This document shows positions 1 to 64,000 of a stretch of 64,000 bases of DNA, in pieces. The first letter of the stretch is position 1; every line of letters begins with the position of its first letter. The stretch is from IMG/VR virus record IMGVR_UViG_3300050014_000310, positions 32,001 to 96,000 of that record; one strand, written 5' to 3'. The position numbers were made by a program, and so were the translations under genes. The notes below the pieces were generated by a model that worked only from the letters and a program-made list of their open reading frames with translations, searched no databases and had not been told where the DNA came from. The DNA comes from a virus.

Positions 1-92
1 CAGAAAGCTTACTTTAACTTTCAGCACGTCTCTTTCCAGGGCTAATTCCCTGATTTTTACTTCACCTTTCACTTGGTTTCACCTCGACTTTC

Positions 93-788
93 CTAATTGT
101 CGAACCAGAACACGATACGCACGTCCTCGGGTTTGCCCAAGCGGAGTAACTGAGGAATGGAGTCAGAGAGAAATGCCCGGCAGGTTTTGTAGTATGGCTG
201 TTCCCACGTGCACAGACCGTAGTAACTCCGCCCGATTTCATCCAACTCCTGCTCCTGATTGGCATAGGTGTTGCCGTTTTCCCGGATCGGTTTGACGATG
301 GCCTCTAATTCTTCTTGCGTTATATGCTCGATGTTGCCGCCGCCTATGCCGCCACAATAGCTATCAGGGCCTTCCCCGTGGCTCTTGTCGTAGCGAGACC
401 ATTGCCAGTATTCTTTGAGCGACAACCAACCCCGCAGTGTGACCGTTTGCGTCCAATCATAGTCAAGCAGGTCTTGCAAGAGATGGAAGCTGTGGCTATG
501 CCCATCGCAACCCCAGTCATCGGAGTTGGCCTGGACGTCAGGAGACATATCAGTAGGTAAACCCTTTGGCATGGCTATGGGGCTAAATCGTTTATCTGAA
601 TTGCAGCCATCAACATCTTGTTCATTGCGGACATTAGCCAAAATAGAGAACAAGTTGTAGGATCGTTGTCCTGCCAGCCAGAAAAGCGTGGATTTTCCAT
701 AGTCCCATGTATCCTCGCTGGGGCGTTTGACCGCAACCCACTTGCCATCAATCTTTTGTTCTACGCAGAGGTGTATATCGCAACCCAT
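93..788 (-). CDS. Conserved phage hypothetical protein (MGCDIH...VFWFDN type)
   Basis: 231 aa ORF with RBS; N- and C-terminal motifs typical of a widespread phage protein. Confidence 0.75.
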   Translation of the reverse strand: MGCDIHLCVEQKIDGKWVAVKRPSEDTWDYGKSTLFWLAGQRSYNLFSILANVRNEQDVDGCNSDKRFSPIAMPKGLPTDMSPDVQANSDDWGCDGHSHSFHLLQDLLDYDWTQTVTLRGWLSLKEYWQWSRYDKSHGEGPDSYCGGIGGGNIEHITQEELEAIVKPIRENGNTYANQEQELDEIGRSYYGLCTWEQPYYKTCRAFLSDSIPQLLRLGKPEDVRIVFWFDN

Positions 789-817
789 TTTCCTTGTCCC
801 CCTTCTAATCGTTTTCT

Positions 818-1036
818 TTAGTACCCGCCAAACCCGTACCCCAACGTGGCGATCCGTTCGCCCCTATATTTGATTGCCTTGACTACCCGGGACTCCGCCT
901 CTTCGTGCTGGCTCGTGCCGACAACGGCGTGGCGGTCATTACCCGGCAATACGTGGACTCTGAATTTGTGCTTATCGAGGTTCCGTGATATTACCTTGTG
1001 GCCGCATAGTCGGCATTTTGTGTATCTGGGCATCAT
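818..1036 (-). CDS. Small Cys/His (zinc-finger-like) hypothetical protein
   Basis: CxxC...H...H pattern; AAGGGGTG RBS. Confidence 0.6.
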   Translation of the reverse strand: MMPRYTKCRLCGHKVISRNLDKHKFRVHVLPGNDRHAVVGTSQHEEAESRVVKAIKYRGERIATLGYGFGGY

Positions 1037-1076
1037 GTCACCCCTTCTACTATTGGGATTAAGGTTCGATGTATTT

Positions 1077-1352
1077 TTATGGCATTAGCAAACTTTGATG
1101 CGATACACCCCTGAAGGTACAGCCACCGGGATTTTGATTCCATACTTGTCTTTTTTCTATTTGACAGCACATTTGTTCCAAGCAATCGTTATGAATTATG
1201 TAGGCATCTTTATCGCCAATCTTTTGAATATTTAAATGCCCAATGTGATCAAATAAACTAGCTATTCTATTTATGGATTCACTCTTGTTCTTTATTTCAT
1301 AAACCTGAGAGTTAGCTTCGTCGCACTTCTTATAGCACCAAGAACAATGCAT
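1077..1352 (-). CDS. Hypothetical protein with CxxC
   Basis: Start reassigned to the ATG at 1352 behind an AAAGGAG RBS; the upstream in-frame part overlaps the tRNA-like RNA. Confidence 0.6.
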   Translation of the reverse strand: MHCSWCYKKCDEANSQVYEIKNKSESINRIASLFDHIGHLNIQKIGDKDAYIIHNDCLEQMCCQIEKRQVWNQNPGGCTFRGVSHQSLLMP

Positions 1353-1373
1353 TGCTCTCTCTCCTTTAAAAAA

Positions 1374-1518
1374 TGCTGCGGGGACGGGCAGGGATTCGTA
1401 CCCTGCATGACTGTCTAGCCTCTGCCGCTTTCTGACTACATGAGCCAAGGATTTGAACCTTCAAGACAGCCTCGCCCGGCTTAGCTAAGCGTCTACCCTA
1501 TTCCGCCACCGCCCCGCA
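1374..1518 (-). ncRNA. tRNA-like structured RNA: acceptor stem, D-arm and T-arm, with an ~82-nt insert in place of the anticodon arm
   Basis: GGGGCGG/CCGTCCC acceptor stem, GCGGAATAGGGTAGACGC D-arm, GCAGGG-TACGAAT-CCCTGC T-arm; no canonical anticodon arm or CCA. Confidence 0.55.
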
Positions 1519-1779
1519 ACCTTCTATGTCAATGTGATTGATTTCGTAGCGCCGCCTCGTGGACCGGGTTGGGCGAGGCGGCTATAAAGTTGTATTTGAG
1601 GTGTTACTCTGCGCCCAAGGTAGCTTTACCTCCGCCGCATCCGCATGGTAACCACCTGCCTTAATTTTCAAGAATTATTCTTTAAGATTTATTGCCGCCC
1701 CGCCGTTGGCTGGAACAGACGAGGCGGCCAGTTTCCGGAAGCGGGGGCAACCGGAAAGGTTATTTTTACGTCAGATAGG

Positions 1780-2901
1780 CTAAATGATGGGTTCCTCGGG
1801 CAGAACCTCGGCCTTGCCTGTGTAGACCTTCTGCGTTGTCGTCACCGTCGTCTGCCCTTCAGCACCGCCAGCATCCACTACCCCGCCCGACCCTTCATCG
1901 TCCTCGTTGAAGTAATCATCTGCTTCGACTTCCTGCTGCAGGCAGATGTCCCGGTATTCGTCCTGCTTTTTCTTGTATTTCATCGTCTCCAGCGGCTTCA
2001 GCACTGCCCCGTTGCGAGGCTTGATCACTGCGAAGGTAAATCCTCCAGCAGTCGCCTTATCCAGCCCCAGGATGACCTCAGCCTTGAGATCGGTATAGCC
2101 ACAGGCCAGGCGACCGGAGATGAACGTATCCCAGATTTTAATTGACTTGGGCGACAGGGAGACGAAGAACGGGAACTCGGAGATTGGCAGCATCATGTGC
2201 AGCCTTCTCATTTCCTTGCACGCCTTGCCCTTGCTGGGATCTCCCTTCTCGTCCACGCTGGTGCCCCATTCGTTCTTCTCGCACAGGGCACAGAGCGGAA
2301 CCATGTCCTCGCAGTAAGTGTCATCGCGGTGCGCCAGCACGGCCTTGTGCAGTTCCAGCATCCTTGTCGCGCCTTCGGATAGGACCATTTCTTCCAACTT
2401 CTCAGCGTCAGCGCCGTTGAATGCTTTCCAGTTGAGCACCGGATGGGTGCTGAACGGCCAGACAACGCCTGCGTCCCGGAAACGATTGCATTTGCCGAAG
2501 TGCAGGCAGACTCCGCAGACCTGATGGTCAAACACTTGCAGCAGGTGTCCATCATCATCGGAGCGCATCTTGCCGACCAGCGCATCCTTAGACGTGCACA
2601 TCGGGATCTTGTCCGGACCACCCTTGATCCACAGTCCCTTGGTCGCTTGCTTGGCGATCAGGACGCCCCGGACCTCGTCGGAGATGGCATTCATGGGATC
2701 GACAAACTTCTGGAGGTCCTTGTTGATCTTGATCTGCTGCAGCTTGAATGTCACACCTACGGCACTGTTCTGCCAGTCCTGCCAGAGCACCAGGGTGTAC
2801 TCGTCGATGTCCTGCGGCGTCATGCCCGCGGTGTCCACGTTGACGAGGAGCATCTTTTTCTGTTCTTCTGTTGGGGCGCTTGCTATCATCGGTACTGCCA
2901 T
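1780..2901 (-). CDS. Putative ssDNA-binding/recombination protein
   Basis: CxxCxxNxWG...KGKACKExRRL motif and acidic C-terminal tail seen in phage SSB-like proteins; early-gene context. Confidence 0.45.
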   Translation of the reverse strand: MAVPMIASAPTEEQKKMLLVNVDTAGMTPQDIDEYTLVLWQDWQNSAVGVTFKLQQIKINKDLQKFVDPMNAISDEVRGVLIAKQATKGLWIKGGPDKIPMCTSKDALVGKMRSDDDGHLLQVFDHQVCGVCLHFGKCNRFRDAGVVWPFSTHPVLNWKAFNGADAEKLEEMVLSEGATRMLELHKAVLAHRDDTYCEDMVPLCALCEKNEWGTSVDEKGDPSKGKACKEMRRLHMMLPISEFPFFVSLSPKSIKIWDTFISGRLACGYTDLKAEVILGLDKATAGGFTFAVIKPRNGAVLKPLETMKYKKKQDEYRDICLQQEVEADDYFNEDDEGSGGVVDAGGAEGQTTVTTTQKVYTGKAEVLPEEPII

Positions 2902-2951
2902 TGTTTTTGTCTCCCTTCGAATTCTTAAATCGAATTGCTGATCGTAAGGTT

Positions 2952-3119
2952 TTACTTGTTTACTTCGCCTTTAATAAATCTGATTGCATCTCCTAGAGTA
3001 TTTTCACTGTTATAGTCGCTCCACCGTCCGTTGGAAGGATCGAGATGATAGATATACCACCTGTCGTCGATTCCTTGTTTGTAGCACCACTCATGGTTAA
3101 GCATTTCCGCAAAAGTCAT
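2952..3119 (-). CDS. Small hypothetical protein (55 aa, MTFAEMLNHEW...)
   Basis: ORF below the track cut-off, read manually; fills a gap in the operon. Confidence 0.5.
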   Translation of the reverse strand: MTFAEMLNHEWCYKQGIDDRWYIYHLDPSNGRWSDYNSENTLGDAIRFIKGEVNK

Positions 3120-3148
3120 TTTGCTGTTGGCATCCCTTCGAATTTGTC

Positions 3149-3649
3149 TTACACTGTCCCGCCGAATATGGCGGTTAATTGCGCTGCTCTCGACGACAGG
3201 ATCGCCCGGTAATTTGCCATTGTGCTTTCCAGTTTGGAGACCTCATTCTTCGCCAGACCGATGTCCAGATATTCGGTAGAAATCTGTTCCTCATATCCCT
3301 GGGCCTCTTCCCTGGCCGCCTGATATTCCTCGCTTGCCGCCAGCCGCCGGGTAGTCTCGGCGCTCCGTAGTTTGTCGTTGCTGAAACGCGGTTTGCCGTC
3401 TCCGTTAGGCTCGACCGTGACCTCGGCCTCAGTGACCGCCTTGATGTCGCCGGCCGCCGCCTTGTACTCCTCAGCGGAGCGTTTCAAGGCCTCAATAGCC
3501 GCTTGATTTGCCGTGATCTGGTCCTGCTTCTCCTTGATCCTGTCCGGCAGTCCCATCAGCCTGGTTTCAATGTCGGACAGACCGAAGTCGATGATCAACT
3601 GTTTCGCTGAATCTTGGAGCGCCTTGGTGATTTCCTGGGAAAATATCAT
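3149..3649 (-). CDS. Coiled-coil hypothetical protein
   Basis: 166 aa, heptad-rich, RBS present. Confidence 0.7.
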   Translation of the reverse strand: MIFSQEITKALQDSAKQLIIDFGLSDIETRLMGLPDRIKEKQDQITANQAAIEALKRSAEEYKAAAGDIKAVTEAEVTVEPNGDGKPRFSNDKLRSAETTRRLAASEEYQAAREEAQGYEEQISTEYLDIGLAKNEVSKLESTMANYRAILSSRAAQLTAIFGGTV

Positions 3650-3677
3650 TTTGGGATCTCCTCTCGTAAGCTAATTT

Positions 3678-3890
3678 TTATTTCCTCTCGGGGTTGATGA
3701 ATTCTCCAAACTGTGCCATCTGCTCCCGGCTATACAGGCAATCCCGCGGAATATTGTGCAGTTTCCTGAACTCCTGATGTCTCCCGCTGATCCAATGGAT
3801 ATACCCAAAGCGTGCATGTGGCGGAGGATTGCTGGCGTCATAGCCGAATGTTTGCAGGTACGCCTGGTAATACGGCTGGTAAGGCGTCAT
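3678..3890 (-). CDS. Hypothetical protein (MTPYQPYYQ...)
   Basis: ATGA overlap with the upstream gene. Confidence 0.6.
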   Translation of the reverse strand: MTPYQPYYQAYLQTFGYDASNPPPHARFGYIHWISGRHQEFRKLHNIPRDCLYSREQMAQFGEFINPERK

Positions 3891-4321
3891 TTCCTTATTA
3901 CCCAGAACTGCCAACAGTGCCGGCACATCGCTACCAGCGCCAGACCCCCGTCGCATCCATACGAGTCCACGATCTCCCCGTGATCCTCGTTCAGCAGATC
4001 AAGTTTGCAACTGGGGCAGCGGTGATCCGGACCGCAGCGCTGTTCGACGTGCAAGCAAATATGGGGAAGCAGACTCTTTTCAGTGGGAAACCGGGGATCC
4101 GACCCGCTTACTCGCTCGACCACGATCCCCTGAGATGTGGTGTATTTCGCATAGTCCGCGGGTAACGCCGTCTCGATGACCAGGAGCATTTCGGTCCGTA
4201 TTATGGTTGAAGTGGTATGGAAATAGGCTTTACTGGCTGCGTCCACGGTTTCGAGACGCAGGTTAAGGGGAATTTTGGGGATAGAATTATTGACTTTGTC
4301 TGACGTTGCCTGTATACTCAT
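3887..4321 (-). CDS. Zinc-ribbon hypothetical protein
   Basis: CPSC...CRHC; AAAGGA RBS. Confidence 0.65.
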   Translation of the reverse strand: MSIQATSDKVNNSIPKIPLNLRLETVDAASKAYFHTTSTIIRTEMLLVIETALPADYAKYTTSQGIVVERVSGSDPRFPTEKSLLPHICLHVEQRCGPDHRCPSCKLDLLNEDHGEIVDSYGCDGGLALVAMCRHCWQFWVIRK

Positions 4322-4339
4322 TGGTAGATGTTCCTTTCT

Positions 4340-4370
4340 AAGCCTTTCAACGAAGGCTTTTTTCTTTTTT
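4340..4370 (+). terminator. Intrinsic terminator facing the + strand within the minus-strand early operon
   Basis: AAGCCTT-tcaacg-AAGGCTT followed by a T-tract. Confidence 0.6.
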
Positions 4371-4377
4371 ACGCGAT

Positions 4378-4581
4378 CTACGCTGCCGGCAACGATCCGT
4401 TAGAGCCGTGAATCTGTAGCAGCGCATCCTTGGCCTTGGCCTGGCGCATCATTCGCTGAACCTTCTTCTGATCGTCTTTCAGCGAGAGCCCCAACATGGC
4501 CGCTTTCTTCAATGCCGGCAGCACATATTCCCTGAAGCCCCTAGCCGTGCCTGCGAAACCAATGCCACTCAAGCCGCTCAA
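4378..4581 (-). CDS. Hypothetical protein
   Basis: 67 aa, coupled to the upstream gene. Confidence 0.55.
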   Translation of the reverse strand: MSGLSGIGFAGTARGFREYVLPALKKAAMLGLSLKDDQKKVQRMMRQAKAKDALLQIHGSNGSLPAA

Positions 4582-4847
4582 GCTGCCTCCTCCTTTTCCT
4601 GCTCGTTGTAGAAGTAATCCACCAGCCCATCAATGCCGTACGCCTGCTCCATTAACCGGAGTATGTGTTCCTTTGGCATGACCTCTCCGGACTCGTAGCG
4701 TTTCAGTTGTCTCTCGCAGATGTGGATCCTCATTGACGCTGCTAGCTGACTGCATCCCCTGCCGCTGTCCGCCGCTTCTCTCGCCAGTCTCATGTACATT
4801 TGCAAACTGGCTACCTTGAATTTTGCGATTGTCACTTTTTGTGACAC
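4578..4847 (-). CDS. XRE-like HTH protein
   Basis: SQLAASMRIHICERQLKRYESGEVMP HTH pattern. Confidence 0.65.
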   Translation of the reverse strand: MSQKVTIAKFKVASLQMYMRLAREAADSGRGCSQLAASMRIHICERQLKRYESGEVMPKEHILRLMEQAYGIDGLVDYFYNEQEKEEAA

Positions 4848-5104
4848 TCCTCTCTGTTATATTTGTGGCGGCAGGGAATTTGGGTCACCTGATATGACCC
4901 GATGCTTTCAACAATTTTTCAACTGTGGTCAATTTTCTGTGAAACAGCTTCCGCAACCATTTGCCCATTTGCCCACCTCACTTTTTGGTCTTTGACAATT
5001 TCTTCATCTTTGCCTTGGCCACCAGGTCATACCGGCCCGATGGCCAGGCCAAAAACGAAGCTATATGGGAAGGGATGTACTCCGGGCTATGCCGTAACCC
5101 GGAA

Positions 5105-5335
5105 TTATAAGTGCTGAAGCAATGCTTTGATCTTTAGGATCTGGTCGGCATACCAGTCTGCCAGATTGGGTTCCTCGGGGACCGGGTGCTGATCTAGATG
5201 TTGGGCATTGTCCTGGTATTTTTGTAGCAGGTCCCGCAGGGCAATCTTGATGATGACCGAGTAATCAGGGTCGTCGGTGGTGATGGTCAGGGTTCCAAAG
5301 CTTTCTTTGGCGTATTTGCGGTCTACTGTAGTCAT
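5105..5335 (-). CDS. Hypothetical protein
   Basis: Start at 5335 by ATGA coupling with the upstream 30-aa ORF. Confidence 0.55.
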   Translation of the reverse strand: MTTVDRKYAKESFGTLTITTDDPDYSVIIKIALRDLLQKYQDNAQHLDQHPVPEEPNLADWYADQILKIKALLQHL

Positions 5336-5424
5336 GTCGGGATGCCTAGCCTTTCTGCTATTTGACAATAAGCGGATTCAATGATACCGATGAGGCAGCA
5401 GAGGATGACCAGTAAGTCTTGCAT
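5332..5424 (-). CDS. 30-aa hydrophobic peptide (MQDLLVILCCLIGIIESAYCQIAERLGIPT)
   Basis: Start overlaps the rha stop (TGATG); stop overlaps the next start (ATGA). Confidence 0.4.
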   Translation of the reverse strand: MQDLLVILCCLIGIIESAYCQIAERLGIPT

Positions 5425-6077
5425 CATGACGCAATGGCCTTCATTGCTCGGCGCTGGTATGAATCTGTTAGAACACGTTTTCTCTCCTGGAAATCCGGGA
5501 TTGCCATGATTAAGCCGATGTCAATTCTCTGGAGCGATCTGACTGATGCGATTTGTTCCGGTGACAGGTAGGGGCGAATAGACGGCACTTTTTCTATCCG
5601 ATGTGCTTCCCGGAATTGCTTTGATGACACACCCAGCACTATGCGATTGATCATGTCGAGCTCATTGGAAAAGTGATAATGTTTCGGCTCCTCATGGGTC
5701 AGCATGATCGCCTGGGTAAATTCGGGGAAATCGGCCTTCGCCTCGTAAAGGTTTTTGATGAAGGTTTCCATGTTGTTGAAACTATTGATATAGGCTTCCT
5801 TGAACTGAGCGGCCTTCTTGCCAGTAAAACCCATTACCGTGAAGGCGAATCCATCTCTGGTTAACAGATATTCCGGCTGCTTTTTGTTCTGAGAGTTTTT
5901 GTATGAGGACTCCACAAAATTGCGTTGTCTAAAATCTTCACTGCACTCGCAGTTGTCGATTGCCCTAAGTACGATGTCGTGTCTTTTCTTAAATTTCTCA
6001 GCCACGTAGCGACTACCCACAACTGGGATCCCCTTGTACTCGGTTACTCCGAATTCATCAATCGGCTGAATGTTCAT
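5424..6077 (-). CDS. rha: Rha family phage regulatory protein
   Basis: SRYVAEKFKKRHDIVLRAI...YLLTRDGFAFTVMGFTGKKAAQFKEAYINSFNNME. Confidence 0.9.
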   Translation of the reverse strand: MNIQPIDEFGVTEYKGIPVVGSRYVAEKFKKRHDIVLRAIDNCECSEDFRQRNFVESSYKNSQNKKQPEYLLTRDGFAFTVMGFTGKKAAQFKEAYINSFNNMETFIKNLYEAKADFPEFTQAIMLTHEEPKHYHFSNELDMINRIVLGVSSKQFREAHRIEKVPSIRPYLSPEQIASVRSLQRIDIGLIMAIPDFQERKRVLTDSYQRRAMKAIAS

Positions 6078-6367
6078 CGTGCTACCGCTTCCTCTCTATG
6101 CTTCCGTCCGCAGCCGGGCTTCGGTTTCCATTGCATCTGGGATGGCACTCTGGCTTGTATCCGCAGCGGTTCCCTGAGAGCAGATTGCAAATTGTTCAGC
6201 GCCGTCTCGGCTAGCCATTTTTCAAAGGTTTCCTTCGGAATGGAGAGTTTGCGATTGCCAGCTCGCACGAAAGGTATCTGATGGTTTCTGACCATGCTAT
6301 AAATGAGATCCTTGCTCCATCCAGTGCGTTTTGAAGTTTCCGTGATGCTCATGTTCAGTTCTGCCAT
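6074..6367 (-). CDS. Excisionase-like HTH DNA-binding protein
   Basis: MSITETSKRTGWSKDLIYSMVRNHQIPFVRAG...IPKETFEKWL; GGAG RBS before 6367. Confidence 0.8.
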   Translation of the reverse strand: MAELNMSITETSKRTGWSKDLIYSMVRNHQIPFVRAGNRKLSIPKETFEKWLAETALNNLQSALREPLRIQARVPSQMQWKPKPGCGRKHREEAVAR

Positions 6368-6426
6368 GGGTGCTCCTTGTAAAATCTTGATTTCCGGGCA
6401 CACTACCCGAAAAAGGGGTGTGTGCA

Positions 6427-6612
6427 ATGGTGCAGTACAAGTTTCAGTTGATAGCCGACAACGATCACGAATCGCTTAAAACTAAGTTGAATGCCTGGTT
6501 GCTTGAGGAGAAACCTGAGCGAATATTGAAGACGGATTTTGTAACAGATGGAAGCGAGTTCACTTACTGTGCGATGGTTCTTTACATTGGGAAAAAGCAG
6601 ATCGCTGGTTAG
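6427..6612 (+). CDS. Small protein resembling sporulation protein Cse60 (DUF2758-like)
   Basis: 61 aa; D..HESLKTKLNAWL...I....F......YCAMVLY pattern; AAGGGGTG RBS. Confidence 0.5.
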   Translation: MVQYKFQLIADNDHESLKTKLNAWLLEEKPERILKTDFVTDGSEFTYCAMVLYIGKKQIAG

Positions 6613-6845
6613 TCTCCGTCCGTGCCTGTAGCATTTAGCTGTGGCGTACCGCCACTTTCTTGGTTAAAAAAAATGGTCCAGTCAAAGCTAAGGACATCAG
6701 CAATTTTCTTTGCAGTCTCTACGCTTGGGCTTCTTATCCCAGATTCTATCTGGGTATAAAAAGAGCGGTCAATTCCTGCTAAATCGGCAGTTTCCTGATG
6801 CGTCTTATTTCCTCTGAGTGTTGTGAGCCAAACCCTCTGCAACAT
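6609..6845 (-). CDS. Cro-like HTH repressor
   Basis: THQETADLAGIDRSFYTQIESGIRSPSVETAKKIA; divergent from the CI-like gene. Confidence 0.85.
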   Translation of the reverse strand: MLQRVWLTTLRGNKTHQETADLAGIDRSFYTQIESGIRSPSVETAKKIADVLSFDWTIFFNQESGGTPQLNATGTDGD

Positions 6846-6964
6846 TATCACCTCTATTGTGGCGTTACGCAACCTTTGCATCCTTATTATAATGGTGCGC
6901 TACGCAACATGTCAATAGGTCTTGTTGAGAATCGCCACAAATATTTTAAGTTGCAGAGCGCAAC
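6641..6964. promoter_or_regulatory. Five 15-bp operators, consensus GT(T/G)GCG-N3-CGC(A/C)AC
   Basis: Copies at 6641-6655 (inside cro), 6859-6873, 6894-6908, 6924-6938, 6950-6964. Confidence 0.8.
6886..6915 (-). promoter_or_regulatory. Lytic early sigmaA promoter (TTGACA-18-TATAAT)
   Basis: Consensus hexamers upstream of cro, with an operator in the spacer. Confidence 0.8.
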
Positions 6965-6992
6965 GATATAATAAGATAAAGGCGGTGATTTT

Positions 6993-7349
6993 ATGCTAGG
7001 CAACAGGCTCACTAAATTAAGAAAAGAGGTTGGTCTGACCCAACAACAGTTGGCAGATAAACTATACATCTCAAGAGATACGTACGCTCAATACGAAATT
7101 GGCCGAAGAAACCCTGATTACGAAACTCTAACCAAGATAGCCGATTATTTTCATGTATCAACAGACTATTTTCTTGGGCGTACCGATGTTCGGAGTGCTA
7201 TTCAATCTGCTTCTGTTTCCGAAAAAGAGGTGGATGACGCTGCCCTGGCCGCCGCTAAGGAATTGGGGAGTGTTGACGTTAAGGTATTGAGAAAAATTGT
7301 CAAAGAAACTATCATGGAGGCCTTTGAATCCGACAGAAGAGGAAGATAG
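6993..7349 (+). CDS. CI/ImmR-like immunity repressor
   Basis: N-terminal XRE HTH (LTQQQLADKLYISRDTYAQYEIGRRNPDYETL); no S24 peptidase domain; adjacent to ImmA. Confidence 0.9.
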   Translation: MLGNRLTKLRKEVGLTQQQLADKLYISRDTYAQYEIGRRNPDYETLTKIADYFHVSTDYFLGRTDVRSAIQSASVSEKEVDDAALAAAKELGSVDVKVLRKIVKETIMEAFESDRRGR

Positions 7350-7351
7350 CC

Positions 7352-7849
7352 ATGGATAGTCTCCTCGAAATTGTCCACAGGGAAAATATCTATCTGGCGT
7401 ATAAGGATTTGAGATCGGCGGGCCCCCTTTTGGGGTTATATATCAATTGTAAAAATAAGGGGATCATTCTCTTGGACAACTCTTTATTTTACGGTTATAG
7501 ACTTCATAGGTGTATTCTGGCGCATGAGTTGGGACATCATTTTTTCCCGCCTCGATCTAGAATTATTGCCTTTCACCGGAGTGACTTCAACCAGGATATA
7601 ACTACGAGCCAAGACGAGCAGAAAGCTATGAAATATGGCACTAACCTGCTTTTGCCAACAGAGCAGGTTTGGACGGCGATCAAGAATGGTTACGATAGCG
7701 TTTCCCTGCTAGCTGAATATTTCTATGTCACAGATTGGTTTGTTCGAGCAAAGATAGGATTTATCCGGTTGGATGAACGAGAACGAGGGAACAAACTAAA
7801 ATGGAGAGACATCCTGAACAGACCGCCTAACGGCGGTTTCTGTATCTAA
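7352..7849 (+). CDS. ImmA/IrrE family metallopeptidase (anti-repressor)
   Basis: LAHELGHH motif and downstream E..A; lies between repressor and integrase. Confidence 0.9.
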   Translation: MDSLLEIVHRENIYLAYKDLRSAGPLLGLYINCKNKGIILLDNSLFYGYRLHRCILAHELGHHFFPPRSRIIAFHRSDFNQDITTSQDEQKAMKYGTNLLLPTEQVWTAIKNGYDSVSLLAEYFYVTDWFVRAKIGFIRLDERERGNKLKWRDILNRPPNGGFCI

Positions 7850-7856
7850 TAAAGCA

Positions 7857-7883
7857 TTCGACAGGTTACGACCATATTCGACA
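7857..7883. promoter_or_regulatory. Spo0A-box-like repeats upstream of the integrase
   Basis: TTCGACA (=TGTCGAA) at 7857 and 7877, TACGACC at 7867; 10-bp period. Confidence 0.5.
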
Positions 7884-7922
7884 TTAACCAGGTTTTTAGC
7901 CCTACATAAGAATTATTGTGAG

Positions 7923-9086
7923 GTGATCCCTACGTTCAGCAGTCACGTTGAAGACCGCGGCAATGCATGGCGAATCATAATCAACACAAAGCCCAAACGC
8001 ACACTTAAAAACATCAAAAAGAGCATCTTGAAAACTCAGAAGGAAGCAGAAAGATATGCGGATAGGTTGGCTGAAGAGATAGAAAAAGGTCTCTACCAGG
8101 AATCTTCGAACATGTCTGTGTCCGCCTACTTTGACAAGTGGCTGCAGCACATAGAAAGCACTAACGCGTGGGAATACAAAACGTATGTCCGCAATAAAGG
8201 AATTATTGATAATTATTTCTTACCGGCGCTGGGAATCATCAAAATATCCCAGCTTAAACCATTGGAAATCCAAGAACATCTTGATCGGACACAGCAGACG
8301 GAAAATGATGGACCAGGGCTTAAAGCCAGCACAGCCTTGAAACATTACAATTTGCTCCATGCAGCTTTTAAGCAGGCATTTAAGTGGGAACTCATACCCG
8401 GCAACCCCGTTGATAAAGTTAGCCCGCCAACAGTCAAAGAAAAATATGATGTGCCAATCTTGCCAAACGGCAAAGCTATAGTAGAGTTCCAAGAATCCTT
8501 CGAGCCGGGTACGACGCTATATCTGCCGGTATTGATTTCAACCACTGGAAGTTTAAGGCGTGGCGAGGTATGCGGGTTGCAATGGCGAGATATGGAGTGG
8601 GAAACCAGAAGGCTTTGGGTCAGGCGCAGTTTGCAGCGGATCACAGGCGAAGGGTTGAAGTTAAAACCATACACAAAAAATGACAAAATAAGGTCGGTTG
8701 TTTTGCCACCAACAGTTGTAGAAATTTTAAAGAAAGAATACATGGCTCGCTTTAATGGGGACGATCTCGGTCTTCACGGCGAAGAATATATATGCCTGAA
8801 TACCAAGGGATGTCCGGTCGCCCCCGATCTTATAACCCTCACGTTTAAGAGGAAGAAGTTGCCGATCACCTTCCACGGTTGCCGGCACTCCCACGATAGC
8901 CTTCTGGCAAGACTAGGCGTAAGGAACAAGTTGATTGCCGACAGAGCAGGAAGGGGTGAGGTGCTAACAGAGAAAATCTATACGCATCTCCAGCCCGATC
9001 AGCAAGATGAGGTTTCGCTAATTGTTGAAAAGGACTTGTATAAGACAAAGAAAAAAATCAGAATGAAACTGGTCAGGAAGAAATAG
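7923..9086 (+). CDS. int: Tyrosine integrase
   Basis: LRRGEVCGL (R), K, FHGCRH (HxxR), C-terminal IYTH (Y); adjacent att site. Confidence 0.93.
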   Translation: MIPTFSSHVEDRGNAWRIIINTKPKRTLKNIKKSILKTQKEAERYADRLAEEIEKGLYQESSNMSVSAYFDKWLQHIESTNAWEYKTYVRNKGIIDNYFLPALGIIKISQLKPLEIQEHLDRTQQTENDGPGLKASTALKHYNLLHAAFKQAFKWELIPGNPVDKVSPPTVKEKYDVPILPNGKAIVEFQESFEPGTTLYLPVLISTTGSLRRGEVCGLQWRDMEWETRRLWVRRSLQRITGEGLKLKPYTKNDKIRSVVLPPTVVEILKKEYMARFNGDDLGLHGEEYICLNTKGCPVAPDLITLTFKRKKLPITFHGCRHSHDSLLARLGVRNKLIADRAGRGEVLTEKIYTHLQPDQQDEVSLIVEKDLYKTKKKIRMKLVRKK

Positions 9087-9134
9087 CACCTATTTTAGCA
9101 CCTTTTTGAGTTTAACGCCCGATAATGGACAATC

Positions 9135-9159
9135 AAAAACCCCGCAATCGCTTGCGGGG
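9135..9159 (-). terminator. Terminator for the tRNA reconstituted after integration
   Basis: CCCCGCAA-gcga-TTGCGGGG-TTTTT just 3' of the tRNA fragment. Confidence 0.75.
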
Positions 9160-9171
9160 CTTGCTTTCTGC

Positions 9172-9222
9172 TGGAGCCCACATCCGGGCTCGAACCGGAG
9201 ACCTCCGCCTTACCAAGGCGAC
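9172..9222 (-). pseudogene. 3' part of tRNA-Thr(GGT) (att core)
   Basis: TCGCC-TTGGTAA-GGCGG anticodon arm, TCCGG-TTCGAGC-CCGGA T-arm, CCA end; 5' acceptor strand and D-arm absent. Confidence 0.85.
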
Positions 9223-9367
9223 GAGCACCATGCTACTGTTGTGATTACCGTTGATGCAACCCTGATATACCAAGCGTTTCATGTCTCTAGTTCTGGCTTT
9301 TTAAGGCGCTTTATAGGTGCTTTCGGGTGCTGATTAGCACCTGTTTTAGCACCTGAAAAACTCTAGC

Positions 9368-9547
9368 CTACAACGACTGTTTCCTCCGCTTCACCCGCTC
9401 GATCAGATCATCCTGTTTCCCTTCTAAAACTTCATCCACCAGGGCATTGATCACGTCATGCATCGTCACTCCCTGCTGCGCGCAATAAACCTTGAACGCC
9501 TGCTTCTTGTCGTCCGGCATCCAGACAGATAGTTGTGGCTGTCTCAT
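9368..9547 (-). CDS. Ribbon-helix-helix (ParG-like) protein, 59 aa
   Basis: MRQPQLSVWMPDDKKQAFKVYCAQQGVTMHDVINALVDEVL; read manually; AAGGTGAGG RBS. Confidence 0.7.
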   Translation of the reverse strand: MRQPQLSVWMPDDKKQAFKVYCAQQGVTMHDVINALVDEVLEGKQDDLIERVKRRKQSL

Positions 9548-9628
9548 TATTCCTCACCTTCCATATTTTACTACACACATTTTAACATTCCTGCTCATAT
9601 AAATAAATAAAATCGCACAAGGGGGAAT

Positions 9629-9811
9629 GTGAACATGTTAAGAAGCGTGAGAAATACTGCCCTGGCCATGTCAGCAGGATTAATAATCTCCGGCTTTCTG
9701 TCTATCGGCCTACCGCTAGCCCTAATCAGCGTCTCCACCCTGCTCGGTTCCGGCATCGCCGCCGGCGTGATCGGCATCGGACTGGAGGTGATTTCACATG
9801 GAAATAACTAA
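9629..9811 (+). CDS. Small membrane protein
   Basis: Two hydrophobic Gly-rich segments; AAGGGGG RBS. Confidence 0.55.
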   Translation: MNMLRSVRNTALAMSAGLIISGFLSIGLPLALISVSTLLGSGIAAGVIGIGLEVISHGNN

Positions 9812-10175
9812 ATTGGCAGAAGAAGACATTCATGTGATCCGTACCTGCGTCTCATTGTTTCTCAAAAGCAGGAACGGCCCGGCCCGCGACATGATGGCGA
9901 GATCGATCAGATACATTTTGAATCAGTACGGCATTCCAAGGTTACAGTTGGATACATTTTCGGTGAGGGCGACCGGGAAAAAGTTCGCGGTGGTGGAAGG
10001 GATCGATTGGATTTCGGGGGATCGGAGATGTCCTTCCTGCGAGGCACCTATTTATGGAGATGATTCCAAGGTGGCAATACTCTCGATTAGAGAGAATCAG
10101 CCGGAAGGATTTGACGAATGTTCCTACGGGTGTGTTTGTGGAAGGATTTTTCGCAAGCTAGAAAAAAACGAGTGA
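9798..10175 (+). CDS. Zinc-binding hypothetical protein
   Basis: CPSC...CVCG; GGAGGTGA RBS. Confidence 0.7.
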   Translation: MEITKLAEEDIHVIRTCVSLFLKSRNGPARDMMARSIRYILNQYGIPRLQLDTFSVRATGKKFAVVEGIDWISGDRRCPSCEAPIYGDDSKVAILSIRENQPEGFDECSYGCVCGRIFRKLEKNE

Positions 10176-10254
10176 GGGTTGGCTGATAAAGCTTGTCCAC
10201 GGTTGAACCGAATATAAACTAAGAACATGTTTTCGTCATGCGCCACTTTGCAGA

Positions 10255-10352
10255 TTGACACCCTTAAAATTTATGATATATTTTGACCATGGCGTAAGTT
10301 GGTTTTCCAGCTAGAAGGGGTGATGCCAAAAAGTATCACCCCTTCTCTGTTT
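10255..10352 (+). ncRNA. Candidate short sRNA (promoter followed by a strong hairpin)
   Basis: TTGACA-16-TATATT with TG extension, then a 12-bp hairpin at 10313-10346. Confidence 0.35.
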
Positions 10353-10582
10353 CTGGGCATTTAAGGCTCGGGTGCGTTCTGATAGGACAGAATCAGACAG
10401 GATTTGCCCCAGGTTGCGCGATCGGCGGCTCCTACGTGTGATTCTACCTATGGGGATGCTACACCCCCCTAGAATCGCAAAATATGAGGGTATTGATTTA
10501 GCCTTCGTGTAGGTTGGATAAAGTTAGCAAGAGGATGGAATATTTCGGGGAATATTTTACGCGGGAAATGCAAAGCCCCCGG

Positions 10583-10798
10583 TCATTTGTCGGGGTCTCT
10601 GCATGCTTTGTACTGCTCAATCGTCGTTCGTAGCCACACCGGTTGCATCTTCCCATTGCTTTTATCGATCTGTTCATCCGCCGGCGGGAACACACCCCGT
10701 TTGATGTATTCCGCTACCTGTTGCTTTTTCCATCCCAGGACAGCGGCCGCTGCTGCCACCCCGAGCATCGGCTCTCTAATATTCGTCGTATCGCTCAT
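10583..10798 (-). CDS. HTH DNA-binding protein, last gene of the accessory operon
   Basis: LGVAAAAAVLGWKKQQVAEYIKRGVFP...PVW (MerR/AlpA-like). Confidence 0.75.
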   Translation of the reverse strand: MSDTTNIREPMLGVAAAAAVLGWKKQQVAEYIKRGVFPPADEQIDKSNGKMQPVWLRTTIEQYKACRDPDK

Positions 10799-11319
10799 AA
10801 TGGATTCTCCGATATGAATTTAGCCTTGACCAGGTCAAAATCTCCGCCGCCGGTACGGGCTATAATTGCCTTTGCTTTTTCGATGATCTCTTTAGCCGTG
10901 TCTCGCTGCAGTTGTTCCCAATGTATCCCTGATGACCGGACATACTTCAGATTCTCGTCATACCAGTGGAACACCATCCATTCCTGCTCAGCCAGGGCCT
11001 CGATGGCCGGCTCATGATCCCGGTCTGGCCGGTTGATATTAAGGAAGGCGTCCATGTGAAGCGGATCACCAGGCCGGTCATAAACCTTCACGTCCAGCCG
11101 AATCAGAGGGCAGCCGTCCACTTCGTGCAGCTCCAGTTTGACACTGTGGACCGCGTTCTGACAATCCCTAATAGTCTTAGCATCAACATGGGTGAAGAGG
11201 GCGCAACCGGTATTGGTCCAGGTAGGGATGCAGCCGAAGCCCATAAGCCTGAATCCGGTGATCATATTTTCGTCAAGGTAACTGAGGGGTGCCTGTAGGA
11301 TATGCTCAGGAATTTTCAA
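10795..11319 (-). CDS. Hypothetical protein
   Basis: 174 aa; GGAGG RBS; coupled to neighbours. Confidence 0.7.
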   Translation of the reverse strand: MKIPEHILQAPLSYLDENMITGFRLMGFGCIPTWTNTGCALFTHVDAKTIRDCQNAVHSVKLELHEVDGCPLIRLDVKVYDRPGDPLHMDAFLNINRPDRDHEPAIEALAEQEWMVFHWYDENLKYVRSSGIHWEQLQRDTAKEIIEKAKAIIARTGGGDFDLVKAKFISENPL

Positions 11320-11331
11320 GGTAATTCCTCC

Positions 11332-11628
11332 CTAGTATTCGTCGTATTGATCATCTGTCAGCAACCCCAATTCGCTGCTGTAGTCAGCCTCGACAACCAC
11401 ATACCCGTCAACGAATCTATACCCCTTCTCCAGCACGTACTTAACCGGGACAGGCACTTCGTAATCGTCCATATTTCCTTTGGCCTCTTCTAGGTGCATC
11501 TCCAGGACGCACATGATCGAATGGCCGGAGTCCAGGATGTAATAATGATACGGTTTCAACTCTTCCGGCAAACCGGGATATGGCCGATTTTGAACCATGT
11601 GGGCGATGTCTTCTAGACTTTTGCGCAT
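11332..11628 (-). CDS. Acidic hypothetical protein
   Basis: 98 aa from ATG 11628 with GGAGG RBS. Confidence 0.7.
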   Translation of the reverse strand: MRKSLEDIAHMVQNRPYPGLPEELKPYHYYILDSGHSIMCVLEMHLEEAKGNMDDYEVPVPVKYVLEKGYRFVDGYVVVEADYSSELGLLTDDQYDEY

Positions 11629-11645
11629 ATTGCCCTCCTGCAATT

Positions 11646-12155
11646 TTAGTTGCCTTCCCACGCTCGGGAAAATTCGCGATCCTTAAACAGCGCTGCCAGG
11701 CCGGTGATCTGTTTCAGCCGCAGCACCTCCTCGGCATCCATGCCCAGATGCTTGGCGATCCAGGTGTCGCTCCGGCCGAGATCGTGCAGTTCCGCAACAA
11801 TGTTGCTCATCAGGTCGATGTCATGGCTACCTCTGGCGCGGTTATGCCTGATCGTGCTGGCTATTCTGTCGGCCATAGGTTTATCAATCACAGACACCGG
11901 CAAACAACCGTTTTCCCGCTCGAAGATGTCTTTATGCTTCAGCATTACAGTGTAACGGTGGAAGCCATCCACGATCTCATAGGTGTCGGTTTCAGGGTCA
12001 TAATAGCAGACGATAGGCATCGTGTAGCCGTCCTCTTTGATGCTCCAGTAGAGCAGTTCCATCTCCGGGGGAGCAACGGCATTGGGATTCCAGGAATTGG
12101 CCTTTATCTTTCCAATTGGCACTGATATCACATTGTAAGCAGGGCTTTTAAACAT
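11646..12155 (-). CDS. IbrB-like ParB/Srx-domain protein
   Basis: ANSWNPNAVAPPEMELL...IVDGFHRY...STIRHNRARGSH. Confidence 0.88.
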   Translation of the reverse strand: MFKSPAYNVISVPIGKIKANSWNPNAVAPPEMELLYWSIKEDGYTMPIVCYYDPETDTYEIVDGFHRYTVMLKHKDIFERENGCLPVSVIDKPMADRIASTIRHNRARGSHDIDLMSNIVAELHDLGRSDTWIAKHLGMDAEEVLRLKQITGLAALFKDREFSRAWEGN

Positions 12156-12167
12156 GTTATCACCCTC

Positions 12168-13478
12168 TCAAATATCTCTGTATTTTTCTTTTATCGCGTT
12201 GATCCTTGACTGCTGCTCCTTGTTGGGGCCGAACCCCATAAACCTGCACATATGGTCGTTTTTCAGGATGCAAGCGCACATTCGCTTCCAACTTGGAATA
12301 TCAATGGTACCCCTTACATTGTCGGTATCGTCGGCCATCTCTCCTTCAAAAACTATCTTACTTTTTCCATCCTTGGTGAAATTGGAAACACCGTTGCGCT
12401 GTATTCCGTAGCCGCACGCTTCTATTTCTCTTATCACATCTTCAGCGAACCCTCCCCCAGTCTTTGCCCAGAACTCAGCAGATGTCTTGAATTTCTCCAG
12501 ATAGTTCTCCCGGATTCTCTCCGGCAATGTGCTCAGCAAAAACTCAGTATAGCTTTTCCAAGTGTGCCCTTCCGGTAGTGTCATGTTCCGGTAGCCCATC
12601 GCCTTGGTACCGCCGTAGATGGCGCCGAAGTTCGCCCCTTTGACTCTGCCCACTAGTTTGGCCCAGGTCTCGGGTTCAAGCACCCGGTACATATTTAGTG
12701 ATTCCATCGCCCACTCGTTGAAGGGGGACGCCACACGCATCTGATCGATTGTCAGCCCGGCCTTGTAATAGAGATCATACAGCTTGTTGTAATCGTACCC
12801 GAATTTCCCGTTAGCCGTCCAAACGTCCTCCACCCGCCAATCATACAGAGGTGATGCGCTCCAGACATCCTTGAAGCCGGCGGTGATCCAATTCTTACCC
12901 TGATAGGGATGGCGCTTGTTTATTACAGCGCTATACCGGCTCAGCGACTCATCAGCCCTGAGGCCCAGCAGCCCTATGGTAGTGCCGCCCATTTTGTTTT
13001 TGTACCAGCGCCCAAACTGCTTGAATATATCTTCCTGGTTCATCTTGTGCTTGTAAAAATCGAATGGATTATTCTCAAGGTTGATCACATAGGGCATTGC
13101 CGGCATATCCCGGACCCAGATATCCTTTTTGGCATCATCCCAGGGATACCAGTAGATCTCCTCGTTGCTCAGGGGTGTCTTGGATGCCATAGGCAGGCAT
13201 GTCCAATAGGGGTCAATGTCGTCAAGATTATCTGCGAACATTCTGGTCACATAATCGGTTGTTGCCTGGTATTGAGCTTCGAAATCCTGGTGAAACAGGC
13301 CGATCTTTTTGGCTATGCCGTTCCTGCGCTTGAAATCTAAGACCAGGTTGAGCAGCAGTCCGCTGTCCTTGCCGCCGCTGAAAGAAATATAAACGTTGTC
13401 AAACTCACTAAAGATAAATGCCAGCCGGTCTTGGAAAGCGTCGTAAACGTTCTGTTTCAGATACTTTTTCTCACTCAT
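12168..13478 (-). CDS. IbrA-like PAPS-reductase-family protein with DUF3440-like C-terminus
   Basis: PP-loop SFSGGKDSG, GLRADESLSRY, PLYDW, PSWKRMCACILKNDHMCR. Confidence 0.88.
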   Translation of the reverse strand: MSEKKYLKQNVYDAFQDRLAFIFSEFDNVYISFSGGKDSGLLLNLVLDFKRRNGIAKKIGLFHQDFEAQYQATTDYVTRMFADNLDDIDPYWTCLPMASKTPLSNEEIYWYPWDDAKKDIWVRDMPAMPYVINLENNPFDFYKHKMNQEDIFKQFGRWYKNKMGGTTIGLLGLRADESLSRYSAVINKRHPYQGKNWITAGFKDVWSASPLYDWRVEDVWTANGKFGYDYNKLYDLYYKAGLTIDQMRVASPFNEWAMESLNMYRVLEPETWAKLVGRVKGANFGAIYGGTKAMGYRNMTLPEGHTWKSYTEFLLSTLPERIRENYLEKFKTSAEFWAKTGGGFAEDVIREIEACGYGIQRNGVSNFTKDGKSKIVFEGEMADDTDNVRGTIDIPSWKRMCACILKNDHMCRFMGFGPNKEQQSRINAIKEKYRDI

Positions 13479-14899
13479 AGCGACTTGATCATCTCCCTGA
13501 GTTTCCCCTTCTTATCTTTCACTTTGTCAACCTCATTCTTAAATTCGCTTACTAAATTGCCTTTTTTAGCTAAGTTTTTGGCGATCCGGTCATCAATACT
13601 GGGAGTACATTGGAGACTGGTATATAAAACTTGGTATTCCTGCCCTCTCCGATAATTACGGCCTTCTGCTTGCAACCTATCACTAAATTTGAAGCCATCA
13701 TTATAAAAAATTGTATGATGCGCCTCATTCAGCGTCAGACCATGACCGCCGCAACTCTGAGTCGCTAGAAAAAATTTAGCCTCATCATCGTGAAATCGTT
13801 TTTCCTGCCGGTTTCTTTCCTTTTCCTTAATCCCGCCGTGGAATAGAGCGATGGAGTCCTGACCGTATAGTTTTGTCAGCGCAGCGCTTATTCCCTTGAT
13901 GTCGTATTGATATTTGCACCAAATGATCACTTTCTTATCTGCCGGGATGCTAGTAATAGTGTCGAGCAGCACCTCGATCCGATGATGGTTGAACTCAAGC
14001 AGCGTAAAACCCTTTTTGGTGCGCCGGTTCCAAAATCCGCAGGTAATCGATTGCAATACCGAAAACAGCCGGAAAATAGAGATCGAATCAATTTCCTCTA
14101 AGTTTTCCAGCAATTCATCTTTGGCCAATCCATAATAGTGCATCTGCTCATCGGTCATCCAGAAATACCGGGTTTCGTAGAATTTATCCGGCAGATCTAG
14201 GCACTCCTCTTTCGTCACTTGATAGATGTAAGGTTGAATCTTAGCCGCCAGATAATTGACGTTGTGACTCCGGACTATGCGACCGGGGTACTTCTCTGAA
14301 TACTCCAAATGGTTGGCAGCGAAGGAGTAGAACGAATCGTAGCCCAGGATTTTCGGGCTGAGGAAACGCATCTGACCAAACAGATCCACTACGCCCTGAC
14401 TTAATATTGTACCGGTTAGGATCATCCGGTAGCGTGCCCGCTTGCAGATCTCGGTAATCCGCAGCGTCCGCATAGAATTATGTCCCTTGATGTAACTGGA
14501 CTCGTCCAGAATGGCCATTGTCTCTTCAGTGACCAATTCGTTGACTGCCAACGTTACCCGGGTGCTGGTGCTCATAGACTCGATGCCGACGATATACCAG
14601 AGCACGTTTGGCAGGTTCCTCTCGTTTGTTTTGTCATCGAATACGCAGATGTCAGCATCAGAGCAGTCAGTGTGCTTTAGGATCTCCCGCCGGATCGTTT
14701 CTTTGACCGACACAGGGCAGAACCACAGCGCATGATCGATCTTGGGTAGGCGCCGGCTCACGAGCTCAATAGCCGTCCGCGACTTGCCAGTTCCTACGTC
14801 CATTAGGAGGCCGCCGATCCGGGATGGAGATACCTTGTTCACGGCATCGGCCTGGTGAGGCATGAGATTAGTCCTTAAATTCATCGGCGATAGCGACAT
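13475..14899 (-). CDS. SNF2-family helicase/ATPase
   Basis: MDVGTGKS, LDES, LTGT, GGHGLTL, QAEGRNYRRGQ motifs. Confidence 0.9.
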   Translation of the reverse strand: MSLSPMNLRTNLMPHQADAVNKVSPSRIGGLLMDVGTGKSRTAIELVSRRLPKIDHALWFCPVSVKETIRREILKHTDCSDADICVFDDKTNERNLPNVLWYIVGIESMSTSTRVTLAVNELVTEETMAILDESSYIKGHNSMRTLRITEICKRARYRMILTGTILSQGVVDLFGQMRFLSPKILGYDSFYSFAANHLEYSEKYPGRIVRSHNVNYLAAKIQPYIYQVTKEECLDLPDKFYETRYFWMTDEQMHYYGLAKDELLENLEEIDSISIFRLFSVLQSITCGFWNRRTKKGFTLLEFNHHRIEVLLDTITSIPADKKVIIWCKYQYDIKGISAALTKLYGQDSIALFHGGIKEKERNRQEKRFHDDEAKFFLATQSCGGHGLTLNEAHHTIFYNDGFKFSDRLQAEGRNYRRGQEYQVLYTSLQCTPSIDDRIAKNLAKKGNLVSEFKNEVDKVKDKKGKLREMIKSL

Positions 14900-16016
14900 G
14901 TTCCGGGACCTCCAGTATAGGCGGTTTGCCTAGCGGGGTAACGTGCTCCTGTTCCGGGCCAGGACCAACCTTGACCACCAGCATATTCTCCCTGCTTATC
15001 TGGGCAGCATCGGCAAACCCTTGCGCCGTTTCCGACACCTTGAAATCGTACATCTTGGCGAAGTCGAGTACATCCTCGAACCGTTCTGCCGGCACTACAA
15101 CATTGGGCTTATCGTAGCGGCTTCCAGAGATCTTTCTGGCCGCTTGGTAGAAATCTTCATCCCGGCTCCAGGAGATGGAGAACCAACCCTTGTATTCGCC
15201 TTTGACCATGCCCATTACCCACCGGGTGCGCTCAGGCTCATACTCCCCGGCGATGGCCTTCTCTCTGATTGCCTCGTCGTAGATCCGTATAGGGAATCCT
15301 GCCGCTAATAGCCGATGTCCAGCCTCTGCCGCCCGATCTGCCGGAGTTCCATTCCGTGGTTTCAGAACGCGGACCCACCGATCTTTCCACACCATCTTCA
15401 GTTTTTCTTTGACCAATTCTCGGAAGTCATCCCGGCGCTCCGGGAAAGAGATTTCAATCGAGTTTTCGAGGACGCGGATCTCGGCCACCGTCTCGGTTAT
15501 AGAATGTTCCGGCCTAATCGTGGCCTCTGCCTTGGCATCGGCGATGATCTCCGGCGGGGGTGCCATCTGTTCTGCCTGGATATTCCTGGCTGCTTCTTCG
15601 AGCAGCTGCTCAATTCCCTGCGACATACTCAGATTCCGGTGGTCGATCCACCAGTGAGCATTGGTTTTATTGCTAATTCGTTCTACGGATTCGACCAGTT
15701 TAGGGCTGTTTCGCTGTTTCATGGCATACCGGTAGATAAAATCATCGATGTTGGTAAGCAGTTGCTGCCTAACCGTCTCTGCCCAGGCAACCTGCTTCTC
15801 AGACCCGGTGAGGGGAGGCAGACCCCGCTCCTTTGCCACCTCGGCGGCCTCCTGGTTTTCCTTTTCCCGCTGCCGGACAAGATCCGTCTGCCAGCACGCA
15901 TAGCACATCTTGTTTGATTCGACGTGCTCCAGTCGCCAGTCACGATCCCTGGTTGGGCCTATTAGGGCAACGGTCTCTTCGTGGCCGCAGGAGCGGGTAA
16001 CGGAGTATTTTGCCAT
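14868..16016 (-). CDS. Conserved phage/ICE hypothetical protein (N-terminal Zn motif, LPPLTGSEKQVAWA domain)
   Basis: CGH...CYAC; overlaps the helicase start. Confidence 0.75.
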   Translation of the reverse strand: MAKYSVTRSCGHEETVALIGPTRDRDWRLEHVESNKMCYACWQTDLVRQREKENQEAAEVAKERGLPPLTGSEKQVAWAETVRQQLLTNIDDFIYRYAMKQRNSPKLVESVERISNKTNAHWWIDHRNLSMSQGIEQLLEEAARNIQAEQMAPPPEIIADAKAEATIRPEHSITETVAEIRVLENSIEISFPERRDDFRELVKEKLKMVWKDRWVRVLKPRNGTPADRAAEAGHRLLAAGFPIRIYDEAIREKAIAGEYEPERTRWVMGMVKGEYKGWFSISWSRDEDFYQAARKISGSRYDKPNVVVPAERFEDVLDFAKMYDFKVSETAQGFADAAQISRENMLVVKVGPGPEQEHVTPLGKPPILEVPEHVAIADEFKD

Positions 16017-16028
16017 CGATGATCACCC

Positions 16029-16568
16029 CTATTTTAATTCCCATCGCATGTTCGCGAGTAACCTGAACGCCCCAGAGCACTGCCCGGCGAGGTAGTCATT
16101 CAGGTATGCCTTGGCATCGGCACCGGCCACCGTCTTCACAAATTCATCTGACAGGTGGATATCTTCAGCCTGGTTGACGAACCTTTGAACATTCAGCGCC
16201 CGGTCAGCAGGAGCGCCGTCGATGATTTTGAATTCGCTGCGCAGGAAAGGAGCATACATGATGCGGGTGCTAACGTTGTCGGTGTATTTGATGCGCTGCA
16301 TCGCTATCACCTGCATTGTCTGCAGGTCGATGCCGTAGGTGGCCGGATCGTCCTCGAAAACCTCTATATTGCGTTTTCGGACAGGATCATACAGGTAGCC
16401 ATCCTGATTGTCGCCTGGCCGCACAGTGTACTCCGTAGGCGCATTGTGCTTTGCCTGGCAATCAGGGCACAGATCGGAATCGCTCTCCGGATAGGTGATA
16501 CCCAGGATATCCAGGGCATTGATACCATCACTCCATGCCTTGCCGCACTCTTTGCAGATGATTTGCAT
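16029..16568 (-). CDS. Zinc-ribbon hypothetical protein
   Basis: CKEC...CPDC; AAGGAGGT RBS before 16568. Confidence 0.7.
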   Translation of the reverse strand: MQIICKECGKAWSDGINALDILGITYPESDSDLCPDCQAKHNAPTEYTVRPGDNQDGYLYDPVRKRNIEVFEDDPATYGIDLQTMQVIAMQRIKYTDNVSTRIMYAPFLRSEFKIIDGAPADRALNVQRFVNQAEDIHLSDEFVKTVAGADAKAYLNDYLAGQCSGAFRLLANMRWELK

Positions 16569-16611
16569 CTTTCGAGACCTCCTTCTGCCGGGGCAACCGG
16601 CAAAATCATGT

Positions 16612-16968
16612 CTATTTTTGTCCCATTCTTTTGTTGCTGCTGAGGTTAAATCGGCCACCATAGATGGATATACCCTCTACGGCCTCTTTGATCTCGTCCT
16701 CGATATCGCGCCAATCTGTGAATCCCATAGAACTGATGCTATAATTATCGAGCCCATCAGGAGGATTTTGCCATGATACCGCTACGCCATCTCGGCCATT
16801 CCCAGCAACCAAAATGTCCGAAACAGGAACCTTGGTGCTCCTATATTTTCCGTCCAGGACATGGGTGGCTATATCCTTAATCGCCGTAGCATAGGCATCA
16901 TGGTCAAAATTATCCCCTACCAAATCCCTAATGTCATCAGAGCAATAACTGATTGAAATCTGTCCCAT
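16612..16968 (-). CDS. Small acidic hypothetical protein
   Basis: 118 aa, D/E-rich; GGAG RBS. Confidence 0.65.
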   Translation of the reverse strand: MGQISISYCSDDIRDLVGDNFDHDAYATAIKDIATHVLDGKYRSTKVPVSDILVAGNGRDGVAVSWQNPPDGLDNYSISSMGFTDWRDIEDEIKEAVEGISIYGGRFNLSSNKRMGQK

Positions 16969-17010
16969 TTTGTTGTCTCCCTCTACCGGGTTGACCGGTT
17001 TTCTCCCTGG

Positions 17011-17220
17011 CTAGTATGTCAGGTAAGACTGCGAAAACGTGTTCCAATATTTTTTCCCTTTTTCGCCTATTAACTCGACAAGTTCTGCTCTCCTGGTCTC
17101 ACGCTTCGCAATCCGCTTGATTGTCTTTTCGTTCGCTGGATTTTCTTCCAGAATCCGTTTGCAATTTATCAACTCAGCATCCAGATCCGTGATTTCATTC
17201 TTCATTTCGTCCTTCGTCAC
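17011..17220 (-). CDS. Small coiled-coil protein, first gene of the accessory operon
   Basis: GTG start behind AAGGGGG. Confidence 0.6.
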   Translation of the reverse strand: MTKDEMKNEITDLDAELINCKRILEENPANEKTIKRIAKRETRRAELVELIGEKGKKYWNTFSQSYLTY

Positions 17221-17250
17221 TTTGAAAACCCCCTTCTTCCTCTTGATCCT

Positions 17251-17282
17251 ATTATAGATCATCTGATTTACCGAGTAAATCA
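17251..17282 (-). promoter_or_regulatory. sigmaA promoter (TTTACT-17-TATAAT) overlapped by the palindromic operator TGATTTAC-N3-GTAAATCA
   Basis: Perfect 8-bp inverted repeat at 17264-17282 covering the -35. Confidence 0.7.
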
Positions 17283-17334
17283 TAATGTTATAAGTATGCC
17301 CAAACGTCCTATATTATCTGAAAATAGACAAAAT

Positions 17335-17378
17335 AAAAAGCCGCCGAACCAACGCATCGCTGCGCGGCCCGGCGGCTT
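17335..17378 (-). terminator. Terminator at the end of the late/lysis operon
   Basis: AAGCCGCCG...CGGCGGCTT followed by a T-tract on the minus strand. Confidence 0.7.
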
Positions 17379-17413
17379 GAGAGGAGAACCCCGGAGGACC
17401 GGGATTTCTTTAT

Positions 17414-17776
17414 TTACATCGGTTGAACCCGACCGGACATGATCGCGGCCGGATCGGTTGATTCGCTGTTGTAAGTCTTCGTGGATGCCGTCAACCCGTG
17501 CTTACCGGTTGCAGAAGTCGTAATAACCGGCGGGGGCGCCAGGGTACCGATAACTGTCATTGCTGCATCGATCTGCTTGGACTGTGCGGCTGAAGGTATC
17601 TGCTTCGCCAGATTGCCGATACCCAGATAGCCGATCAGCGTCAGGAATATCGTGATCCACGATGTGTCAACGGTATGCCCGAAGAATTCACTGACTAGGA
17701 TATACGCCAGGATCAGCAAGGCGAACAGAAAAGCAGCGATGTCAACGAAGGTCACGTTGTCGAGTATGTTGTTCAT
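17414..17776 (-). CDS. Putative holin
   Basis: Two N-terminal TM helices; last gene of the lysis cassette. Confidence 0.65.
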   Translation of the reverse strand: MNNILDNVTFVDIAAFLFALLILAYILVSEFFGHTVDTSWITIFLTLIGYLGIGNLAKQIPSAAQSKQIDAAMTVIGTLAPPPVITTSATGKHGLTASTKTYNSESTDPAAIMSGRVQPM

Positions 17777-17799
17777 GATGTTTTCCTCCTTCTCAGATT

Positions 17800-19272
17800 T
17801 TAACCGGGAAAATTTGCTACTATGTCCGTCAACTTCGCTTCGAGGTCGGCCAGCTTCAATTGAGTCTGCGAGAGAATGCCCTGCGTAGTCGCCAGTTCTG
17901 CCCGCGTAGTCGCCAGTTCACTCTGCGTCGCTTCCAACTCCGCAGCAGTCCCATCCGTGACCGTCATCGTGGCCGTTTTGGTCGGAGTGTCGTAAACCAG
18001 GGCTGCCTTGATCGCCTGGGCGACAAAGTGGACTGGCACCATCATCCTGCCATCGGAGCCGGAATCGACGATGACCGGCGCCTCATCCATCAATATGGTT
18101 ACTCCGTTGTCGATCATATTCTTGTTGCCTACCTGCATGACGACGACGGTATCCGTAGTAATTGCAGTCACGGTAACAATCGCCTCCCCACTGGCATTTC
18201 CGTCAATGGCCAGAATATTGAGCACCCCCGGGGCAATCGCCGTGACCAGCCCCTGACTGACAGTGGCCATATCTTCATTTGCGGATTGCCAGTTAACTAA
18301 TGAGGTAATGTCGTTGCCATTCTGATCAGTCGCGGCCAGTTGAACCGTTGAGCCTACCGGGATACTGGCAGTCGCCGGAGTAACAACTATGGTCAAAGTA
18401 GGTGGCGGTGTAGGTGTAGGTGTCGGTGTCGGTGTCGGTGTCGGTGGCGGTGTCGGTGGCGCATTGTCGATCTCCGCCAGATCCGTCTGCAGCGAAGCCA
18501 GGTCGTAACCTTCCAGCGAAGCCCCGTTTTTGAGCATCTCCGGAGACAGAATCGCGTACAGTTCGTCGCAATACTTCTGAAGGAATGCCTTGGTCATCTT
18601 CTGTGCCCGCGTCCAGGTAACAACGTCCATAACGAGCGTGGCATATTTCTTGACCGCCGGGATGTAATGCCCGCCCTCAATGCCGCCGTCATCCTCTACG
18701 ACGTCCCAGGGCTCTCCGGCGTCGAACTGGGTCATGGCCGAAGCGGGGAACTCAATTCCGATCGCCACGGCCTCAAATAGGTACAGGGCCTCGTACAGCT
18801 CGGAGAAATCACCGGCCTTGATCTTGGACACGTCAAGCGCCACGAAAGCGCCGATTTTGTGCCGAACCCCGTTGACGTCGATCAGGCCGGTCTTGCGCCG
18901 GTAATTCAGGGCAGTCAAAATGTCCGTGCCGTTGTCGGTGCTGGGATCGTTTATAATGTACCCGGTCACCGCGGAGTAATCAGAGATGGCGGTTTTACCG
19001 TTGAATGTTGCCGGGTCGGAGGCTGCCGTCGTCCAGAGCAGGGTCTCGTTGTCACCACCGGCAAATACGCAGTCGCCGGCTCCCCCGAAGCCGGGCTCCA
19101 CGGTAGGGTCCGGGCCATTGCCCCCCATTGGCCAGGCTGAGACTAGATTTTCATCCCCGATGTCGTCCGGGGGAATCGGGAGGGGGCCGGTGCGGTATTT
19201 GCTGAATGGGAGGGTGCGGGGGTCGATTACGGGGGGAAGTTTGCCTAGGTGCATTCCGTTTCTTAGACGCAT
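17800..19272 (-). CDS. Cys-peptidase-like domain + PT linker + Ig-like (Big_2) + copper-amine-oxidase-N-like domain + coiled coil; probable lysis/envelope enzyme
   Basis: GDCVFAG / GGHYI / VTW papain-like residues; PT repeats; VVTPATASIPVGSTVQL; APVIVD..GRMMVPVHFVAQA. Confidence 0.65.
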   Translation of the reverse strand: MRLRNGMHLGKLPPVIDPRTLPFSKYRTGPLPIPPDDIGDENLVSAWPMGGNGPDPTVEPGFGGAGDCVFAGGDNETLLWTTAASDPATFNGKTAISDYSAVTGYIINDPSTDNGTDILTALNYRRKTGLIDVNGVRHKIGAFVALDVSKIKAGDFSELYEALYLFEAVAIGIEFPASAMTQFDAGEPWDVVEDDGGIEGGHYIPAVKKYATLVMDVVTWTRAQKMTKAFLQKYCDELYAILSPEMLKNGASLEGYDLASLQTDLAEIDNAPPTPPPTPTPTPTPTPTPPPTLTIVVTPATASIPVGSTVQLAATDQNGNDITSLVNWQSANEDMATVSQGLVTAIAPGVLNILAIDGNASGEAIVTVTAITTDTVVVMQVGNKNMIDNGVTILMDEAPVIVDSGSDGRMMVPVHFVAQAIKAALVYDTPTKTATMTVTDGTAAELEATQSELATTRAELATTQGILSQTQLKLADLEAKLTDIVANFPG

Positions 19273-19359
19273 TGGTGCTCCTCTCTGTGAGTGTTGTTGG
19301 GGATCAAAAAAGGACTGCCCATGTGCAATCCTCGTGAAACCATTGTTTACTTTTAGTTG

Positions 19360-20151
19360 CTACTTTTCATAATAAGCCCAGCGATAGCCACCCGCCGTTT
19401 TCCGTTTTCCTCGACAAACCTCAGTAATATGAATATGGCAGTTTTGACCACTGGATTCTCTTGCTTTAGCTATGCTAATAAACACCATTCCAGTGTCTAG
19501 ATTTATTACTGAAACGCTTGTTGCTTCTGTAGACGGTTGACGTTTTTTTCTTACTACCCAAGCATCCCGTAGTTTTTGTATATGTTCTTCAGAAAAGCAT
19601 ATGCCCATCCTGGCTAATGAAATTTTTGCCCTTGTTTCCTCAGAAACACAACGGCCCAACAGGGCAGCAGTTATTTTTTCGCAGTGTTCTTTGGTAAGCG
19701 TTTTTCCACGGTGGGCAGCCGATAATTTTGCCCTGTGCTCATCAGAAAGTATTTTTCCCATATGCGCAATAGATATTTTTCTCTTCGACTCTTCTGTGTG
19801 TGGCTTAGATTGCCCTAAATGCGCGATACTAAGTTTTTTCCGATATTCCATGGAACGTTTTATCCCAAGAGAACTGCCAGCAGTAAGACAGATATTGTAT
19901 TCTGGCTTTAGTTTGTCGATATATTTCTGCTCCATTGGGACACATTCTTCTGGAAGTTCTACGGTTTCAAGAATTTTAAAACATAGTGTACTTTCTCCGT
20001 ATTTGTTATAGGCATTTTGAAGACGTGAATTTCCGTGGATACCGTGCCGAAGAGTTCTCAAATGATCGCTTAATCGTTCCGCAATGCTGTGCGCTGCACT
20101 TCCCACATACTTTTTACCATTTAGTTCAATTAGATAAACGCCAATGGCCAA
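19360..20151 (-). CDS. GIY-YIG homing endonuclease with NUMOD3 repeats and a NUMOD1-like C-terminus
   Basis: GVYLI...YVGS, R..H, E, YN; SEETRAKIS repeats; ITEVCRGKRKTAGGYRW; AT-rich. Confidence 0.9.
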   Translation of the reverse strand: MAIGVYLIELNGKKYVGSAAHSIAERLSDHLRTLRHGIHGNSRLQNAYNKYGESTLCFKILETVELPEECVPMEQKYIDKLKPEYNICLTAGSSLGIKRSMEYRKKLSIAHLGQSKPHTEESKRKISIAHMGKILSDEHRAKLSAAHRGKTLTKEHCEKITAALLGRCVSEETRAKISLARMGICFSEEHIQKLRDAWVVRKKRQPSTEATSVSVINLDTGMVFISIAKARESSGQNCHIHITEVCRGKRKTAGGYRWAYYEK

Positions 20152-20258
20152 AATAAATACACCCCCCGTAGTGTCTCCCGAATTTGTTTATGTGGGAAAC
20201 ATAGTCGGGAAACTATGCTTTCAGGCCGCGAACCCTATCCCACATATTAATTATAGCA
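20152..20258 (-). ncRNA. Conserved structured leader, copy 1 (with extended -10 TGCTATAAT)
   Basis: Shares GGGATAGGG..CCYGA, P1/P3 stems, pseudoknot and ACACTAC-SD with copies at 36738 and 52921. Confidence 0.7.
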
Positions 20259-20264
20259 TTTTTG

Positions 20265-20843
20265 TTAGCTAATTGATAATACTCCCTGATATATTTCGTG
20301 GACAAAATCGCCTCCTGTGCCCCAGAGCGAAAGCTCTTTTTGCCCAGCCGCACTAAAGAACAGCGTAGCGTTCGCTGTTAGCAAAGCCTGCAGCAGCGTG
20401 GGATACAGGCCGTTCCGCAAAGTTTCAACCGTTGCCACGACGCCTTCAGCCAGGGTTTCATATTCCTTCACGCCAGCGCTGTTCACGTTGTGATCAGGAA
20501 CCATCGCAAAAGTTGTGTTCATCGGGTTGTTGTTCAGCACGTCATTCCAGCCCTGCTCACCGATGATCCAGGCATCCAGGGGTAAACCATTCCCCCCCGT
20601 TGGTGGCCAGATGCCCAGGGCATTGATTATATCTGCTGCCGCGGCATGGATAGGTGCCCCGATCCCGGTAGAGGGAGCAGTCGCCGTTACCATCCTGCCG
20701 TTTCGTGCTGTTCTGGTTGTCGCCATTTTGTGTCTCTCCTCACTAAGCGCATATTCGATCGCATGCTCCGCTTTTTCAAACATTGAGCACCGGGGCAGGG
20801 ATTTCACTAATTGTAATGTTTCTCTTAATTTAGTTTCGCTCAT
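20265..20843 (-). CDS. Lysozyme-fold muramidase/endolysin-like protein (alternative start at 20726)
   Basis: W..GE.G...NNPMNTT...NSAGVKEY.TLAEGVVATVETLRNG.Y motif; lysis cassette. Confidence 0.65.
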   Translation of the reverse strand: MSETKLRETLQLVKSLPRCSMFEKAEHAIEYALSEERHKMATTRTARNGRMVTATAPSTGIGAPIHAAAADIINALGIWPPTGGNGLPLDAWIIGEQGWNDVLNNNPMNTTFAMVPDHNVNSAGVKEYETLAEGVVATVETLRNGLYPTLLQALLTANATLFFSAAGQKELSLWGTGGDFVHEIYQGVLSIS

Positions 20844-20989
20844 TAGGCTCCTGGCTGCCCTTCTCGTTGCTGTCTCTCATGGTTCTCACCTCGTTTCCAC
20901 TTCTTGAAGTCCTCGCAGAACCGTTGGCAACTCAGGCCAGGTAGCGGAGCAGGACAATGCTTGCAGGGGTCTTTCGCTGGGTCACGCAT
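20843..20989 (-). CDS. Small Cys-rich protein
   Basis: MRDPAKDPCKHC...C...C; overlapping starts and stops. Confidence 0.45.
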   Translation of the reverse strand: MRDPAKDPCKHCPAPLPGLSCQRFCEDFKKWKRGENHERQQREGQPGA

Positions 20990-21200
20990 CTTTCTTTGGC
21001 CACTCCCATTCGCCCGGCAGGCCACCGTGGTCACAATACTCCACGCCGCGAATTGCCTGATTTTCGACTGCTGGGCTATTGAACGCCCAGCCAGCAATCC
21101 TGCCGGACTTGTCAGGGTGAGATCCCGTTACAATCATTGGCTTCTTAACTCCATTCGGGTCGTTGAAAATCACAATCTCGCCAATTTCAGGCACTCTCAT
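20982..21200 (-). CDS. Small hypothetical protein
   Basis: 72 aa, coupled, GGAGG RBS. Confidence 0.65.
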   Translation of the reverse strand: MRVPEIGEIVIFNDPNGVKKPMIVTGSHPDKSGRIAGWAFNSPAVENQAIRGVEYCDHGGLPGEWEWPKKDA

Positions 21201-21571
21201 TTACCGTATTTCCTCCCTTCCAGATCATCGCTCAACTCGCCATCCCTCAGATACCCGTGCCAGCCCTCGGCTTCCCCTGCCCAGTGGTTGATCGACGGCG
21301 ACACTGTAATCCCAGGCGCCTCACCGGTCACTATCCAGCCGTGTCCATCCTGTGAGCCGCCGCAGACGCAGTCCACACAGAAATCGGTGCCCGTAGGCAG
21401 CACCACTATGATCGGCGGTCGCTTGCCCATGTGGTCCCGCTTGTACTCCAGGGAAAGATAATTTTTCAGATAGTAGGCAGCGTCTTCGCCTTCGACCAGC
21501 CAGGGAGCGAAAAACATATCCCCCGGCTTTTTGGCTGCGTTATGGTCAACTATGCGGCATGGTATCGGCAT
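21197..21571 (-). CDS. DUF6527-like protein
   Basis: GW.VTGEAP.ITVSPSI...WHGYLRDG motif. Confidence 0.55.
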   Translation of the reverse strand: MPIPCRIVDHNAAKKPGDMFFAPWLVEGEDAAYYLKNYLSLEYKRDHMGKRPPIIVVLPTGTDFCVDCVCGGSQDGHGWIVTGEAPGITVSPSINHWAGEAEGWHGYLRDGELSDDLEGRKYGK

Positions 21572-21663
21572 CAGCGATCAAGCCCCCTCAACGGTGTAAT
21601 TCCACATTTTGTCGCAGTGGGCGCAGTCTGGACAATCGCAGTAACCACAGATCCACACGTCCA

Positions 21664-21876
21664 TCAGCCATCATCCCCTTCCTTCTCAAGCGCTGTCCGT
21701 AGTCCCGCCGGGTTCCGGTGCTCCCTGAAGCACAGATAAATGGTGCGTATCCCGTATCTGCCGTCTGCCCGGGGTATTCGGACGCAGGCAAAGGTCTCCT
21801 TTTCGCATAGAGCACACGGGCCTAATTGGTATGCGCCCCCGTATTCCGCCTGTTCGATAATTTCCGCTATGGTCAT
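21664..21876 (-). CDS. Small zinc-ribbon protein
   Basis: CALC...C..H; GGAGG RBS. Confidence 0.55.
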   Translation of the reverse strand: MTIAEIIEQAEYGGAYQLGPCALCEKETFACVRIPRADGRYGIRTIYLCFREHRNPAGLRTALEKEGDDG

Positions 21877-21952
21877 AGGCCGCCTCCTCAGTAAATGAAG
21901 TTGCGCTAACCATTTTTTACCCGCAGCACGGGGATCACCCCCATTATTCGAA

Positions 21953-22357
21953 CTATTCTCCTGGCGCTTCCTCGGTCACGGTAACTTCAACCTCATTTGC
22001 TCCGACTTTGATATGTATCTGGCTAACCAACTCCCGGAGATCGTCGTGGGATTCACTGATCAATCTCAGTTCATTCATCGTGCAGTCGTGGGTCTCCTGG
22101 AGCAATGCCTGCTGAGCGGCGCCCTCTTTCTTGCTCACAAAGGCTAAAACCGGCAAAGCTGAAGCCTGAAATACAGCCGTAGAGAAGTACGTCACCCAGC
22201 CCACTAGGGACACTGGTCGCTGCCAGAAGAGGACGACGACGACCATGGACGTGATGATCCAAAAACAGGCCATCGTAGATAACGTATTTGCCAGGAGATC
22301 AGCGATTAGGTCATTGAATCTGGTGAGCATCACATTTCCCCTATTCGCTCGCATCAC
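21953..22357 (-). CDS. Membrane protein (DUF1003-like), possible holin accessory
   Basis: Two TM segments, FQASALPVL motif, coiled tail. Confidence 0.55.
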   Translation of the reverse strand: MMRANRGNVMLTRFNDLIADLLANTLSTMACFWIITSMVVVVLFWQRPVSLVGWVTYFSTAVFQASALPVLAFVSKKEGAAQQALLQETHDCTMNELRLISESHDDLRELVSQIHIKVGANEVEVTVTEEAPGE

Positions 22358-22359
22358 CC

Positions 22360-22749
22360 CTACATGTGAACCAAAAAGGCGACTGTCAATCCCACGCTCA
22401 GGGAAAACAGGGCCGCGATCAGCACAGTCACTGCCCAGGTCGGGCGCCCTGTCGAAATCTGATCAAGTTTGGTAAAGATCGTCTCGAATTTGGGATTGAG
22501 GTTGTCCATCCGGTCATTCATCGTTTTTTCAAGCTTGTCTGTTCGATCGTTCATTGCTTTCTCAAGCGACGTCTGCTGGCATTCGAGCGCGGCCGTTCTC
22601 GTCTGTAGTACAGCGATCGCTGTTGCGGAGTTTTCCTTGGCCAGCACCTGCGCCGTTGCCTGCGCTGCTTCCGCGACTGCCAGCGCCGTAGCTTTGGCGG
22701 CATCCGCTATCGCACGGGCAACAATTTCCTCGTGGGTCTCTTCAGGCAT
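22360..22749 (-). CDS. Coiled-coil protein with C-terminal TM (XhlA/holin-like)
   Basis: RPTWAVTVLIAALFSLSVGL C-terminal anchor; first gene after the tail fibres. Confidence 0.6.
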   Translation of the reverse strand: MPEETHEEIVARAIADAAKATALAVAEAAQATAQVLAKENSATAIAVLQTRTAALECQQTSLEKAMNDRTDKLEKTMNDRMDNLNPKFETIFTKLDQISTGRPTWAVTVLIAALFSLSVGLTVAFLVHM

Positions 22750-22831
22750 ATTCCACCGCCTCTCCTAATAAAAATGCCGCCTCGCTGGGGCGGGATCTGT
22801 CACCGTTCTATGATGACATCACCTCGCTTTA

Positions 22832-23884
22832 TTACCAAACAATGATGACCTCTCCGGCTGTGCCTGCCGCGCCAGAACCCGCTCCATAGTAGCCGCCGCC
22901 GCCGCCGCCATAGCCCGAGGCAGCGCTAAACCCCTGTCCGTTTACTCCCCCAGCGCCTAGCATGGAACCGCCGCCGCTCCCGCCCATCTGCACCGACGAG
23001 TAGTAGCCTGGCCCCCCAGGTGCGCTAATAGAGGCCAGAGTCGTGCCGCCGGTGTTGCTTACTGTGCCGGGCGTCCCGCCAGCACCCATGTAGGGATAGG
23101 TCACCCCGCTTGCGCCGCCGCCGCCGCCAGTGGCATAGATCGCTACACCGTTGCCTACTATTGACGATGCCCCGCCCGTGCCGCCAGCGGATGAGCCCGA
23201 TCCATAAGCGCCGCCAGCGCCTACGGCAATCGCGTACTGTTGCCCTGGAGACACAGCGATGGATGTCAGTATCGATCCACCGCCGCCGCCGCCGCCGCCG
23301 CCCGTAGCAGCCCCGCCGCCGCCGCCGCCGACAATAGTAGCATAGATCTCATTTACTCCAGCAGGGACAGTGAATGTGCCTCCGGAAGTAAACGCTTGTG
23401 CCCCATGCCCCTGATTCGCCACCGTGCCGGCTGTATAATATCCGGTACCCCCAGCAGAGCCTGGAGATAAAGACGATATGGATCCCTCAGCAGGTAACGA
23501 CGCTGTGATCGTGCCCCCAGGGTTATACCCGGCAGGAACAGTGACTTGACCACCCTGGGTGGAAATCGTCGCTGCCGGGCTGGGGTTGTCAGGCATAGTG
23601 CCGATCACTAATACGCCGTTGACAAAAGCAGTAGTGCTGTTGGCGCCGCCTACATTTCTGATATTGGCTGCTGTGGCCGTAGCGCCGGCCGTATCGACGA
23701 CTGAGGCTTTACCATTGACCCCAAAAATGTTGATCCCAGACTTGATATTCCCTGTCACCAGATCGGGATCACCCAAAATAGTCAATATGGCATCGTACCG
23801 GCTGGGCGGCAGAACAATATTGACCGTCCCGGGCGTGATCGTGCGGCCTTTAAAACCTAACTGAACGCCATCCCTGATCATCAC
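22832..23884 (-). CDS. Tail fibre protein with glycine-rich domain
   Basis: DPDLVTGNIKSGINIFGVNG collar motif; FTSGGTFTVPAGV...GGGGGG...GEVIIVW. Confidence 0.8.
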   Translation of the reverse strand: MMIRDGVQLGFKGRTITPGTVNIVLPPSRYDAILTILGDPDLVTGNIKSGINIFGVNGKASVVDTAGATATAANIRNVGGANSTTAFVNGVLVIGTMPDNPSPAATISTQGGQVTVPAGYNPGGTITASLPAEGSISSLSPGSAGGTGYYTAGTVANQGHGAQAFTSGGTFTVPAGVNEIYATIVGGGGGGAATGGGGGGGGGSILTSIAVSPGQQYAIAVGAGGAYGSGSSAGGTGGASSIVGNGVAIYATGGGGGASGVTYPYMGAGGTPGTVSNTGGTTLASISAPGGPGYYSSVQMGGSGGGSMLGAGGVNGQGFSAASGYGGGGGGYYGAGSGAAGTAGEVIIVW

Positions 23885-23892
23885 GTCACCCC

Positions 23893-24255
23893 CTATTGGA
23901 CTTCCACTCCGGAGATTGTCACCGTGATCGCATTTGCTGTCCCCTGCAACCCCTGGATCATGTCTGCCGCCGATAGCATGGTGTCGAGGCCGCTGATAAC
24001 CTTGAAGTCGTTGGCCGCTATAGTCAATGTTCCGATAAACTGATTAGCCGCGGCGACTCCGTTGATACCTAGTGTGACAATCGCCGCCAGCCCGGTAGTG
24101 TTGCACAAAATAATCTCTTTGACAACCGCCGTAGCAGAAGGAGTAGTCACGTTTGAGTCGTAAGCAGGCGCCGTGTAGAGAGTAGATCCCCCTGTGCTGG
24201 GCTGCCCAATGTACATCCTCCTGGGGCTTGCAATTGCCGAGTTTAAATATGCCAA
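23893..24255 (-). CDS. Tail-associated structural protein
   Basis: LYTAP...VKEIILCNTT...TISGVE beta-sandwich typical of tail tips. Confidence 0.7.
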   Translation of the reverse strand: MAYLNSAIASPRRMYIGQPSTGGSTLYTAPAYDSNVTTPSATAVVKEIILCNTTGLAAIVTLGINGVAAANQFIGTLTIAANDFKVISGLDTMLSAADMIQGLQGTANAITVTISGVEVQ

Positions 24256-24281
24256 GGGTGGTTCCTCCTATCTGATATGCT

Positions 24282-24581
24282 TTAGACCCAATATGTTGGG
24301 CTGGATATGCCCGCCGGTATGATCATGGATTGAATCGTCGCCGTCAGTGCCGCGGTTAAAGCAGATTCACTTGTATCCAGCGCAGATTGCCCCTGGGCGA
24401 CCATGATGTTGGCCAGAGCCTTAACCATGATTGTCGCCTGGTGGAACAGTTTATCGTGCATCTGCGGAGAAGCCATCCCGTTTGAAAGACCACCAGTAAC
24501 TGAAGAATCGGATTGATAGGTTGCATCGGATTCGGCGTTAATTAGGGATGGATTAAAAGTTACAAAATTGGTGCTGGCCAA
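24282..24581 (-). CDS. Tail fibre/baseplate adaptor (short)
   Basis: G.ASPQMHDKLFHQATIMVKALA motif typical of fibre N-termini. Confidence 0.65.
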   Translation of the reverse strand: MASTNFVTFNPSLINAESDATYQSDSSVTGGLSNGMASPQMHDKLFHQATIMVKALANIMVAQGQSALDTSESALTAALTATIQSMIIPAGISSPTYWV

Positions 24582-24625
24582 TCAAAGCCCTCCTTCCTAA
24601 ATAAAAAGCACCCCTTTCAGAGATC

Positions 24626-26320
24626 CTAAGCAGGCTCGACCCAATAGCCCTGCCCATAGCCTTGGAATACCGCGTTTTCTTCCCCGTAAGCGAACACAGG
24701 ATTAACCGGGTAATAGTAAAGATATTGAACTCCTTCCGGCCTGGGGATGATGAACCCATTGGAAATTAGATTCTGCTGCAGCACCGAGCTTAACCCGATC
24801 ACCAAAACATCGCACGTCATATTCTGGTTGTCCGTCAAAATCAAATAAACCGAATCAGGGAACAGCGAAGCAAATAGCGAGTAGATGCCTGGCGTAGTGC
24901 CGTCCCACATGTTCTGCGCTATCCTTGCCTTTAAAACAAGTTGGTAGGTTGCGTCATCCAGAATTGGAGAGGTGGAAACGTAATAACTGGTGCTGCCATC
25001 AAACGGAAGCAAGAGCGTGGTAGCTGAGTCTACGACCTGCGCTACTCCCCCATTCACATACGCCTGGTGCTCCACCAGCGTCCTCGCCCTAGATGAAATG
25101 CGGAGATCGTCGATGATGCCGTTTACTCCGCTAGATCCACCTGCGTTTAACATCATAGATGCTGCTAGTATCCCTGCTGGTTCTACATAAGCTATGTCAG
25201 AACCTATCTGGACTCCATTGACGCACAAACGCATTACAGATCCATTTCCTGCTATCATGATCGCGTATGATTGTCCAACATTAAAAATTTGATTACTATG
25301 TATAACGATTGTGGCTCCGCTTGAAGCTACCTGTAAGAATATCTGCTTATTATCTGCAAATAGCCAATAGTAGTCACCACTATCATTCTGTAAAAGCCAT
25401 AAACCTTGTGATGCAATTGACAGAGTATCAGTTGGTATATAGATCGTCTCTACCGCCCAACTTCCCGGCGTAAACACGCCTGCCGTGGGGATGGTCAGGG
25501 ATTCAGTTGCGCGGGTGGTACTTCCAAGCGTCCAACTTGTAGCGTAGGCTTTCTGCTCAAACTGGAGGCCATCAATCCAGAAAGTAATTGCCTGTGCAGT
25601 TGAGGTAACTACCCCTATCCACATGCTCGATCCTGCGGCTGTTGTTGTCAAAGAATACCTCGTCCATATAGAGGTAAGAGTAATTGTATTACTATATAAT
25701 GCTGGACTTGTAGTGATTAGATCTACTGTTCCTGATCCCCTTACCCATACCGAAAAGGTATATGTATTCCCTGATATAGAGGCAGGGTTTATCATTGCCC
25801 CCTCTCGGCTATATGTGCCAGGAGTTACCACTTTTAAGCTATGGGAACCCTGCCACGCATAAGTATTATCTTGGGTAAGCGTTTCATCCCCATGATTGCC
25901 GGTAAATCCTGTTGTTCCGTTCTCTATATTGGATTGGTTTGCCGTTAAGAGGTTGACCGTAGTCTCCTCGAACATGATCCCCTGATTAAACATAGCCGCA
26001 TCATACCGGGGCACACCTGACAGAACCTGTGCGCCAGTCAGGTAATCGTAGGCAACGGATGCCCTGGTAAATGTGCCCGAGACAGGCCCGAACGCGTCTG
26101 TGGGCTGAAAATTCACTACCCGTGAGACGCCTAGGATTTGTCCCAGAATATCAAGTTGCGCCCCCACGGCCTGGTCGATGTCGAAGGCATCATTCAGGCC
26201 TGCGGCGCAGGTTGTGGTGTCGTCAGCGTGGCTGAGCATTGAACTGACAGTGGCCATGAAGTTGGGCTTAGGGCGATGTTGACTGGTTATCAGATTGAGA
26301 TATTGGGTAATATTGGACAA
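24626..26320 (-). CDS. DUF2612-like baseplate wedge protein with inserted CBM-like and LamG domains
   Basis: FDIDQAVGAQLDILGQILGVSR and LDDATYQLVLKARIAQNMWDGT halves separated by ~370 aa containing IDGLQFEQ and GIIDDLRISSRART. Confidence 0.75.
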   Translation of the reverse strand: MSNITQYLNLITSQHRPKPNFMATVSSMLSHADDTTTCAAGLNDAFDIDQAVGAQLDILGQILGVSRVVNFQPTDAFGPVSGTFTRASVAYDYLTGAQVLSGVPRYDAAMFNQGIMFEETTVNLLTANQSNIENGTTGFTGNHGDETLTQDNTYAWQGSHSLKVVTPGTYSREGAMINPASISGNTYTFSVWVRGSGTVDLITTSPALYSNTITLTSIWTRYSLTTTAAGSSMWIGVVTSTAQAITFWIDGLQFEQKAYATSWTLGSTTRATESLTIPTAGVFTPGSWAVETIYIPTDTLSIASQGLWLLQNDSGDYYWLFADNKQIFLQVASSGATIVIHSNQIFNVGQSYAIMIAGNGSVMRLCVNGVQIGSDIAYVEPAGILAASMMLNAGGSSGVNGIIDDLRISSRARTLVEHQAYVNGGVAQVVDSATTLLLPFDGSTSYYVSTSPILDDATYQLVLKARIAQNMWDGTTPGIYSLFASLFPDSVYLILTDNQNMTCDVLVIGLSSVLQQNLISNGFIIPRPEGVQYLYYYPVNPVFAYGEENAVFQGYGQGYWVEPA

Positions 26321-26332
26321 ATGAAATCACCC

Positions 26333-27763
26333 CTATGTGTAAATAAACTGATCCGCGCTACTCACCGGCGATGTCCCGGCCACGTTAATCACCGTCACAT
26401 CGACCGTCCCCGCTGAAACAGCCGGCGAGACGCAGGTGATCTGCGTATCGGAAACCACCACCACAGAAGTCGCGCTGGCGCTCCCAAACTTAACCGCAGA
26501 AGCCCCGGTAAACCCGGCCCCTGTCAAAGTTACCGCGGTCCCCCCGGTATGCGATCCCGTAACAGGTGACACCCCAGTTACCATCGGGGTAATTATGATA
26601 TACAAAAGGTTCCCCTGGGTGACCTGATTGAAGGCCATTACGATCACCGCAGTCCCCTGGGATCCCCCATGCAGGGCATCAGTAACCGTGCTTACCGCGA
26701 ACAAGGGACTGGTAATCGACCCACACTGACCCATCGCCGTCGCCCATATTGCGGAGTTCTGCAGACTCTTTCCAATGGCGATACTGTTCAGATAGTTGTA
26801 AACAGCGGTCCGGATATTCGCCAGCGTCTGCGTCGTATACCCGGTTAACTGCGTGATCGGGATCACCACATCGATGGCCTCGTAGGTCGGCAGGAAGAAA
26901 TAGATCGTGGTTGTCTGCCCGTACTGGTCTATGATGCCAAATGAAGAAGTCCCCCACGTCCCGCAACCCGGCCCCTTATTGTCGCATATAGCCTGGGCAA
27001 TATTTGCTGGTGTAGCAGTGCCGTCCACAACCGCATAGATACAGTGTGAAGGCGCTCCGTTGGCATCTGCTGAAGATGTGAAATTCTCGTAGACAACGAA
27101 GCGGGTTACGCCGATTACTGAGGCAATGGCAGCTTTCGTCTGGTCTAGCAAAGTCGTGTTGCTCTCTGCCGTACTGATTGCTTGCCTAGCTTTCAACGCT
27201 GAATCAGATTCCTGCGATTGCCCTATCTGGGATGCGGAAACGGCGTTAGGATTTGTCACGCTAGACCACCCATAGGTTGGAGTGGCCATGATTGAAATTG
27301 CCCCCGGATTGGCTGCGATGGGGCCCAAGGTGGTGCAGGTAGCCGTGACGGTCACTGTCCCCCCGGTACCGATTACCGTAGCGGGGATTGACCACTGGTA
27401 GCCGGATGTGTCCTGGGCAATGCAGTTGGTCAGCGGGGTTCCTGTGATGCCGGCGCAAATCACTGGGCAGATTGAGTAGGTGGATGATTCCCTGGCGATG
27501 CCGTTTAGCTTGATGATGGAGTCCAGGCCAGAGCCTACGGCGGTGCCGGGGCCGCGGGAGTTGTAAACCTGGACCAGGAGTTGATTGGTATCGTTGATCT
27601 TTGAGGCAAAGGATGAAAGCATTTGGTAGTCCTGGCTTGAGGGTGCCAAGTAGATGTCCTGGCCGTAAATACTCTGCATGTCGGAGACAAGATCGGCGAT
27701 GATATCGGCGAATAGGGGAATGTGGCACCCCGTGGAATCGATGCTAGGCGGTACGTAGCTCAT
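26333..27763 (-). CDS. Baseplate J-like protein with C-terminal IPT/TIG domain
   Basis: AVGSGLDSIIKLNGIAR, ESDSALKARQ; C-terminal PMVTGVSPVTG..GGTAVTLTG; start at 27763 behind AAAGGAGGTGA. Confidence 0.88.
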   Translation of the reverse strand: MSYVPPSIDSTGCHIPLFADIIADLVSDMQSIYGQDIYLAPSSQDYQMLSSFASKINDTNQLLVQVYNSRGPGTAVGSGLDSIIKLNGIARESSTYSICPVICAGITGTPLTNCIAQDTSGYQWSIPATVIGTGGTVTVTATCTTLGPIAANPGAISIMATPTYGWSSVTNPNAVSASQIGQSQESDSALKARQAISTAESNTTLLDQTKAAIASVIGVTRFVVYENFTSSADANGAPSHCIYAVVDGTATPANIAQAICDNKGPGCGTWGTSSFGIIDQYGQTTTIYFFLPTYEAIDVVIPITQLTGYTTQTLANIRTAVYNYLNSIAIGKSLQNSAIWATAMGQCGSITSPLFAVSTVTDALHGGSQGTAVIVMAFNQVTQGNLLYIIITPMVTGVSPVTGSHTGGTAVTLTGAGFTGASAVKFGSASATSVVVVSDTQITCVSPAVSAGTVDVTVINVAGTSPVSSADQFIYT

Positions 27764-27828
27764 ATGGATCACCTCCTTTAGCGGCAAGGAAGCCCACGCC
27801 TTCAGCCGTGGGATGAATTGCCGTATCC

Positions 27829-27857
27829 TTGCCGTATTCTTTCGTATGTGATATAAT
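27829..27857 (+). promoter_or_regulatory. tnpB promoter TTGCCG-17-TATAAT (probably leaderless mRNA)
   Basis: ATG lies 6 nt after the -10 with no SD. Confidence 0.6.
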
Positions 27858-27863
27858 TAACCT

Positions 27864-29009
27864 ATGAAAACCGCTAAAGCCGTCAAGTGCAAGCTCCAAG
27901 TTAATACCGAAGAAGCAACTATCCTGGCGGAAACACTGTGCAGATTCGCTTCCGCTTGCAACGACATCCTGCAAGTTTCTCAGGATAACCACACCACCAA
28001 CAAGGTCAATCTCCAGCACCTCTGCTACTATGATCTCAGAGAGCGATATAACCTGAACGCCAACCTGGTCATTCGTGCCATCGCCCGTGTCGCCGCGGCC
28101 AGCAAAGAGAAGCGCAAACTGAGCAAGCCCCGGAAATTCAACCCCACAAGTATGAACCTGGACGCCAGGACGTTTGCCTTCGTGGAGAAGCGGGAGGAAA
28201 TAACCGTCTCCACCATTGGCGGCAGGCTCAAGCTTAAACTTGACATTGGTAACTTCCAACGCGGACTCCTTATTAACCAGAAGCCCACTTCGGCTGTCCT
28301 CTTCTACCACAAGCAGAAGAAGGCGTTTTACATCAACATGGTCATCAACCGGGATGTCCCTTTTCCCCCCAACAACGGAAGGGTGGTCGGTATCGACCGG
28401 GGCATCTACAACCTCGCTACTACATCCACCGACTTGAAGTTCTCTGGCCGTCAGGCCATGCACATGAGAAAACACTATTCCAAACTGCGGCAGTCTCTGC
28501 AAAAGAAAGGCACAAAAGGGGCAAAATGCCTCCTGAAACGGCTGTCTGGCAAAGAGCAGAGAGTTATGCGCGATATCAACCACAAGATCAGTAAGGCGAT
28601 TGTCCAGTCCTGCAAACCCGGAGATACCTTGGTCATGGAAGATTTGAAATACATCCGCGACCGCATCCGGGTAGCAAGGAAACAGAGGCAGATCCAGCAC
28701 TCCTGGGCGTTCGGTGAACTCGGTGATTTCATCGAGTATAAGACTACAGAGAGAGGGATCAACGTGGTCTATGTCGATCCCCACTACACCAGCCAGCGAT
28801 GCCCTGTCTGCGGACATGTTTCCCGGAATAATCGTCATAAACACCTCTTTAAATGCGTCTCCTGTGGCCATACCGCTAATGCTGACCTCAATGCTTGCCG
28901 CAATATTCGTCAGGTACACTTGGATACGCTGGCGGATGGGCTGTTGTCAACCAGCCCCGAAGCAGACGATTTGATCTGCAAGCCCCTTGCTTCATCTGTG
29001 GGCAGTTGA
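27864..29009 (+). CDS. tnpB: RNA-guided endonuclease TnpB
   Basis: RuvC GIDRG / MEDL / NADLNA all intact; CPVC..CVSC zinc finger; YTSQRC. Confidence 0.95.
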   Translation: MKTAKAVKCKLQVNTEEATILAETLCRFASACNDILQVSQDNHTTNKVNLQHLCYYDLRERYNLNANLVIRAIARVAAASKEKRKLSKPRKFNPTSMNLDARTFAFVEKREEITVSTIGGRLKLKLDIGNFQRGLLINQKPTSAVLFYHKQKKAFYINMVINRDVPFPPNNGRVVGIDRGIYNLATTSTDLKFSGRQAMHMRKHYSKLRQSLQKKGTKGAKCLLKRLSGKEQRVMRDINHKISKAIVQSCKPGDTLVMEDLKYIRDRIRVARKQRQIQHSWAFGELGDFIEYKTTERGINVVYVDPHYTSQRCPVCGHVSRNNRHKHLFKCVSCGHTANADLNACRNIRQVHLDTLADGLLSTSPEADDLICKPLASSVGS

Positions 29010-29016
29010 CCTCCCA

Positions 29017-29379
29017 CTAGAACGATATATTTGTAAGCGTGACAGCTCCATAAGCGGTGTTAACAACGCAATTGCCGATGGAATATTGCCGGGTTGGGGG
29101 GCTATATGTGCTACTGAAAGACGAAATCGACGAGACATCCTGAGTGCTCAGAATCTGATTGCGTATAAGCATATCAACGGATTCCTTGGTGACACCAGGC
29201 TTGCCAAGAATCGACTGGAAGGCAGGTAACCCTATTGATGTGTTCTCCCACCATTCGCCGGCCAAAAGCTTTAAATTAGTAAGGATTGCTTGCCCGATAG
29301 CATCTGTGCCTTGCAGGAAATCTTGTGCCCCTTGGCCAAAACTGTAGTCGCCATTCTGGTCTAATTGACGGTATATCAT
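29017..29379 (-). CDS. Baseplate wedge (gp25/gp46-like) protein
   Basis: MIYRQLDQNGDYSFG...LKLLAGEWW.NT..G. Confidence 0.8.
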   Translation of the reverse strand: MIYRQLDQNGDYSFGQGAQDFLQGTDAIGQAILTNLKLLAGEWWENTSIGLPAFQSILGKPGVTKESVDMLIRNQILSTQDVSSISSFSSTYSPPTRQYSIGNCVVNTAYGAVTLTNISF

Positions 29380-30008
29380 AGCGCTCCCCCCGTATTCCCA
29401 CCACCGGCCGGCGCCAGATGATAATGTGGAGCGAATGCCACCCCATCCACGGTCAGGCCCCCGGTAATGTTCACCCCGGATGCAGATAATGAAAGCTTAA
29501 CCGTGCCGGCTTCGTTGCGAAGTTCGACGGCCGACATATTGTAATTGCCTATAGGATTGTGCTGCGATGTAATGCCCACTTTGGCAACTGCATCAGATAT
29601 GTCATGGCGCCGCTGCTCCATGGGATTCTGCACGCCACCGTTAGACCACCAGGCATCGATACAGGAATCGCAGAAAGAAAGCTCGCATTCGTCACCCGGA
29701 TTGATGGGAAACGTAAGGAGAAAACCACCACCCCGCGGCCACTGCACTGGCACATCCACTAGGAGAGGGAGATTCACGTAAGAAAAGGTTCCATATTGAT
29801 CCTTGACGCGCTCTCTGATTGCTGGTTGAACGGTGACTGTCTGCTCGCCTGGGGTAGGATTAAAAGATTGAATTATGCCGATGCAAGCCACACGTATGTC
29901 ATTCGAGATATTGTCGCTCATTTTGTCGTAAAACGTGCTCGGATTCTTGTCATTTGTGACTCTCTCACTAATAGGCTGAACGATAATCACCCCCAAATAA
30001 AAAAGCAC
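29376..30008 (-). CDS. Baseplate spike (Gp138-like)
   Basis: VTVQPAI...LVDVPV.WPRGGGF.LTFPI.PGDEC...RRHDISDA; C-terminal HxH tip. Confidence 0.85.
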   Translation of the reverse strand: MLFYLGVIIVQPISERVTNDKNPSTFYDKMSDNISNDIRVACIGIIQSFNPTPGEQTVTVQPAIRERVKDQYGTFSYVNLPLLVDVPVQWPRGGGFLLTFPINPGDECELSFCDSCIDAWWSNGGVQNPMEQRRHDISDAVAKVGITSQHNPIGNYNMSAVELRNEAGTVKLSLSASGVNITGGLTVDGVAFAPHYHLAPAGGGNTGGAL

Positions 30009-30044
30009 CCCGAAAGGCGCTAATATTTGATTTGATTTTAGTCG

Positions 30045-31556
30045 TTAGTATGGACTTTGCGCGCTACTTGTGATCATCGAAGGCTGAACCCCTGCTTGAG
30101 TGCATGTTTCTACGGTCGTGTACCATGCTTGACCGCGCGAGTCTGCTTCAATATTGTATTGGATTACGCGATATAACCCCGACTGATCAAGCTGGTAGAT
30201 CGCGGAACCCTGATTGTATTCTTGATTTGCAATCAAACTATTGTCCACATGCACTATACTACCTATCTTAATTGCAGGATTCAGCAACATTTTGATGGTT
30301 GCCCCATAATTGTTCTGCGCTGGCACCCCGATCAATCCGGTATTCGGCGTAAGATCGACAACCTCGTCTGTCGGCAGATCAGTCATCTTAATGAAATTAA
30401 CCTGCCCATTCTCCAGATAGTAAGCAGCATTCTCACTTTGAGCAAGTTGCCTCAAGTATTTGTTTGCTTTGCCGAAATACGACTTGCCACGGGTCAACTG
30501 CGTCTGGGAGAAGTCAGAAGTAAGCTTCCCTAACTGAGTCGGAACCGAATTAGCAGAAGCTATGTAACCGATCTGCGACCGGGCATTCTGCCCCCTGGTT
30601 AATGTGCCGATCAGAGCGCCGTAGGTCTGAAATTGCTGGGCATTCATGCAAACTAAGGTTAAAGTGTAAGTTGCTGCATCGGGCTTATCTCGAAGGCATT
30701 GCACGATCTCACCCTGGTAAATTTGACCATATTGAGTTCCAATGTATCCGGCCTCAATTATTATGGTATAGCCTTCCTGGATAATCGTATTTTCTGTTTC
30801 TGGCGATAAATTGTAAATTTTGACCGTTGACCATTGCGGAGCGGTGATCATTGTCACAGTTAGAGAAAATTGGCAATGAAGCTGGCTTACGTCCAGGGCA
30901 GTTGTCGGGGTCAGGGGATTCACCAAACTTTGCCCCTGGGTAGCCGTATCCTCGCCTGCCACGCCTGTGATCGGAACACCGCCTATTGTGCCTGTTATGA
31001 ACGGGTTTGGATCTCCCTGTCTTGTTACCAGGATTCTGTATCTGCGGCCATATAAAACGTTGCCCTGCGCCTGTGTGCCAGCGACAACTTCAAAATTTGT
31101 GGCCGGGATTATAAGGTTCGAATATGGACTCGCGAAGGCAGTTGGACTAGTGGGACTTGAAATCCCTGTCAGCGGGACCCCTGAAAGAGCATTATGGGCA
31201 TCCGTCGTATAGTTCAGGTATGCCCCGGAATTATATGTTGACCAGGCTCGGAAGCCTTGCCGATTATAGATTGCCAAGGCAACTTGGGCATTGTTTGCCG
31301 GAACGAATAGCCACTGCTCCCAAGTATCGGGGCTAGTCGATCCTGTAAACTGAATCAACAGATCAGAGTTCGCATTATGTATCTGCCACAATCCCCAGCT
31401 TGTAGCGCCATCCCCACTAGTAGGGCCACCTAGACCGAAATCCCCCGGGCAATTATTGACCCAGGATGATTCAGCACCGGCGATGGCGACCATTGTAGAT
31501 ATAATAGACGAGGGAAAGGTTGCTGCCGCGGCTGTAGCTGCATCTTGGATCGACAT
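30045..31556 (-). CDS. Baseplate hub with N-terminal lytic transglycosylase domain
   Basis: AIAGAESS...SWGLWQI...FRAWSTY, then IYNLS...IEAGY...TGLIG.P...LLNP.I hub motifs. Confidence 0.8.
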   Translation of the reverse strand: MSIQDAATAAAATFPSSIISTMVAIAGAESSWVNNCPGDFGLGGPTSGDGATSWGLWQIHNANSDLLIQFTGSTSPDTWEQWLFVPANNAQVALAIYNRQGFRAWSTYNSGAYLNYTTDAHNALSGVPLTGISSPTSPTAFASPYSNLIIPATNFEVVAGTQAQGNVLYGRRYRILVTRQGDPNPFITGTIGGVPITGVAGEDTATQGQSLVNPLTPTTALDVSQLHCQFSLTVTMITAPQWSTVKIYNLSPETENTIIQEGYTIIIEAGYIGTQYGQIYQGEIVQCLRDKPDAATYTLTLVCMNAQQFQTYGALIGTLTRGQNARSQIGYIASANSVPTQLGKLTSDFSQTQLTRGKSYFGKANKYLRQLAQSENAAYYLENGQVNFIKMTDLPTDEVVDLTPNTGLIGVPAQNNYGATIKMLLNPAIKIGSIVHVDNSLIANQEYNQGSAIYQLDQSGLYRVIQYNIEADSRGQAWYTTVETCTQAGVQPSMITSSAQSPY

Positions 31557-31568
31557 GGGAAATCACCT

Positions 31569-31934
31569 CTACGTAAGCGAGTCGCCCCAAACCAAAATGA
31601 ATTCTTGACCTAATACCCCTGCCTGGTCGTTTGGCGAATCTAGCATCGAATTGCCAACATTCATGATAAAGCACGATCCAATGCCGAGATATTGGTATTG
31701 CCCTAAAAGATCCTGCGCGGGTGGTTGCCCACAGAGTAAAGGTATAGAGTCAAGGATCATGTTATTTGATTGATCAAGAATAGTCATGACCCAGTATTGT
31801 GCTTGTTGATTATATGAAAACTTGAGATTAAGGGTAATATTAGAACCGTTGATCGAAATCGTAGCTGTTAAACTTTGATTTGGCAAACTGCTTAAAGGAA
31901 TCACTGAATAAGTTGCCGTAAGATCATCCCCCAA
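31569..31934 (-). CDS. Baseplate/tail small protein
   Basis: IPL...PNQS...YN....YWVM.I.D...IPL..G.DLL.QY.YL motif. Confidence 0.75.
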   Translation of the reverse strand: MGDDLTATYSVIPLSSLPNQSLTATISINGSNITLNLKFSYNQQAQYWVMTILDQSNNMILDSIPLLCGQPPAQDLLGQYQYLGIGSCFIMNVGNSMLDSPNDQAGVLGQEFILVWGDSLT

Positions 31935-31961
31935 AATAAAAAGAAGCCCCGAAAGGCTTCT
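31935..31961 (-). terminator. Terminator after the membrane-protein moron
   Basis: AGAAGCC-tttcg-GGGCTTCT-TTTTATTTT. Confidence 0.7.
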
Positions 31962-32007
31962 AAATATTCATTTTTATTTACTTTTAAGATTTATTGAATT
32001 TTAAGTT

Positions 32008-33081
32008 TTATGACAATGCTTTGACATAAATCAGTTTTTCGGCTCCATAAATATTAGTTGGTGGCGACCCAGACGATGTAAAATTCGTTCCATTCCAAGT
32101 ATATGCTATATTAACATCCGGTAAAGACGGAGTAGATATTGGATCATTTTCTGCATAATGAGTATAACTTACCACGATATAACCAGGTTTAGCATACAAG
32201 ATATTAGAATGGCTTGATTCGTATGCCGCATCGCAGCCAATAAACTGTTCATTATGCCAGAAAAATATCAGTTGTCCATATCCATCCGCTGAAGGGTTCC
32301 TCGTACCATGAACCGATGTAATCCATCCACCATTTCCGTCTGAACTCGTAATAGTTTCATCTGACGTAAAACTAATTGGTGGATTGTTCACTTCAACCGT
32401 TCCACTCAATTCTGCATTTATTTCACCTTGAGAAGGCACAATTTGCCCTAATGGTGCTTGCACTACTGAAGCAGTTGATACCTGGGTTTCTGGAATGGAT
32501 TCCTGGACAGTCGAAGTTTGCAATGTTTCCTGCGTATTTTGTTGGTTAGTTTGAATTTGTGCTGATACTTGATTATTAGGGATAATGCTGCAGTTTTCCA
32601 TGTCAACTTCAGTACCTGTTTTGCCCTTGCATGTTCCTTGAATGGTTACCTGCTCACCGGCGCTAATGTTAGCCAGGGATGCGGTATCGGTGGCGTTATT
32701 GGTAAAATGAAAAACAGTATCTTCTATGAATTGGCTATTACTGAGCGACACATAAGGATTTCCCATTACGTCTCGATCGACAGCGGCAACGGTTCCGCTC
32801 ACATCCAAAACCTGATTTTTGTATTTCTCGTCTGCAGAAAATTGGTTATTGACATATTCGTTGGTGAGCGCTTCATCGGATACCTTAATAGGCGGCGGCG
32901 CTGGCGATGGTGCTGGCGTACTTGGCTGCTGAGAACTGGCCGAACTAGAATCCGTTGTAGCCGTCGAAGAAGTGTCCTTGCTGCTTAGGTTGCTGATGAC
33001 GGTAAGCACGATTATTCCAATAATAACCCAAAGCCAGATCGGTAAACCTTTGCGCTTAGAATTTTGTTCCCCACTCATCAT
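32008..33081 (-). CDS. Membrane-anchored moron: OB-fold (tRNA_anti-like) plus LppP/LprE-like domain
   Basis: N-terminal TM, S/P linker, Y..N...AD.KYK...L.VSGTV; GYGQLIFFWHNEQFIG; AT-rich; own extended -10 and terminator. Confidence 0.65.
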   Translation of the reverse strand: MMSGEQNSKRKGLPIWLWVIIGIIVLTVISNLSSKDTSSTATTDSSSASSQQPSTPAPSPAPPPIKVSDEALTNEYVNNQFSADEKYKNQVLDVSGTVAAVDRDVMGNPYVSLSNSQFIEDTVFHFTNNATDTASLANISAGEQVTIQGTCKGKTGTEVDMENCSIIPNNQVSAQIQTNQQNTQETLQTSTVQESIPETQVSTASVVQAPLGQIVPSQGEINAELSGTVEVNNPPISFTSDETITSSDGNGGWITSVHGTRNPSADGYGQLIFFWHNEQFIGCDAAYESSHSNILYAKPGYIVVSYTHYAENDPISTPSLPDVNIAYTWNGTNFTSSGSPPTNIYGAEKLIYVKALS

Positions 33082-33144
33082 AATCCCTCCCCTTATAGCA
33101 ACAGTATATACCACAAAGGGATCGTTTTTCCTGCAAATATTTGC

Positions 33145-33774
33145 TTATTTCCCAAGTAATTTTTCTCCCTGCACAAGCCAACTCTCTATTTGTGCCGCCT
33201 GTGCCGGTGCCGGTGTGCTTGGAATCACAGTCCCGACAGTATTTGAATCTGTCACCTGCGGATTCGCGCTAACCTTGATCTGCACTGTCTGCACAGTAGC
33301 GATAAAAACTTCTTGCAGCGTACAAGTACCCCGCAACCCATGGCAAGTCGTGTTGTCTTCTGTCGGCAGCAATGACGTGATTAACATATTCTGGTAAACA
33401 TTCAACCGCGTTGTAACTTGAACAGGAACCCTTTGAAGTTGAATCTGCCTCAATGCTTGGAAAGCAGAAACGGATCGAGACGACCAATCCCCGAACTGCC
33501 CAGGGATGATCGAAGTGGCGCAATCAGACATGAGAAAACTGATCTGCAACTGGGCCGGCTCAATGTAGCTGTGATCCGAAATGTTCGCGCCTGTTTCGAC
33601 CGGATGCTGAGTGACGGTTAGATTCAAAGTATGAACAATTTTGAGAAATGCATCCAGGAAAAGCCCGCCAATATTGTATTTTATGTATAATAACTGCTGG
33701 CCAAGGGGAGGCAAAACAACCCCCGAGGCCAGTTGCTGGCTGCCAGAAAAAAGATTTGATTGAGAGATCGACAT
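33145..33774 (-). CDS. Tail tube initiator/Dit-like baseplate protein
   Basis: VTQHPVETGANISDHSYIEP...V.TRLNVYQNMLI. Confidence 0.8.
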   Translation of the reverse strand: MSISQSNLFSGSQQLASGVVLPPLGQQLLYIKYNIGGLFLDAFLKIVHTLNLTVTQHPVETGANISDHSYIEPAQLQISFLMSDCATSIIPGQFGDWSSRSVSAFQALRQIQLQRVPVQVTTRLNVYQNMLITSLLPTEDNTTCHGLRGTCTLQEVFIATVQTVQIKVSANPQVTDSNTVGTVIPSTPAPAQAAQIESWLVQGEKLLGK

Positions 33775-33794
33775 TGATAGATCACCTGCCTAAG

Positions 33795-35378
33795 TTAACC
33801 CATAATTCCCTGCTGAACTCGCATGATCAGACTCAAATTGTTTCCCTGAATAGCATCGGCAGTCTGCTGCGGGCTACCGGCTCCGCTGATGTAGTAAACC
33901 GGGCTTAAGGTTATCGTATTGGTCTTATTGCTTGCTCGAGGTGCTCCGAGATTCTTGAAAGCAGACAGCATATTCGTGAGCACAGAGTTGCTAAATATCT
34001 GGCTTCCACCAGGTAGGTTGAGAATCTCCGGTCCCTTTTCGCCTACCAGGGTGGGGCCGGATGCAAGGCCACCGGATGCTTTGCCGGGCGGATCGGGAGG
34101 ACCGAAAACAGGACTGCCGGGAGCACCCGGTTGATCCGGCGCAATCCACGTATCATAAAGTCCCTGCTCCCCCGTCTTGATATCGGCTTCTCCCTGAGCA
34201 ATCATTTGAGGATTGTTCTCGTGCATCCCCAAAAGTTTTTCCGCTTCACCCGCGACAATTGAAATACCATCGGCAATAGAAGACACTCCCATTACTACTG
34301 CGGTTATAACAGTCAGCACCGCTTTAAAGGCATCTGCTATCACAGTTCCCCAATTGACAAGCTTCCCCTGTCCACCGATCAGTTGCGCTATTGCGTTGAT
34401 CATATCCAGCAAGGCTGTTCCTAATCCCTTAAAGGCATCCCATAAGGCTTTGATATCCGGGGTAATGGCCTTCCAAACTCCTGATAATGCACTCTGGCCA
34501 CCTTTTGAGTAGGTTATATAGTCCTGCACCAACAGAATAATCGCAAGAATGGCCGCCGAAATCACCAATAGGGGGAGGTTCGCGTCCGCCAATCCCGCCA
34601 AGATTCCCATGGTAATCTCGATTGCTTTGCCTATTGCCAGAATTGCAATTATTAACCCGGCCGAGATCTCGATGACGTGTTGCCACTTCGTTCCGAGGTT
34701 GTCCCACCAATTAACGAAATCTTTGCCCGCATCGTATACTTTTTCAAATAAAGTTACTATCCTGGCGATGAGGTCAGCGATCTTGGCTTCCCATTTAGGG
34801 GCATTCTCGACAATCCAGTTGTTCATCTTCTGCAAGCCATCCTGGAAGTTTCCCAAGGGGCCGGATAAGTCTTTTGCTAAATCATAGCCGATATTCATGA
34901 TCCCCATTGTCATTTCAAGTTTTAGCTGGCGAAATTGAAGGGTGATCCCAAATAAATTATTCATCACAGATTGATAATCTGCCGGAGGCTCCATTTCTTG
35001 AGCTACCTGGCGAAACTTAATAAAAGCGTCCATCAACTGCGGGCTTAAATACAAATCTTGAATAGAAACGCCTAACGCGTCTAAGCTAGACTTAAAAGCC
35101 ACGGCAGAATTAAAATTGAGCCACATCTGCCTTGCGAACATTTCATTCTGAATTGTAGCGTTGGCGACCCCAAGGGTGAACTGATTGATAACATCAGCCA
35201 GGGCGCCTATTCCTGCTATCGCTCCGCCGGCTATGGCAATACCTTGCAGCGAACTGGAAAAACTTGAGATCGATTTTGCTATCTGGCCAAGGGAGTCTTG
35301 GGCCTTACTAAAAGAGGCAGCGTCGGTAGAAAACCCCAGCGAAACGAGATACGAACGTATGATCCCTAATTCAGACAT
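33795..35378 (-). CDS. Tape measure protein
   Basis: IRSYLVSLGF start, helical A/G-rich body, ASGG..GPTLVGEKGPEI motif; follows the chaperone. Confidence 0.85.
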   Translation of the reverse strand: MSELGIIRSYLVSLGFSTDAASFSKAQDSLGQIAKSISSFSSSLQGIAIAGGAIAGIGALADVINQFTLGVANATIQNEMFARQMWLNFNSAVAFKSSLDALGVSIQDLYLSPQLMDAFIKFRQVAQEMEPPADYQSVMNNLFGITLQFRQLKLEMTMGIMNIGYDLAKDLSGPLGNFQDGLQKMNNWIVENAPKWEAKIADLIARIVTLFEKVYDAGKDFVNWWDNLGTKWQHVIEISAGLIIAILAIGKAIEITMGILAGLADANLPLLVISAAILAIILLVQDYITYSKGGQSALSGVWKAITPDIKALWDAFKGLGTALLDMINAIAQLIGGQGKLVNWGTVIADAFKAVLTVITAVVMGVSSIADGISIVAGEAEKLLGMHENNPQMIAQGEADIKTGEQGLYDTWIAPDQPGAPGSPVFGPPDPPGKASGGLASGPTLVGEKGPEILNLPGGSQIFSNSVLTNMLSAFKNLGAPRASNKTNTITLSPVYYISGAGSPQQTADAIQGNNLSLIMRVQQGIMG

Positions 35379-35434
35379 TTAACGCCACCCCGCTTATCAA
35401 TAAGCAAAGGACACCGCATGGCTTTTCAAAGTAA

Positions 35435-35677
35435 CTAAGCCATCCCAGCGCCCTTTGCCGCATCGATTCCCCGTGCCTCATTCTCGCTTTGCACGGTCAT
35501 GACTTCCAGGATATCCAGCAGATCATCTAGATCGTATGTGCCGTCAGACAATTCCTTCTGTCTCCAGTGCCCGGCGATAACCGGCGCAAACATCCATGCT
35601 GCTACGTTTGGACACTCGGCGACTTCGTAAGTAACCCCTCGGGGAGTAAAGCTGAGAGGGCGCCTGGCGAAAAACCC
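35435..35677 (-). CDS. -1 frameshift extension of the tail assembly chaperone
   Basis: G GGT TTT slippery site at 35677-35671; the -1 frame is open to 35435 (ELSDGTYDLDDLLDILE). Confidence 0.7.
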   Translation of the reverse strand, partial: GFFARRPLSFTPRGVTYEVAECPNVAAWMFAPVIAGHWRQKELSDGTYDLDDLLDILEVMTVQSENEARGIDAAKGAGMA

Positions 35678-36057
35678 GACAGGTTGAAAACGAGCGCCTG
35701 CACCATTAGCGCCAGGCAGGTCATGGCATCATCGTCCAGGCCAATGACGCCAAGATGCCCCTCGGGATTTAACACCTGTATTTCGCCGCCAGACAGGATC
35801 TCGAAGCAAACCCTCAGAGATTTGTTCTGGATGTCAACGAAATCAGCCTCTGACAACTTCGACAAAGCCCCTAAAACTGGTGATATGATTTGGCTGATCT
35901 CAATCCCCTGGTTCGTTGCAAGCATGTCAAACACTGGGGCCAGGATCCCTGCCACCTTGATCGCGATGAAACCGCCTGTCTGGGCAGGAAACTTTCTGAG
36001 ACGGAACTGCCTGCCGCCTAGTCCAATATCTTTGAATTTTGGTCGTATATCTTCCAT
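35602..36057 (-). CDS. Tail assembly chaperone
   Basis: Lies between tube and tape measure; GGAGG RBS before 36057. Confidence 0.8.
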   Translation of the reverse strand: MEDIRPKFKDIGLGGRQFRLRKFPAQTGGFIAIKVAGILAPVFDMLATNQGIEISQIISPVLGALSKLSEADFVDIQNKSLRVCFEILSGGEIQVLNPEGHLGVIGLDDDAMTCLALMVQALVFNLSGFSPGALSALLPEGLLTKSPSVQT

Positions 36058-36092
36058 CGTTTTAAGCCTCCGCTTTGAATACAATTTAATTG

Positions 36093-36737
36093 TTATGCTT
36101 GTTTCCCATGACCTTCTTGAATTGGCTGTGCAATTGCTTTTTCAAATGGCCAGCCATTGCTAACGCGATAATACAATTGCGTAAAAGTTAAGCCATACTG
36201 TATTGCCCATTCTATCAAACATTTTGTTTGCCCATTATGTGTAATAAGGTGATTAGCGCTCGTATTTCTGGCTTGTTCTTGCATCGTTGCCCATCGACAA
36301 TTTTCTGGAGAATAACCTTTATCGTTATTTTTTCTATCAATAGTTAAGTCATCTCTATAGCCATGAGAAAGTGCCCAAGAAACAAACGCTTCTGCATCGT
36401 GAAACCATTCTTGACAAATTGTTATTCCTCGACCACCATAACGATCATAGCTTTTATGCTTTGTATTGCAGCATCTTCCTTTTAAATCTGCCCAAATTCT
36501 ATAAACACGTAAATAAGATAATCTATGTTTTATGCATTTAACTTGGTCAACTTCTTTTTTGTAACAACCACAACTCTTAGACTTTCCTCTTCTAAGATCA
36601 ACGGAAACAACAACAGTTGCATTTCCACAATCACAGTTGCATAGCCATTTAAAGTTATTGTTAATATCCTTACCTTCTGGCCTTATTGCAGTTAATCTGC
36701 CAAACCTTTGCCCTGTAATGTCAATAAATTTCCCCAT
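36093..36737 (-). CDS. HNH-type homing endonuclease-like protein
   Basis: DITGQRFGRL..CNCDCG..SCGC; YGGRGITIC; TIDRKNNDKGYSPENCRWAT; AT-rich insert. Confidence 0.85.
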   Translation of the reverse strand: MGKFIDITGQRFGRLTAIRPEGKDINNNFKWLCNCDCGNATVVVSVDLRRGKSKSCGCYKKEVDQVKCIKHRLSYLRVYRIWADLKGRCCNTKHKSYDRYGGRGITICQEWFHDAEAFVSWALSHGYRDDLTIDRKNNDKGYSPENCRWATMQEQARNTSANHLITHNGQTKCLIEWAIQYGLTFTQLYYRVSNGWPFEKAIAQPIQEGHGKQA

Positions 36738-36840
36738 AGAAAGACACCTCCGTAGTGTTTAATGCTGTTCCGATTAAATAAAATTTGCGGGAAACAGATT
36801 CGGAATGTCTGCTTTCGGGTGGCCGCCCTATCCCGCAAAA
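36738..36840 (-). ncRNA. Conserved structured leader, copy 2
   Basis: TTTGCGGGATAGGG..CCCGAAAGCAGA-cattccgaa-TCTGTTTCCCGCAAA...TCGGAA...ACACTACGGAGGTGT. Confidence 0.7.
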
Positions 36841-36844
36841 ATGG

Positions 36845-37264
36845 TTATGATTGGAACATATTTTCCGCGAGTACCGTCCAAGTTACAAGTTGTCCCTGGG
36901 CCTGGTACGGCAAATCCGCCCTCTTCTGAAAGGCGCACCCCGTGCATTGGTTATTGTCACCCATGACCGCGCTGTCCGCCGTAATGGTCAACTGGTTCCA
37001 TTCCGCAGGGTTACCTTTGAGGTAGTTGTATAGGCCCTGCAACCATTTATGAAACGCCGATGTCTGCTGAATCGCTATGGCAATCGAACCGTTCTCGCCT
37101 TCAACATCACTTGTCATAACACGGCCATCCGCCGCCACGTCCTGTACTGTACGATCCGTCGCCATACTGAAGGTGATCGTTCCAAGGCCGGAACCGGTAG
37201 CAATGTACTGCCCATAAGCTGGATGCGAAAACACGGTCTGGAGATCCTTGAAGCTATAGATCAT
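36845..37264 (-). CDS. Tail tube protein (DUF3277-like)
   Basis: YSFKD...DVAADGRVMTS...G.I.I..QQTS; follows the sheath. Confidence 0.8.
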   Translation of the reverse strand: MIYSFKDLQTVFSHPAYGQYIATGSGLGTITFSMATDRTVQDVAADGRVMTSDVEGENGSIAIAIQQTSAFHKWLQGLYNYLKGNPAEWNQLTITADSAVMGDNNQCTGCAFQKRADLPYQAQGQLVTWTVLAENMFQS

Positions 37265-37364
37265 TGGTTATATACTCCTTTCCCAGAATTGAAAAAGCCC
37301 TGACCGAAACTGCCAGAGCCACAACCCTAATTTGTTCCCAATAGGGGATGCCGCTAATTTGTTC

Positions 37365-38882
37365 CTACATCGGCACCTGGACCGCGATCACGATCCCCTG
37401 AATGGCCCCGGCCAGACAAGGTATCACGTAGATCGGCGGAGATATCCGGGCGCCCTTATTCGCGGAGCTCTGTGAAGCAATCGTCGCCGACAGTACCAGA
37501 TATCCCTCGCTCAGCGTATCGCCGGTGTTCAGCGTCGTAGCTCCAATGGTCAAAGGCGGCCCATCCCAGGTGCCTGGAGCCAGGAACCCAGTCGTGACAG
37601 CGCTCTCCAGCGGGACCTTGATCCCGTTCCTCAATAGCGTCATGCCGCCTTCAGTGTAGGGAATCTTCTGGCTACCAGTTTTCAAATTCATCACGGCAGT
37701 GGCAATCTGGCTCACCAGTTGATCCAGCCCCAAAACTTCGTCAAACCACATGCCGTTGGCCATCGTGCCGTTTTCAAAAACGGTATAGGTGTTGTTGTAG
37801 GTAGCCACGAAGTTGACGTTATCGCCGCCAACGCCATCTACACCAACGAAAATGGCCGCCTGAGCCTCAGTCAACGGCTCCGGGGTCACCCCGGTTATCA
37901 CCTTGTCAGCCAGGGCAAAGGAGCTATTGGCTGTGCCCGTGTTGGACCCCATAGCGTAGCCCATAGCCCCGACTACGGCGTTTGGCGTCTGGGTGCTGTA
38001 CTGCGTCAAGGTACGCATATAATTGGCATCCATTAAGGCCAGGGCAACAGAACCTACGCCATCGGTGTTAGTCGCTCCATTGGCCGCCCCCAGTTTCAGC
38101 GCAGCCGCCAGGTCATTAGTCGCGCCGTTGACAATCCTGATTCTTGACAATGGTCCGGATGTTGCCGAGGTGACGAGGTAGACCCCACCGGTGAATGCCA
38201 CAGTCACGGCAGCATAGGCGCCACCCAGCGCTTGAATAGCAGCCTGCAGCGCAGAGGCAACCAATGCCCCAGTGTTGAGCCCGGTAACGCTCGTCAGGGT
38301 AACAGCGTGGTAGGTCGGAGTCAGGCCGTAGACATCGGCGTCAACAGCAATCTGCAGCGTAGTCTGGCTGCCAGCAGAGATGTTCGTACTTGGTGATGCC
38401 GCGCCGATCTGATACCCGGCTGCCAGGGCTGTGCTGGCGAGTACCGCGGCATCGGCGGTCGTGACAAAATGCTGCGCCGCCGGCTGGCAACTGTTCACGT
38501 AGGCGGAGATCATCAAGATATCCTGAGCGGATGCGCCGCACACGGACACCAGATACCAGTTGGGGTTTAGCGATCGGCAGGCCTGGACCGCGGCCAGCGC
38601 AGTTTCCGTTGAGCTGTTCCACCGGCCAATGACTACCTGAGTGGGCTGCGGAGTCTGCCCGAAGTAGATCTCAGCCGCTAGGTATTCCGGGCTGGTCAAA
38701 GAGAACCCATCGGCGGTCATGCCGTTGGTGCTCGAATAGGCGCGGGTGCGATCAAGCGACGTTCCGGCAATAATTGAAGATGTGCCGACGATCAAGCCCT
38801 GGTTGAAGCTTGGCCCGACTGCCGAGGACGGAGAGATGACTACTGAAATCTGGATGATGTCGTTCAGGTTTAATGTACTCAC
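37365..38882 (-). CDS. Tail sheath protein (DUF3383-like)
   Basis: SPEYLAAEIYFGQTPQP, G.MANG.WFDEV.GLD, KIPYTEGG, GAIQ motifs. Confidence 0.88.
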   Translation of the reverse strand: MSTLNLNDIIQISVVISPSSAVGPSFNQGLIVGTSSIIAGTSLDRTRAYSSTNGMTADGFSLTSPEYLAAEIYFGQTPQPTQVVIGRWNSSTETALAAVQACRSLNPNWYLVSVCGASAQDILMISAYVNSCQPAAQHFVTTADAAVLASTALAAGYQIGAASPSTNISAGSQTTLQIAVDADVYGLTPTYHAVTLTSVTGLNTGALVASALQAAIQALGGAYAAVTVAFTGGVYLVTSATSGPLSRIRIVNGATNDLAAALKLGAANGATNTDGVGSVALALMDANYMRTLTQYSTQTPNAVVGAMGYAMGSNTGTANSSFALADKVITGVTPEPLTEAQAAIFVGVDGVGGDNVNFVATYNNTYTVFENGTMANGMWFDEVLGLDQLVSQIATAVMNLKTGSQKIPYTEGGMTLLRNGIKVPLESAVTTGFLAPGTWDGPPLTIGATTLNTGDTLSEGYLVLSATIASQSSANKGARISPPIYVIPCLAGAIQGIVIAVQVPM

Positions 38883-38995
38883 GTTAAATATTCACCTCGC
38901 TTTCTGGAAATTCAGGGCAACAAAAAAGCCGCCTGATGACGGCCATTCTTTGGCGATTCGAGTTAATCCAGACTACTTGACTATTCGGGAATGTG

Positions 38996-39823
38996 TTACG
39001 TGTCAATCGTATCAAACACTCCCCGGTCGGTTTCCACGATGATCTGGGTCGATGCCAGCCAGGGGATCTGGGTATACAGTTTGACTTCCTCGTTGAATCG
39101 CAATCGCAGATGACCGACCGGCCACCACTGCCCCTCGAAATTCTCCGGCTCCCAGACAGTGCTGTAGGGATCCAGGATCAGGGCAACATTGGCTTCAGCC
39201 AAAGTCGTAGAGGTATCGTCAAGGAAACCGTTGTGCAGTTTTTCGGCGTTCTCTTCGGAGTGGGGGCCGTAGACATCGAAGTCCACCGCATGAACCCTGA
39301 CATAGGTGGTAGTAACCTGCTGATTGACTCCATCGCCTACGTCGTCGCCATATTCGGTATCGCGTTGCTGAGTGATCTGATCTGGATCGAAGTATGCCTT
39401 CAGGAATACCTGATCATTGCCGATTGACCAGGCGGGAGCGCCGTCCTGCGGCCAACTGATTCTCACCCCGGAATTGGGATCTAACCCGGTGAAGGATGCA
39501 GCCATCTTCTGAATGAGATCCCCGAATTGTAGCCGGGTGAGGATCTGATTTGCCGGACCCGTTTCCACGTAGGAAAACTGATCAGATGCGCTGGTAGCGC
39601 TGGCGCCTGATGGAGTCACAACTGTGACGTCTATGGTTCCGATGTCAGATGGAGGAGCGATTACTTCAAGATACCGGTCAGATGCCAGAATAGGATTTGT
39701 TCCTGGGGTTGAGCCAAAGTAGACAGTGGTCATGCCGGTGAATCCGCTGCCCATCACGCCTACCGTAGTACCCCCGGATAGGGGCCCGTATGAAGTTGTC
39801 AGCCTGGCCACTGTGAGGGCCAT
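38996..39823 (-). CDS. Neck/tail-terminator protein with N-terminal IPT/TIG domain
   Basis: GPLSGGTTV.V.GSGF...DVTVVTPSG..ATSASDQFSY, then VRISWPQDGAPAW domain. Confidence 0.7.
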   Translation of the reverse strand: MALTVARLTTSYGPLSGGTTVGVMGSGFTGMTTVYFGSTPGTNPILASDRYLEVIAPPSDIGTIDVTVVTPSGASATSASDQFSYVETGPANQILTRLQFGDLIQKMAASFTGLDPNSGVRISWPQDGAPAWSIGNDQVFLKAYFDPDQITQQRDTEYGDDVGDGVNQQVTTTYVRVHAVDFDVYGPHSEENAEKLHNGFLDDTSTTLAEANVALILDPYSTVWEPENFEGQWWPVGHLRLRFNEEVKLYTQIPWLASTQIIVETDRGVFDTIDT

Positions 39824-39897
39824 TTGAGATCACCTACTATCGGAAAAACGAGACTTCTGCGCTGTCGGGAAGCAAGGCCTCTTGTCGAAATCGCGAC

Positions 39898-40284
39898 TTA
39901 ATCACCCTGCATATATACAGCGAAGGCGATAAACCACTGATCACCACTAGAAGAGATCCAAGGATTCACCTGAGACACCCTGTACCGGTCACCGCGATAG
40001 CAGATCTCATCTGACGTTCCGGTATTGCCGGATCCATCGTTTTTGTGAGTGACGAAAATCTGCTGCCCGGGGGAATAAAACTTGGTCATGCTGGTTACAC
40101 GGTCAGCATCGGGTGTCTGCTGGATTTCCTTGCCTGAAGCCGGCATCACCGGACCACCAAAGGAAAGAGGCTGTTCAGTCTCGATCAGACGGCCCGCGGA
40201 GTATGTGCCTGTTTTGCGGTAAACCGTGTAGGGTTGCCAAAACTCGGAGTCGTTGAGAATTTCAGAGAGATCCGTGGGGATCAC
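39898..40284 (-). CDS. Head closure/stopper protein
   Basis: Position; Y.VYR..G.Y..GR...DEI.YRG.RYRV. Confidence 0.7.
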   Translation of the reverse strand: MIPTDLSEILNDSEFWQPYTVYRKTGTYSAGRLIETEQPLSFGGPVMPASGKEIQQTPDADRVTSMTKFYSPGQQIFVTHKNDGSGNTGTSDEICYRGDRYRVSQVNPWISSSGDQWFIAFAVYMQGD

Positions 40285-40991
40285 TTCCCTACTTTATAGG
40301 TGAAATCCTTAGTTGCATTGGATTTGCCCATCTGCTTGCCCATGGTGAGATTCTGGGATGATCCCTTCTTGCGAACGACAAATACTATGGCTCTCCGGAG
40401 CTGGCCAGTATCCACCAAGGGGCGCGAGCTTCCTTTAGCCCTGATCGTACTTTCTGCATTCTTCGGCCAATGATTTTTTGGATTCACGAACCAATTTCTG
40501 CAAAGATTCTGCGCGTCCATGCCAGCCCGCTTCAGCGCATTCTCAGCCCCAGACAGATTCCCATCCAGGGCCAGCCCCGCGGCCTTGGCCAGATCCTCAG
40601 ATAACATCTTCGCGTTCTGCGGGTCCCGGATCGCCGGTTCGATGATCGGTCTGGGCGGGATGCGCCAGTCGGCCTTGCCATGCGCTTTGGTATAAAGTGA
40701 TAGGGCTTGCGAATATGGCATCCCCTTGTCCAGGTTGTCCATCAGGCGGTCATAGTCCAGTGTGTGCGGCAATCCATTGGGGCCGATCATGGCCTGGGCC
40801 ATTTCCTGTTGCATATTTTTGGAGCGTACCCCGTGAGTGTGGATGTAGCAGAGTTGGGCATTGGTGATCTTGCCGGACCTGCCGGCATATTGCTCCGGGA
40901 TGCCGACCAGGACTTCGGCTCTGGTTAGATCGGCAAGGGACTGGAACATCTGCTGAGATTGATCCTTGACGGTGACTTTAGCCTTCAGCAT
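40281..40991 (-). CDS. Neck/virion morphogenesis protein
   Basis: VLVGIPE...IPPRPIIEP...NAESTIRAKGSSRPLVDTGQLRRAI. Confidence 0.8.
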   Translation of the reverse strand: MLKAKVTVKDQSQQMFQSLADLTRAEVLVGIPEQYAGRSGKITNAQLCYIHTHGVRSKNMQQEMAQAMIGPNGLPHTLDYDRLMDNLDKGMPYSQALSLYTKAHGKADWRIPPRPIIEPAIRDPQNAKMLSEDLAKAAGLALDGNLSGAENALKRAGMDAQNLCRNWFVNPKNHWPKNAESTIRAKGSSRPLVDTGQLRRAIVFVVRKKGSSQNLTMGKQMGKSNATKDFTYKVGK

Positions 40992-41160
40992 GGCCGCCAG
41001 ACACTTTTAAATGCATGGTTTCTACGAGCACCTTCTGGGCTTCTATCAGGGTTAGAATCTCACTGACGCTCGTCGTGTTATCAATTACTGATTCAACCCG
41101 AGCAGCCAGTTTAATGAATTGTCCATTTAGTTTTTCGCCAGCATTAATCAACTCTGCCAC
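40978..41160 (-). CDS. Small hypothetical protein
   Basis: 60 aa; AAGGGTGA RBS. Confidence 0.5.
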   Translation of the reverse strand: MAELINAGEKLNGQFIKLAARVESVIDNTTSVSEILTLIEAQKVLVETMHLKVSGGHAEG

Positions 41161-41177
41161 CGTTTTTCACCCCTTTT

Positions 41178-41912
41178 CTAGCGAACATACATTCCACCCA
41201 TACCCGCGAGTTTCCCAATCGATGCGAACATTTGCCCAGCTAAAGTCAAATGGTACGCGCCCCACCCATCGATCCCTTTAGCCACAGTCGAGAAGTCCAC
41301 GCTAACTGAAACATCTCCGGCCGACTTCCCCGTTTTCAGTCCCCGGGCTTCCCCGGCCACCATGACCTGCTGCGCCGATGCCCCGGCCGGCGTCATGCTC
41401 ATCATGTAAATCGTGACGAAATGGGCGACGAAGAAGCCGATAGCAGCCTGCCAGAAGCTTTTATACCGGATCTGAAGGATCACGGCGTTGCCCAGGCTTA
41501 GGTACGTCTGCAGAATAAACAGCGGCACCATGAGCGGATAGCATGTCAGATTCACAGATCCTGACGCAGTGGTCGGAGCCGACAGCGTAACCGTAGTGGC
41601 GCCTACGGTGGTCACTGTAGCGCCATCAGGGATATAGCCAATACCGACGGCCAGCATCCCCGGGGTGATCCCTGTGGTGCTGGACAGGGTTAATACGTTG
41701 CTGCCGATCGCGGCCGTCCCGGCTGCAGATATTGCGGATCCCCCGAACTGAGGGCAAGCGGCCAGGAAATCAGACAGCAGATAGGGCGAATTCGTGCCTT
41801 GCAGAATGCCGGACGCAACAGCCGTAACCTGTTCGACCATTGCTTCCACGTTCTGCCCATAGGGAGAGATGGCTCCTCCGATGCCTATCGGATCGTCAAA
41901 CATGGGAATCAC
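41178..41912 (-). CDS. Head-tail adaptor (DUF4054-like) with inserted beta-rich domain
   Basis: FLAACPQF...FVAHF...KSAGDVSVS.D...LTLAGQMF. Confidence 0.75.
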   Translation of the reverse strand: MIPMFDDPIGIGGAISPYGQNVEAMVEQVTAVASGILQGTNSPYLLSDFLAACPQFGGSAISAAGTAAIGSNVLTLSSTTGITPGMLAVGIGYIPDGATVTTVGATTVTLSAPTTASGSVNLTCYPLMVPLFILQTYLSLGNAVILQIRYKSFWQAAIGFFVAHFVTIYMMSMTPAGASAQQVMVAGEARGLKTGKSAGDVSVSVDFSTVAKGIDGWGAYHLTLAGQMFASIGKLAGMGGMYVR

Positions 41913-41977
41913 CTCCGCAGGGGGAATGCTGATTTAAGGCGGCCGGTCATATTACTACAGCAATACCGTCGCATGCC

Positions 41978-42418
41978 TTATGTAGGCTTCTTGACGCCCC
42001 TGACTTCCTCTTTCCGGGCCTCGAGTTCGGCATCAATTGACTCGATCTTCTCGACATCCTTGGCATCGATCTTCTCTGCTAGAGTTTCGGCCATGACCGG
42101 AGCGGAAACGGTTGCAGTCGAGGCCGGAGCAGTTGCAGCCGGAGCGACCAGGGACTCCTTTTTTTCTTCCAGCGCCTTGATCTCCTCTTTCAAAGCTGCC
42201 AGTCTCTGCTGTGCCTTCAGGACGTTTTCGTCGTCGGCAGAAGCGGTGAAGGACGTGATCGAGCCATCACTGATTGCCAGCTTGTAATAATCATCTTGTT
42301 CTACCCAGTCGGGCAGCGTGCAGAAACCAACTTTTGTTTTCACCTTGATCAGCCGGCCTTTGGCGTCTTTCTCGCCCTGGGTAAAGGCAAGGACCTTATT
42401 TGCCATTAGTTTGAGCAT
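41978..42418 (-). CDS. Head-associated hypothetical protein
   Basis: PDWV..D.YY.LAI.DGSI motif, commonly found after the capsid gene. Confidence 0.7.
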   Translation of the reverse strand: MLKLMANKVLAFTQGEKDAKGRLIKVKTKVGFCTLPDWVEQDDYYKLAISDGSITSFTASADDENVLKAQQRLAALKEEIKALEEKKESLVAPAATAPASTATVSAPVMAETLAEKIDAKDVEKIESIDAELEARKEEVRGVKKPT

Positions 42419-42527
42419 AAAAACAGGTCTCCTCTCATTTTGAAACGTAGAAAAAATCAGATATTTTGAAAATGGAAAAGAGCCTCTTTGCGGGAGGCTC
42501 CCTGGCTACAGACGCTTTGAGTTTATT

Positions 42528-43178
42528 TTACTGCTTGGGCTTCGATGGATGTCTTATGCCCCTTGGCGGCATAGTAATAGCTTCTTCGAAATCCCAGCCA
42601 CGTTGATAGACCCGCTGTCGAAGCTGCTTATAGGACACGCCTTTGATCTTAGCCCAGTCGTTTAGGGTATGCGATTCACCCTGGTATTCATGGAATCTTG
42701 AACGCCTCTGATTATCTGTCTGCATCTTTTGAGTGGCCCAACGGCAATTACCTAGTTCGTAGTCCCCATTGTTATCCTTACGATCAAGGGATATGCGTTC
42801 TGCCCCTTCTGCTGGATCACCCATATCTGCATAAAAGTTTTCAAAAACCAGCCAGCGTTCGCATACTGTTATACCGCGACCCCCATAATCCTTATAAAAC
42901 TTGGACTTGGGGTTAAAACAACGATCTCTCATATGAACCCAGGTATTAAAAACTTTGGATCCACTTTTGCCATGAGTCAAATGAGCCTCACGCGCAAGTT
43001 GGCTTTTTAGGCAACCGCAACTTCTCGTATTGCCCCTCGTCAAGGCAGAAGAAAATATCCATTTTTTTCTGCCACATTCGCAGAGACAGAGCCATCTGCA
43101 TATTTTTGAATCATATTCCAGCGCTGTTAATCGACCAAACGTCTGACCAGTTAAGTCCACCCATTGTCCTTTTCCCAT
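42528..43178 (-). CDS. HNH-type homing endonuclease-like protein (paralogue of 36093..36737)
   Basis: DLTGQTFGRL..CLCECG..SCGC; YGGRGITVCERW; SLDRKDNNGDYELGNCRWAT. Confidence 0.85.
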   Translation of the reverse strand: MGKGQWVDLTGQTFGRLTALEYDSKICRWLCLCECGRKKWIFSSALTRGNTRSCGCLKSQLAREAHLTHGKSGSKVFNTWVHMRDRCFNPKSKFYKDYGGRGITVCERWLVFENFYADMGDPAEGAERISLDRKDNNGDYELGNCRWATQKMQTDNQRRSRFHEYQGESHTLNDWAKIKGVSYKQLRQRVYQRGWDFEEAITMPPRGIRHPSKPKQ

Positions 43179-43187
43179 TGGCTCCGC

Positions 43188-43234
43188 ATCCTCTCTTTTT
43201 CTTACATTTTACAACAAAAGAGAGGATTTGTCTA
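43188..43234 (-). promoter_or_regulatory. Promoter TAGACA-17-TAAAAT overlapped by a 12-bp inverted repeat whose downstream arm contains the RBS
   Basis: ATCCTCTCTTTT/AAAAGAGAGGAT at 43188-43199 and 43216-43227. Confidence 0.6.
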
Positions 43235-43261
43235 GCATTATTTCATAGCATGCCTCATAGT

Positions 43262-44332
43262 TTAAATCTGATCAGCGTACTGGATCGGCTGATAGTAGAG
43301 AATTTTCACTTGTGAAAATTGACTGGCGAAGATGGTTTCGTATGACAAACTTGACGTATTCGGCGCTGTCATCACTCTGCTCAGAGGCACGGTCAGGTCG
43401 ATGTTGAGCCGGTTCTTGGCCTTGACGTAGGCGACCAACCGCTGCGTTCCACCGACACCGGCTCCGATGCACCACCGGGATGGATAGATCTCCAACTGAC
43501 GGCCCTGGTTGACAGCGATGTTGTTTCGCAGGAAGTACGTCAAGATTGACTCCGAGCCTGCCAGCGTGACCGGTGTCATGGAGATATAGGTATAATTTGC
43601 CGGATCGATCAAGATCCGGTTCGCCATACCGGAAAGATCGTACTGGGAAGCCGCCCAGGTGTCATCGATCAGCACATTCATGTCATTCATGATCTCGACC
43701 GGAGTCTTCTGCGACCACAGTGTCGATCCGCCAGCGCCGGCCATTGCCAGGGAAGAAGTGACCAGCGGATTGTTGATCAGCCCGTAGGTGCCGGACTTGG
43801 TGATGCCGTAGTAGACATTGCGGTCGAGCAGTTTAGCGTGGTTCAGTCTCACGCCGTCGTCGTAGATCTGCGTCAATGACTTACCCACCTGCTGCAGTTT
43901 CAACTCGTCGAACAGCGGCGCCTTCAGGATCTCGGAGAACGTATGCACGATGAATACGTCTTTGCTGATGTTGGCCTGAGACGTGGGGATGTTGGTAGTC
44001 TCGGAACCAACGATGCTGTCCTCTTCATTGCCGGTGGTGCTGTAATCCACAAACACGTTGCTGGTGATACTCGTCCAACCACCACCGGGGATCATATCGA
44101 TGTCCCGGGGGGCGGTCAGGGATGTCAACGGCTCCAGGAGACGGGGATCCTGCTTCTCCAGCTGACCGACCAGGAAAACCAGGCCGGTGGCCGACCCGGT
44201 ATCCATACCAGGGCCGTAGGCAACACCAGAAATTTGAGGCATGACGGATCCAAGTCTGCCCGATGCCATCAGGGAGTCCATCGCGGCCTTGTAGTCCTTG
44301 CCGGTAGGCACAAACAAATCTTTGATATCCAT
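43262..44332 (-). CDS. Major capsid protein (DUF2184-like)
   Basis: FLVGQLEKQDPRLLEPL...RDI...GGGW; YGLINNP; position. Confidence 0.88.
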   Translation of the reverse strand: MDIKDLFVPTGKDYKAAMDSLMASGRLGSVMPQISGVAYGPGMDTGSATGLVFLVGQLEKQDPRLLEPLTSLTAPRDIDMIPGGGWTSITSNVFVDYSTTGNEEDSIVGSETTNIPTSQANISKDVFIVHTFSEILKAPLFDELKLQQVGKSLTQIYDDGVRLNHAKLLDRNVYYGITKSGTYGLINNPLVTSSLAMAGAGGSTLWSQKTPVEIMNDMNVLIDDTWAASQYDLSGMANRILIDPANYTYISMTPVTLAGSESILTYFLRNNIAVNQGRQLEIYPSRWCIGAGVGGTQRLVAYVKAKNRLNIDLTVPLSRVMTAPNTSSLSYETIFASQFSQVKILYYQPIQYADQI

Positions 44333-44467
44333 TTCTTATTCTTGCTCCTTTCGATTAGCGGTTTGGGTAAAACTGACCACAAATAAAAAAACCGCCATAC
44401 AAGTGGCGATCCCGGTCAGTGCAATTGATCATCATGCCTAATGTTTCCTAAGGCGTTTCTGCCCAGA

Positions 44468-45037
44468 TTAAGCAGCAACCTGCGTCAACAGCGTGATCTC
44501 AGTGATGCCATTACCGTCCACCTTGCCGGTAGTGAACCGGGCATTGGTCAACTGAATTGAGGTGCCACCGGCAGGAGTAGCTGTGGCGACGATGGACCCC
44601 ACAGGACTGACGGTGCCGGCCACAGTGACGATGTAGACCAGGCCATTGGCGGTCGGCGTGCCCTCGGCGACAAACACGGTGCAACTGCCAACCTGCAGCG
44701 CATCACAGGGAGGCCCAAGCGGCTCAAATTGGCCGCTACCGCCTGCATTTTGCCCGATGCCGTAGGTCAGCGACTGCTTGACCTCAGACACGGCGATCCC
44801 GCCGAAGTTAGCCAGCACGGCAGACGATACGCCGACACCGGATGCGCCCCACAGGGAATAGGAGTTGTCGGCGTTGACGACCACCGCAGATCCAAACGGA
44901 ATTACGGGCTGCGTCTGCACGCCGCTACCGTTCAGGATCGATTTGACAAATCTTGAATTGATCTTGTTGAGCGGGTTGCGGGATACTTTGCCCGCATAAC
45001 CCAGGTTGAGATCCATTCCAATTGCTGTTCCAGACAT
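44468..45037 (-). CDS. Capsid cement/decoration protein
   Basis: GTAIG..LNLGYAG.VSR...IPFG; between protease and capsid. Confidence 0.75.
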   Translation of the reverse strand: MSGTAIGMDLNLGYAGKVSRNPLNKINSRFVKSILNGSGVQTQPVIPFGSAVVVNADNSYSLWGASGVGVSSAVLANFGGIAVSEVKQSLTYGIGQNAGGSGQFEPLGPPCDALQVGSCTVFVAEGTPTANGLVYIVTVAGTVSPVGSIVATATPAGGTSIQLTNARFTTGKVDGNGITEITLLTQVAA

Positions 45038-45092
45038 TTGTTTGTCCTCCTTTGGTTTGGGTTGACGTTGTGCTCAATTTAACTGATATTGC

Positions 45093-46463
45093 TTAAAGCT
45101 TCTTCATGGCCTCGCCGGCCTTGTTCCAGTTGTCGCAGGCAACCTCTGCCCGCTCCTCCATGGACGCCTGTTTCGTCTGGAAGGCATCCATGGCCGCTTT
45201 CTTGTTGCCGGCCACGACATCCAGGATGTCAGCATAGCCATTTGCAGCGGCGCGGCCCCGAATGTCCTGGATGCCCTGGCGGAACTTCCTGGTTGCTTCC
45301 AGCCGGGCGGCCTCGTCGGGAATCGCCAAGATCAAGGGGGCCATATCCTGGACGATCTTGCGGATGAAAGCATCGGCAGCGGTTTTCTTGGGCGCATCGG
45401 GGTCAGAAGCAGTCAGGGCATCCTTGGTTGCTTTATCCGCGGCCTCTTTCGCTTCGCGCTCCTTCTTCTCTTCCTCGGTCTCGTCCTTTTCCAGATCCTC
45501 TTTCAGGGCATCCAGAACGGAGTCGGCGGTTTCTTTCTTAGGTTCTTCTTTCTTCTCCGCGTCCTTGAGCGCTTCTACTTTGGATATGAGATCCTTCAAC
45601 GTGGCGCCGGATTCCTCGTCCCTGGCCGCCTTATCTTTGGCCGCCCTGTCCTGCTCCTCTTTGTAAGCCTTGAACCAGGCAGGCGGCTCCTCGTCCTTGA
45701 CCTCTTCTTTCTTCGGAGCATCCGGGGGCGCCTCGTCCTTGGCCTTCTTGTCCTTGCAGTCCTTGGCGTCATCCTCTTTCATGGCCTCGATCGCCTGGGC
45801 GATATCTTCCGGTTCCGCATCCTGCGCCATCTGCTTGAATCCGATAGCCTGCAGAATATCCTTAGTGAATTTTTTCATCTTGGGTCTCCTTCCTATTGGT
45901 TTTTCTTCCGATTTCACTTTCACGTTTTCCGGTGTTTCTTCCGGCTCCGCGTCGTGGATCGCTACCTTATGCCCTGCGCGGCCGTTCTGCACCACGGCCA
46001 CGTGATTGCCCACTATCTCCCGCTGCTCGTAACCACCGTCAATCTTGTGCCATGAGCAGTCATACCCACTACTGACTTCACGTTTGAGATCGTTTTGGAT
46101 CTCGGAGATCAATCCGGCATCCCGGACATGTAGATCGCCAACCAGGAATTCACCCTGCGGACGCACATTCTGGACATGGCCCCGCTCGATCGCCGAAGCC
46201 GTGTTCACATCCAGGTTGGCCGTGGGGTGCAAATTGGTGATCGGCTTGCCCTCAAAGCTGGCGATAGTGGTCGGGGAGAACAGTTCCTCGGGGCTCCGGT
46301 AAACCCTGACTTTTTTACCCATTGGCTCATTGAAGGATGCCGGAATCTCCTGCCCCTGGTAGTCCATCCAGCCGGTGCGACCCAGCGGAGTATTCAGGCA
46401 TAAAAGATAGCCTTCCGGGGTTACCTGCATATTAGGACTGATCTTGTCACCGTAGTAGTTCAC
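45093..46463 (-). CDS. Prohead protease/scaffold (DUF2213-like)
   Basis: TPEGYLLC...RTG...SFEGKPITNLHP...REVSSGYDC...NHVAVV..GRAG; charged C-terminal scaffold. Confidence 0.88.
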   Translation of the reverse strand: MNYYGDKISPNMQVTPEGYLLCLNTPLGRTGWMDYQGQEIPASFNEPMGKKVRVYRSPEELFSPTTIASFEGKPITNLHPTANLDVNTASAIERGHVQNVRPQGEFLVGDLHVRDAGLISEIQNDLKREVSSGYDCSWHKIDGGYEQREIVGNHVAVVQNGRAGHKVAIHDAEPEETPENVKVKSEEKPIGRRPKMKKFTKDILQAIGFKQMAQDAEPEDIAQAIEAMKEDDAKDCKDKKAKDEAPPDAPKKEEVKDEEPPAWFKAYKEEQDRAAKDKAARDEESGATLKDLISKVEALKDAEKKEEPKKETADSVLDALKEDLEKDETEEEKKEREAKEAADKATKDALTASDPDAPKKTAADAFIRKIVQDMAPLILAIPDEAARLEATRKFRQGIQDIRGRAAANGYADILDVVAGNKKAAMDAFQTKQASMEERAEVACDNWNKAGEAMKKL

Positions 46464-46505
46464 TGTTCACCACCTCGAATCAGAACAAAATTTCACGACA
46501 AAATG

Positions 46506-47231
46506 CTACATACCGGCAAGCCAATTCACTTTCAGTTTAGCGCCGGCTGCCGAGAACTCCAGGTTGTACGATGATCCGGCCATGATCGACAGATCCGATG
46601 TGAAGCTCGGGACATTGGCTGCCATGCTTGCCGCCAGTTTGATTGGGATGCCATCCTGCTTCAGCCACAAATCCCCTGCGGTATCGGACGTCACCATCAG
46701 GCGGGACCGCGTATTCATCGGGGAGACCCAGGGATTCTGCGCCCCTGCGGCTGTCTGCAGGATGCCCACGTCTGTGCCCTGGGCGGCAACGGCCCCTGCG
46801 GTCAGCTTCAGGGTAGACACAGCGATGTCCGTCGAAGTGCTTAATACCGTGGCGCCTGGCGTCACTACGACCTGGGATGCGCTGCTCTTGAGAGCGGATG
46901 TGATGACGTACTTGGAACTGGTGTAGGCGCAGGTAGCCGTCTTGTAGCTGGCCGGGACTCCGGTTAAAGCCTGCATCACGGACTGAATCTCACCGGCGAT
47001 GGCCGCTCCGGTGGCATCGGTGTTGGTGAGGACGATGTTTCGCGGGGTCGGGTCCCCGTCAAGCTGGATGTTGAAGTTCGGACCAGTAATGCCCGACAAG
47101 GTGGTGGCTGGGCTGGCCGCGGAAGTCAGAGTTCCAGCGGTAGCTGACCCTGAAGCAGTACCGACGACGAAGGTGCCATTGGCAATGGGAAAACCAACTT
47201 GCCTTACAATTTGAAGATTAGCGTCTGGCAA
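46506..47231 (-). CDS. Structural protein containing a sheath-like domain
   Basis: A/T/G-rich; FNIQLDGD...TGAAIAGEIQ...YVITS resembles the sheath middle domain. Confidence 0.65.
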   Translation of the reverse strand: MPDANLQIVRQVGFPIANGTFVVGTASGSATAGTLTSAASPATTLSGITGPNFNIQLDGDPTPRNIVLTNTDATGAAIAGEIQSVMQALTGVPASYKTATCAYTSSKYVITSALKSSASQVVVTPGATVLSTSTDIAVSTLKLTAGAVAAQGTDVGILQTAAGAQNPWVSPMNTRSRLMVTSDTAGDLWLKQDGIPIKLAASMAANVPSFTSDLSIMAGSSYNLEFSAAGAKLKVNWLAGM

Positions 47232-47350
47232 AGCATTTAGCCTCCTTTGATTGGAAATTGATGTTGAAAAAACGCCCCACGAAAGGAGGCGCTGTGAAAC
47301 CTAGGGGGGGAAGATTGAATTATGAAACCTATAGGAAAAGCGACAAGGCC

Positions 47351-47557
47351 TTACTTGTTCGAGATCGGATGATTCAGGATCTCTTCCATGCCGGATAGGT
47401 GACCAGCATTGTTGAATGCATCATGGCTTGTCTGCCGGGCATTTTCCTCAGCGGCGGCCTTTGCTTGATCGGGCGGGTGGCCGCTCTTGATCATTTCGGC
47501 TATGTTGTGGGAAATAACGGATTGACCGCTTCCTTCTTCTAGGGGAATCTTCATCAC
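47351..47557 (-). CDS. Small conserved phage protein (MPL..G.S..VIS.NI.E...G.P..QA type)
   Basis: Motif recognition; AAGGGGGTG RBS. Confidence 0.65.
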   Translation of the reverse strand: MMKIPLEEGSGQSVISHNIAEMIKSGHPPDQAKAAAEENARQTSHDAFNNAGHLSGMEEILNHPISNK

Positions 47558-47648
47558 CCCCTTTCGCTGGGCATGAAAAAACCGCCCGGAGGCGGCGGTC
47601 GATTCACTTAATTTTCTTGTGAAGCTCTCGCCCTTCTAAAGCGCGAGA

Positions 47649-47804
47649 TCAGGGCGTATCAGGCGGATCATTTTGCGGCGGTAAATCTACCACCTCAACC
47701 CCATAGTAGATATAATCACCCTCGTCAACCGGAGCTAACTGAATTACCATCTGAGTTTCCTGATCAAAATCAGGAATCGGAGCGTACACGTTTGGCCCTG
47801 GCAT
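47649..47804 (-). CDS. Small acidic protein (51 aa, MPGPNVYAPIPDFDQETQ...)
   Basis: Read manually; AAGGTGGTGA RBS. Confidence 0.5.
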   Translation of the reverse strand: MPGPNVYAPIPDFDQETQMVIQLAPVDEGDYIYYGVEVVDLPPQNDPPDTP

Positions 47805-47892
47805 GTCTACTCACCACCTTTTTAGCTATTGATTTTTTCTGTATTTTCCTCTATAATTGGAGTATAGTAAAAATTATATGAGGTGATTTTAA

Positions 47893-48528
47893 ATGGATAT
47901 GGCTTTTTGCTCCCACTGCAATACAGCGCATCCTGTGCCGCCCATAGGAACCCAAAATAAATATTGGCGTTGGCAAAGAAATAAATCCCTAAAAAACGGT
48001 GGTTATTTTGTATGCCAAAAATGGTATAAAAGTTATCAGCTAAACTATAAAAGAACAAAAGATGGATGGATAAGAATAACATATCTTACTCAAAGGAAAT
48101 CTTCCAAAGCCCGTAAACATCCTATGCCAAGTTATACATTTGAAGAGTTTAAGCAATGGGCATTTTCCCAATCTGAATTTGATACATTATTTGATGGCTG
48201 GATGAGCAACAATTACATTCAAGATTTAAGACCATCTGTAGATAGAATTAGTGATGATAAACCATATACCCTGGACAACATTCAGTTAATGACATTTAAA
48301 GAAAACCGCTTAGCTGGAGTGCGTGGGAGCAAAGCCCACAAAGCTTATGATAGAGTAAACTCCCTTCAAGGTCTTAAGGTGTATCAATATACACTGGACA
48401 ACAAACTTATTGCTTCTTACAAAAGTAGTCATGTTGCTTCTAAAATTACGGGGGTAGATTCTTCATCAATTAACAAATGTTGCAACGGCAAGCTTAAAAC
48501 TGCGGGTGGTTTCAAGTGGTGTCACTAA
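47893..48528 (+). CDS. HNH-like endonuclease with NUMOD1 domain, antisense to the late operon
   Basis: PSVDRISDDKPYTLDNIQL..FKEN; VYQYTLD...INKCCNGKLKTAGGFKW; own TTGATT-17-TATAAT promoter; AT-rich. Confidence 0.8.
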   Translation: MDMAFCSHCNTAHPVPPIGTQNKYWRWQRNKSLKNGGYFVCQKWYKSYQLNYKRTKDGWIRITYLTQRKSSKARKHPMPSYTFEEFKQWAFSQSEFDTLFDGWMSNNYIQDLRPSVDRISDDKPYTLDNIQLMTFKENRLAGVRGSKAHKAYDRVNSLQGLKVYQYTLDNKLIASYKSSHVASKITGVDSSSINKCCNGKLKTAGGFKWCH

Positions 48529-48574
48529 TCAGCGGTGAGGAATATGGGGCGCAAAATCTATTTGTTTACGCTAA

Positions 48575-48685
48575 TAAGAGTCTGCCTGCCGATGTTGACG
48601 TTGGTGTTCCCTGACGAATTGTTCAGATTCCAGTACGAGAAACCTGCATTCGACCTGTTGTTCCAGTTACCACTGAGTAAGGCAA
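48575..48685 (-). repeat. DGR template repeat (TR)
   Basis: 111 nt, non-coding, AAC-rich; aligns gap-free to the VR with 27 of 28 mismatches at TR adenines; enclosed by an ATATGGGGTGC/GCGCCCCATAT stem. Confidence 0.95.
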
Positions 48686-48708
48686 GCCGCACCCCATATC
48701 CCTTGATA

Positions 48709-48728
48709 TTGGGGGCTAACGCCCCCAA
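48709..48728 (-). promoter_or_regulatory. DGR target-recognition hairpin downstream of VR/IMH
   Basis: TTGGGGGC-GTTA-GCCCCCAA, 8-bp stem with 4-nt loop. Confidence 0.8.
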
Positions 48729-48734
48729 ACCCCC

Positions 48735-50330
48735 CTAAAGAGCTTTTCTAAGAAGCCGCCCGCCGACGTAGACGACGGTGAACCCCGACGAACCGTACAG
48801 ACCCCAGCACGAGAAACCCGCACCCGACCCGACGCCCCAGTCACCACCGAGCAAGGCAATATACTGGCCGCTCGAATTCTGGTAATAGTAGTCCGAGTAG
48901 TACGTCGAACTGCTACCACCTCCTGTCACCGGGAATTCTGCTTCTGGGTTGGCAGGATCGTATCCCATCGCTGAAGCCCAGTCATTAATGCCGTAGTTGG
49001 CATACGCAAGCTTTAGGTATGGGCTAGCAAACACGTTGCTGGCATACGATGCCGCGTTTTGGCATATCCATGCCTGATCATTGTTGACGTTTAGCCCGTC
49101 TACAAACTGCCAGATATCACCCCAGGGCGATTCAATTCCACGATAACAGCACGGTTGCAATCCACTTAAATTACTAACAGGGCTGCCACTCGATGCTGCT
49201 ATGCCAGACGAGAATCCGTTTTTCCAGCCAACATTGTACAGCATGTTGCCGATAGCGATATTGACCGCCGCACCATCGAAAACGATTGCCTTATCCCCAG
49301 CATCATACGTATTAATAGCGGTGATTGTACGCCCGTAGCATACTTGATTTCCGCCCTGGGTTGTGCCGATACCGATAGGCTGACCTACCGCATATAACGC
49401 AGCGGTGGCGTTGGCGACGACTATCTGATTGCCATTTGTCGTGGCGAAGGTCGCCAGATGCGTTGCAGTGTATTGACCGTTTGCCCAGCCCTGCATAATC
49501 GCCTGACTATTCAGCGTGGCAAACTCGATGTAAAACAATGTTTGCAGCATGTCTACAACGTGTATATCTAGTTGCTGATACCCATTTGTCCCGGCAACCC
49601 CAGTATTGTTGGCCTTAGCAAATGTACGGAAGTTGACGATAGTATCGTTGATATACGGAAAACCGCCGGAGACAGACTGCAATTTGCCACCGCTGACTGA
49701 GGCTTTGTATTTGCCCACGTCGATGTAGGGCAATTCAGTGCCGGTAGTGAAGTTCCAAAAACATTGAGGCAGGTAATAGCCAGAATAATTGGTTTTCGAG
49801 ACCTGCCAGGTTTTATAGCCTACGCCATCAGTTTTCTTGATATAGAACTTGGGGATGCGGATAAATGTATTTCCATGGGTATCGGTTACCTGCGTAATTT
49901 CTCCAAATATCGGGAGGCTATCAAAGTTATTTGTAGGGGTAGATCCATCCACGCCAGCATTTGCGACTAGCCCGACCGCCGAATCGGTTCTCGTCATGGT
50001 TGGATTCGATCCCTTATTCCAGGACACGCCCCAGACACGCGGATCTGTAAACGTGAACTGATCCGCTAAACCAGTCGCGCTGGTAGTGATTACAGTAATG
50101 TCTACTTCCGTACTGGCTGTGCCCGCTGGTGCTACCGCGGTAATCGAAGTTGACGAATTGACTGTAAATGATGTTGCAGGAGTAGTACCAAAATAAACAT
50201 TCTCTACCCCGACAAAACCTGTTCCAGCGATAACGACTGATGTTCCTCCAGTAGAAATGCCACCTTCCGGACTTATGCCCGTCACCACCTGGGGAGCACT
50301 TGCTAATTTTGTGCCGCCGAAGAAGCCCAT
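48735..50330 (-). CDS. DGR target protein: N-terminal IPT/TIG domain, C-terminal CLec-type variable domain
   Basis: YRGIESPWGDIWQFVDG...YYSDYYY...LLGGDW...AG..C......GGRL; VR at the 3' end. Confidence 0.9.
   Translation of the reverse strand: MGFFGGTKLASAPQVVTGISPEGGISTGGTSVVIAGTGFVGVENVYFGTTPATSFTVNSSTSITAVAPAGTASTEVDITVITTSATGLADQFTFTDPRVWGVSWNKGSNPTMTRTDSAVGLVANAGVDGSTPTNNFDSLPIFGEITQVTDTHGNTFIRIPKFYIKKTDGVGYKTWQVSKTNYSGYYLPQCFWNFTTGTELPYIDVGKYKASVSGGKLQSVSGGFPYINDTIVNFRTFAKANNTGVAGTNGYQQLDIHVVDMLQTLFYIEFATLNSQAIMQGWANGQYTATHLATFATTNGNQIVVANATAALYAVGQPIGIGTTQGGNQVCYGRTITAINTYDAGDKAIVFDGAAVNIAIGNMLYNVGWKNGFSSGIAASSGSPVSNLSGLQPCCYRGIESPWGDIWQFVDGLNVNNDQAWICQNAASYASNVFASPYLKLAYANYGINDWASAMGYDPANPEAEFPVTGGGSSSTYYSDYYYQNSSGQYIALLGGDWGVGSGAGFSCWGLYGSSGFTVVYVGGRLLRKAL
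48749..48859 (-). repeat. DGR variable repeat (VR)
   Basis: Last codons of the target gene; adenine-specific divergence from the TR. Confidence 0.95.
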
Positions 50331-50334
50331 ATGG

Positions 50335-51150
50335 TTAGCCCTCCTTCGCTGTGAAGGTGTGCCCGGTAGTAGCAGCAATGACGGAAATTAACTCGGTTTC
50401 GACGTAATTTCCATCCATGACAAATCCATTTCCGGGGGTCAATTCTATTGACGGTTCTCCGACAACCGCGCCTGTTCCGAACCTGAACCAGAGCGATTCC
50501 GTAGCCGCCGATGGATTCTGTATCAGGAAATAGTTTCGGTTAGAATTGGCTGCTGCTAATTGCTGAGCCGCGCCCCCTGTTGTGATAGTTCCGCTTCTGT
50601 CGGTGAGGGCTCCTTTTACTGCTATACTCCCAGAGATCGCGACAGGCAGCCCCGAGATCTTCCCATCCGTATCAACGGCCCCGTTCGCCGCTCCAACCTT
50701 CAACGCCGCCGCCAGATCACTATACCCCGACGTTGCAGTCCCTGCCGTGATCCGTATTTTCGACCCCGGCCCAACCGCACCCGAAGTCGTGACATACACC
50801 CCGCCTACGTAGGCAAACGTAATGCCCGCATAGGTGACGCCACCAACCCTCTGGATCGCCGATTGAACCGCAGCCGCTATCAGCAAACCAGTGGTCAATC
50901 CGGCCACGTTGACAACGACATTATGAACATTCCCGTTAACTGCATCGGCATCGGCAGAAATGTTGAAGTTGACGATCCCGGTCAGAGCCGAAACGTTGGT
51001 GCTCGGTGAAGAAGCGCCGGTCTCATAGCCTGTAGAGCAGATCGATTCCAGGAAGTTGGCGATGTTAAATGTGCCGCCGTATTCGTCGAGAATGCGGCCG
51101 GTATTCGGGGGTATATTATTGACTGTGGGGTTTGGCATGGGGATAACCAC
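50335..51150 (-). CDS. Structural protein with sheath-like domain and C-terminal beta-sandwich
   Basis: GASSPSTNVS...GGVYVTTS...DLAAALKVGAANGAVDTDG closely matches the sheath middle domain. Confidence 0.7.
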   Translation of the reverse strand: MVIPMPNPTVNNIPPNTGRILDEYGGTFNIANFLESICSTGYETGASSPSTNVSALTGIVNFNISADADAVNGNVHNVVVNVAGLTTGLLIAAAVQSAIQRVGGVTYAGITFAYVGGVYVTTSGAVGPGSKIRITAGTATSGYSDLAAALKVGAANGAVDTDGKISGLPVAISGSIAVKGALTDRSGTITTGGAAQQLAAANSNRNYFLIQNPSAATESLWFRFGTGAVVGEPSIELTPGNGFVMDGNYVETELISVIAATTGHTFTAKEG

Positions 51151-51298
51151 CTCTCCTGTGCTTGTATTTGGCGTTCCAGCCCTTTTAACAAACTGTACCT
51201 AATGTTGAGGATATCATTTAAGGATAATGACAACCGACAACACCTCGATTAAGCTACTTGATGCGCGGATAATTTCAGGAAACCAGCCAGCATACAAA

Positions 51299-52159
51299 TT
51301 ACGCTGCAAGTCTTAAAAATTCGCTCTTTGCCATCATCATTACTCGATTGTTGTGCCAAACCCTATGCGGGAACACAATCCGGTTAATGTCAATAATTGG
51401 CTCGGCATAGCACCTACAATTCCATATGTTTCCAGCATGGTACGGCGCAGGAATCGTCTTGGGTGGCTTCCCCATCAGGGTTTCAGGCCGGGGTGGTTCA
51501 TTCCAGAAAACGATCACATCATCCATCTTCTTGTGGCCTTCTCTGACCCTCTCGTCTTCACTTGTCCGCCAGATATAGGCACTGATGCCCATATCCTCGG
51601 CCCGAGCCTGCGTCAGGCTTGCTCCGGTTTTGCTGCACTCTGTCCGAGCGATCAACCGCGCCTTCGCCCTACTATTAGCCGGAAACATCTTCACGATATC
51701 CCCTGCGATGTCCTCAGCCCTTCTGCCTGCAATCGTTTCTTTCCCAACATACTCGGTCACATGGCCCGCGATATCCAGGGGCAACGTTTTTATCAGTTCA
51801 GCATTACGCAAAATCTGGAAATTAAACACGCCACCAACTGATCCGTTCAACTCATGCCGTAAGGCCTCGTAGATTAAACGTCCCTTCGATGATTCCCTCG
51901 CGGCTTCCCGCCAACTGTGAGCGCCATCGTGCAGGAGCATCGTCACCATGTTTTTTGCTACCTGGTCGGCGAAATCGTTGACTCGGTAAAGTGAGGTGAA
52001 GGATCTCAGGTTTCGTACCATCTGGAGCGGATCTTTTTCGTCTTTGATGATGCCGTATAGGGCATTGACGAGTTTTTGAAGCTGGGCGAGAAAGTTCTTT
52101 TCGATTCTGGGTTTTGAACTCCAAAAGTCGTATTTGCGGAGTGCGGCATCCATTGGCAT
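51299..52159 (-). CDS. Head morphogenesis protein (SPP1 gp7/Mu F-like)
   Basis: ARLIARTE...YIWRTSEDERVREGH...HAG.IWNCRCYAEP. Confidence 0.9.
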   Translation of the reverse strand: MPMDAALRKYDFWSSKPRIEKNFLAQLQKLVNALYGIIKDEKDPLQMVRNLRSFTSLYRVNDFADQVAKNMVTMLLHDGAHSWREAARESSKGRLIYEALRHELNGSVGGVFNFQILRNAELIKTLPLDIAGHVTEYVGKETIAGRRAEDIAGDIVKMFPANSRAKARLIARTECSKTGASLTQARAEDMGISAYIWRTSEDERVREGHKKMDDVIVFWNEPPRPETLMGKPPKTIPAPYHAGNIWNCRCYAEPIIDINRIVFPHRVWHNNRVMMMAKSEFLRLAA

Positions 52160-52242
52160 AGGGGATCACCTTGATTCTTGTCTTTATTCACTTCAAATAA
52201 AAAAGCACCCCGAAGGATGCCCTATTTTACTTATTATTTTAA

Positions 52243-52920
52243 TTATATATCATTAAGTTTTGCGAATTCACCAAAGAGTTCTGTCGCTGCCTTGTTGTAT
52301 GCAAGAGCGGCTTCTTCTTCTGTCTCATAATAGCCTAAACTTCGATTCCTACCATCATGCTTTATATATGCGTTGTATCGCTTCTTTCCTCTTTTATAGC
52401 AATAAACACCCTTATATTTACTAATGGTATTTTTGCGTTTATTAGTATTATGAAGATTTTCAGCATTTGTGCAAATTCTTAAGTTTTCTCTTCTATTATC
52501 ACAAGTATCATGGTTAATGTGATCAACGTACTGACCTTCTTGTGCATCGGTAATTATCCTGTGCATTAATTTGATCTTTCTATTAAAACGCGTAGATGGA
52601 TAACCTTGAGAACCAATACACCATGTATAATTCTTTATGAATTCAAAATCAATTTTATCAAAATAAAACTTTTTACCTTTTTGCGTGATGCCTACCATAC
52701 ACCCATCTTGTTCATAAAAAATGTTTTTTGATAAATTGCATCCTTCGGTACCACACGTTGTGGTCGATCCACTCATCAAATTAAATGATAGGGGATGCGT
52801 TTCCATCCCACAATCACAAATACATTTCCATCTAAACCTACCTCTGGATCGCTTTTCACTAGGTTCAACAACAGTCAATTTCCCAAATCTTTGCCCAGTT
52901 AAATCGACAAACTTACCCAT
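52243..52920 (-). CDS. HNH endonuclease with AP2 domain
   Basis: MHRII...VDHINHDTCDNRRENLRIC; SKYKGV...LGYYETEEEAALAYNKAA. Confidence 0.9.
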   Translation of the reverse strand: MGKFVDLTGQRFGKLTVVEPSEKRSRGRFRWKCICDCGMETHPLSFNLMSGSTTTCGTEGCNLSKNIFYEQDGCMVGITQKGKKFYFDKIDFEFIKNYTWCIGSQGYPSTRFNRKIKLMHRIITDAQEGQYVDHINHDTCDNRRENLRICTNAENLHNTNKRKNTISKYKGVYCYKRGKKRYNAYIKHDGRNRSLGYYETEEEAALAYNKAATELFGEFAKLNDI

Positions 52921-53028
52921 AACAATAGCACCTCCTGTAGTGTTTTCCTGATTTTTATTTGTGGGAAAGGCGGTCAGGAAACCGCCCTTGTCAGGTGTAC
53001 AGCCCTATCCCACAATGTAATTATACCA
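52921..53028 (-). ncRNA. Conserved structured leader, copy 3 (with extended -10 TGGTATAAT)
   Basis: TTGTGGGATAGGG..CCTGACAAGGGCGGT-ttcctg-ACCGCCTTTCCCACAA...TCAGGAAAACACTACAGGAGGTG. Confidence 0.7.
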
Positions 53029-53030
53029 TA

Positions 53031-54731
53031 TTACCCCTGCTTCATCATCAAAGTTAATTCGGCAAAATGTTGCTTTTCTTCGTTGAGAATTTCTTGCAAT
53101 TTTGCCTTATCCTTTTCTTCTATACTAGGAGACTGAAGAATTTGATCATAAAGATTGATAGCTTCAATTTCACCGTCTAAAGCCATTTGCAATAGTGCCA
53201 TTCTGGTCATCCCCTTAAAAACATCGTTGGAATCGGCCGCGCTGCCTTTTTTTTCGCCTAACATCTCTTTGCTTGATTGCTTCTCTTTTTCGTCCCCCAG
53301 CAGCCCCAGATCCGGCGTATCTTCCCCTGCGCCCCCAAAATCATCACTGGCCCGGGCAATATCCTTATCGCTTATACTTGTAAAGATATTTGTCGAGTAA
53401 CTTAATTCATGAAGTTCAGTCAAATAATGCTTCTGGCTTATCGCCCCGTCGTTCCAGGCCTTCGAGATCGACTCCACCTTTTTCGCAACCGTGTCCGATG
53501 CCTTATCCTCGGTAGGTGTCGAAACCGGATTAAACTTGATCCCCAGATCCTTCGGTATCTTCCCAAATTCGCTCATAAACAGCACCGGGTACAGTTTGTT
53601 CAGCTTCGGTCGCAGATCCTTATTCTGCTGCTGCCCGATCATGTCTGTGTACATTTGGATGTCGGACTCACCGGTGGCGTTCATGCCGGCCGGACTTCTC
53701 CCAAACAGCCGCGTCATTGGTATGTCGCAGGCCCCGGAAATATCCATCATCTGAGACTCGCTTATTTCTTCCAGCCCGGCAAAGGTGTAATTGATCGCCG
53801 AAATCGTCTCACCTTCGCCGACGATCATCATGCCATTATTCGACCTCATCTGGTTCTGAGCCGATTTAATATTATAAAAGTTTCTCTGCATCTCCGGATC
53901 AGAGGCTGCCTGCAACTGGTTGAATCCTTCAACCTGGTCAACCAGTAGATTGGCCTGGAACACTAGGGACGCGATATTCCAGGATGTGGAGTCTCTTTTC
54001 AGTAACTCCTCATAAACGTGCTCCATCACCGACGATCCCCAGTAGATCTCGGCCATCTCTTCCCAGAAGGGCAGTTTCTTGCCGGTAAACCGTAGGACCC
54101 TACTATGATGCACCTTGGAAATAATCGCCTCGGATACGGTGTCCCTGACCTCGTAGAACTCAGGCATCCCGAATTCAGGGTCCCGAATATCCTTGATCAG
54201 TTCCAGCCCCGGGTAAATGCCGGACCAGCGATCCACCACCATTAAGCCACAGAACGAGCCAGGCAGGATATCATCGTAATCTAACGGCTCATCGAGTTTA
54301 TCCTCGTGGCCGTCGATCATCATAATAGCGCCGGCGCCGCCATACAAACGGCCCCAGTAGAGTCCCTCGAGCAGCTTCTCTTTGACTAACGTGCGTTGCT
54401 CAAGCTTATTGATCCTGTCCGTCTCTTTGGGTTGGAGATCAGTGGTCAATGCCCAGCCGTTTTTCATCATGTCTTCGGGGACGGTGTTGACGATCTTATT
54501 GCAGATCCAGGAATTGCGATATAGAGAATTGAGGAGCTGGTAGTTGCGAGATAAGCGGGTTAACGGATAGGTGGCGGCAGAGATAATATTCTCTGACGCG
54601 CTGCCGAGACGAGCCAGGGAATTTTGGAAGGTGTCCATGACGGTGGAGCGAACCGGGCGGACGTTTCGCTGGGTAGTTAAATTTCCGGGACGCGAGTTGG
54701 GGCGATTGACGATACCTTTTTTGGTTGCCAT
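53031..54731 (-). CDS. Portal protein (DUF1073-like) with ferritin-like C-terminal extension
   Basis: LYRNSWICNKIV...WGRLYGGA...VHHSRVLRF...IPMTRLFGRSPAGMNATGESD; tail E..A..LY...EE..H. Confidence 0.88.
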   Translation of the reverse strand: MATKKGIVNRPNSRPGNLTTQRNVRPVRSTVMDTFQNSLARLGSASENIISAATYPLTRLSRNYQLLNSLYRNSWICNKIVNTVPEDMMKNGWALTTDLQPKETDRINKLEQRTLVKEKLLEGLYWGRLYGGAGAIMMIDGHEDKLDEPLDYDDILPGSFCGLMVVDRWSGIYPGLELIKDIRDPEFGMPEFYEVRDTVSEAIISKVHHSRVLRFTGKKLPFWEEMAEIYWGSSVMEHVYEELLKRDSTSWNIASLVFQANLLVDQVEGFNQLQAASDPEMQRNFYNIKSAQNQMRSNNGMMIVGEGETISAINYTFAGLEEISESQMMDISGACDIPMTRLFGRSPAGMNATGESDIQMYTDMIGQQQNKDLRPKLNKLYPVLFMSEFGKIPKDLGIKFNPVSTPTEDKASDTVAKKVESISKAWNDGAISQKHYLTELHELSYSTNIFTSISDKDIARASDDFGGAGEDTPDLGLLGDEKEKQSSKEMLGEKKGSAADSNDVFKGMTRMALLQMALDGEIEAINLYDQILQSPSIEEKDKAKLQEILNEEKQHFAELTLMMKQG

Positions 54732-54772
54732 GTTGGTTGATCGCCCCCTTTGGTGGAAATACGAATATAAAA

Positions 54773-56092
54773 TCAAGCTGCTCGTTTGACGATAGTTTTG
54801 ACGAAGTAACGAATATCATCGAGGCAATGGTCAAATGCCTTCACAACTTCTTCCGATCCTCGCTCAGAAGCCTTCTCGTTCCACACATAAGCTGCAAACT
54901 CTTTCTTCAGGTTAGGGCATTTATCGACGTTAATTAATAGCCGACCTTGCCGCAATAATGATGATACTAACCTGATTCCTTCTATTACTTCATGTTTTGC
55001 GTTGATCACATCGTCTGTTCCCCTAGCCCTCAGTAACTTCTTCCTTAATGCCACCTTGAACGATGCCGCCGAAGGGTCAACGATGAGAGAAGAATATCGC
55101 TTTAATGCTCCGTTTTCGTCTTGGATGAATTTATAAACATCCTCGACATATTCAGAGTCATCTTTCTGCTGATTATGCTGCTTTGAATCGTAGTAATATT
55201 CATCTTCAACGTAGTAATATTTGATATTGGTCAATAAATCAGTCTGCTCAATGATTTCATGCATAGCAAAGGGATTTGTAGTCCCATAATCCACACTGTA
55301 CCAACGCAGGTAATATAAATCATAATCAGGGCCACCTTGGCCGGTGTGATACTGATTCTTGGGAGCAAACATATCGTAGACAATACCTTCTGCGGCACTA
55401 CGCTTCCCCAGGATATCCCGAAGATACCAGACTGAGTTTTTTGCGTAAGTTATTAACGTTGTTCGTATCTTTTCAGCAGTGAATGACAGATTATCGAATA
55501 TCGTAAAATGTTCATAGTTCAGTCCATAGTTTGGATATTGATCGTTGTTTTTCTGATGCATATCCAAAATTTCAGGGTAGAACCAATGCTGCGGAGGCTT
55601 CGGGTTGAGATCAAAAAAAAGTTTCCGATCCGAAGACGAGAGTGTCCGGTCGAAAATTTCTTTAACAAAAGGCTTGGCGCAATCATTGACTTCTGTTGCG
55701 TAAACGGTCCCATAAGTGTTGCCATGAATCGATTTTTCGTCGCCGTCCTTGCCTCCGCCGGAGATAAGGATTATCTTCTCTCCGGTCTTTGTGGAGACAT
55801 AGAGGCAATCCCGGTTTTGATACTTACCTGGATGCGAACGCCCCTCAAACCAATTGGCAACGCCAAAGCCATTGCAGTCAATTATGTTAAGTTTTGCTGA
55901 TGCCACAGAGAAGCCAGATGCCAGGTGGAGTTTGTCAGGATGTGTCTCCAGACATTCGCACCATGCTATGATGTTCAGGACATTTTTTCCCGCTCTTTTT
56001 CCACCTTCTGCTATATTTAACCAACTTTTGTATGATCTCTTCAGGTAATTAACTTGTTTCTGGCAGAACGCAGCATATTCTGGCATGATCAA
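54773..56092 (-). CDS. terL: Terminase large subunit
   Basis: EGGKRAGKN Walker A; DLNP; VDYGTTNP; DPSAASF; DHCLDDIRY. Confidence 0.92.
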   Translation of the reverse strand: MIMPEYAAFCQKQVNYLKRSYKSWLNIAEGGKRAGKNVLNIIAWCECLETHPDKLHLASGFSVASAKLNIIDCNGFGVANWFEGRSHPGKYQNRDCLYVSTKTGEKIILISGGGKDGDEKSIHGNTYGTVYATEVNDCAKPFVKEIFDRTLSSSDRKLFFDLNPKPPQHWFYPEILDMHQKNNDQYPNYGLNYEHFTIFDNLSFTAEKIRTTLITYAKNSVWYLRDILGKRSAAEGIVYDMFAPKNQYHTGQGGPDYDLYYLRWYSVDYGTTNPFAMHEIIEQTDLLTNIKYYYVEDEYYYDSKQHNQQKDDSEYVEDVYKFIQDENGALKRYSSLIVDPSAASFKVALRKKLLRARGTDDVINAKHEVIEGIRLVSSLLRQGRLLINVDKCPNLKKEFAAYVWNEKASERGSEEVVKAFDHCLDDIRYFVKTIVKRAA

Positions 56093-57303
56093 TCATCGCC
56101 GTTCTTGTCTTCTTCTTCTTCCTCGAAATCCTCAATACACCGATCCGGCTCCGGATGATTGATCAACTGAGCCAGCGTCGTCACCCGCTCGTTGTGAGCC
56201 GTTTCAGCCGCACCACTGTCACCCAGAGACTTTTTCTTTTCGATCTCCAGGCGCTCACGCTCAATAGCCATCTCCTGTTTCATCTTCTCAATCTTCAGTT
56301 TCTGCTCGTCGTTGGCCATTGCGTCGTACCTGGCGATCAATCTATCCAGAGTGACCATCGCCCTTGACTGAGCCGCCATGAATGTGGCTTGCCTGTCCCA
56401 AGAGAACTGGAACTCCCATTCCTCTTCCCGGAATACTTCGACCAAGGGTTCGCTGCCAGAAATTTCAGGATTATATTTTGAGTTGCCCTCTTTCTCGACT
56501 TTAACCTTTTTTATCTCCTTGATCATCTCATCCCGGTCACGCACGTACATGATCTTCTGCGCCCGGGCAATCTGAGCGTACTGGATGACGATCTGATCCC
56601 AAACTATGTCGATCGGGCTCTTGGCGTCGATGGCCTCGATGATTTCTTTCAATTCCGGATCGTCAGGCATGATCTTGGTGTAGAAGCCGTGCCGCATAGG
56701 GTTCCTGTTCCCTATCTGCCCACCGCTTCCGGGAGCTCCGCCATGCATCCAGCAAGTATTCTTGCCGCGCTCTACCGGGTTCTTACAGGGCTCACCACCA
56801 CGACGGTGGCCAGCGCATATCTTGTCCGGGTCCGGATTGCTGAGAATCGTCCGGCGCTCTCTGCGGAGCAACCCGAACTCCTTCTGCTCCTCTTTAGTCA
56901 ACTCGTCATAGTCACTGCTCAGTTCAGCCAGGCGAGATTCTATTTGAATTAAATAGTTATCAAGCTTCTCCTGTGGCCAGCCGGCAAACTGCTGCTTCAA
57001 GGAATTCCAGATCTTAGTCGGTTTATCTGTTAACCGTTGCTTTTTCTCTGTCGATCCCTGTCGTTTCTTTTCCTGTTTCTTTTCCTCTACTGATCTCTGT
57101 TGTTTCTTTTCCTGTTGCTTGTCTGTTGCCGACAGTGCCTCACGCATCAACTTTGACCGGCTGCCATTAAGTCTGCGGAACTCGTCCCGGACCTGGTTGG
57201 AATTTAAATTCTTCTTCCGGGCAAACTCGGCAATGCTTTTATATCGTCCCTGGCAATATTCCAGGTAAAGGCTTCGCCAGTCGTGTGTCGCAGTGCGCCC
57301 CAT
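56089..57303 (-). CDS. terS: Terminase small subunit
   Basis: N-terminal HTH; C..HGG; GGQIGNRNPMRHGFY; IQYAQIARAQKIMYV; immediately upstream of terL. Confidence 0.8.
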   Translation of the reverse strand: MGRTATHDWRSLYLEYCQGRYKSIAEFARKKNLNSNQVRDEFRRLNGSRSKLMREALSATDKQQEKKQQRSVEEKKQEKKRQGSTEKKQRLTDKPTKIWNSLKQQFAGWPQEKLDNYLIQIESRLAELSSDYDELTKEEQKEFGLLRRERRTILSNPDPDKICAGHRRGGEPCKNPVERGKNTCWMHGGAPGSGGQIGNRNPMRHGFYTKIMPDDPELKEIIEAIDAKSPIDIVWDQIVIQYAQIARAQKIMYVRDRDEMIKEIKKVKVEKEGNSKYNPEISGSEPLVEVFREEEWEFQFSWDRQATFMAAQSRAMVTLDRLIARYDAMANDEQKLKIEKMKQEMAIERERLEIEKKKSLGDSGAAETAHNERVTTLAQLINHPEPDRCIEDFEEEEEDKNGDD

Positions 57304-57605
57304 CGCTCCTCAACTCCAGTTTTGCGGGTGAATCTCGGAAACAAAAAAGCCGCCCACGTTTTGGAGCGGCTCTCGCTATTTTATAGACTATCACTGATTT
57401 TTAATGCTGCGGTGTATCACAGTAAAATATCTTTATCATCGCAGATCTGGCTCATAGGACAAAGGCGATCTACCCCAGCGAGTGACTATAATTTTACCGC
57501 ACCTGGTACATTTCCACTTTTCATCACCAAGAAATTCTTCTCGTGGCCCGTCGATCCAATGATGCTTGCGCCAAGTGTGCGGGCAAAATAACTGTTTGAA
57601 CCGGT

Positions 57606-58145
57606 TCATAGCAGCCCCCTCTTTGAAGCCAAAATCACGGTATACTCCACAATCCTGGACCACCACTGGCTAAAAGTGAACCTTGATTCGACCCATGTTT
57701 GCTCCGGCTTCTTGCCAAGCTTCTCGGCGACCTGCCTAGCGTAATGATACTGCACATAAGCTACCCATCCCCTACGGCCGACATGGTGCCGACATTCTCG
57801 CCGCAGCATCAGAAAGATTCTCATTTTCCAGGGAATACGCTTTTCAATCTCCCGGACCAGCGCAATCCACTTTTCTACTTCCCCCAGATCGGCCAGGGCC
57901 GCCCCCCTGCTTCCTGTCGAATCACTGCTCGGTGTCGTTTTGATATATGGCATCTGCCAATGTCCCACCCCGGCCCTCTGTCCTTTGCCGATCACAGTTA
58001 TCCCCGCCGCGTTAATTGCCCCTGATGAGGCATCGATGATTTCCTCACGATGCTGCTGCATATCAACTTCCCGCTCATCCACCCATAATAGCCAACCTGA
58101 AGCGATACGATTGTCCCTCGACACCTCTTGCTCCAGTTCAACCAA
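57606..58145 (-). CDS. Probable late transcriptional activator (ArpU/RinA-like position)
   Basis: SDSTGSRGAALA...W...V.E.E..I pattern; last gene before the packaging module. Confidence 0.55.
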   Translation of the reverse strand: MVELEQEVSRDNRIASGWLLWVDEREVDMQQHREEIIDASSGAINAAGITVIGKGQRAGVGHWQMPYIKTTPSSDSTGSRGAALADLGEVEKWIALVREIEKRIPWKMRIFLMLRRECRHHVGRRGWVAYVQYHYARQVAEKLGKKPEQTWVESRFTFSQWWSRIVEYTVILASKRGLL

Positions 58146-58288
58146 CTTGCCACCCCCGGAAAATATGTTGTAATGTTATCTGCTTGGTTTATTGCTACAA
58201 AAAGAGAGTGTTTGTTGTGATATTTTCAGTTTTTGGTGCATTTTGCCTAGTTAAATTTCAGCAGACAACTTGGCTTCATCCTTCCCTG

Positions 58289-58654
58289 CTACTGCTGTTT
58301 TGCTGCATTTACCCTGATCTGTTCCTGCTTAATTTTCTGCTGTAATTGGGGATCTCCTATCTTAACCCAACCTTCTTCTTCAGATACCAATAGGGCCAAC
58401 GCCAACCTTTTTTCAAAAACAGCGTAGGCTTCATCTGTGCATCTGACAATTCCCAAGTGTTTACATAATCTATCAAATTGCTCTGTTGCTTTCTCCGTTT
58501 CTATCACAAAATGCATCCTGCTTGCATCCTGCATTCGTTTCTTGAAATACTCCTCTCGCCTAATTTGAGCCAACACCGGATCGCGCCATAATCGTAGTCG
58601 CAAGTTTTGTTCCCATACTGGAGCATTTGACGAATCCCATATCATATGTTTCAT
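58289..58654 (-). CDS. Hypothetical protein
   Basis: 121 aa; AAGGAG RBS. Confidence 0.6.
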   Translation of the reverse strand: MKHMIWDSSNAPVWEQNLRLRLWRDPVLAQIRREEYFKKRMQDASRMHFVIETEKATEQFDRLCKHLGIVRCTDEAYAVFEKRLALALLVSEEEGWVKIGDPQLQQKIKQEQIRVNAAKQQ

Positions 58655-58705
58655 CTCCTTTTTTATTGTTTTGCTGCGTTTACCTTGATCTGTTCCTGCT
58701 TAATT
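58296..58705. repeat. 39-bp direct repeat at the 3' ends of two adjacent genes
   Basis: 58296-58334 vs 58667-58705, 2 mismatches. Confidence 0.85.
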
Positions 58706-58965
58706 CGATTGTTCATGTCAACGATGATCCTAGCCGCTTCTACTTCTTTTGCGGTAAAACCGACCATAAGCAGTAATTGGTCAATCAAATCAAGCCTGTA
58801 ATTAATTTTGTCCATCGCCGTTTTGATGCCTGAGAGTATTTCAGGCAGGTTATCCTGGATCTGTTGTTTTAGTGCACGGCGCTGCTGGGCAGGATCGAAG
58901 TTGGGATTTAGTATTATTTGCGGCATTGGGGTTGCTCCTCTCTCTAATTCAACTTTCGATTTCAC
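58663..58965 (-). CDS. Hypothetical protein
   Basis: Shares C-terminal IKQEQI.VNAAKQ with the downstream gene. Confidence 0.6.
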   Translation of the reverse strand: MKSKVELERGATPMPQIILNPNFDPAQQRRALKQQIQDNLPEILSGIKTAMDKINYRLDLIDQLLLMVGFTAKEVEAARIIVDMNNRIKQEQIKVNAAKQ

Positions 58966-59167
58966 CTACATATGGTTTTGTAGTATCCTCAGACAATACT
59001 TGTACGTCGAGATTGTCCCAATAACAACTTGAATACTTGCCTTCTCGCCCTCGTTTCTCATATTTTTCTCTTGCCACTTCCAATGCTTTTTCTTTTGTCT
59101 CCACAATCACATATATTCGCAAATAGCTATCTGCCATAAAATCGTTAGTAACCTCAGCTAGTATCAT
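58949..59167 (-). CDS. Small hypothetical protein
   Basis: 72 aa ORF in operon. Confidence 0.6.
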   Translation of the reverse strand: MILAEVTNDFMADSYLRIYVIVETKEKALEVAREKYEKRGREGKYSSCYWDNLDVQVLSEDTTKPYVGEIES

Positions 59168-59195
59168 TTAGTTACGCCTCTCTACTTAGTCAAAA

Positions 59196-59498
59196 TTATA
59201 GGTCGTATCTCGCCCTACACTCAAACTTTACCAGTTCATCAACAAGTCTCTTATGATCCTCAGAATAATACTTGATCGCTTCAAGCAGAACTTCGATGGG
59301 ATCATGACCATTCAAAATAAGCTGCGTCATCTGATAGAAAGCCGAATCGTCGTTTGCCAGCGGCATTTTTGCAAGGAACTCTACCAGTAAGAGCCTTGTC
59401 TTAGCGTCCATTTCCGGCCAGGGGGTAAGTTCTTTGCAATGTTTCTGCATATTTGTTTCTAACTGTGCTCGGCAATAATCTGTTTCAAAATCAGGCAT
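59196..59498 (-). CDS. Hypothetical protein
   Basis: 100 aa; GAGGAG RBS. Confidence 0.6.
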   Translation of the reverse strand: MPDFETDYCRAQLETNMQKHCKELTPWPEMDAKTRLLLVEFLAKMPLANDDSAFYQMTQLILNGHDPIEVLLEAIKYYSEDHKRLVDELVKFECRARYDL

Positions 59499-59518
59499 TA
59501 TCGTTTGCTCCTCTCACC

Positions 59519-60121
59519 TTAATCTAGTGGATGCAGTTCCTGATACTTTTCAAACCATGGAGCCAGCAAATCGTGTTCCTTTAGTGAAATAACCGCGGGC
59601 GCTCCGAACATTCCCGCACTTCTCATCACGTTCATAGCTGCGCCCCTCACTTCACATGGAACATCATTTTCGTAAAGCATCCAAGCGCCAAAACCCATAA
59701 CATAGTGCTGGTATATAGACTGCAACATTCGCTCTTTTTGCTTTTCTGGGTTATTCCATTCGTCGTTAAAGTTTTTGATCATCTCGTCGAATTTCTCCGC
59801 GGTCAGCACATCTCCAGATTCACAGGTGCTCCAATTTGTACTTGTTGCATTGGAAGATTGGCCGCGTATAGCTTCGTAGATCTCTTTATCTAGTTTGTCG
59901 CTTGCTACTTTCTTTAATTGATAATTTTCCAAATTTCCTCTAAAATAACAACAAATCCGCTCCGTTCTGTAGTCCATTAAGCATTCGCAGACTTGTTCTG
60001 GATTAATTCCTTTCGACAACAATTTGTCTTTAATGAGCAATATCAGTTGTTCTTTACTTAGCCCACGGCCTGCTACTTGACTCATATAACCAGAAAACTC
60101 AATCGCTAGCATATTCTCCAA
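59519..60121 (-). CDS. Hypothetical protein
   Basis: 200 aa ORF in operon. Confidence 0.65.
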   Translation of the reverse strand: MENMLAIEFSGYMSQVAGRGLSKEQLILLIKDKLLSKGINPEQVCECLMDYRTERICCYFRGNLENYQLKKVASDKLDKEIYEAIRGQSSNATSTNWSTCESGDVLTAEKFDEMIKNFNDEWNNPEKQKERMLQSIYQHYVMGFGAWMLYENDVPCEVRGAAMNVMRSAGMFGAPAVISLKEHDLLAPWFEKYQELHPLD

Positions 60122-60135
60122 CTTACCACCACTCC

Positions 60136-60969
60136 CTATTTCAGATTTCCCCTAAATAACTCTGCATTCTTCTCCGCGTCGATAAACTTCCTGAACCGCC
60201 AATCCTCACGATAAAGCCTCAATAGAAACTTGGAATCATTCACGGTTGCCTCTGTTAACTTATTTAGCAGCGCACTTGCCTTAGCATCCGGCAATGCCGG
60301 TTTCCCTGCCTCTGTTATCATAGCTTCGTTGATCTGCTTTATCTCTTCCTGCATCAATTCCCTTGAGTATTGTTTGCCGATCTCATCAAGGAACTCGCCA
60401 GGAGTGAGGTTATATTTCTCATAGAACGACCTCTCTGCGGACGACATCCTGCCATCAGGAGTCGCTATAATCTCGTCCATTGTCGGCTTCGAAATAACTT
60501 TCTCCCAGATAACTTTCGGCTCAACAACATCAAAATCACTCGAAGAATACACCCTTAATTGCCCCCAAATAGCAATGGTTACATTTTCTCCATTGACTTC
60601 AACGACAGTTCCAACCCACTTTTCAGCTTTATGTCGAACATGCTGATTGACAGAAAAATTCACGATATTTTCTTTTTCTAGCTCTCTTTCTGCCTTCTCC
60701 AACTTTTCCATTTGCTTGAATATTGGAAACGCTTTCTCTATCGGACTCCGACCATAACCGATAGATACATCCCTTGTCTGATCTTTCAATTTCTCAATGA
60801 TTTCCGGATCAAAAATCTTGCACTCGAAGCTTGTAGGCTCACCACTCAGACTAATCGTAACTTTAATAACCTTACCCACAATGTTTCCTTTTTCATCATG
60901 AACGGGAGAACCGACAGCGGATATTGGGATTTGCACAGTTAGATTATCACCTTTCATAATTTCACTCAT
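60136..60969 (-). CDS. Mosaic hypothetical protein (KOW/SH3-like middle segment)
   Basis: 277 aa; FSVNQHVRHK...GTVVEV; coupled to the upstream gene. Confidence 0.65.
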   Translation of the reverse strand: MSEIMKGDNLTVQIPISAVGSPVHDEKGNIVGKVIKVTISLSGEPTSFECKIFDPEIIEKLKDQTRDVSIGYGRSPIEKAFPIFKQMEKLEKAERELEKENIVNFSVNQHVRHKAEKWVGTVVEVNGENVTIAIWGQLRVYSSSDFDVVEPKVIWEKVISKPTMDEIIATPDGRMSSAERSFYEKYNLTPGEFLDEIGKQYSRELMQEEIKQINEAMITEAGKPALPDAKASALLNKLTEATVNDSKFLLRLYREDWRFRKFIDAEKNAELFRGNLK

Positions 60970-61294
60970 TGGTGTCTCCTTTCTTCCTGTTAAAATTCAA
61001 TGGGCAATCAACATCATCCGGCCCAACATACTTTAAGTATTCACCATGTCCATCCAAGTTCTTAATTTCATAATCACGAGGATCGTAATCATCCCAATGA
61101 TAACCATCTTCCAAAAACAATTCCCTAACCCGCTGTTCATGCTCTGCTGTTTGCCGATAACACCATTTAGCGTAATCAATAGCCTTCTGGCAACCTATAA
61201 AACATTTTGGCTTGTTGCGCTCAAATTGAACATCTGGACAATCAATACAAGGATCGACGAGCATAACTTTCATGGTTGGTGTCTCCTTTCCCAT
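60962..61294 (-). CDS. Cys-containing hypothetical protein
   Basis: CIDC...C...C. Confidence 0.55.
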   Translation of the reverse strand: MGKETPTMKVMLVDPCIDCPDVQFERNKPKCFIGCQKAIDYAKWCYRQTAEHEQRVRELFLEDGYHWDDYDPRDYEIKNLDGHGEYLKYVGPDDVDCPLNFNRKKGDTNE

Positions 61295-61590
61295 TCGTCA
61301 ATCTCTGCCTGGTTAACTGCCTTGGGACATTCATCCTTGAGATACCGGATAGGCGGCGGATCGAGTGGCAGTGGCCCAATATGGCAGGTATCTCCCAGGT
61401 TCTCCATCGTGACTTCCCTTCCGCATGCCCGGCAGATCACTCTACGCTCCAGCGCTTTTTGCACTGCCTTTACAAACTCACCAGCAAGATATTCCTGCTG
61501 TGACGCATCGCGTGGCGCATCAGTCAACTTCGTCGGTTTCCGCCCCGGGCTGCCAATCGATCTGGCTGCCTTCTTCCCCCATGGCCACAT
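61270..61590 (-). CDS. Hypothetical protein
   Basis: CRAC...C; operon context. Confidence 0.55.
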   Translation of the reverse strand: MWPWGKKAARSIGSPGRKPTKLTDAPRDASQQEYLAGEFVKAVQKALERRVICRACGREVTMENLGDTCHIGPLPLDPPPIRYLKDECPKAVNQAEIDEWERRHQP

Positions 61591-61591
61591 A

Positions 61592-61816
61592 TCACGCCAT
61601 CCCCTTTTTCGCTTTCACGATTTCATTTGCCTTATCAATTTCCGATTTACCAATTCCGGTAGACATTCTTAAGCACTCAAAAAGAACGTCCATGTTGTAA
61701 TTACAGGAATCTATTTGCTGCTGCAATTTTTCAATAACCTTCGGCAGATCACCTTTGGCTGACTCCATGCTAGGGTTTAAGTCAAAATCTCTATCATAAA
61801 TAATATATCCTATCAC
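61592..61816 (-). CDS. Hypothetical protein
   Basis: 74 aa ORF in operon. Confidence 0.55.
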   Translation of the reverse strand: MIGYIIYDRDFDLNPSMESAKGDLPKVIEKLQQQIDSCNYNMDVLFECLRMSTGIGKSEIDKANEIVKAKKGMA

Positions 61817-61822
61817 CCAACT

Positions 61823-62095
61823 TTATTTTTCATATTGCGCAGACATAATTTTCGTATTGTGCATATAATCTTCTATTTTGAACCCCCTAAAATCAATCAT
61901 GATGCTTTTAAAACGATTGACAAATTCAATATTCTCTAACTCATCTAAAGTATCAAACTGCTTTATTGCATTTTCAGGCCCAGTAACCATGCTAGGAATA
62001 TGTTGATAAATACAATATTTTTTGTTGAATGCTTTTCCCCCACACACTCTATTATACTGTGGGCATTTCAAGCATAAACTACTGATTTCATTCAT
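61823..62095 (-). CDS. Cys-rich hypothetical protein
   Basis: CLKC...C...C; AAGGTGGT RBS. Confidence 0.55.
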   Translation of the reverse strand: MNEISSLCLKCPQYNRVCGGKAFNKKYCIYQHIPSMVTGPENAIKQFDTLDELENIEFVNRFKSIMIDFRGFKIEDYMHNTKIMSAQYEK

Positions 62096-62183
62096 TTACT
62101 ACCACCTTACCTTTCCTTGCCGATATTTCTCGAAAATATCCAACGTAAACCAAAATTAATTATAATCAACATAGTTACTGCAC

Positions 62184-62414
62184 CTAATCCAACCTATCGA
62201 CTACACTTTCCAGCTTCGGCAACGGCAAATACCCGTCCTCACAATACTGCGTGACCTCGTATCCATCCCAGGGAGAGAGAATCATCTTGCCATCGCCTCT
62301 TAACGGACCAAACCTGGTATGCTCCCTAACGGCCTCCTGCTCCTGATATTCAGATAGGGAAGCGACAATAGCACGGTCATCGGCTAGAAAAAGTATGAAC
62401 ATCTTGAGCACCAT
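62184..62414 (-). CDS. Hypothetical protein
   Basis: 76 aa ORF. Confidence 0.5.
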   Translation of the reverse strand: MVLKMFILFLADDRAIVASLSEYQEQEAVREHTRFGPLRGDGKMILSPWDGYEVTQYCEDGYLPLPKLESVVDRLD

Positions 62415-62571
62415 CCTTTTTTTTAATCTTCATATCCCCAAAACCCAAAATCTTTACTACCAAGCAGATTCACATCATTGTCCACCAATAAATATTCATG
62501 CCTCTTTTTTCACCCTGGAACCATTCCTATCCCCCCGGTAAGCCCACTGACACGTCAACATCCCCCAACTA

Positions 62572-62796
62572 TCAACCTACCCCCCGAATTTCAACACCTA
62601 TCCCCATTGCCGTATCATCCTCATCGGTAACTTTCTTCTCACACACAGGACATGTCCAACCTTCCTCCTCGTCAAACGTCCACCCCCGCTCATGGGCGAT
62701 CTTTTTGCAGGTAACCAGGTCGAAACATTGATACAGGTGCTCCCACTTATCGCAGACAGAGCAATGCATCGCATAATGAGTACGATCGTCGGGCAT
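62572..62796 (-). CDS. Small zinc-ribbon protein
   Basis: CSVC...GW......CPVC. Confidence 0.6.
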   Translation of the reverse strand: MPDDRTHYAMHCSVCDKWEHLYQCFDLVTCKKIAHERGWTFDEEEGWTCPVCEKKVTDEDDTAMGIGVEIRGVG

Positions 62797-62931
62797 CTAC
62801 GCCACCCCCTTCCGCGGCCGTCCCCGCTTCTTCTTCACCACCGCATCGATCACCACCGGCGGCCCATCTCCCACGAACGACACCCCGATATTCCCCTCTT
62901 CGCAATAATCCTGATTGACGTTTCCCCTTAC

Positions 62932-63570
62932 TCAGGTCTTCTCAGGGCAATTAGGATTGTCGCCGCAACTGTTAGCGCCACAACCGAGGCTTGAAGAATT
63001 GTAGGGGCACCGCTCCTTTTGCTTATCACCCTTGAATCCCAGCAACTCAGCCGGCACACCTAATTCGGTCAACACTCTATCCTGAAATCCCTCGGCATCA
63101 AGCATTGGCGCCACTGTATCAAGCGGAACTGATTTAAAATCCAACGCCTTCACCTCGAACCCTTGGACCCCCTCGCACCGGCAGACTCGTTTGAGTCCCG
63201 GGCAATACACCCCGGTAGGAGCCTGCGCCGACTTATGGGAAAATGGTTTCCCACGCCGCGCCCTCTTGGCAAATACGGCACCCCCGTGATCGTCCTCGCC
63301 GATCACCATGTCAGGTATAACCCTATGACGCACAGTATCTGGTAGTTCCCCCAGCACGATCCCCTCAAACTCTCTCTTCATCCGACCGTCGAAACCCTGG
63401 GTCACCGAGATCTCCCACTTCCAGTCAGTCAAACAATACCCTTCCCAGGACGAAACGAAACCAGAAGACAGAGGCAGCCTTGATCCCGCGTGGATGATGC
63501 AGTCGGTAACGACTTGATCCGGGATCGGGGAGACGATCACGCGGTCAGGGGCAACGATTAGGGCTAACAT
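62932..63570 (-). CDS. Hypothetical protein
   Basis: 212 aa; TAATG-coupled to the upstream gene. Confidence 0.55.
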   Translation of the reverse strand: MLALIVAPDRVIVSPIPDQVVTDCIIHAGSRLPLSSGFVSSWEGYCLTDWKWEISVTQGFDGRMKREFEGIVLGELPDTVRHRVIPDMVIGEDDHGGAVFAKRARRGKPFSHKSAQAPTGVYCPGLKRVCRCEGVQGFEVKALDFKSVPLDTVAPMLDAEGFQDRVLTELGVPAELLGFKGDKQKERCPYNSSSLGCGANSCGDNPNCPEKT

Positions 63571-63956
63571 TAGGCTTCACCGCCCTTCTCTGCTATTCGC
63601 ACTCCAATGCCACGCCGGGCCACCCGGCCAGTCCCTGTACGCTCCTTTTCAAAACCTTTTTGCGCTAATGTGCGCCCAAATTTTGTCCGTGTTCGAACCG
63701 GCTCACCGTTCTTCTGCGCCCATTTCACATATTCATCGTATAGCGCCGATGTTTCGCATATTAGCTTCTCGCTTAGAATGCAACAGTCGTTTAAGAAGGC
63801 CGTGAAGTCGATCATCCAACCAGCATCCATCATTGCTATTTTAGGCATGCGCTGAACTTGGCGAGGTTGGGCATTCCCCATTATGCTGCTAGCAAGGGAA
63901 ACCAGTTCTGAAGACGACAGCCTGTCCTTTACGCTGTCAAGAAAAGACAACCGCAT
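63570..63956 (-). CDS. Protein with a primase/D5-type C-terminal winged-helix DNA-binding domain
   Basis: FLNDCC....LYDEYVKWAQKNGE...TKFGRTL..KGFEK.R...RRGI. Confidence 0.65.
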   Translation of the reverse strand: MRLSFLDSVKDRLSSSELVSLASSIMGNAQPRQVQRMPKIAMMDAGWMIDFTAFLNDCCILSEKLICETSALYDEYVKWAQKNGEPVRTRTKFGRTLAQKGFEKERTGTGRVARRGIGVRIAEKGGEA

Positions 63957-64000
63957 CGTTTCGGCTTCAATTTGCAGCTTTTTGGTGTCAAGCTGAACCC

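Follow-up and report, generated by a model that had tools for sequence, protein, structure and literature searches.

Three RNA leaders and the genes behind them

The window is a stretch of 64,000 nt from an uncultured phage record of 128,693 bases (128.7 kb). It carries three copies of a motif of ~100 nt, all on the minus strand and each followed by an endonuclease gene. The features are collected in Table 1. A core pattern run over the whole 128,693-base record gave three reverse-strand matches, none on the forward strand and none with a reversed-pattern control, and a covariance model likewise located three copies on the record. All the elements listed in the original prediction, which was made from the letters alone, are present. 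The gene behind copy 2 has no Pfam match, and falls into one BLAST cluster with the gene behind copy 3. The AP2 match of the latter lies under the Pfam cut-off (22.4 vs 33.3 bits).

Table 1. Positions in the window of the three leaders, their promoter-like sites and the genes that follow.
Feature	Position	Strand	Basis or remark
Copy 1 promoter-like site, TTATCA-18-TATAAT with TG	20279-20250	minus	consensus scan, sigma-70-like
Copy 1 TTATCA (−35)	20279-20274	minus	18-nt spacer to extended −10
Copy 1 extended −10, TGCTATAAT	20258-20250	minus	sequence
Copy 1 leader RNA	20246-20149	minus	sequence and fold
Copy 1 P1	20246-20238 / 20197-20189	minus	fold
Copy 1 P2 hairpin	20237-20222	minus	fold; loop TTCGCGG
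Copy 1 P3 hairpin	20219-20198	minus	fold; loop L3 ~20212-20205
Copy 1 decoy site S4	20181-20175	minus	
Copy 1 P4	20174-20170 / 20163-20159	minus	loop and 3' arm hold the Shine-Dalgarno
Copy 1 second L3-complementary site	20168-20163	minus	in P4
Copy 1 start codon TTG	20151-20149	minus	
GIY-YIG / NUMOD3 homing-endonuclease gene, 263 aa	19360-20151	minus	Pfam NUMOD3 9.7e-15, GIY-YIG 1.8e-06; behind copy 1
Copy 2 leader RNA	36839-36735	minus	sequence and fold
Copy 2 P1	36839-36831 / 36792-36784	minus	fold
Copy 2 P2	36828-36817	minus	fold; loop CGGCCA
Copy 2 P3	36813-36793	minus	fold; L3 36807-36799
Copy 2 S4	36773-36768	minus	followed by 9-nt insert
Copy 2 P4	36758-36754 / 36748-36744	minus	fold
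Copy 2 Shine-Dalgarno / second L3 site	36752-36748	minus	in P4
Copy 2 start codon ATG	36737-36735	minus	
HNH endonuclease gene, 214 aa	36093-36737	minus	PHROGs phrog_374 'HNH endonuclease', E 3.7e-68; behind copy 2
Copy 3 extended −10, TGGTATAAT	53028-53020	minus	sequence; overlaps portal gene end
Copy 3 leader RNA	53015-52918	minus	sequence and fold
Copy 3 P1	53015-53008 / 52966-52959	minus	fold
Copy 3 P2	53007-52992	minus	fold; loop CTGTACA with 6-nt palindrome TGTACA
Copy 3 P3	52988-52967	minus	fold; L3 ~52981-52974
Copy 3 S4	52951-52944	minus	
Copy 3 P4	52942-52939 / 52932-52929	minus	fold
Copy 3 Shine-Dalgarno / second L3 site	52937-52931	minus	in P4
Copy 3 start codon ATG	52920-52918	minus	
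HNH (+ AP2-like) endonuclease gene, 225 aa	52243-52920	minus	Pfam HNH_3 5.7e-08, PHROGs phrog_99 E 1.1e-42; behind copy 3

The leader consists of a three-way junction of helices P1, P2 and P3, followed by a short linker, the site S4 and then the hairpin P4 that contains the Shine-Dalgarno sequence. P1 is TGTGGGA/TCCCACA in copies 1 and 3 and TGCGGGA/TCCCGCA in copy 2. The sequence GGGATAGGG is invariant across the three window copies, P2 ends with CCYGA(C)AAG, and the P3 stems differ in sequence with pairing kept in all of them. The complement of the P3 loop sits 8-16 nt past P1. The Shine-Dalgarno lies inside an ACACT...GGTGT hairpin in all three copies, in agreement with the claim that it is held in this way. 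In the window copies P4 is short (4-5 bp) and holds part of the Shine-Dalgarno; stronger masking would be expected from long-range pairing of the P3 loop. P1, P2, P3 and P4 are all recovered in the minimum-free-energy fold of each copy. The z-scores for the stability of these folds are modest (−1.48, −0.57 and −1.97), so that the structural support comes from covariation and not from energy. A second site for the P3 loop over the Shine-Dalgarno, palindromic P2 loops and kinship with the Rfam family int-alpA were absent from the original prediction.

The promoter-like site of copy 1 lies where it would give a transcript that begins with the first bases of P1. For copy 3 the consensus scan gave no full sigma-70 site on the strand of the leader and no −35 match, and for copy 2 it gave no promoter-like site. 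The stretch is in none of the RNA runs. The −10 elements of copies 1 and 3 end ~7 nt ahead of P1. An extended −10 positioned for a start at P1 was found in 19 of 107 phage copies compared with 3 in a control window, and 12 of those 19 share one fixed distance from −10 to P1; the majority of phage copies lack a promoter-like site. On contigs of two freshwater runs the leader (window 52917-53032, ~87% identity) occurs by itself, and the flanks on both sides are unlike those in the window. Taken with the −10 placed for a start at P1, this makes the portable unit look like promoter plus leader, rather than leader plus one nuclease. The idea of a portable cassette of promoter, RNA and nuclease is thus borne out in part.

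Homing endonucleases are encoded behind about half of the phage copies, and 45 of 86 downstream phage proteins fall into three nuclease clusters. The nucleases come from several unrelated families (HNH, GIY-YIG, Endonuclease VII and others). The claimed specificity for nucleases fails, since genes for the major head (capsid) protein, a tail chaperone, replication initiation, a glycosyltransferase and an integrase also follow the leader, together with many unannotated genes.

Covariation and the two partners of the P3 loop

Well over 100 viral contigs carry the leader, and the family occurs in many bacterial phyla. In every locus examined the leader lies directly 5' of a start codon, on the coding strand. 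Because the sequence patterns used to collect relatives prescribe the GGGATAGGG...TTCCC core, its conservation is partly a product of that selection, and the alignments were fitted to the structure of the model itself. In 103-109 relatives from viral contigs P1 to P4 all covary, which bears out the prediction of a structured RNA with true compensatory changes. For 103 relatives from 100 viral loci the paired cells amount to 93.8%, compared with 68.7% in shuffles, and changes on both sides are seen at 16 of 17 pairs. The covariation score of these relatives is 0.634, against 0.045-0.115 with the partners slid and 0.173 in shuffles; none of 500 shuffles reached it, a count that is not a probability because the sequences share kinship. 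On realignment of 109 copies to include P4, this helix is 77.2% paired with both-side changes at 6 of 6 pairs, ~30% of the rows being gapped at its columns, and the score for the whole structure is 0.570 (0.163 shuffled, 0.061-0.122 slid). G-U pairs are frequent (one P2 pair has 29 of them in 109 copies, and the base of P3 has 53), which fits with an RNA of the leader's own strand. The conserved letters of the junction are UA(G) between P1 and P2, GA(N)AAG between P2 and P3, and U or UU between P3 and P1.

Two sites complement the P3 loop (L3), namely the decoy S4 shortly past P1 and the ribosome-binding site. As a control, loops and tails were re-paired among copies. The longest Watson-Crick complement of L3 to the proximal tail has a mean of 4.19 compared with 2.33 for the permuted set (maximum 2.74 of 500), and that within the last 22 nt before the start codon has a mean of 4.62 compared with 3.18 (maximum 3.48; n = 88). 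In 156 copies the duplex energies are −7.41 for L3:S4 (permuted −3.77) and −7.94 for L3 with the distal site (permuted −5.68), neither value being reached in 100 permutations. The proposed pseudoknot between the P3 loop and a downstream segment is thus upheld. Measured from the start codon, the distal site runs from about −13 to −6 (medians), the place of the Shine-Dalgarno. The stronger partner of L3 is the proximal site in 71 of the 156 copies and the distal site in 57, with 28 ties, and the two pairings are about equal in duplex energy over the family.

Both sites are found in each of the three window copies, and the changes in L3 (CCCG, CCG and CCTG) are mirrored at both. The calculated energies for L3:S4 and L3:Shine-Dalgarno are −11.3 and −8.6 kcal/mol in copy 1, −7.7 and −6.0 kcal/mol in copy 2, and −10.1 and −8.1 kcal/mol in copy 3. 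The decoy pairing is thus favoured by 1.7-2.7 kcal/mol. If such crude energies are followed, the ribosome-binding site would be open in the ground state, and 'repressor' may then be a misnomer. L3 and the P2 loops differ between copies inside one phage, and each leader is therefore matched to its own gene. Leaders of 44 nuclease genes and those of 38 other phage genes show no difference in the balance of the two pairings (Mann-Whitney p = 0.73). This counts against a simple rheostat that keeps toxic nucleases low, which predicts a difference. In two major-head leaders (L185 and L211) a P4-like loop carries the second site 25-40 nt ahead of the real Shine-Dalgarno, which would stay uncovered if L3 paired with that loop. 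The second site of two named Gammaproteobacteria phages departs from the canonical Shine-Dalgarno.

Relation to int-alpA

The motif had not been recognised as a named family, and this has to be revised. Judged by sequence and junction architecture, the window leaders are a divergent branch of int-alpA (RF02996) that is invisible to Rfam. With the Rfam models, int-alpA included, the whole window gave no match at the gathering threshold (35.8 bits for int-alpA), and int-alpA did not appear up to E 10 for copy 1 alone (221 nt) or for all three copies in 9.3 kb. A model (R2) made from 103 window-type copies matches all 83 bacterial loci fetched, and in 7 of 16 bacterial loci tested RF02996 scores above its own threshold at the same coordinates as R2. 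The int-alpA-positive members that R2 also matches have Rfam scores of 38.8-52.8 bits. In 14 phage loci RF02996 passes at one of 19 copies (L121:6078-6149), where the model R3 matches too; this locus carries one int-alpA-type and one window-type copy. The Rfam model misses most of the phage branch.

We compared the Rfam consensus and its structure line with the window copies and the family alignments. Common to both branches are the three-way junction, UA after P1, GA(A)AAG before P3 and YU before the 3' arm of P1. In int-alpA, as in the window copies, the 3' tail complements the P3 loop, the consensus ...AaGG facing ...CCuU... by reading. The window branch differs in having GGGA/UCCC at the inner end of P1, and a P2 of 3 bp with a loop of 5-8 nt that is often palindromic, whereas Rfam int-alpA has the form GNCC-GACG-GGNC. 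It also adds P4 with the second L3 site on the Shine-Dalgarno, beyond the 71-position Rfam model, which ends before the gene. Its genes are mostly homing endonucleases, not int or alpA. The name of the family implies a position 5' of integrase or AlpA genes, whereas the window copies precede GIY-YIG and HNH genes; the 63 proteins downstream of the bacterial loci include one phage integrase and one protein with HTH_17. Int-alpA reportedly originates from a 2017 survey of 224 candidate RNAs. It is not mentioned in the main text of that survey, and we found no functional study of it in the literature.

Probable two-state translational control and its alternatives

We consider the most probable explanation, at roughly 0.6, to be that the leaders are cis-acting devices of two-state translational control within the int-alpA branch, in which the placing of L3 on the decoy or on the ribosome-binding site sets translation. 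The translational switch in the original prediction is thus kept as the best of the readings weighed. L3 would be an anti-Shine-Dalgarno sequence tailored to its own gene. When L3 forms the pseudoknot with S4, the ribosome-binding site would be open except for the weak P4 hairpin; when L3 pairs with the near-identical site in the P4 loop, it would be masked. The division of the RNA between these two nearly iso-energetic states would then set the translation of the downstream gene. We infer that translation falls when L3 pairs with the ribosome-binding site, that S4 lifts this effect, and that the leader is cis-acting. The balance might be shifted by nothing (a fixed attenuator), by the order of folding, by dimerisation through the P2 loop, or by a ligand or factor at the junction. 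This explanation would give a function to a catalogued orphan RNA.

In half of the copies with longer loops, the P2 loop is one base plus a perfect 6-base palindrome, and the palindrome differs between copies of one phage. That P2 loops are very often 6-base palindromes suggests RNA dimers. A kissing homodimer of the P2 loops of two leaders of the same mRNA might decide whether L3 lies on the decoy or the ribosome-binding site, which on the loop sequences we regard as a speculative and rather unlikely extension. If true, translation of a mobile-element gene would be tied to the concentration of its own transcript, giving a self-counting mRNA leader in many bacterial phyla.

Other readings were weighed against two-state control. 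Its core could be combined with a specific trigger, such that a metabolite, an ion or a universal host factor binds the junction, stabilises L3:S4 and frees the ribosome-binding site. Conservation across the family is highest in the junction letters, which the Rfam int-alpA consensus shares, and two nearly iso-energetic states are what a switch requires. As the family occurs in many phyla, any binding partner must be universal. Yet the conserved letters of the junction number only about ten, a small set for an aptamer by the standard of riboswitch classes, and the downstream genes (nucleases, capsid, integrase and many unknown) have no common metabolic theme. No Rfam riboswitch family matched the whole window at gathering threshold or the copies up to E 10. 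We find a signal-gated switch rather doubtful. It is unlikely that the leader is an unregulated insulator or 5' stabiliser, where a fold at the 5' end protects the mRNA and presents the Shine-Dalgarno in a defined context. This would be useful for genes landing in foreign operons, and would agree with several observations: the extended −10 at a fixed distance would make P1 the 5' end (19 of 107 phage copies), the module is seen with different flanks, highly expressed genes such as that of the major head protein also lie behind it, and decoy pairing is favoured in the window copies. Yet it leaves unexplained why complementarity between L3 and the Shine-Dalgarno persists through complete sequence turnover, and a promoter-like site is missing from most copies.

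A small RNA acting in trans, its L3 pairing with targets elsewhere, would suit the Rfam type of int-alpA ('Gene; sRNA') and the end of the 71-position model before the gene. We think it very unlikely, as the tail of the same RNA repeatedly offers L3 two complementary sites, the leader adjoins a start codon on the same strand, and there is no terminator-like site past the junction in the window copies. A self-cleaving ribozyme that frees the mRNA of the gene from an operon transcript is more improbable still. The leader lies between genes of phage operons, a common setting of known small ribozymes, and it has a small conserved core with a multi-helix junction and a pseudoknot; yet no Rfam ribozyme family (hammerhead, twister, pistol, hatchet and others) matches the copies up to E 10, and the data give no hint of where cleavage would occur. 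The abundance of nucleases downstream is what favours autoregulation, with the encoded nuclease binding the leader as its scaffold or operator, as had been suggested. But many leaders precede other genes, and nucleases of unrelated families cannot all have a single conserved RNA core as their specific site. This reading is strongly disfavoured, and the least probable.

Homing endonucleases and other genes of mobile elements must be expressed in foreign operons without harming the carrier, and to our knowledge only the gene-by-gene hairpins of T-even phages have been documented for such control. In that work, hairpins sequester the ribosome-binding sites of I-TevI, I-TevII, I-TevIII and segB, and also of mobE of Aeh1; they are simple gene-specific structures that are not mutually homologous, and are relieved by a late promoter inside the structure that generates late transcripts lacking the 5' arm (PMC2988022). 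On that account both systems place RNA structure at the ribosome-binding site of nuclease genes, free-standing or intron-borne, in phage operons, and both are thought to limit nuclease translation. The leader differs from the hairpins as described there in that its −10 lies upstream of P1 and not inside the structure, and transcripts from it would contain the entire fold. Its anti-Shine-Dalgarno is carried by a conserved three-way junction and comes with a decoy, and the family spans many phyla and many genes that do not encode nucleases. Under two-state control it would be a portable control device on a conserved RNA that brings along an anti-Shine-Dalgarno loop, a decoy and often a promoter as well.

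Translational riboswitch platforms are built of Shine-Dalgarno, anti-Shine-Dalgarno and anti-anti-Shine-Dalgarno segments, and the pseudoknot riboswitches include SAM-II and preQ1. The leader shares with them three mutually exclusive partners around the Shine-Dalgarno and a pseudoknot that joins a hairpin loop to the 3' tail. Unlike those platforms it implies no ligand, and whereas the pseudoknot strand of the riboswitch classes is usually the Shine-Dalgarno itself, that of the leader is a decoy copy.

Leader copies in the phage genome and their fold

The source record comprises 128,693 bases of an uncultured virus, with a CheckV completeness of 92%. The minus strand bears nearly all the long ORFs of the window, and also three copies of the leader RNA. 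These are the three repeats claimed in the original prediction; all are present with every element listed there, and the whole record contains exactly three. Each lies in the space separating a structural gene from an endonuclease gene (see table). The phage itself appears from sequence comparison to have no close cultured relative. A BLAST search of a phage collection gave no match for a 5-kb stretch of the window or for copy 3, and the portal protein found only distant relatives in that collection (best identity 41%). The 490-aa gene that follows the GIY-YIG gene (17800-19272, minus strand) encodes Big_2 and copper amine oxidase N-terminal domains, a pairing that we take to be typical of cell-wall-associated proteins of Bacillota and that hints at the host.

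Leader copies in the window and the palindromes of their P2 loops
Feature	Position	Strand	Context or sequence
Copy 1 leader	20246-20149	minus	between 192-aa ORF and GIY-YIG/NUMOD3 gene
Copy 2 leader	36839-36735	minus	between KPP10_Orf10-type structural gene and 214-aa gene, HNH endonuclease by PHROGs
Copy 3 leader	53015-52918	minus	between portal gene and HNH_3 gene; Mu-F-like head gene comes next
P2 hairpin with loop palindrome, copy 1	20222-20237	minus	CGCG (4 nt)
P2 hairpin with loop palindrome, copy 2	36817-36828	minus	GGCC (4 nt)
P2 hairpin with loop palindrome, copy 3	52992-53007	minus	UGUACA

The minimum-free-energy fold of each window copy contains the three helices P1, P2 and P3 of a three-way junction, followed by P4, a small hairpin that holds the Shine-Dalgarno (SD) sequence. 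The stability of these folds is unremarkable compared with shuffled sequences (z = -0.6 to -2.0), so that the case for the fold has to be made from its relatives. Across the three copies a U-A pair of P1 is replaced by C-G, and the P3 stems have entirely different sequences with pairing kept in all. The loop of P3 (L3) reads CCCG, CCG and CCUG in copies 1 to 3, and is matched by CGGG, CGG and CAGG at S4, a proximal site that follows P1. The same change is mirrored again at the SD in the P4 loop, as CGGGGG, CGGAG and CAGGAGG. The original prediction missed this second correspondence; the optional A of its ACACTAC(A)GG motif is covariation between L3 and the SD site.

A first, loose pattern scan for relatives gave mostly noise, with just 6 of 115 foreign loci passing a check of P1. 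Of two sequence patterns drawn from the conserved core, one matched at least 119 stretches of viral contigs and the other 58. The matches listed contained 180 instances of the patterns; 158 were distinct, and 139 had a P3 of at least 4 bp. The model searches took in 100 loci; the other 39 of the 139 were left out by eye as doubtful or as near-duplicates, mostly of one actinophage type. A covariance model made from the window's three copies, as the original prediction had proposed, gave 103 matches in the 100 viral loci. In several phages there are two or three copies, whose P2 loops and L3 differ from one to the next.

In the alignment of the 103 copies 93.8% of cells are paired, compared with 68.7% in shuffles, and both sides change at 16 of 17 pairs. 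The covariation score is 0.634, against 0.173 when shuffled and at most 0.115 with the partners slid by 1-3 columns. These values come from alignments fitted to the covariance model, in which the inner part of P1 and the junction letters were fixed in advance by the search patterns, and the shuffle counts are not probabilities because the aligned sequences are related. Outer P1, P2, P3 and P4 lie outside the search patterns, and the slid-partner controls keep the relatedness. On adding P4 to the model and realigning 109 copies, P4 was 77.2% paired with both-side changes at all six of its pairs. This is a better test of P4 than a crude hairpin search against mononucleotide shuffles, where the contrast was weak (mean best stem 5.4 versus 4.4).

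Relationship to the int-alpA family

An Rfam scan of the whole window gave nothing significant, nor did the three copies when scanned with E allowed up to 10; the best match of copy 1 was mir-3116 (E = 1.9), and the int-alpA family (RF02996) passed at none of the three. Searching bacterial and archaeal species genomes with a pattern for one of the P2 subclasses gave 83 stretches, which by record title belong to Desulfobacterota, Planctomycetota, Nitrospirota, Nitrospinota, Alpha- and Gammaproteobacteria, Bacillota, Bacteroidota, Spirochaetota, Verrucomicrobiota and candidate-phyla bacteria. A covariance model made from viral copies alone matched at all 83 bacterial loci, with 34.7-70.1 bits. 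Sixteen of those loci were scanned with the RF02996 model, and at seven it rose above its own threshold at exactly the same places. In 14 phage loci the RF02996 model passed at one copy out of 19. The viral contig concerned (L121) has both kinds next to each other, a window-type copy at 2586-2681 and an Rfam-positive int-alpA copy at 6057-6150, and forms a natural link from one branch to the other.

The int-alpA consensus has the same three-way junction and the same joining letters as the window copies, and a tail complementary to the P3 loop. Together with the cross-model matches, these shared features indicate that the window copies belong to a large int-alpA branch that is invisible to the Rfam model. 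The original prediction did not recognise the leader as a named family; it forms a new and sizeable variant within an already catalogued orphan family. In the literature we found int-alpA as a name only among predicted sRNAs or as words for gene order, with no functional work. We found no mention of the accession RF02996, and the main text of the 2017 survey of 224 candidate RNAs contains no mention of int-alpA. Literature searches on phages, endonucleases and RNA structure yielded no description of the leader.

A RAGATH-18 RNA (Rfam RF03064, 69.5 bits) lies at 2344-2415 of a 4-kb viral contig (L085), 2 kb downstream of a leader copy.

Downstream genes, promoter and modularity

The 103 viral matches include 92 with a callable ORF downstream, and the 86 proteins of at least 90 aa were scanned. 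The commonest Pfam families were HNH_3 (12), HNH (8), GIY-YIG (7), AP2 (6), NUMOD3 (4) and HNH_5 (4). PHROGs matches were mainly to HNH and homing-endonuclease families, and BLAST clustering assigned 45 of the 86 proteins to three nuclease clusters. The other viral partners include two glycosyltransferases, two replication initiators and two major head proteins, as well as tail assembly chaperones of high-G+C phages, many singletons and a seven-member family of unknown small proteins. Among the non-nuclease partners that family (loci L131, L140, L193, L208, L251, L255 and L272) is the most frequent; its ORFs of 106-158 aa have an N-terminus common to all, and a PHROGs scan of the L251 protein gave no match.

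The 85 bacterial copies gave 64 ORFs of at least 90 aa, of which 63 were scanned after one exact duplicate had been dropped. Each Pfam family was matched by at most three of these proteins; HNH_3 was among the families seen, and phage integrase, sigma-54 activator and HTH_17 were each seen once. The leader also occurs in the structural operons of two named gammaproteobacterial phages, Psychrobacter phage pOW20-A and Aeromonas phage 62AhydR11PP, before hypothetical genes. With capsid, chaperone, replication and integrase genes among the partners, the nuclease specificity originally proposed was not borne out. Given such varied downstream genes, the RNA must therefore work with universal machinery and not by binding one nuclease. 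In pOW20-A (L376, NC_020841.1) the leader spans 2501-2589, and the annotated start of PSYG_00055 at locus position 2527 lies inside the fold; the leader layout favours the ATG at 2587-2589 as the start.

Of 107 viral copies, 19 have an extended -10 sequence (TGnTAnnWT) immediately before P1; the count in a control window located 40 nt farther upstream is three. Twelve of the 19 are at one fixed distance, from which transcription would begin at the first bases of P1. The promoter originally claimed for two copies agrees with this, the sequence being found before copies 1 and 3 and not copy 2. Contigs of two freshwater metagenome runs match only positions 52917-53032 of the window, i.e. from the start codon to the -10 region of copy 3, with ~87% identity and unlike sequence on both sides. 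The leader, together with its promoter, thus behaves as a module that occurs beside other genes and in other surroundings. Among the sequencing runs listed as carrying this DNA there was none of RNA. A joint in a DNA contig that skips 52211-53005, whose shorter side is 21 letters, was set aside as evidence.

Two partners for L3, translational control and P2 loops

The pairing of loop with tail was analysed by permuting L3 loops and tails among the copies. For the proximal tail, the longest Watson-Crick match to L3 has a mean of 4.19 compared with 2.33 permuted; for the 22 nt directly preceding the start codon the values are 4.62 and 3.18 (n = 88; 0 of 500 permutations reached the observed mean in either case). 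For 156 copies the energy of the L3:S4 duplex is -7.41 kcal/mol (-3.77 permuted), and that of the duplex with the distal site -7.94 kcal/mol (-5.68 permuted). The two are about equal in strength, S4 being the stronger partner in 71 copies and the distal site in 57, while 28 copies are tied. Relative to the start codon the distal site lies at about -13 to -6, the position of the SD, and usually falls within the loop and 3' arm of P4.

We think it probable (about 0.6) that the leader is a cis-acting element exerting two-state control of translation initiation. The fold, the covariation, both L3 complementarities and the position of the second site are the parts of the mechanism established by the analysis. 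L3 would act as an anti-SD sequence borne on a rigid junction. In one state it would pair with S4, a decoy that is transcribed first; in the other it would pair with the ribosome-binding site in the P4 loop. Pairing with the SD would repress translation, and the decoy would relieve that repression. The balance may be set by a fixed partition, by folding order, by a ligand or factor at the junction, or by dimerization. As a separate reading, a switch triggered by a ligand or factor at the junction seems rather unlikely. The original view of a real RNA and a plausible translational switch stands, but the RNA belongs to a named family and is not restricted to nuclease genes. The proposed mechanism is testable, and we found no published account of it.

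A plainer account, in which the RNA simply holds the nuclease down, fits less well. In the window copies pairing with the decoy is favoured over pairing with the SD by 1.7-2.7 kcal/mol, and the balance of L3 pairing is no different for nuclease and other genes (p = 0.73). Furthermore, two leaders before major head protein genes (L185, 3898-4020; L211, 6437-6552) retain the junction, S4 and a hairpin resembling P4 that contains the second site, yet both L3 sites are well upstream of the true SD, which is 25-40 nt beyond the second. These leaders may be remnants after loss of a nuclease gene, or the fold may do something besides masking. Two other identities were considered and dropped. An exoribonuclease-resistant RNA would share the topology of the leader, with its three-way junction, pairing of L3 to the tail and subsequent hairpin. 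The match of copy 1 to the tick-borne flavivirus xrRNA model was not significant (E = 4.4), and the leader occurs in phyla and phages (Ewingella, Psychrobacter and Aeromonas among them) where we know of no 5'-3' exoribonuclease; this reading was dropped for both reasons. A two-site CsrA target was suggested by GGA in S4 and the P4 loop, and was dropped because many copies lack GGA in S4.

Dimerization, one of the candidate triggers for two-state control, touches on the P2 apical loops (columns 15-23 of alignment A7), which are self-complementary far beyond chance. A palindrome of at least 6 nt is present in 31 of 61 loops of 6-8 nt, and in 20 of 45 distinct loops; the counts expected from shuffling within loops are 4.8 and 3.1, and the highest among 1000 shuffles were 12 and 9. 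Typically one base is followed by CUGCAG, CCAUGG, CACGUG, UGUACA or similar, and 4-nt palindromes also occur. Internal pairing of a 6-nt palindrome is impossible in a 7-nt loop. The sequences suggest that the leaders could form homodimers by RNA-RNA kissing of these loops. Two other P2 classes, with UAGCU/UCGCU pentaloops and int-alpA-type GACG loops, are palindromic partly or not at all. The palindrome differs between the copies of one phage.
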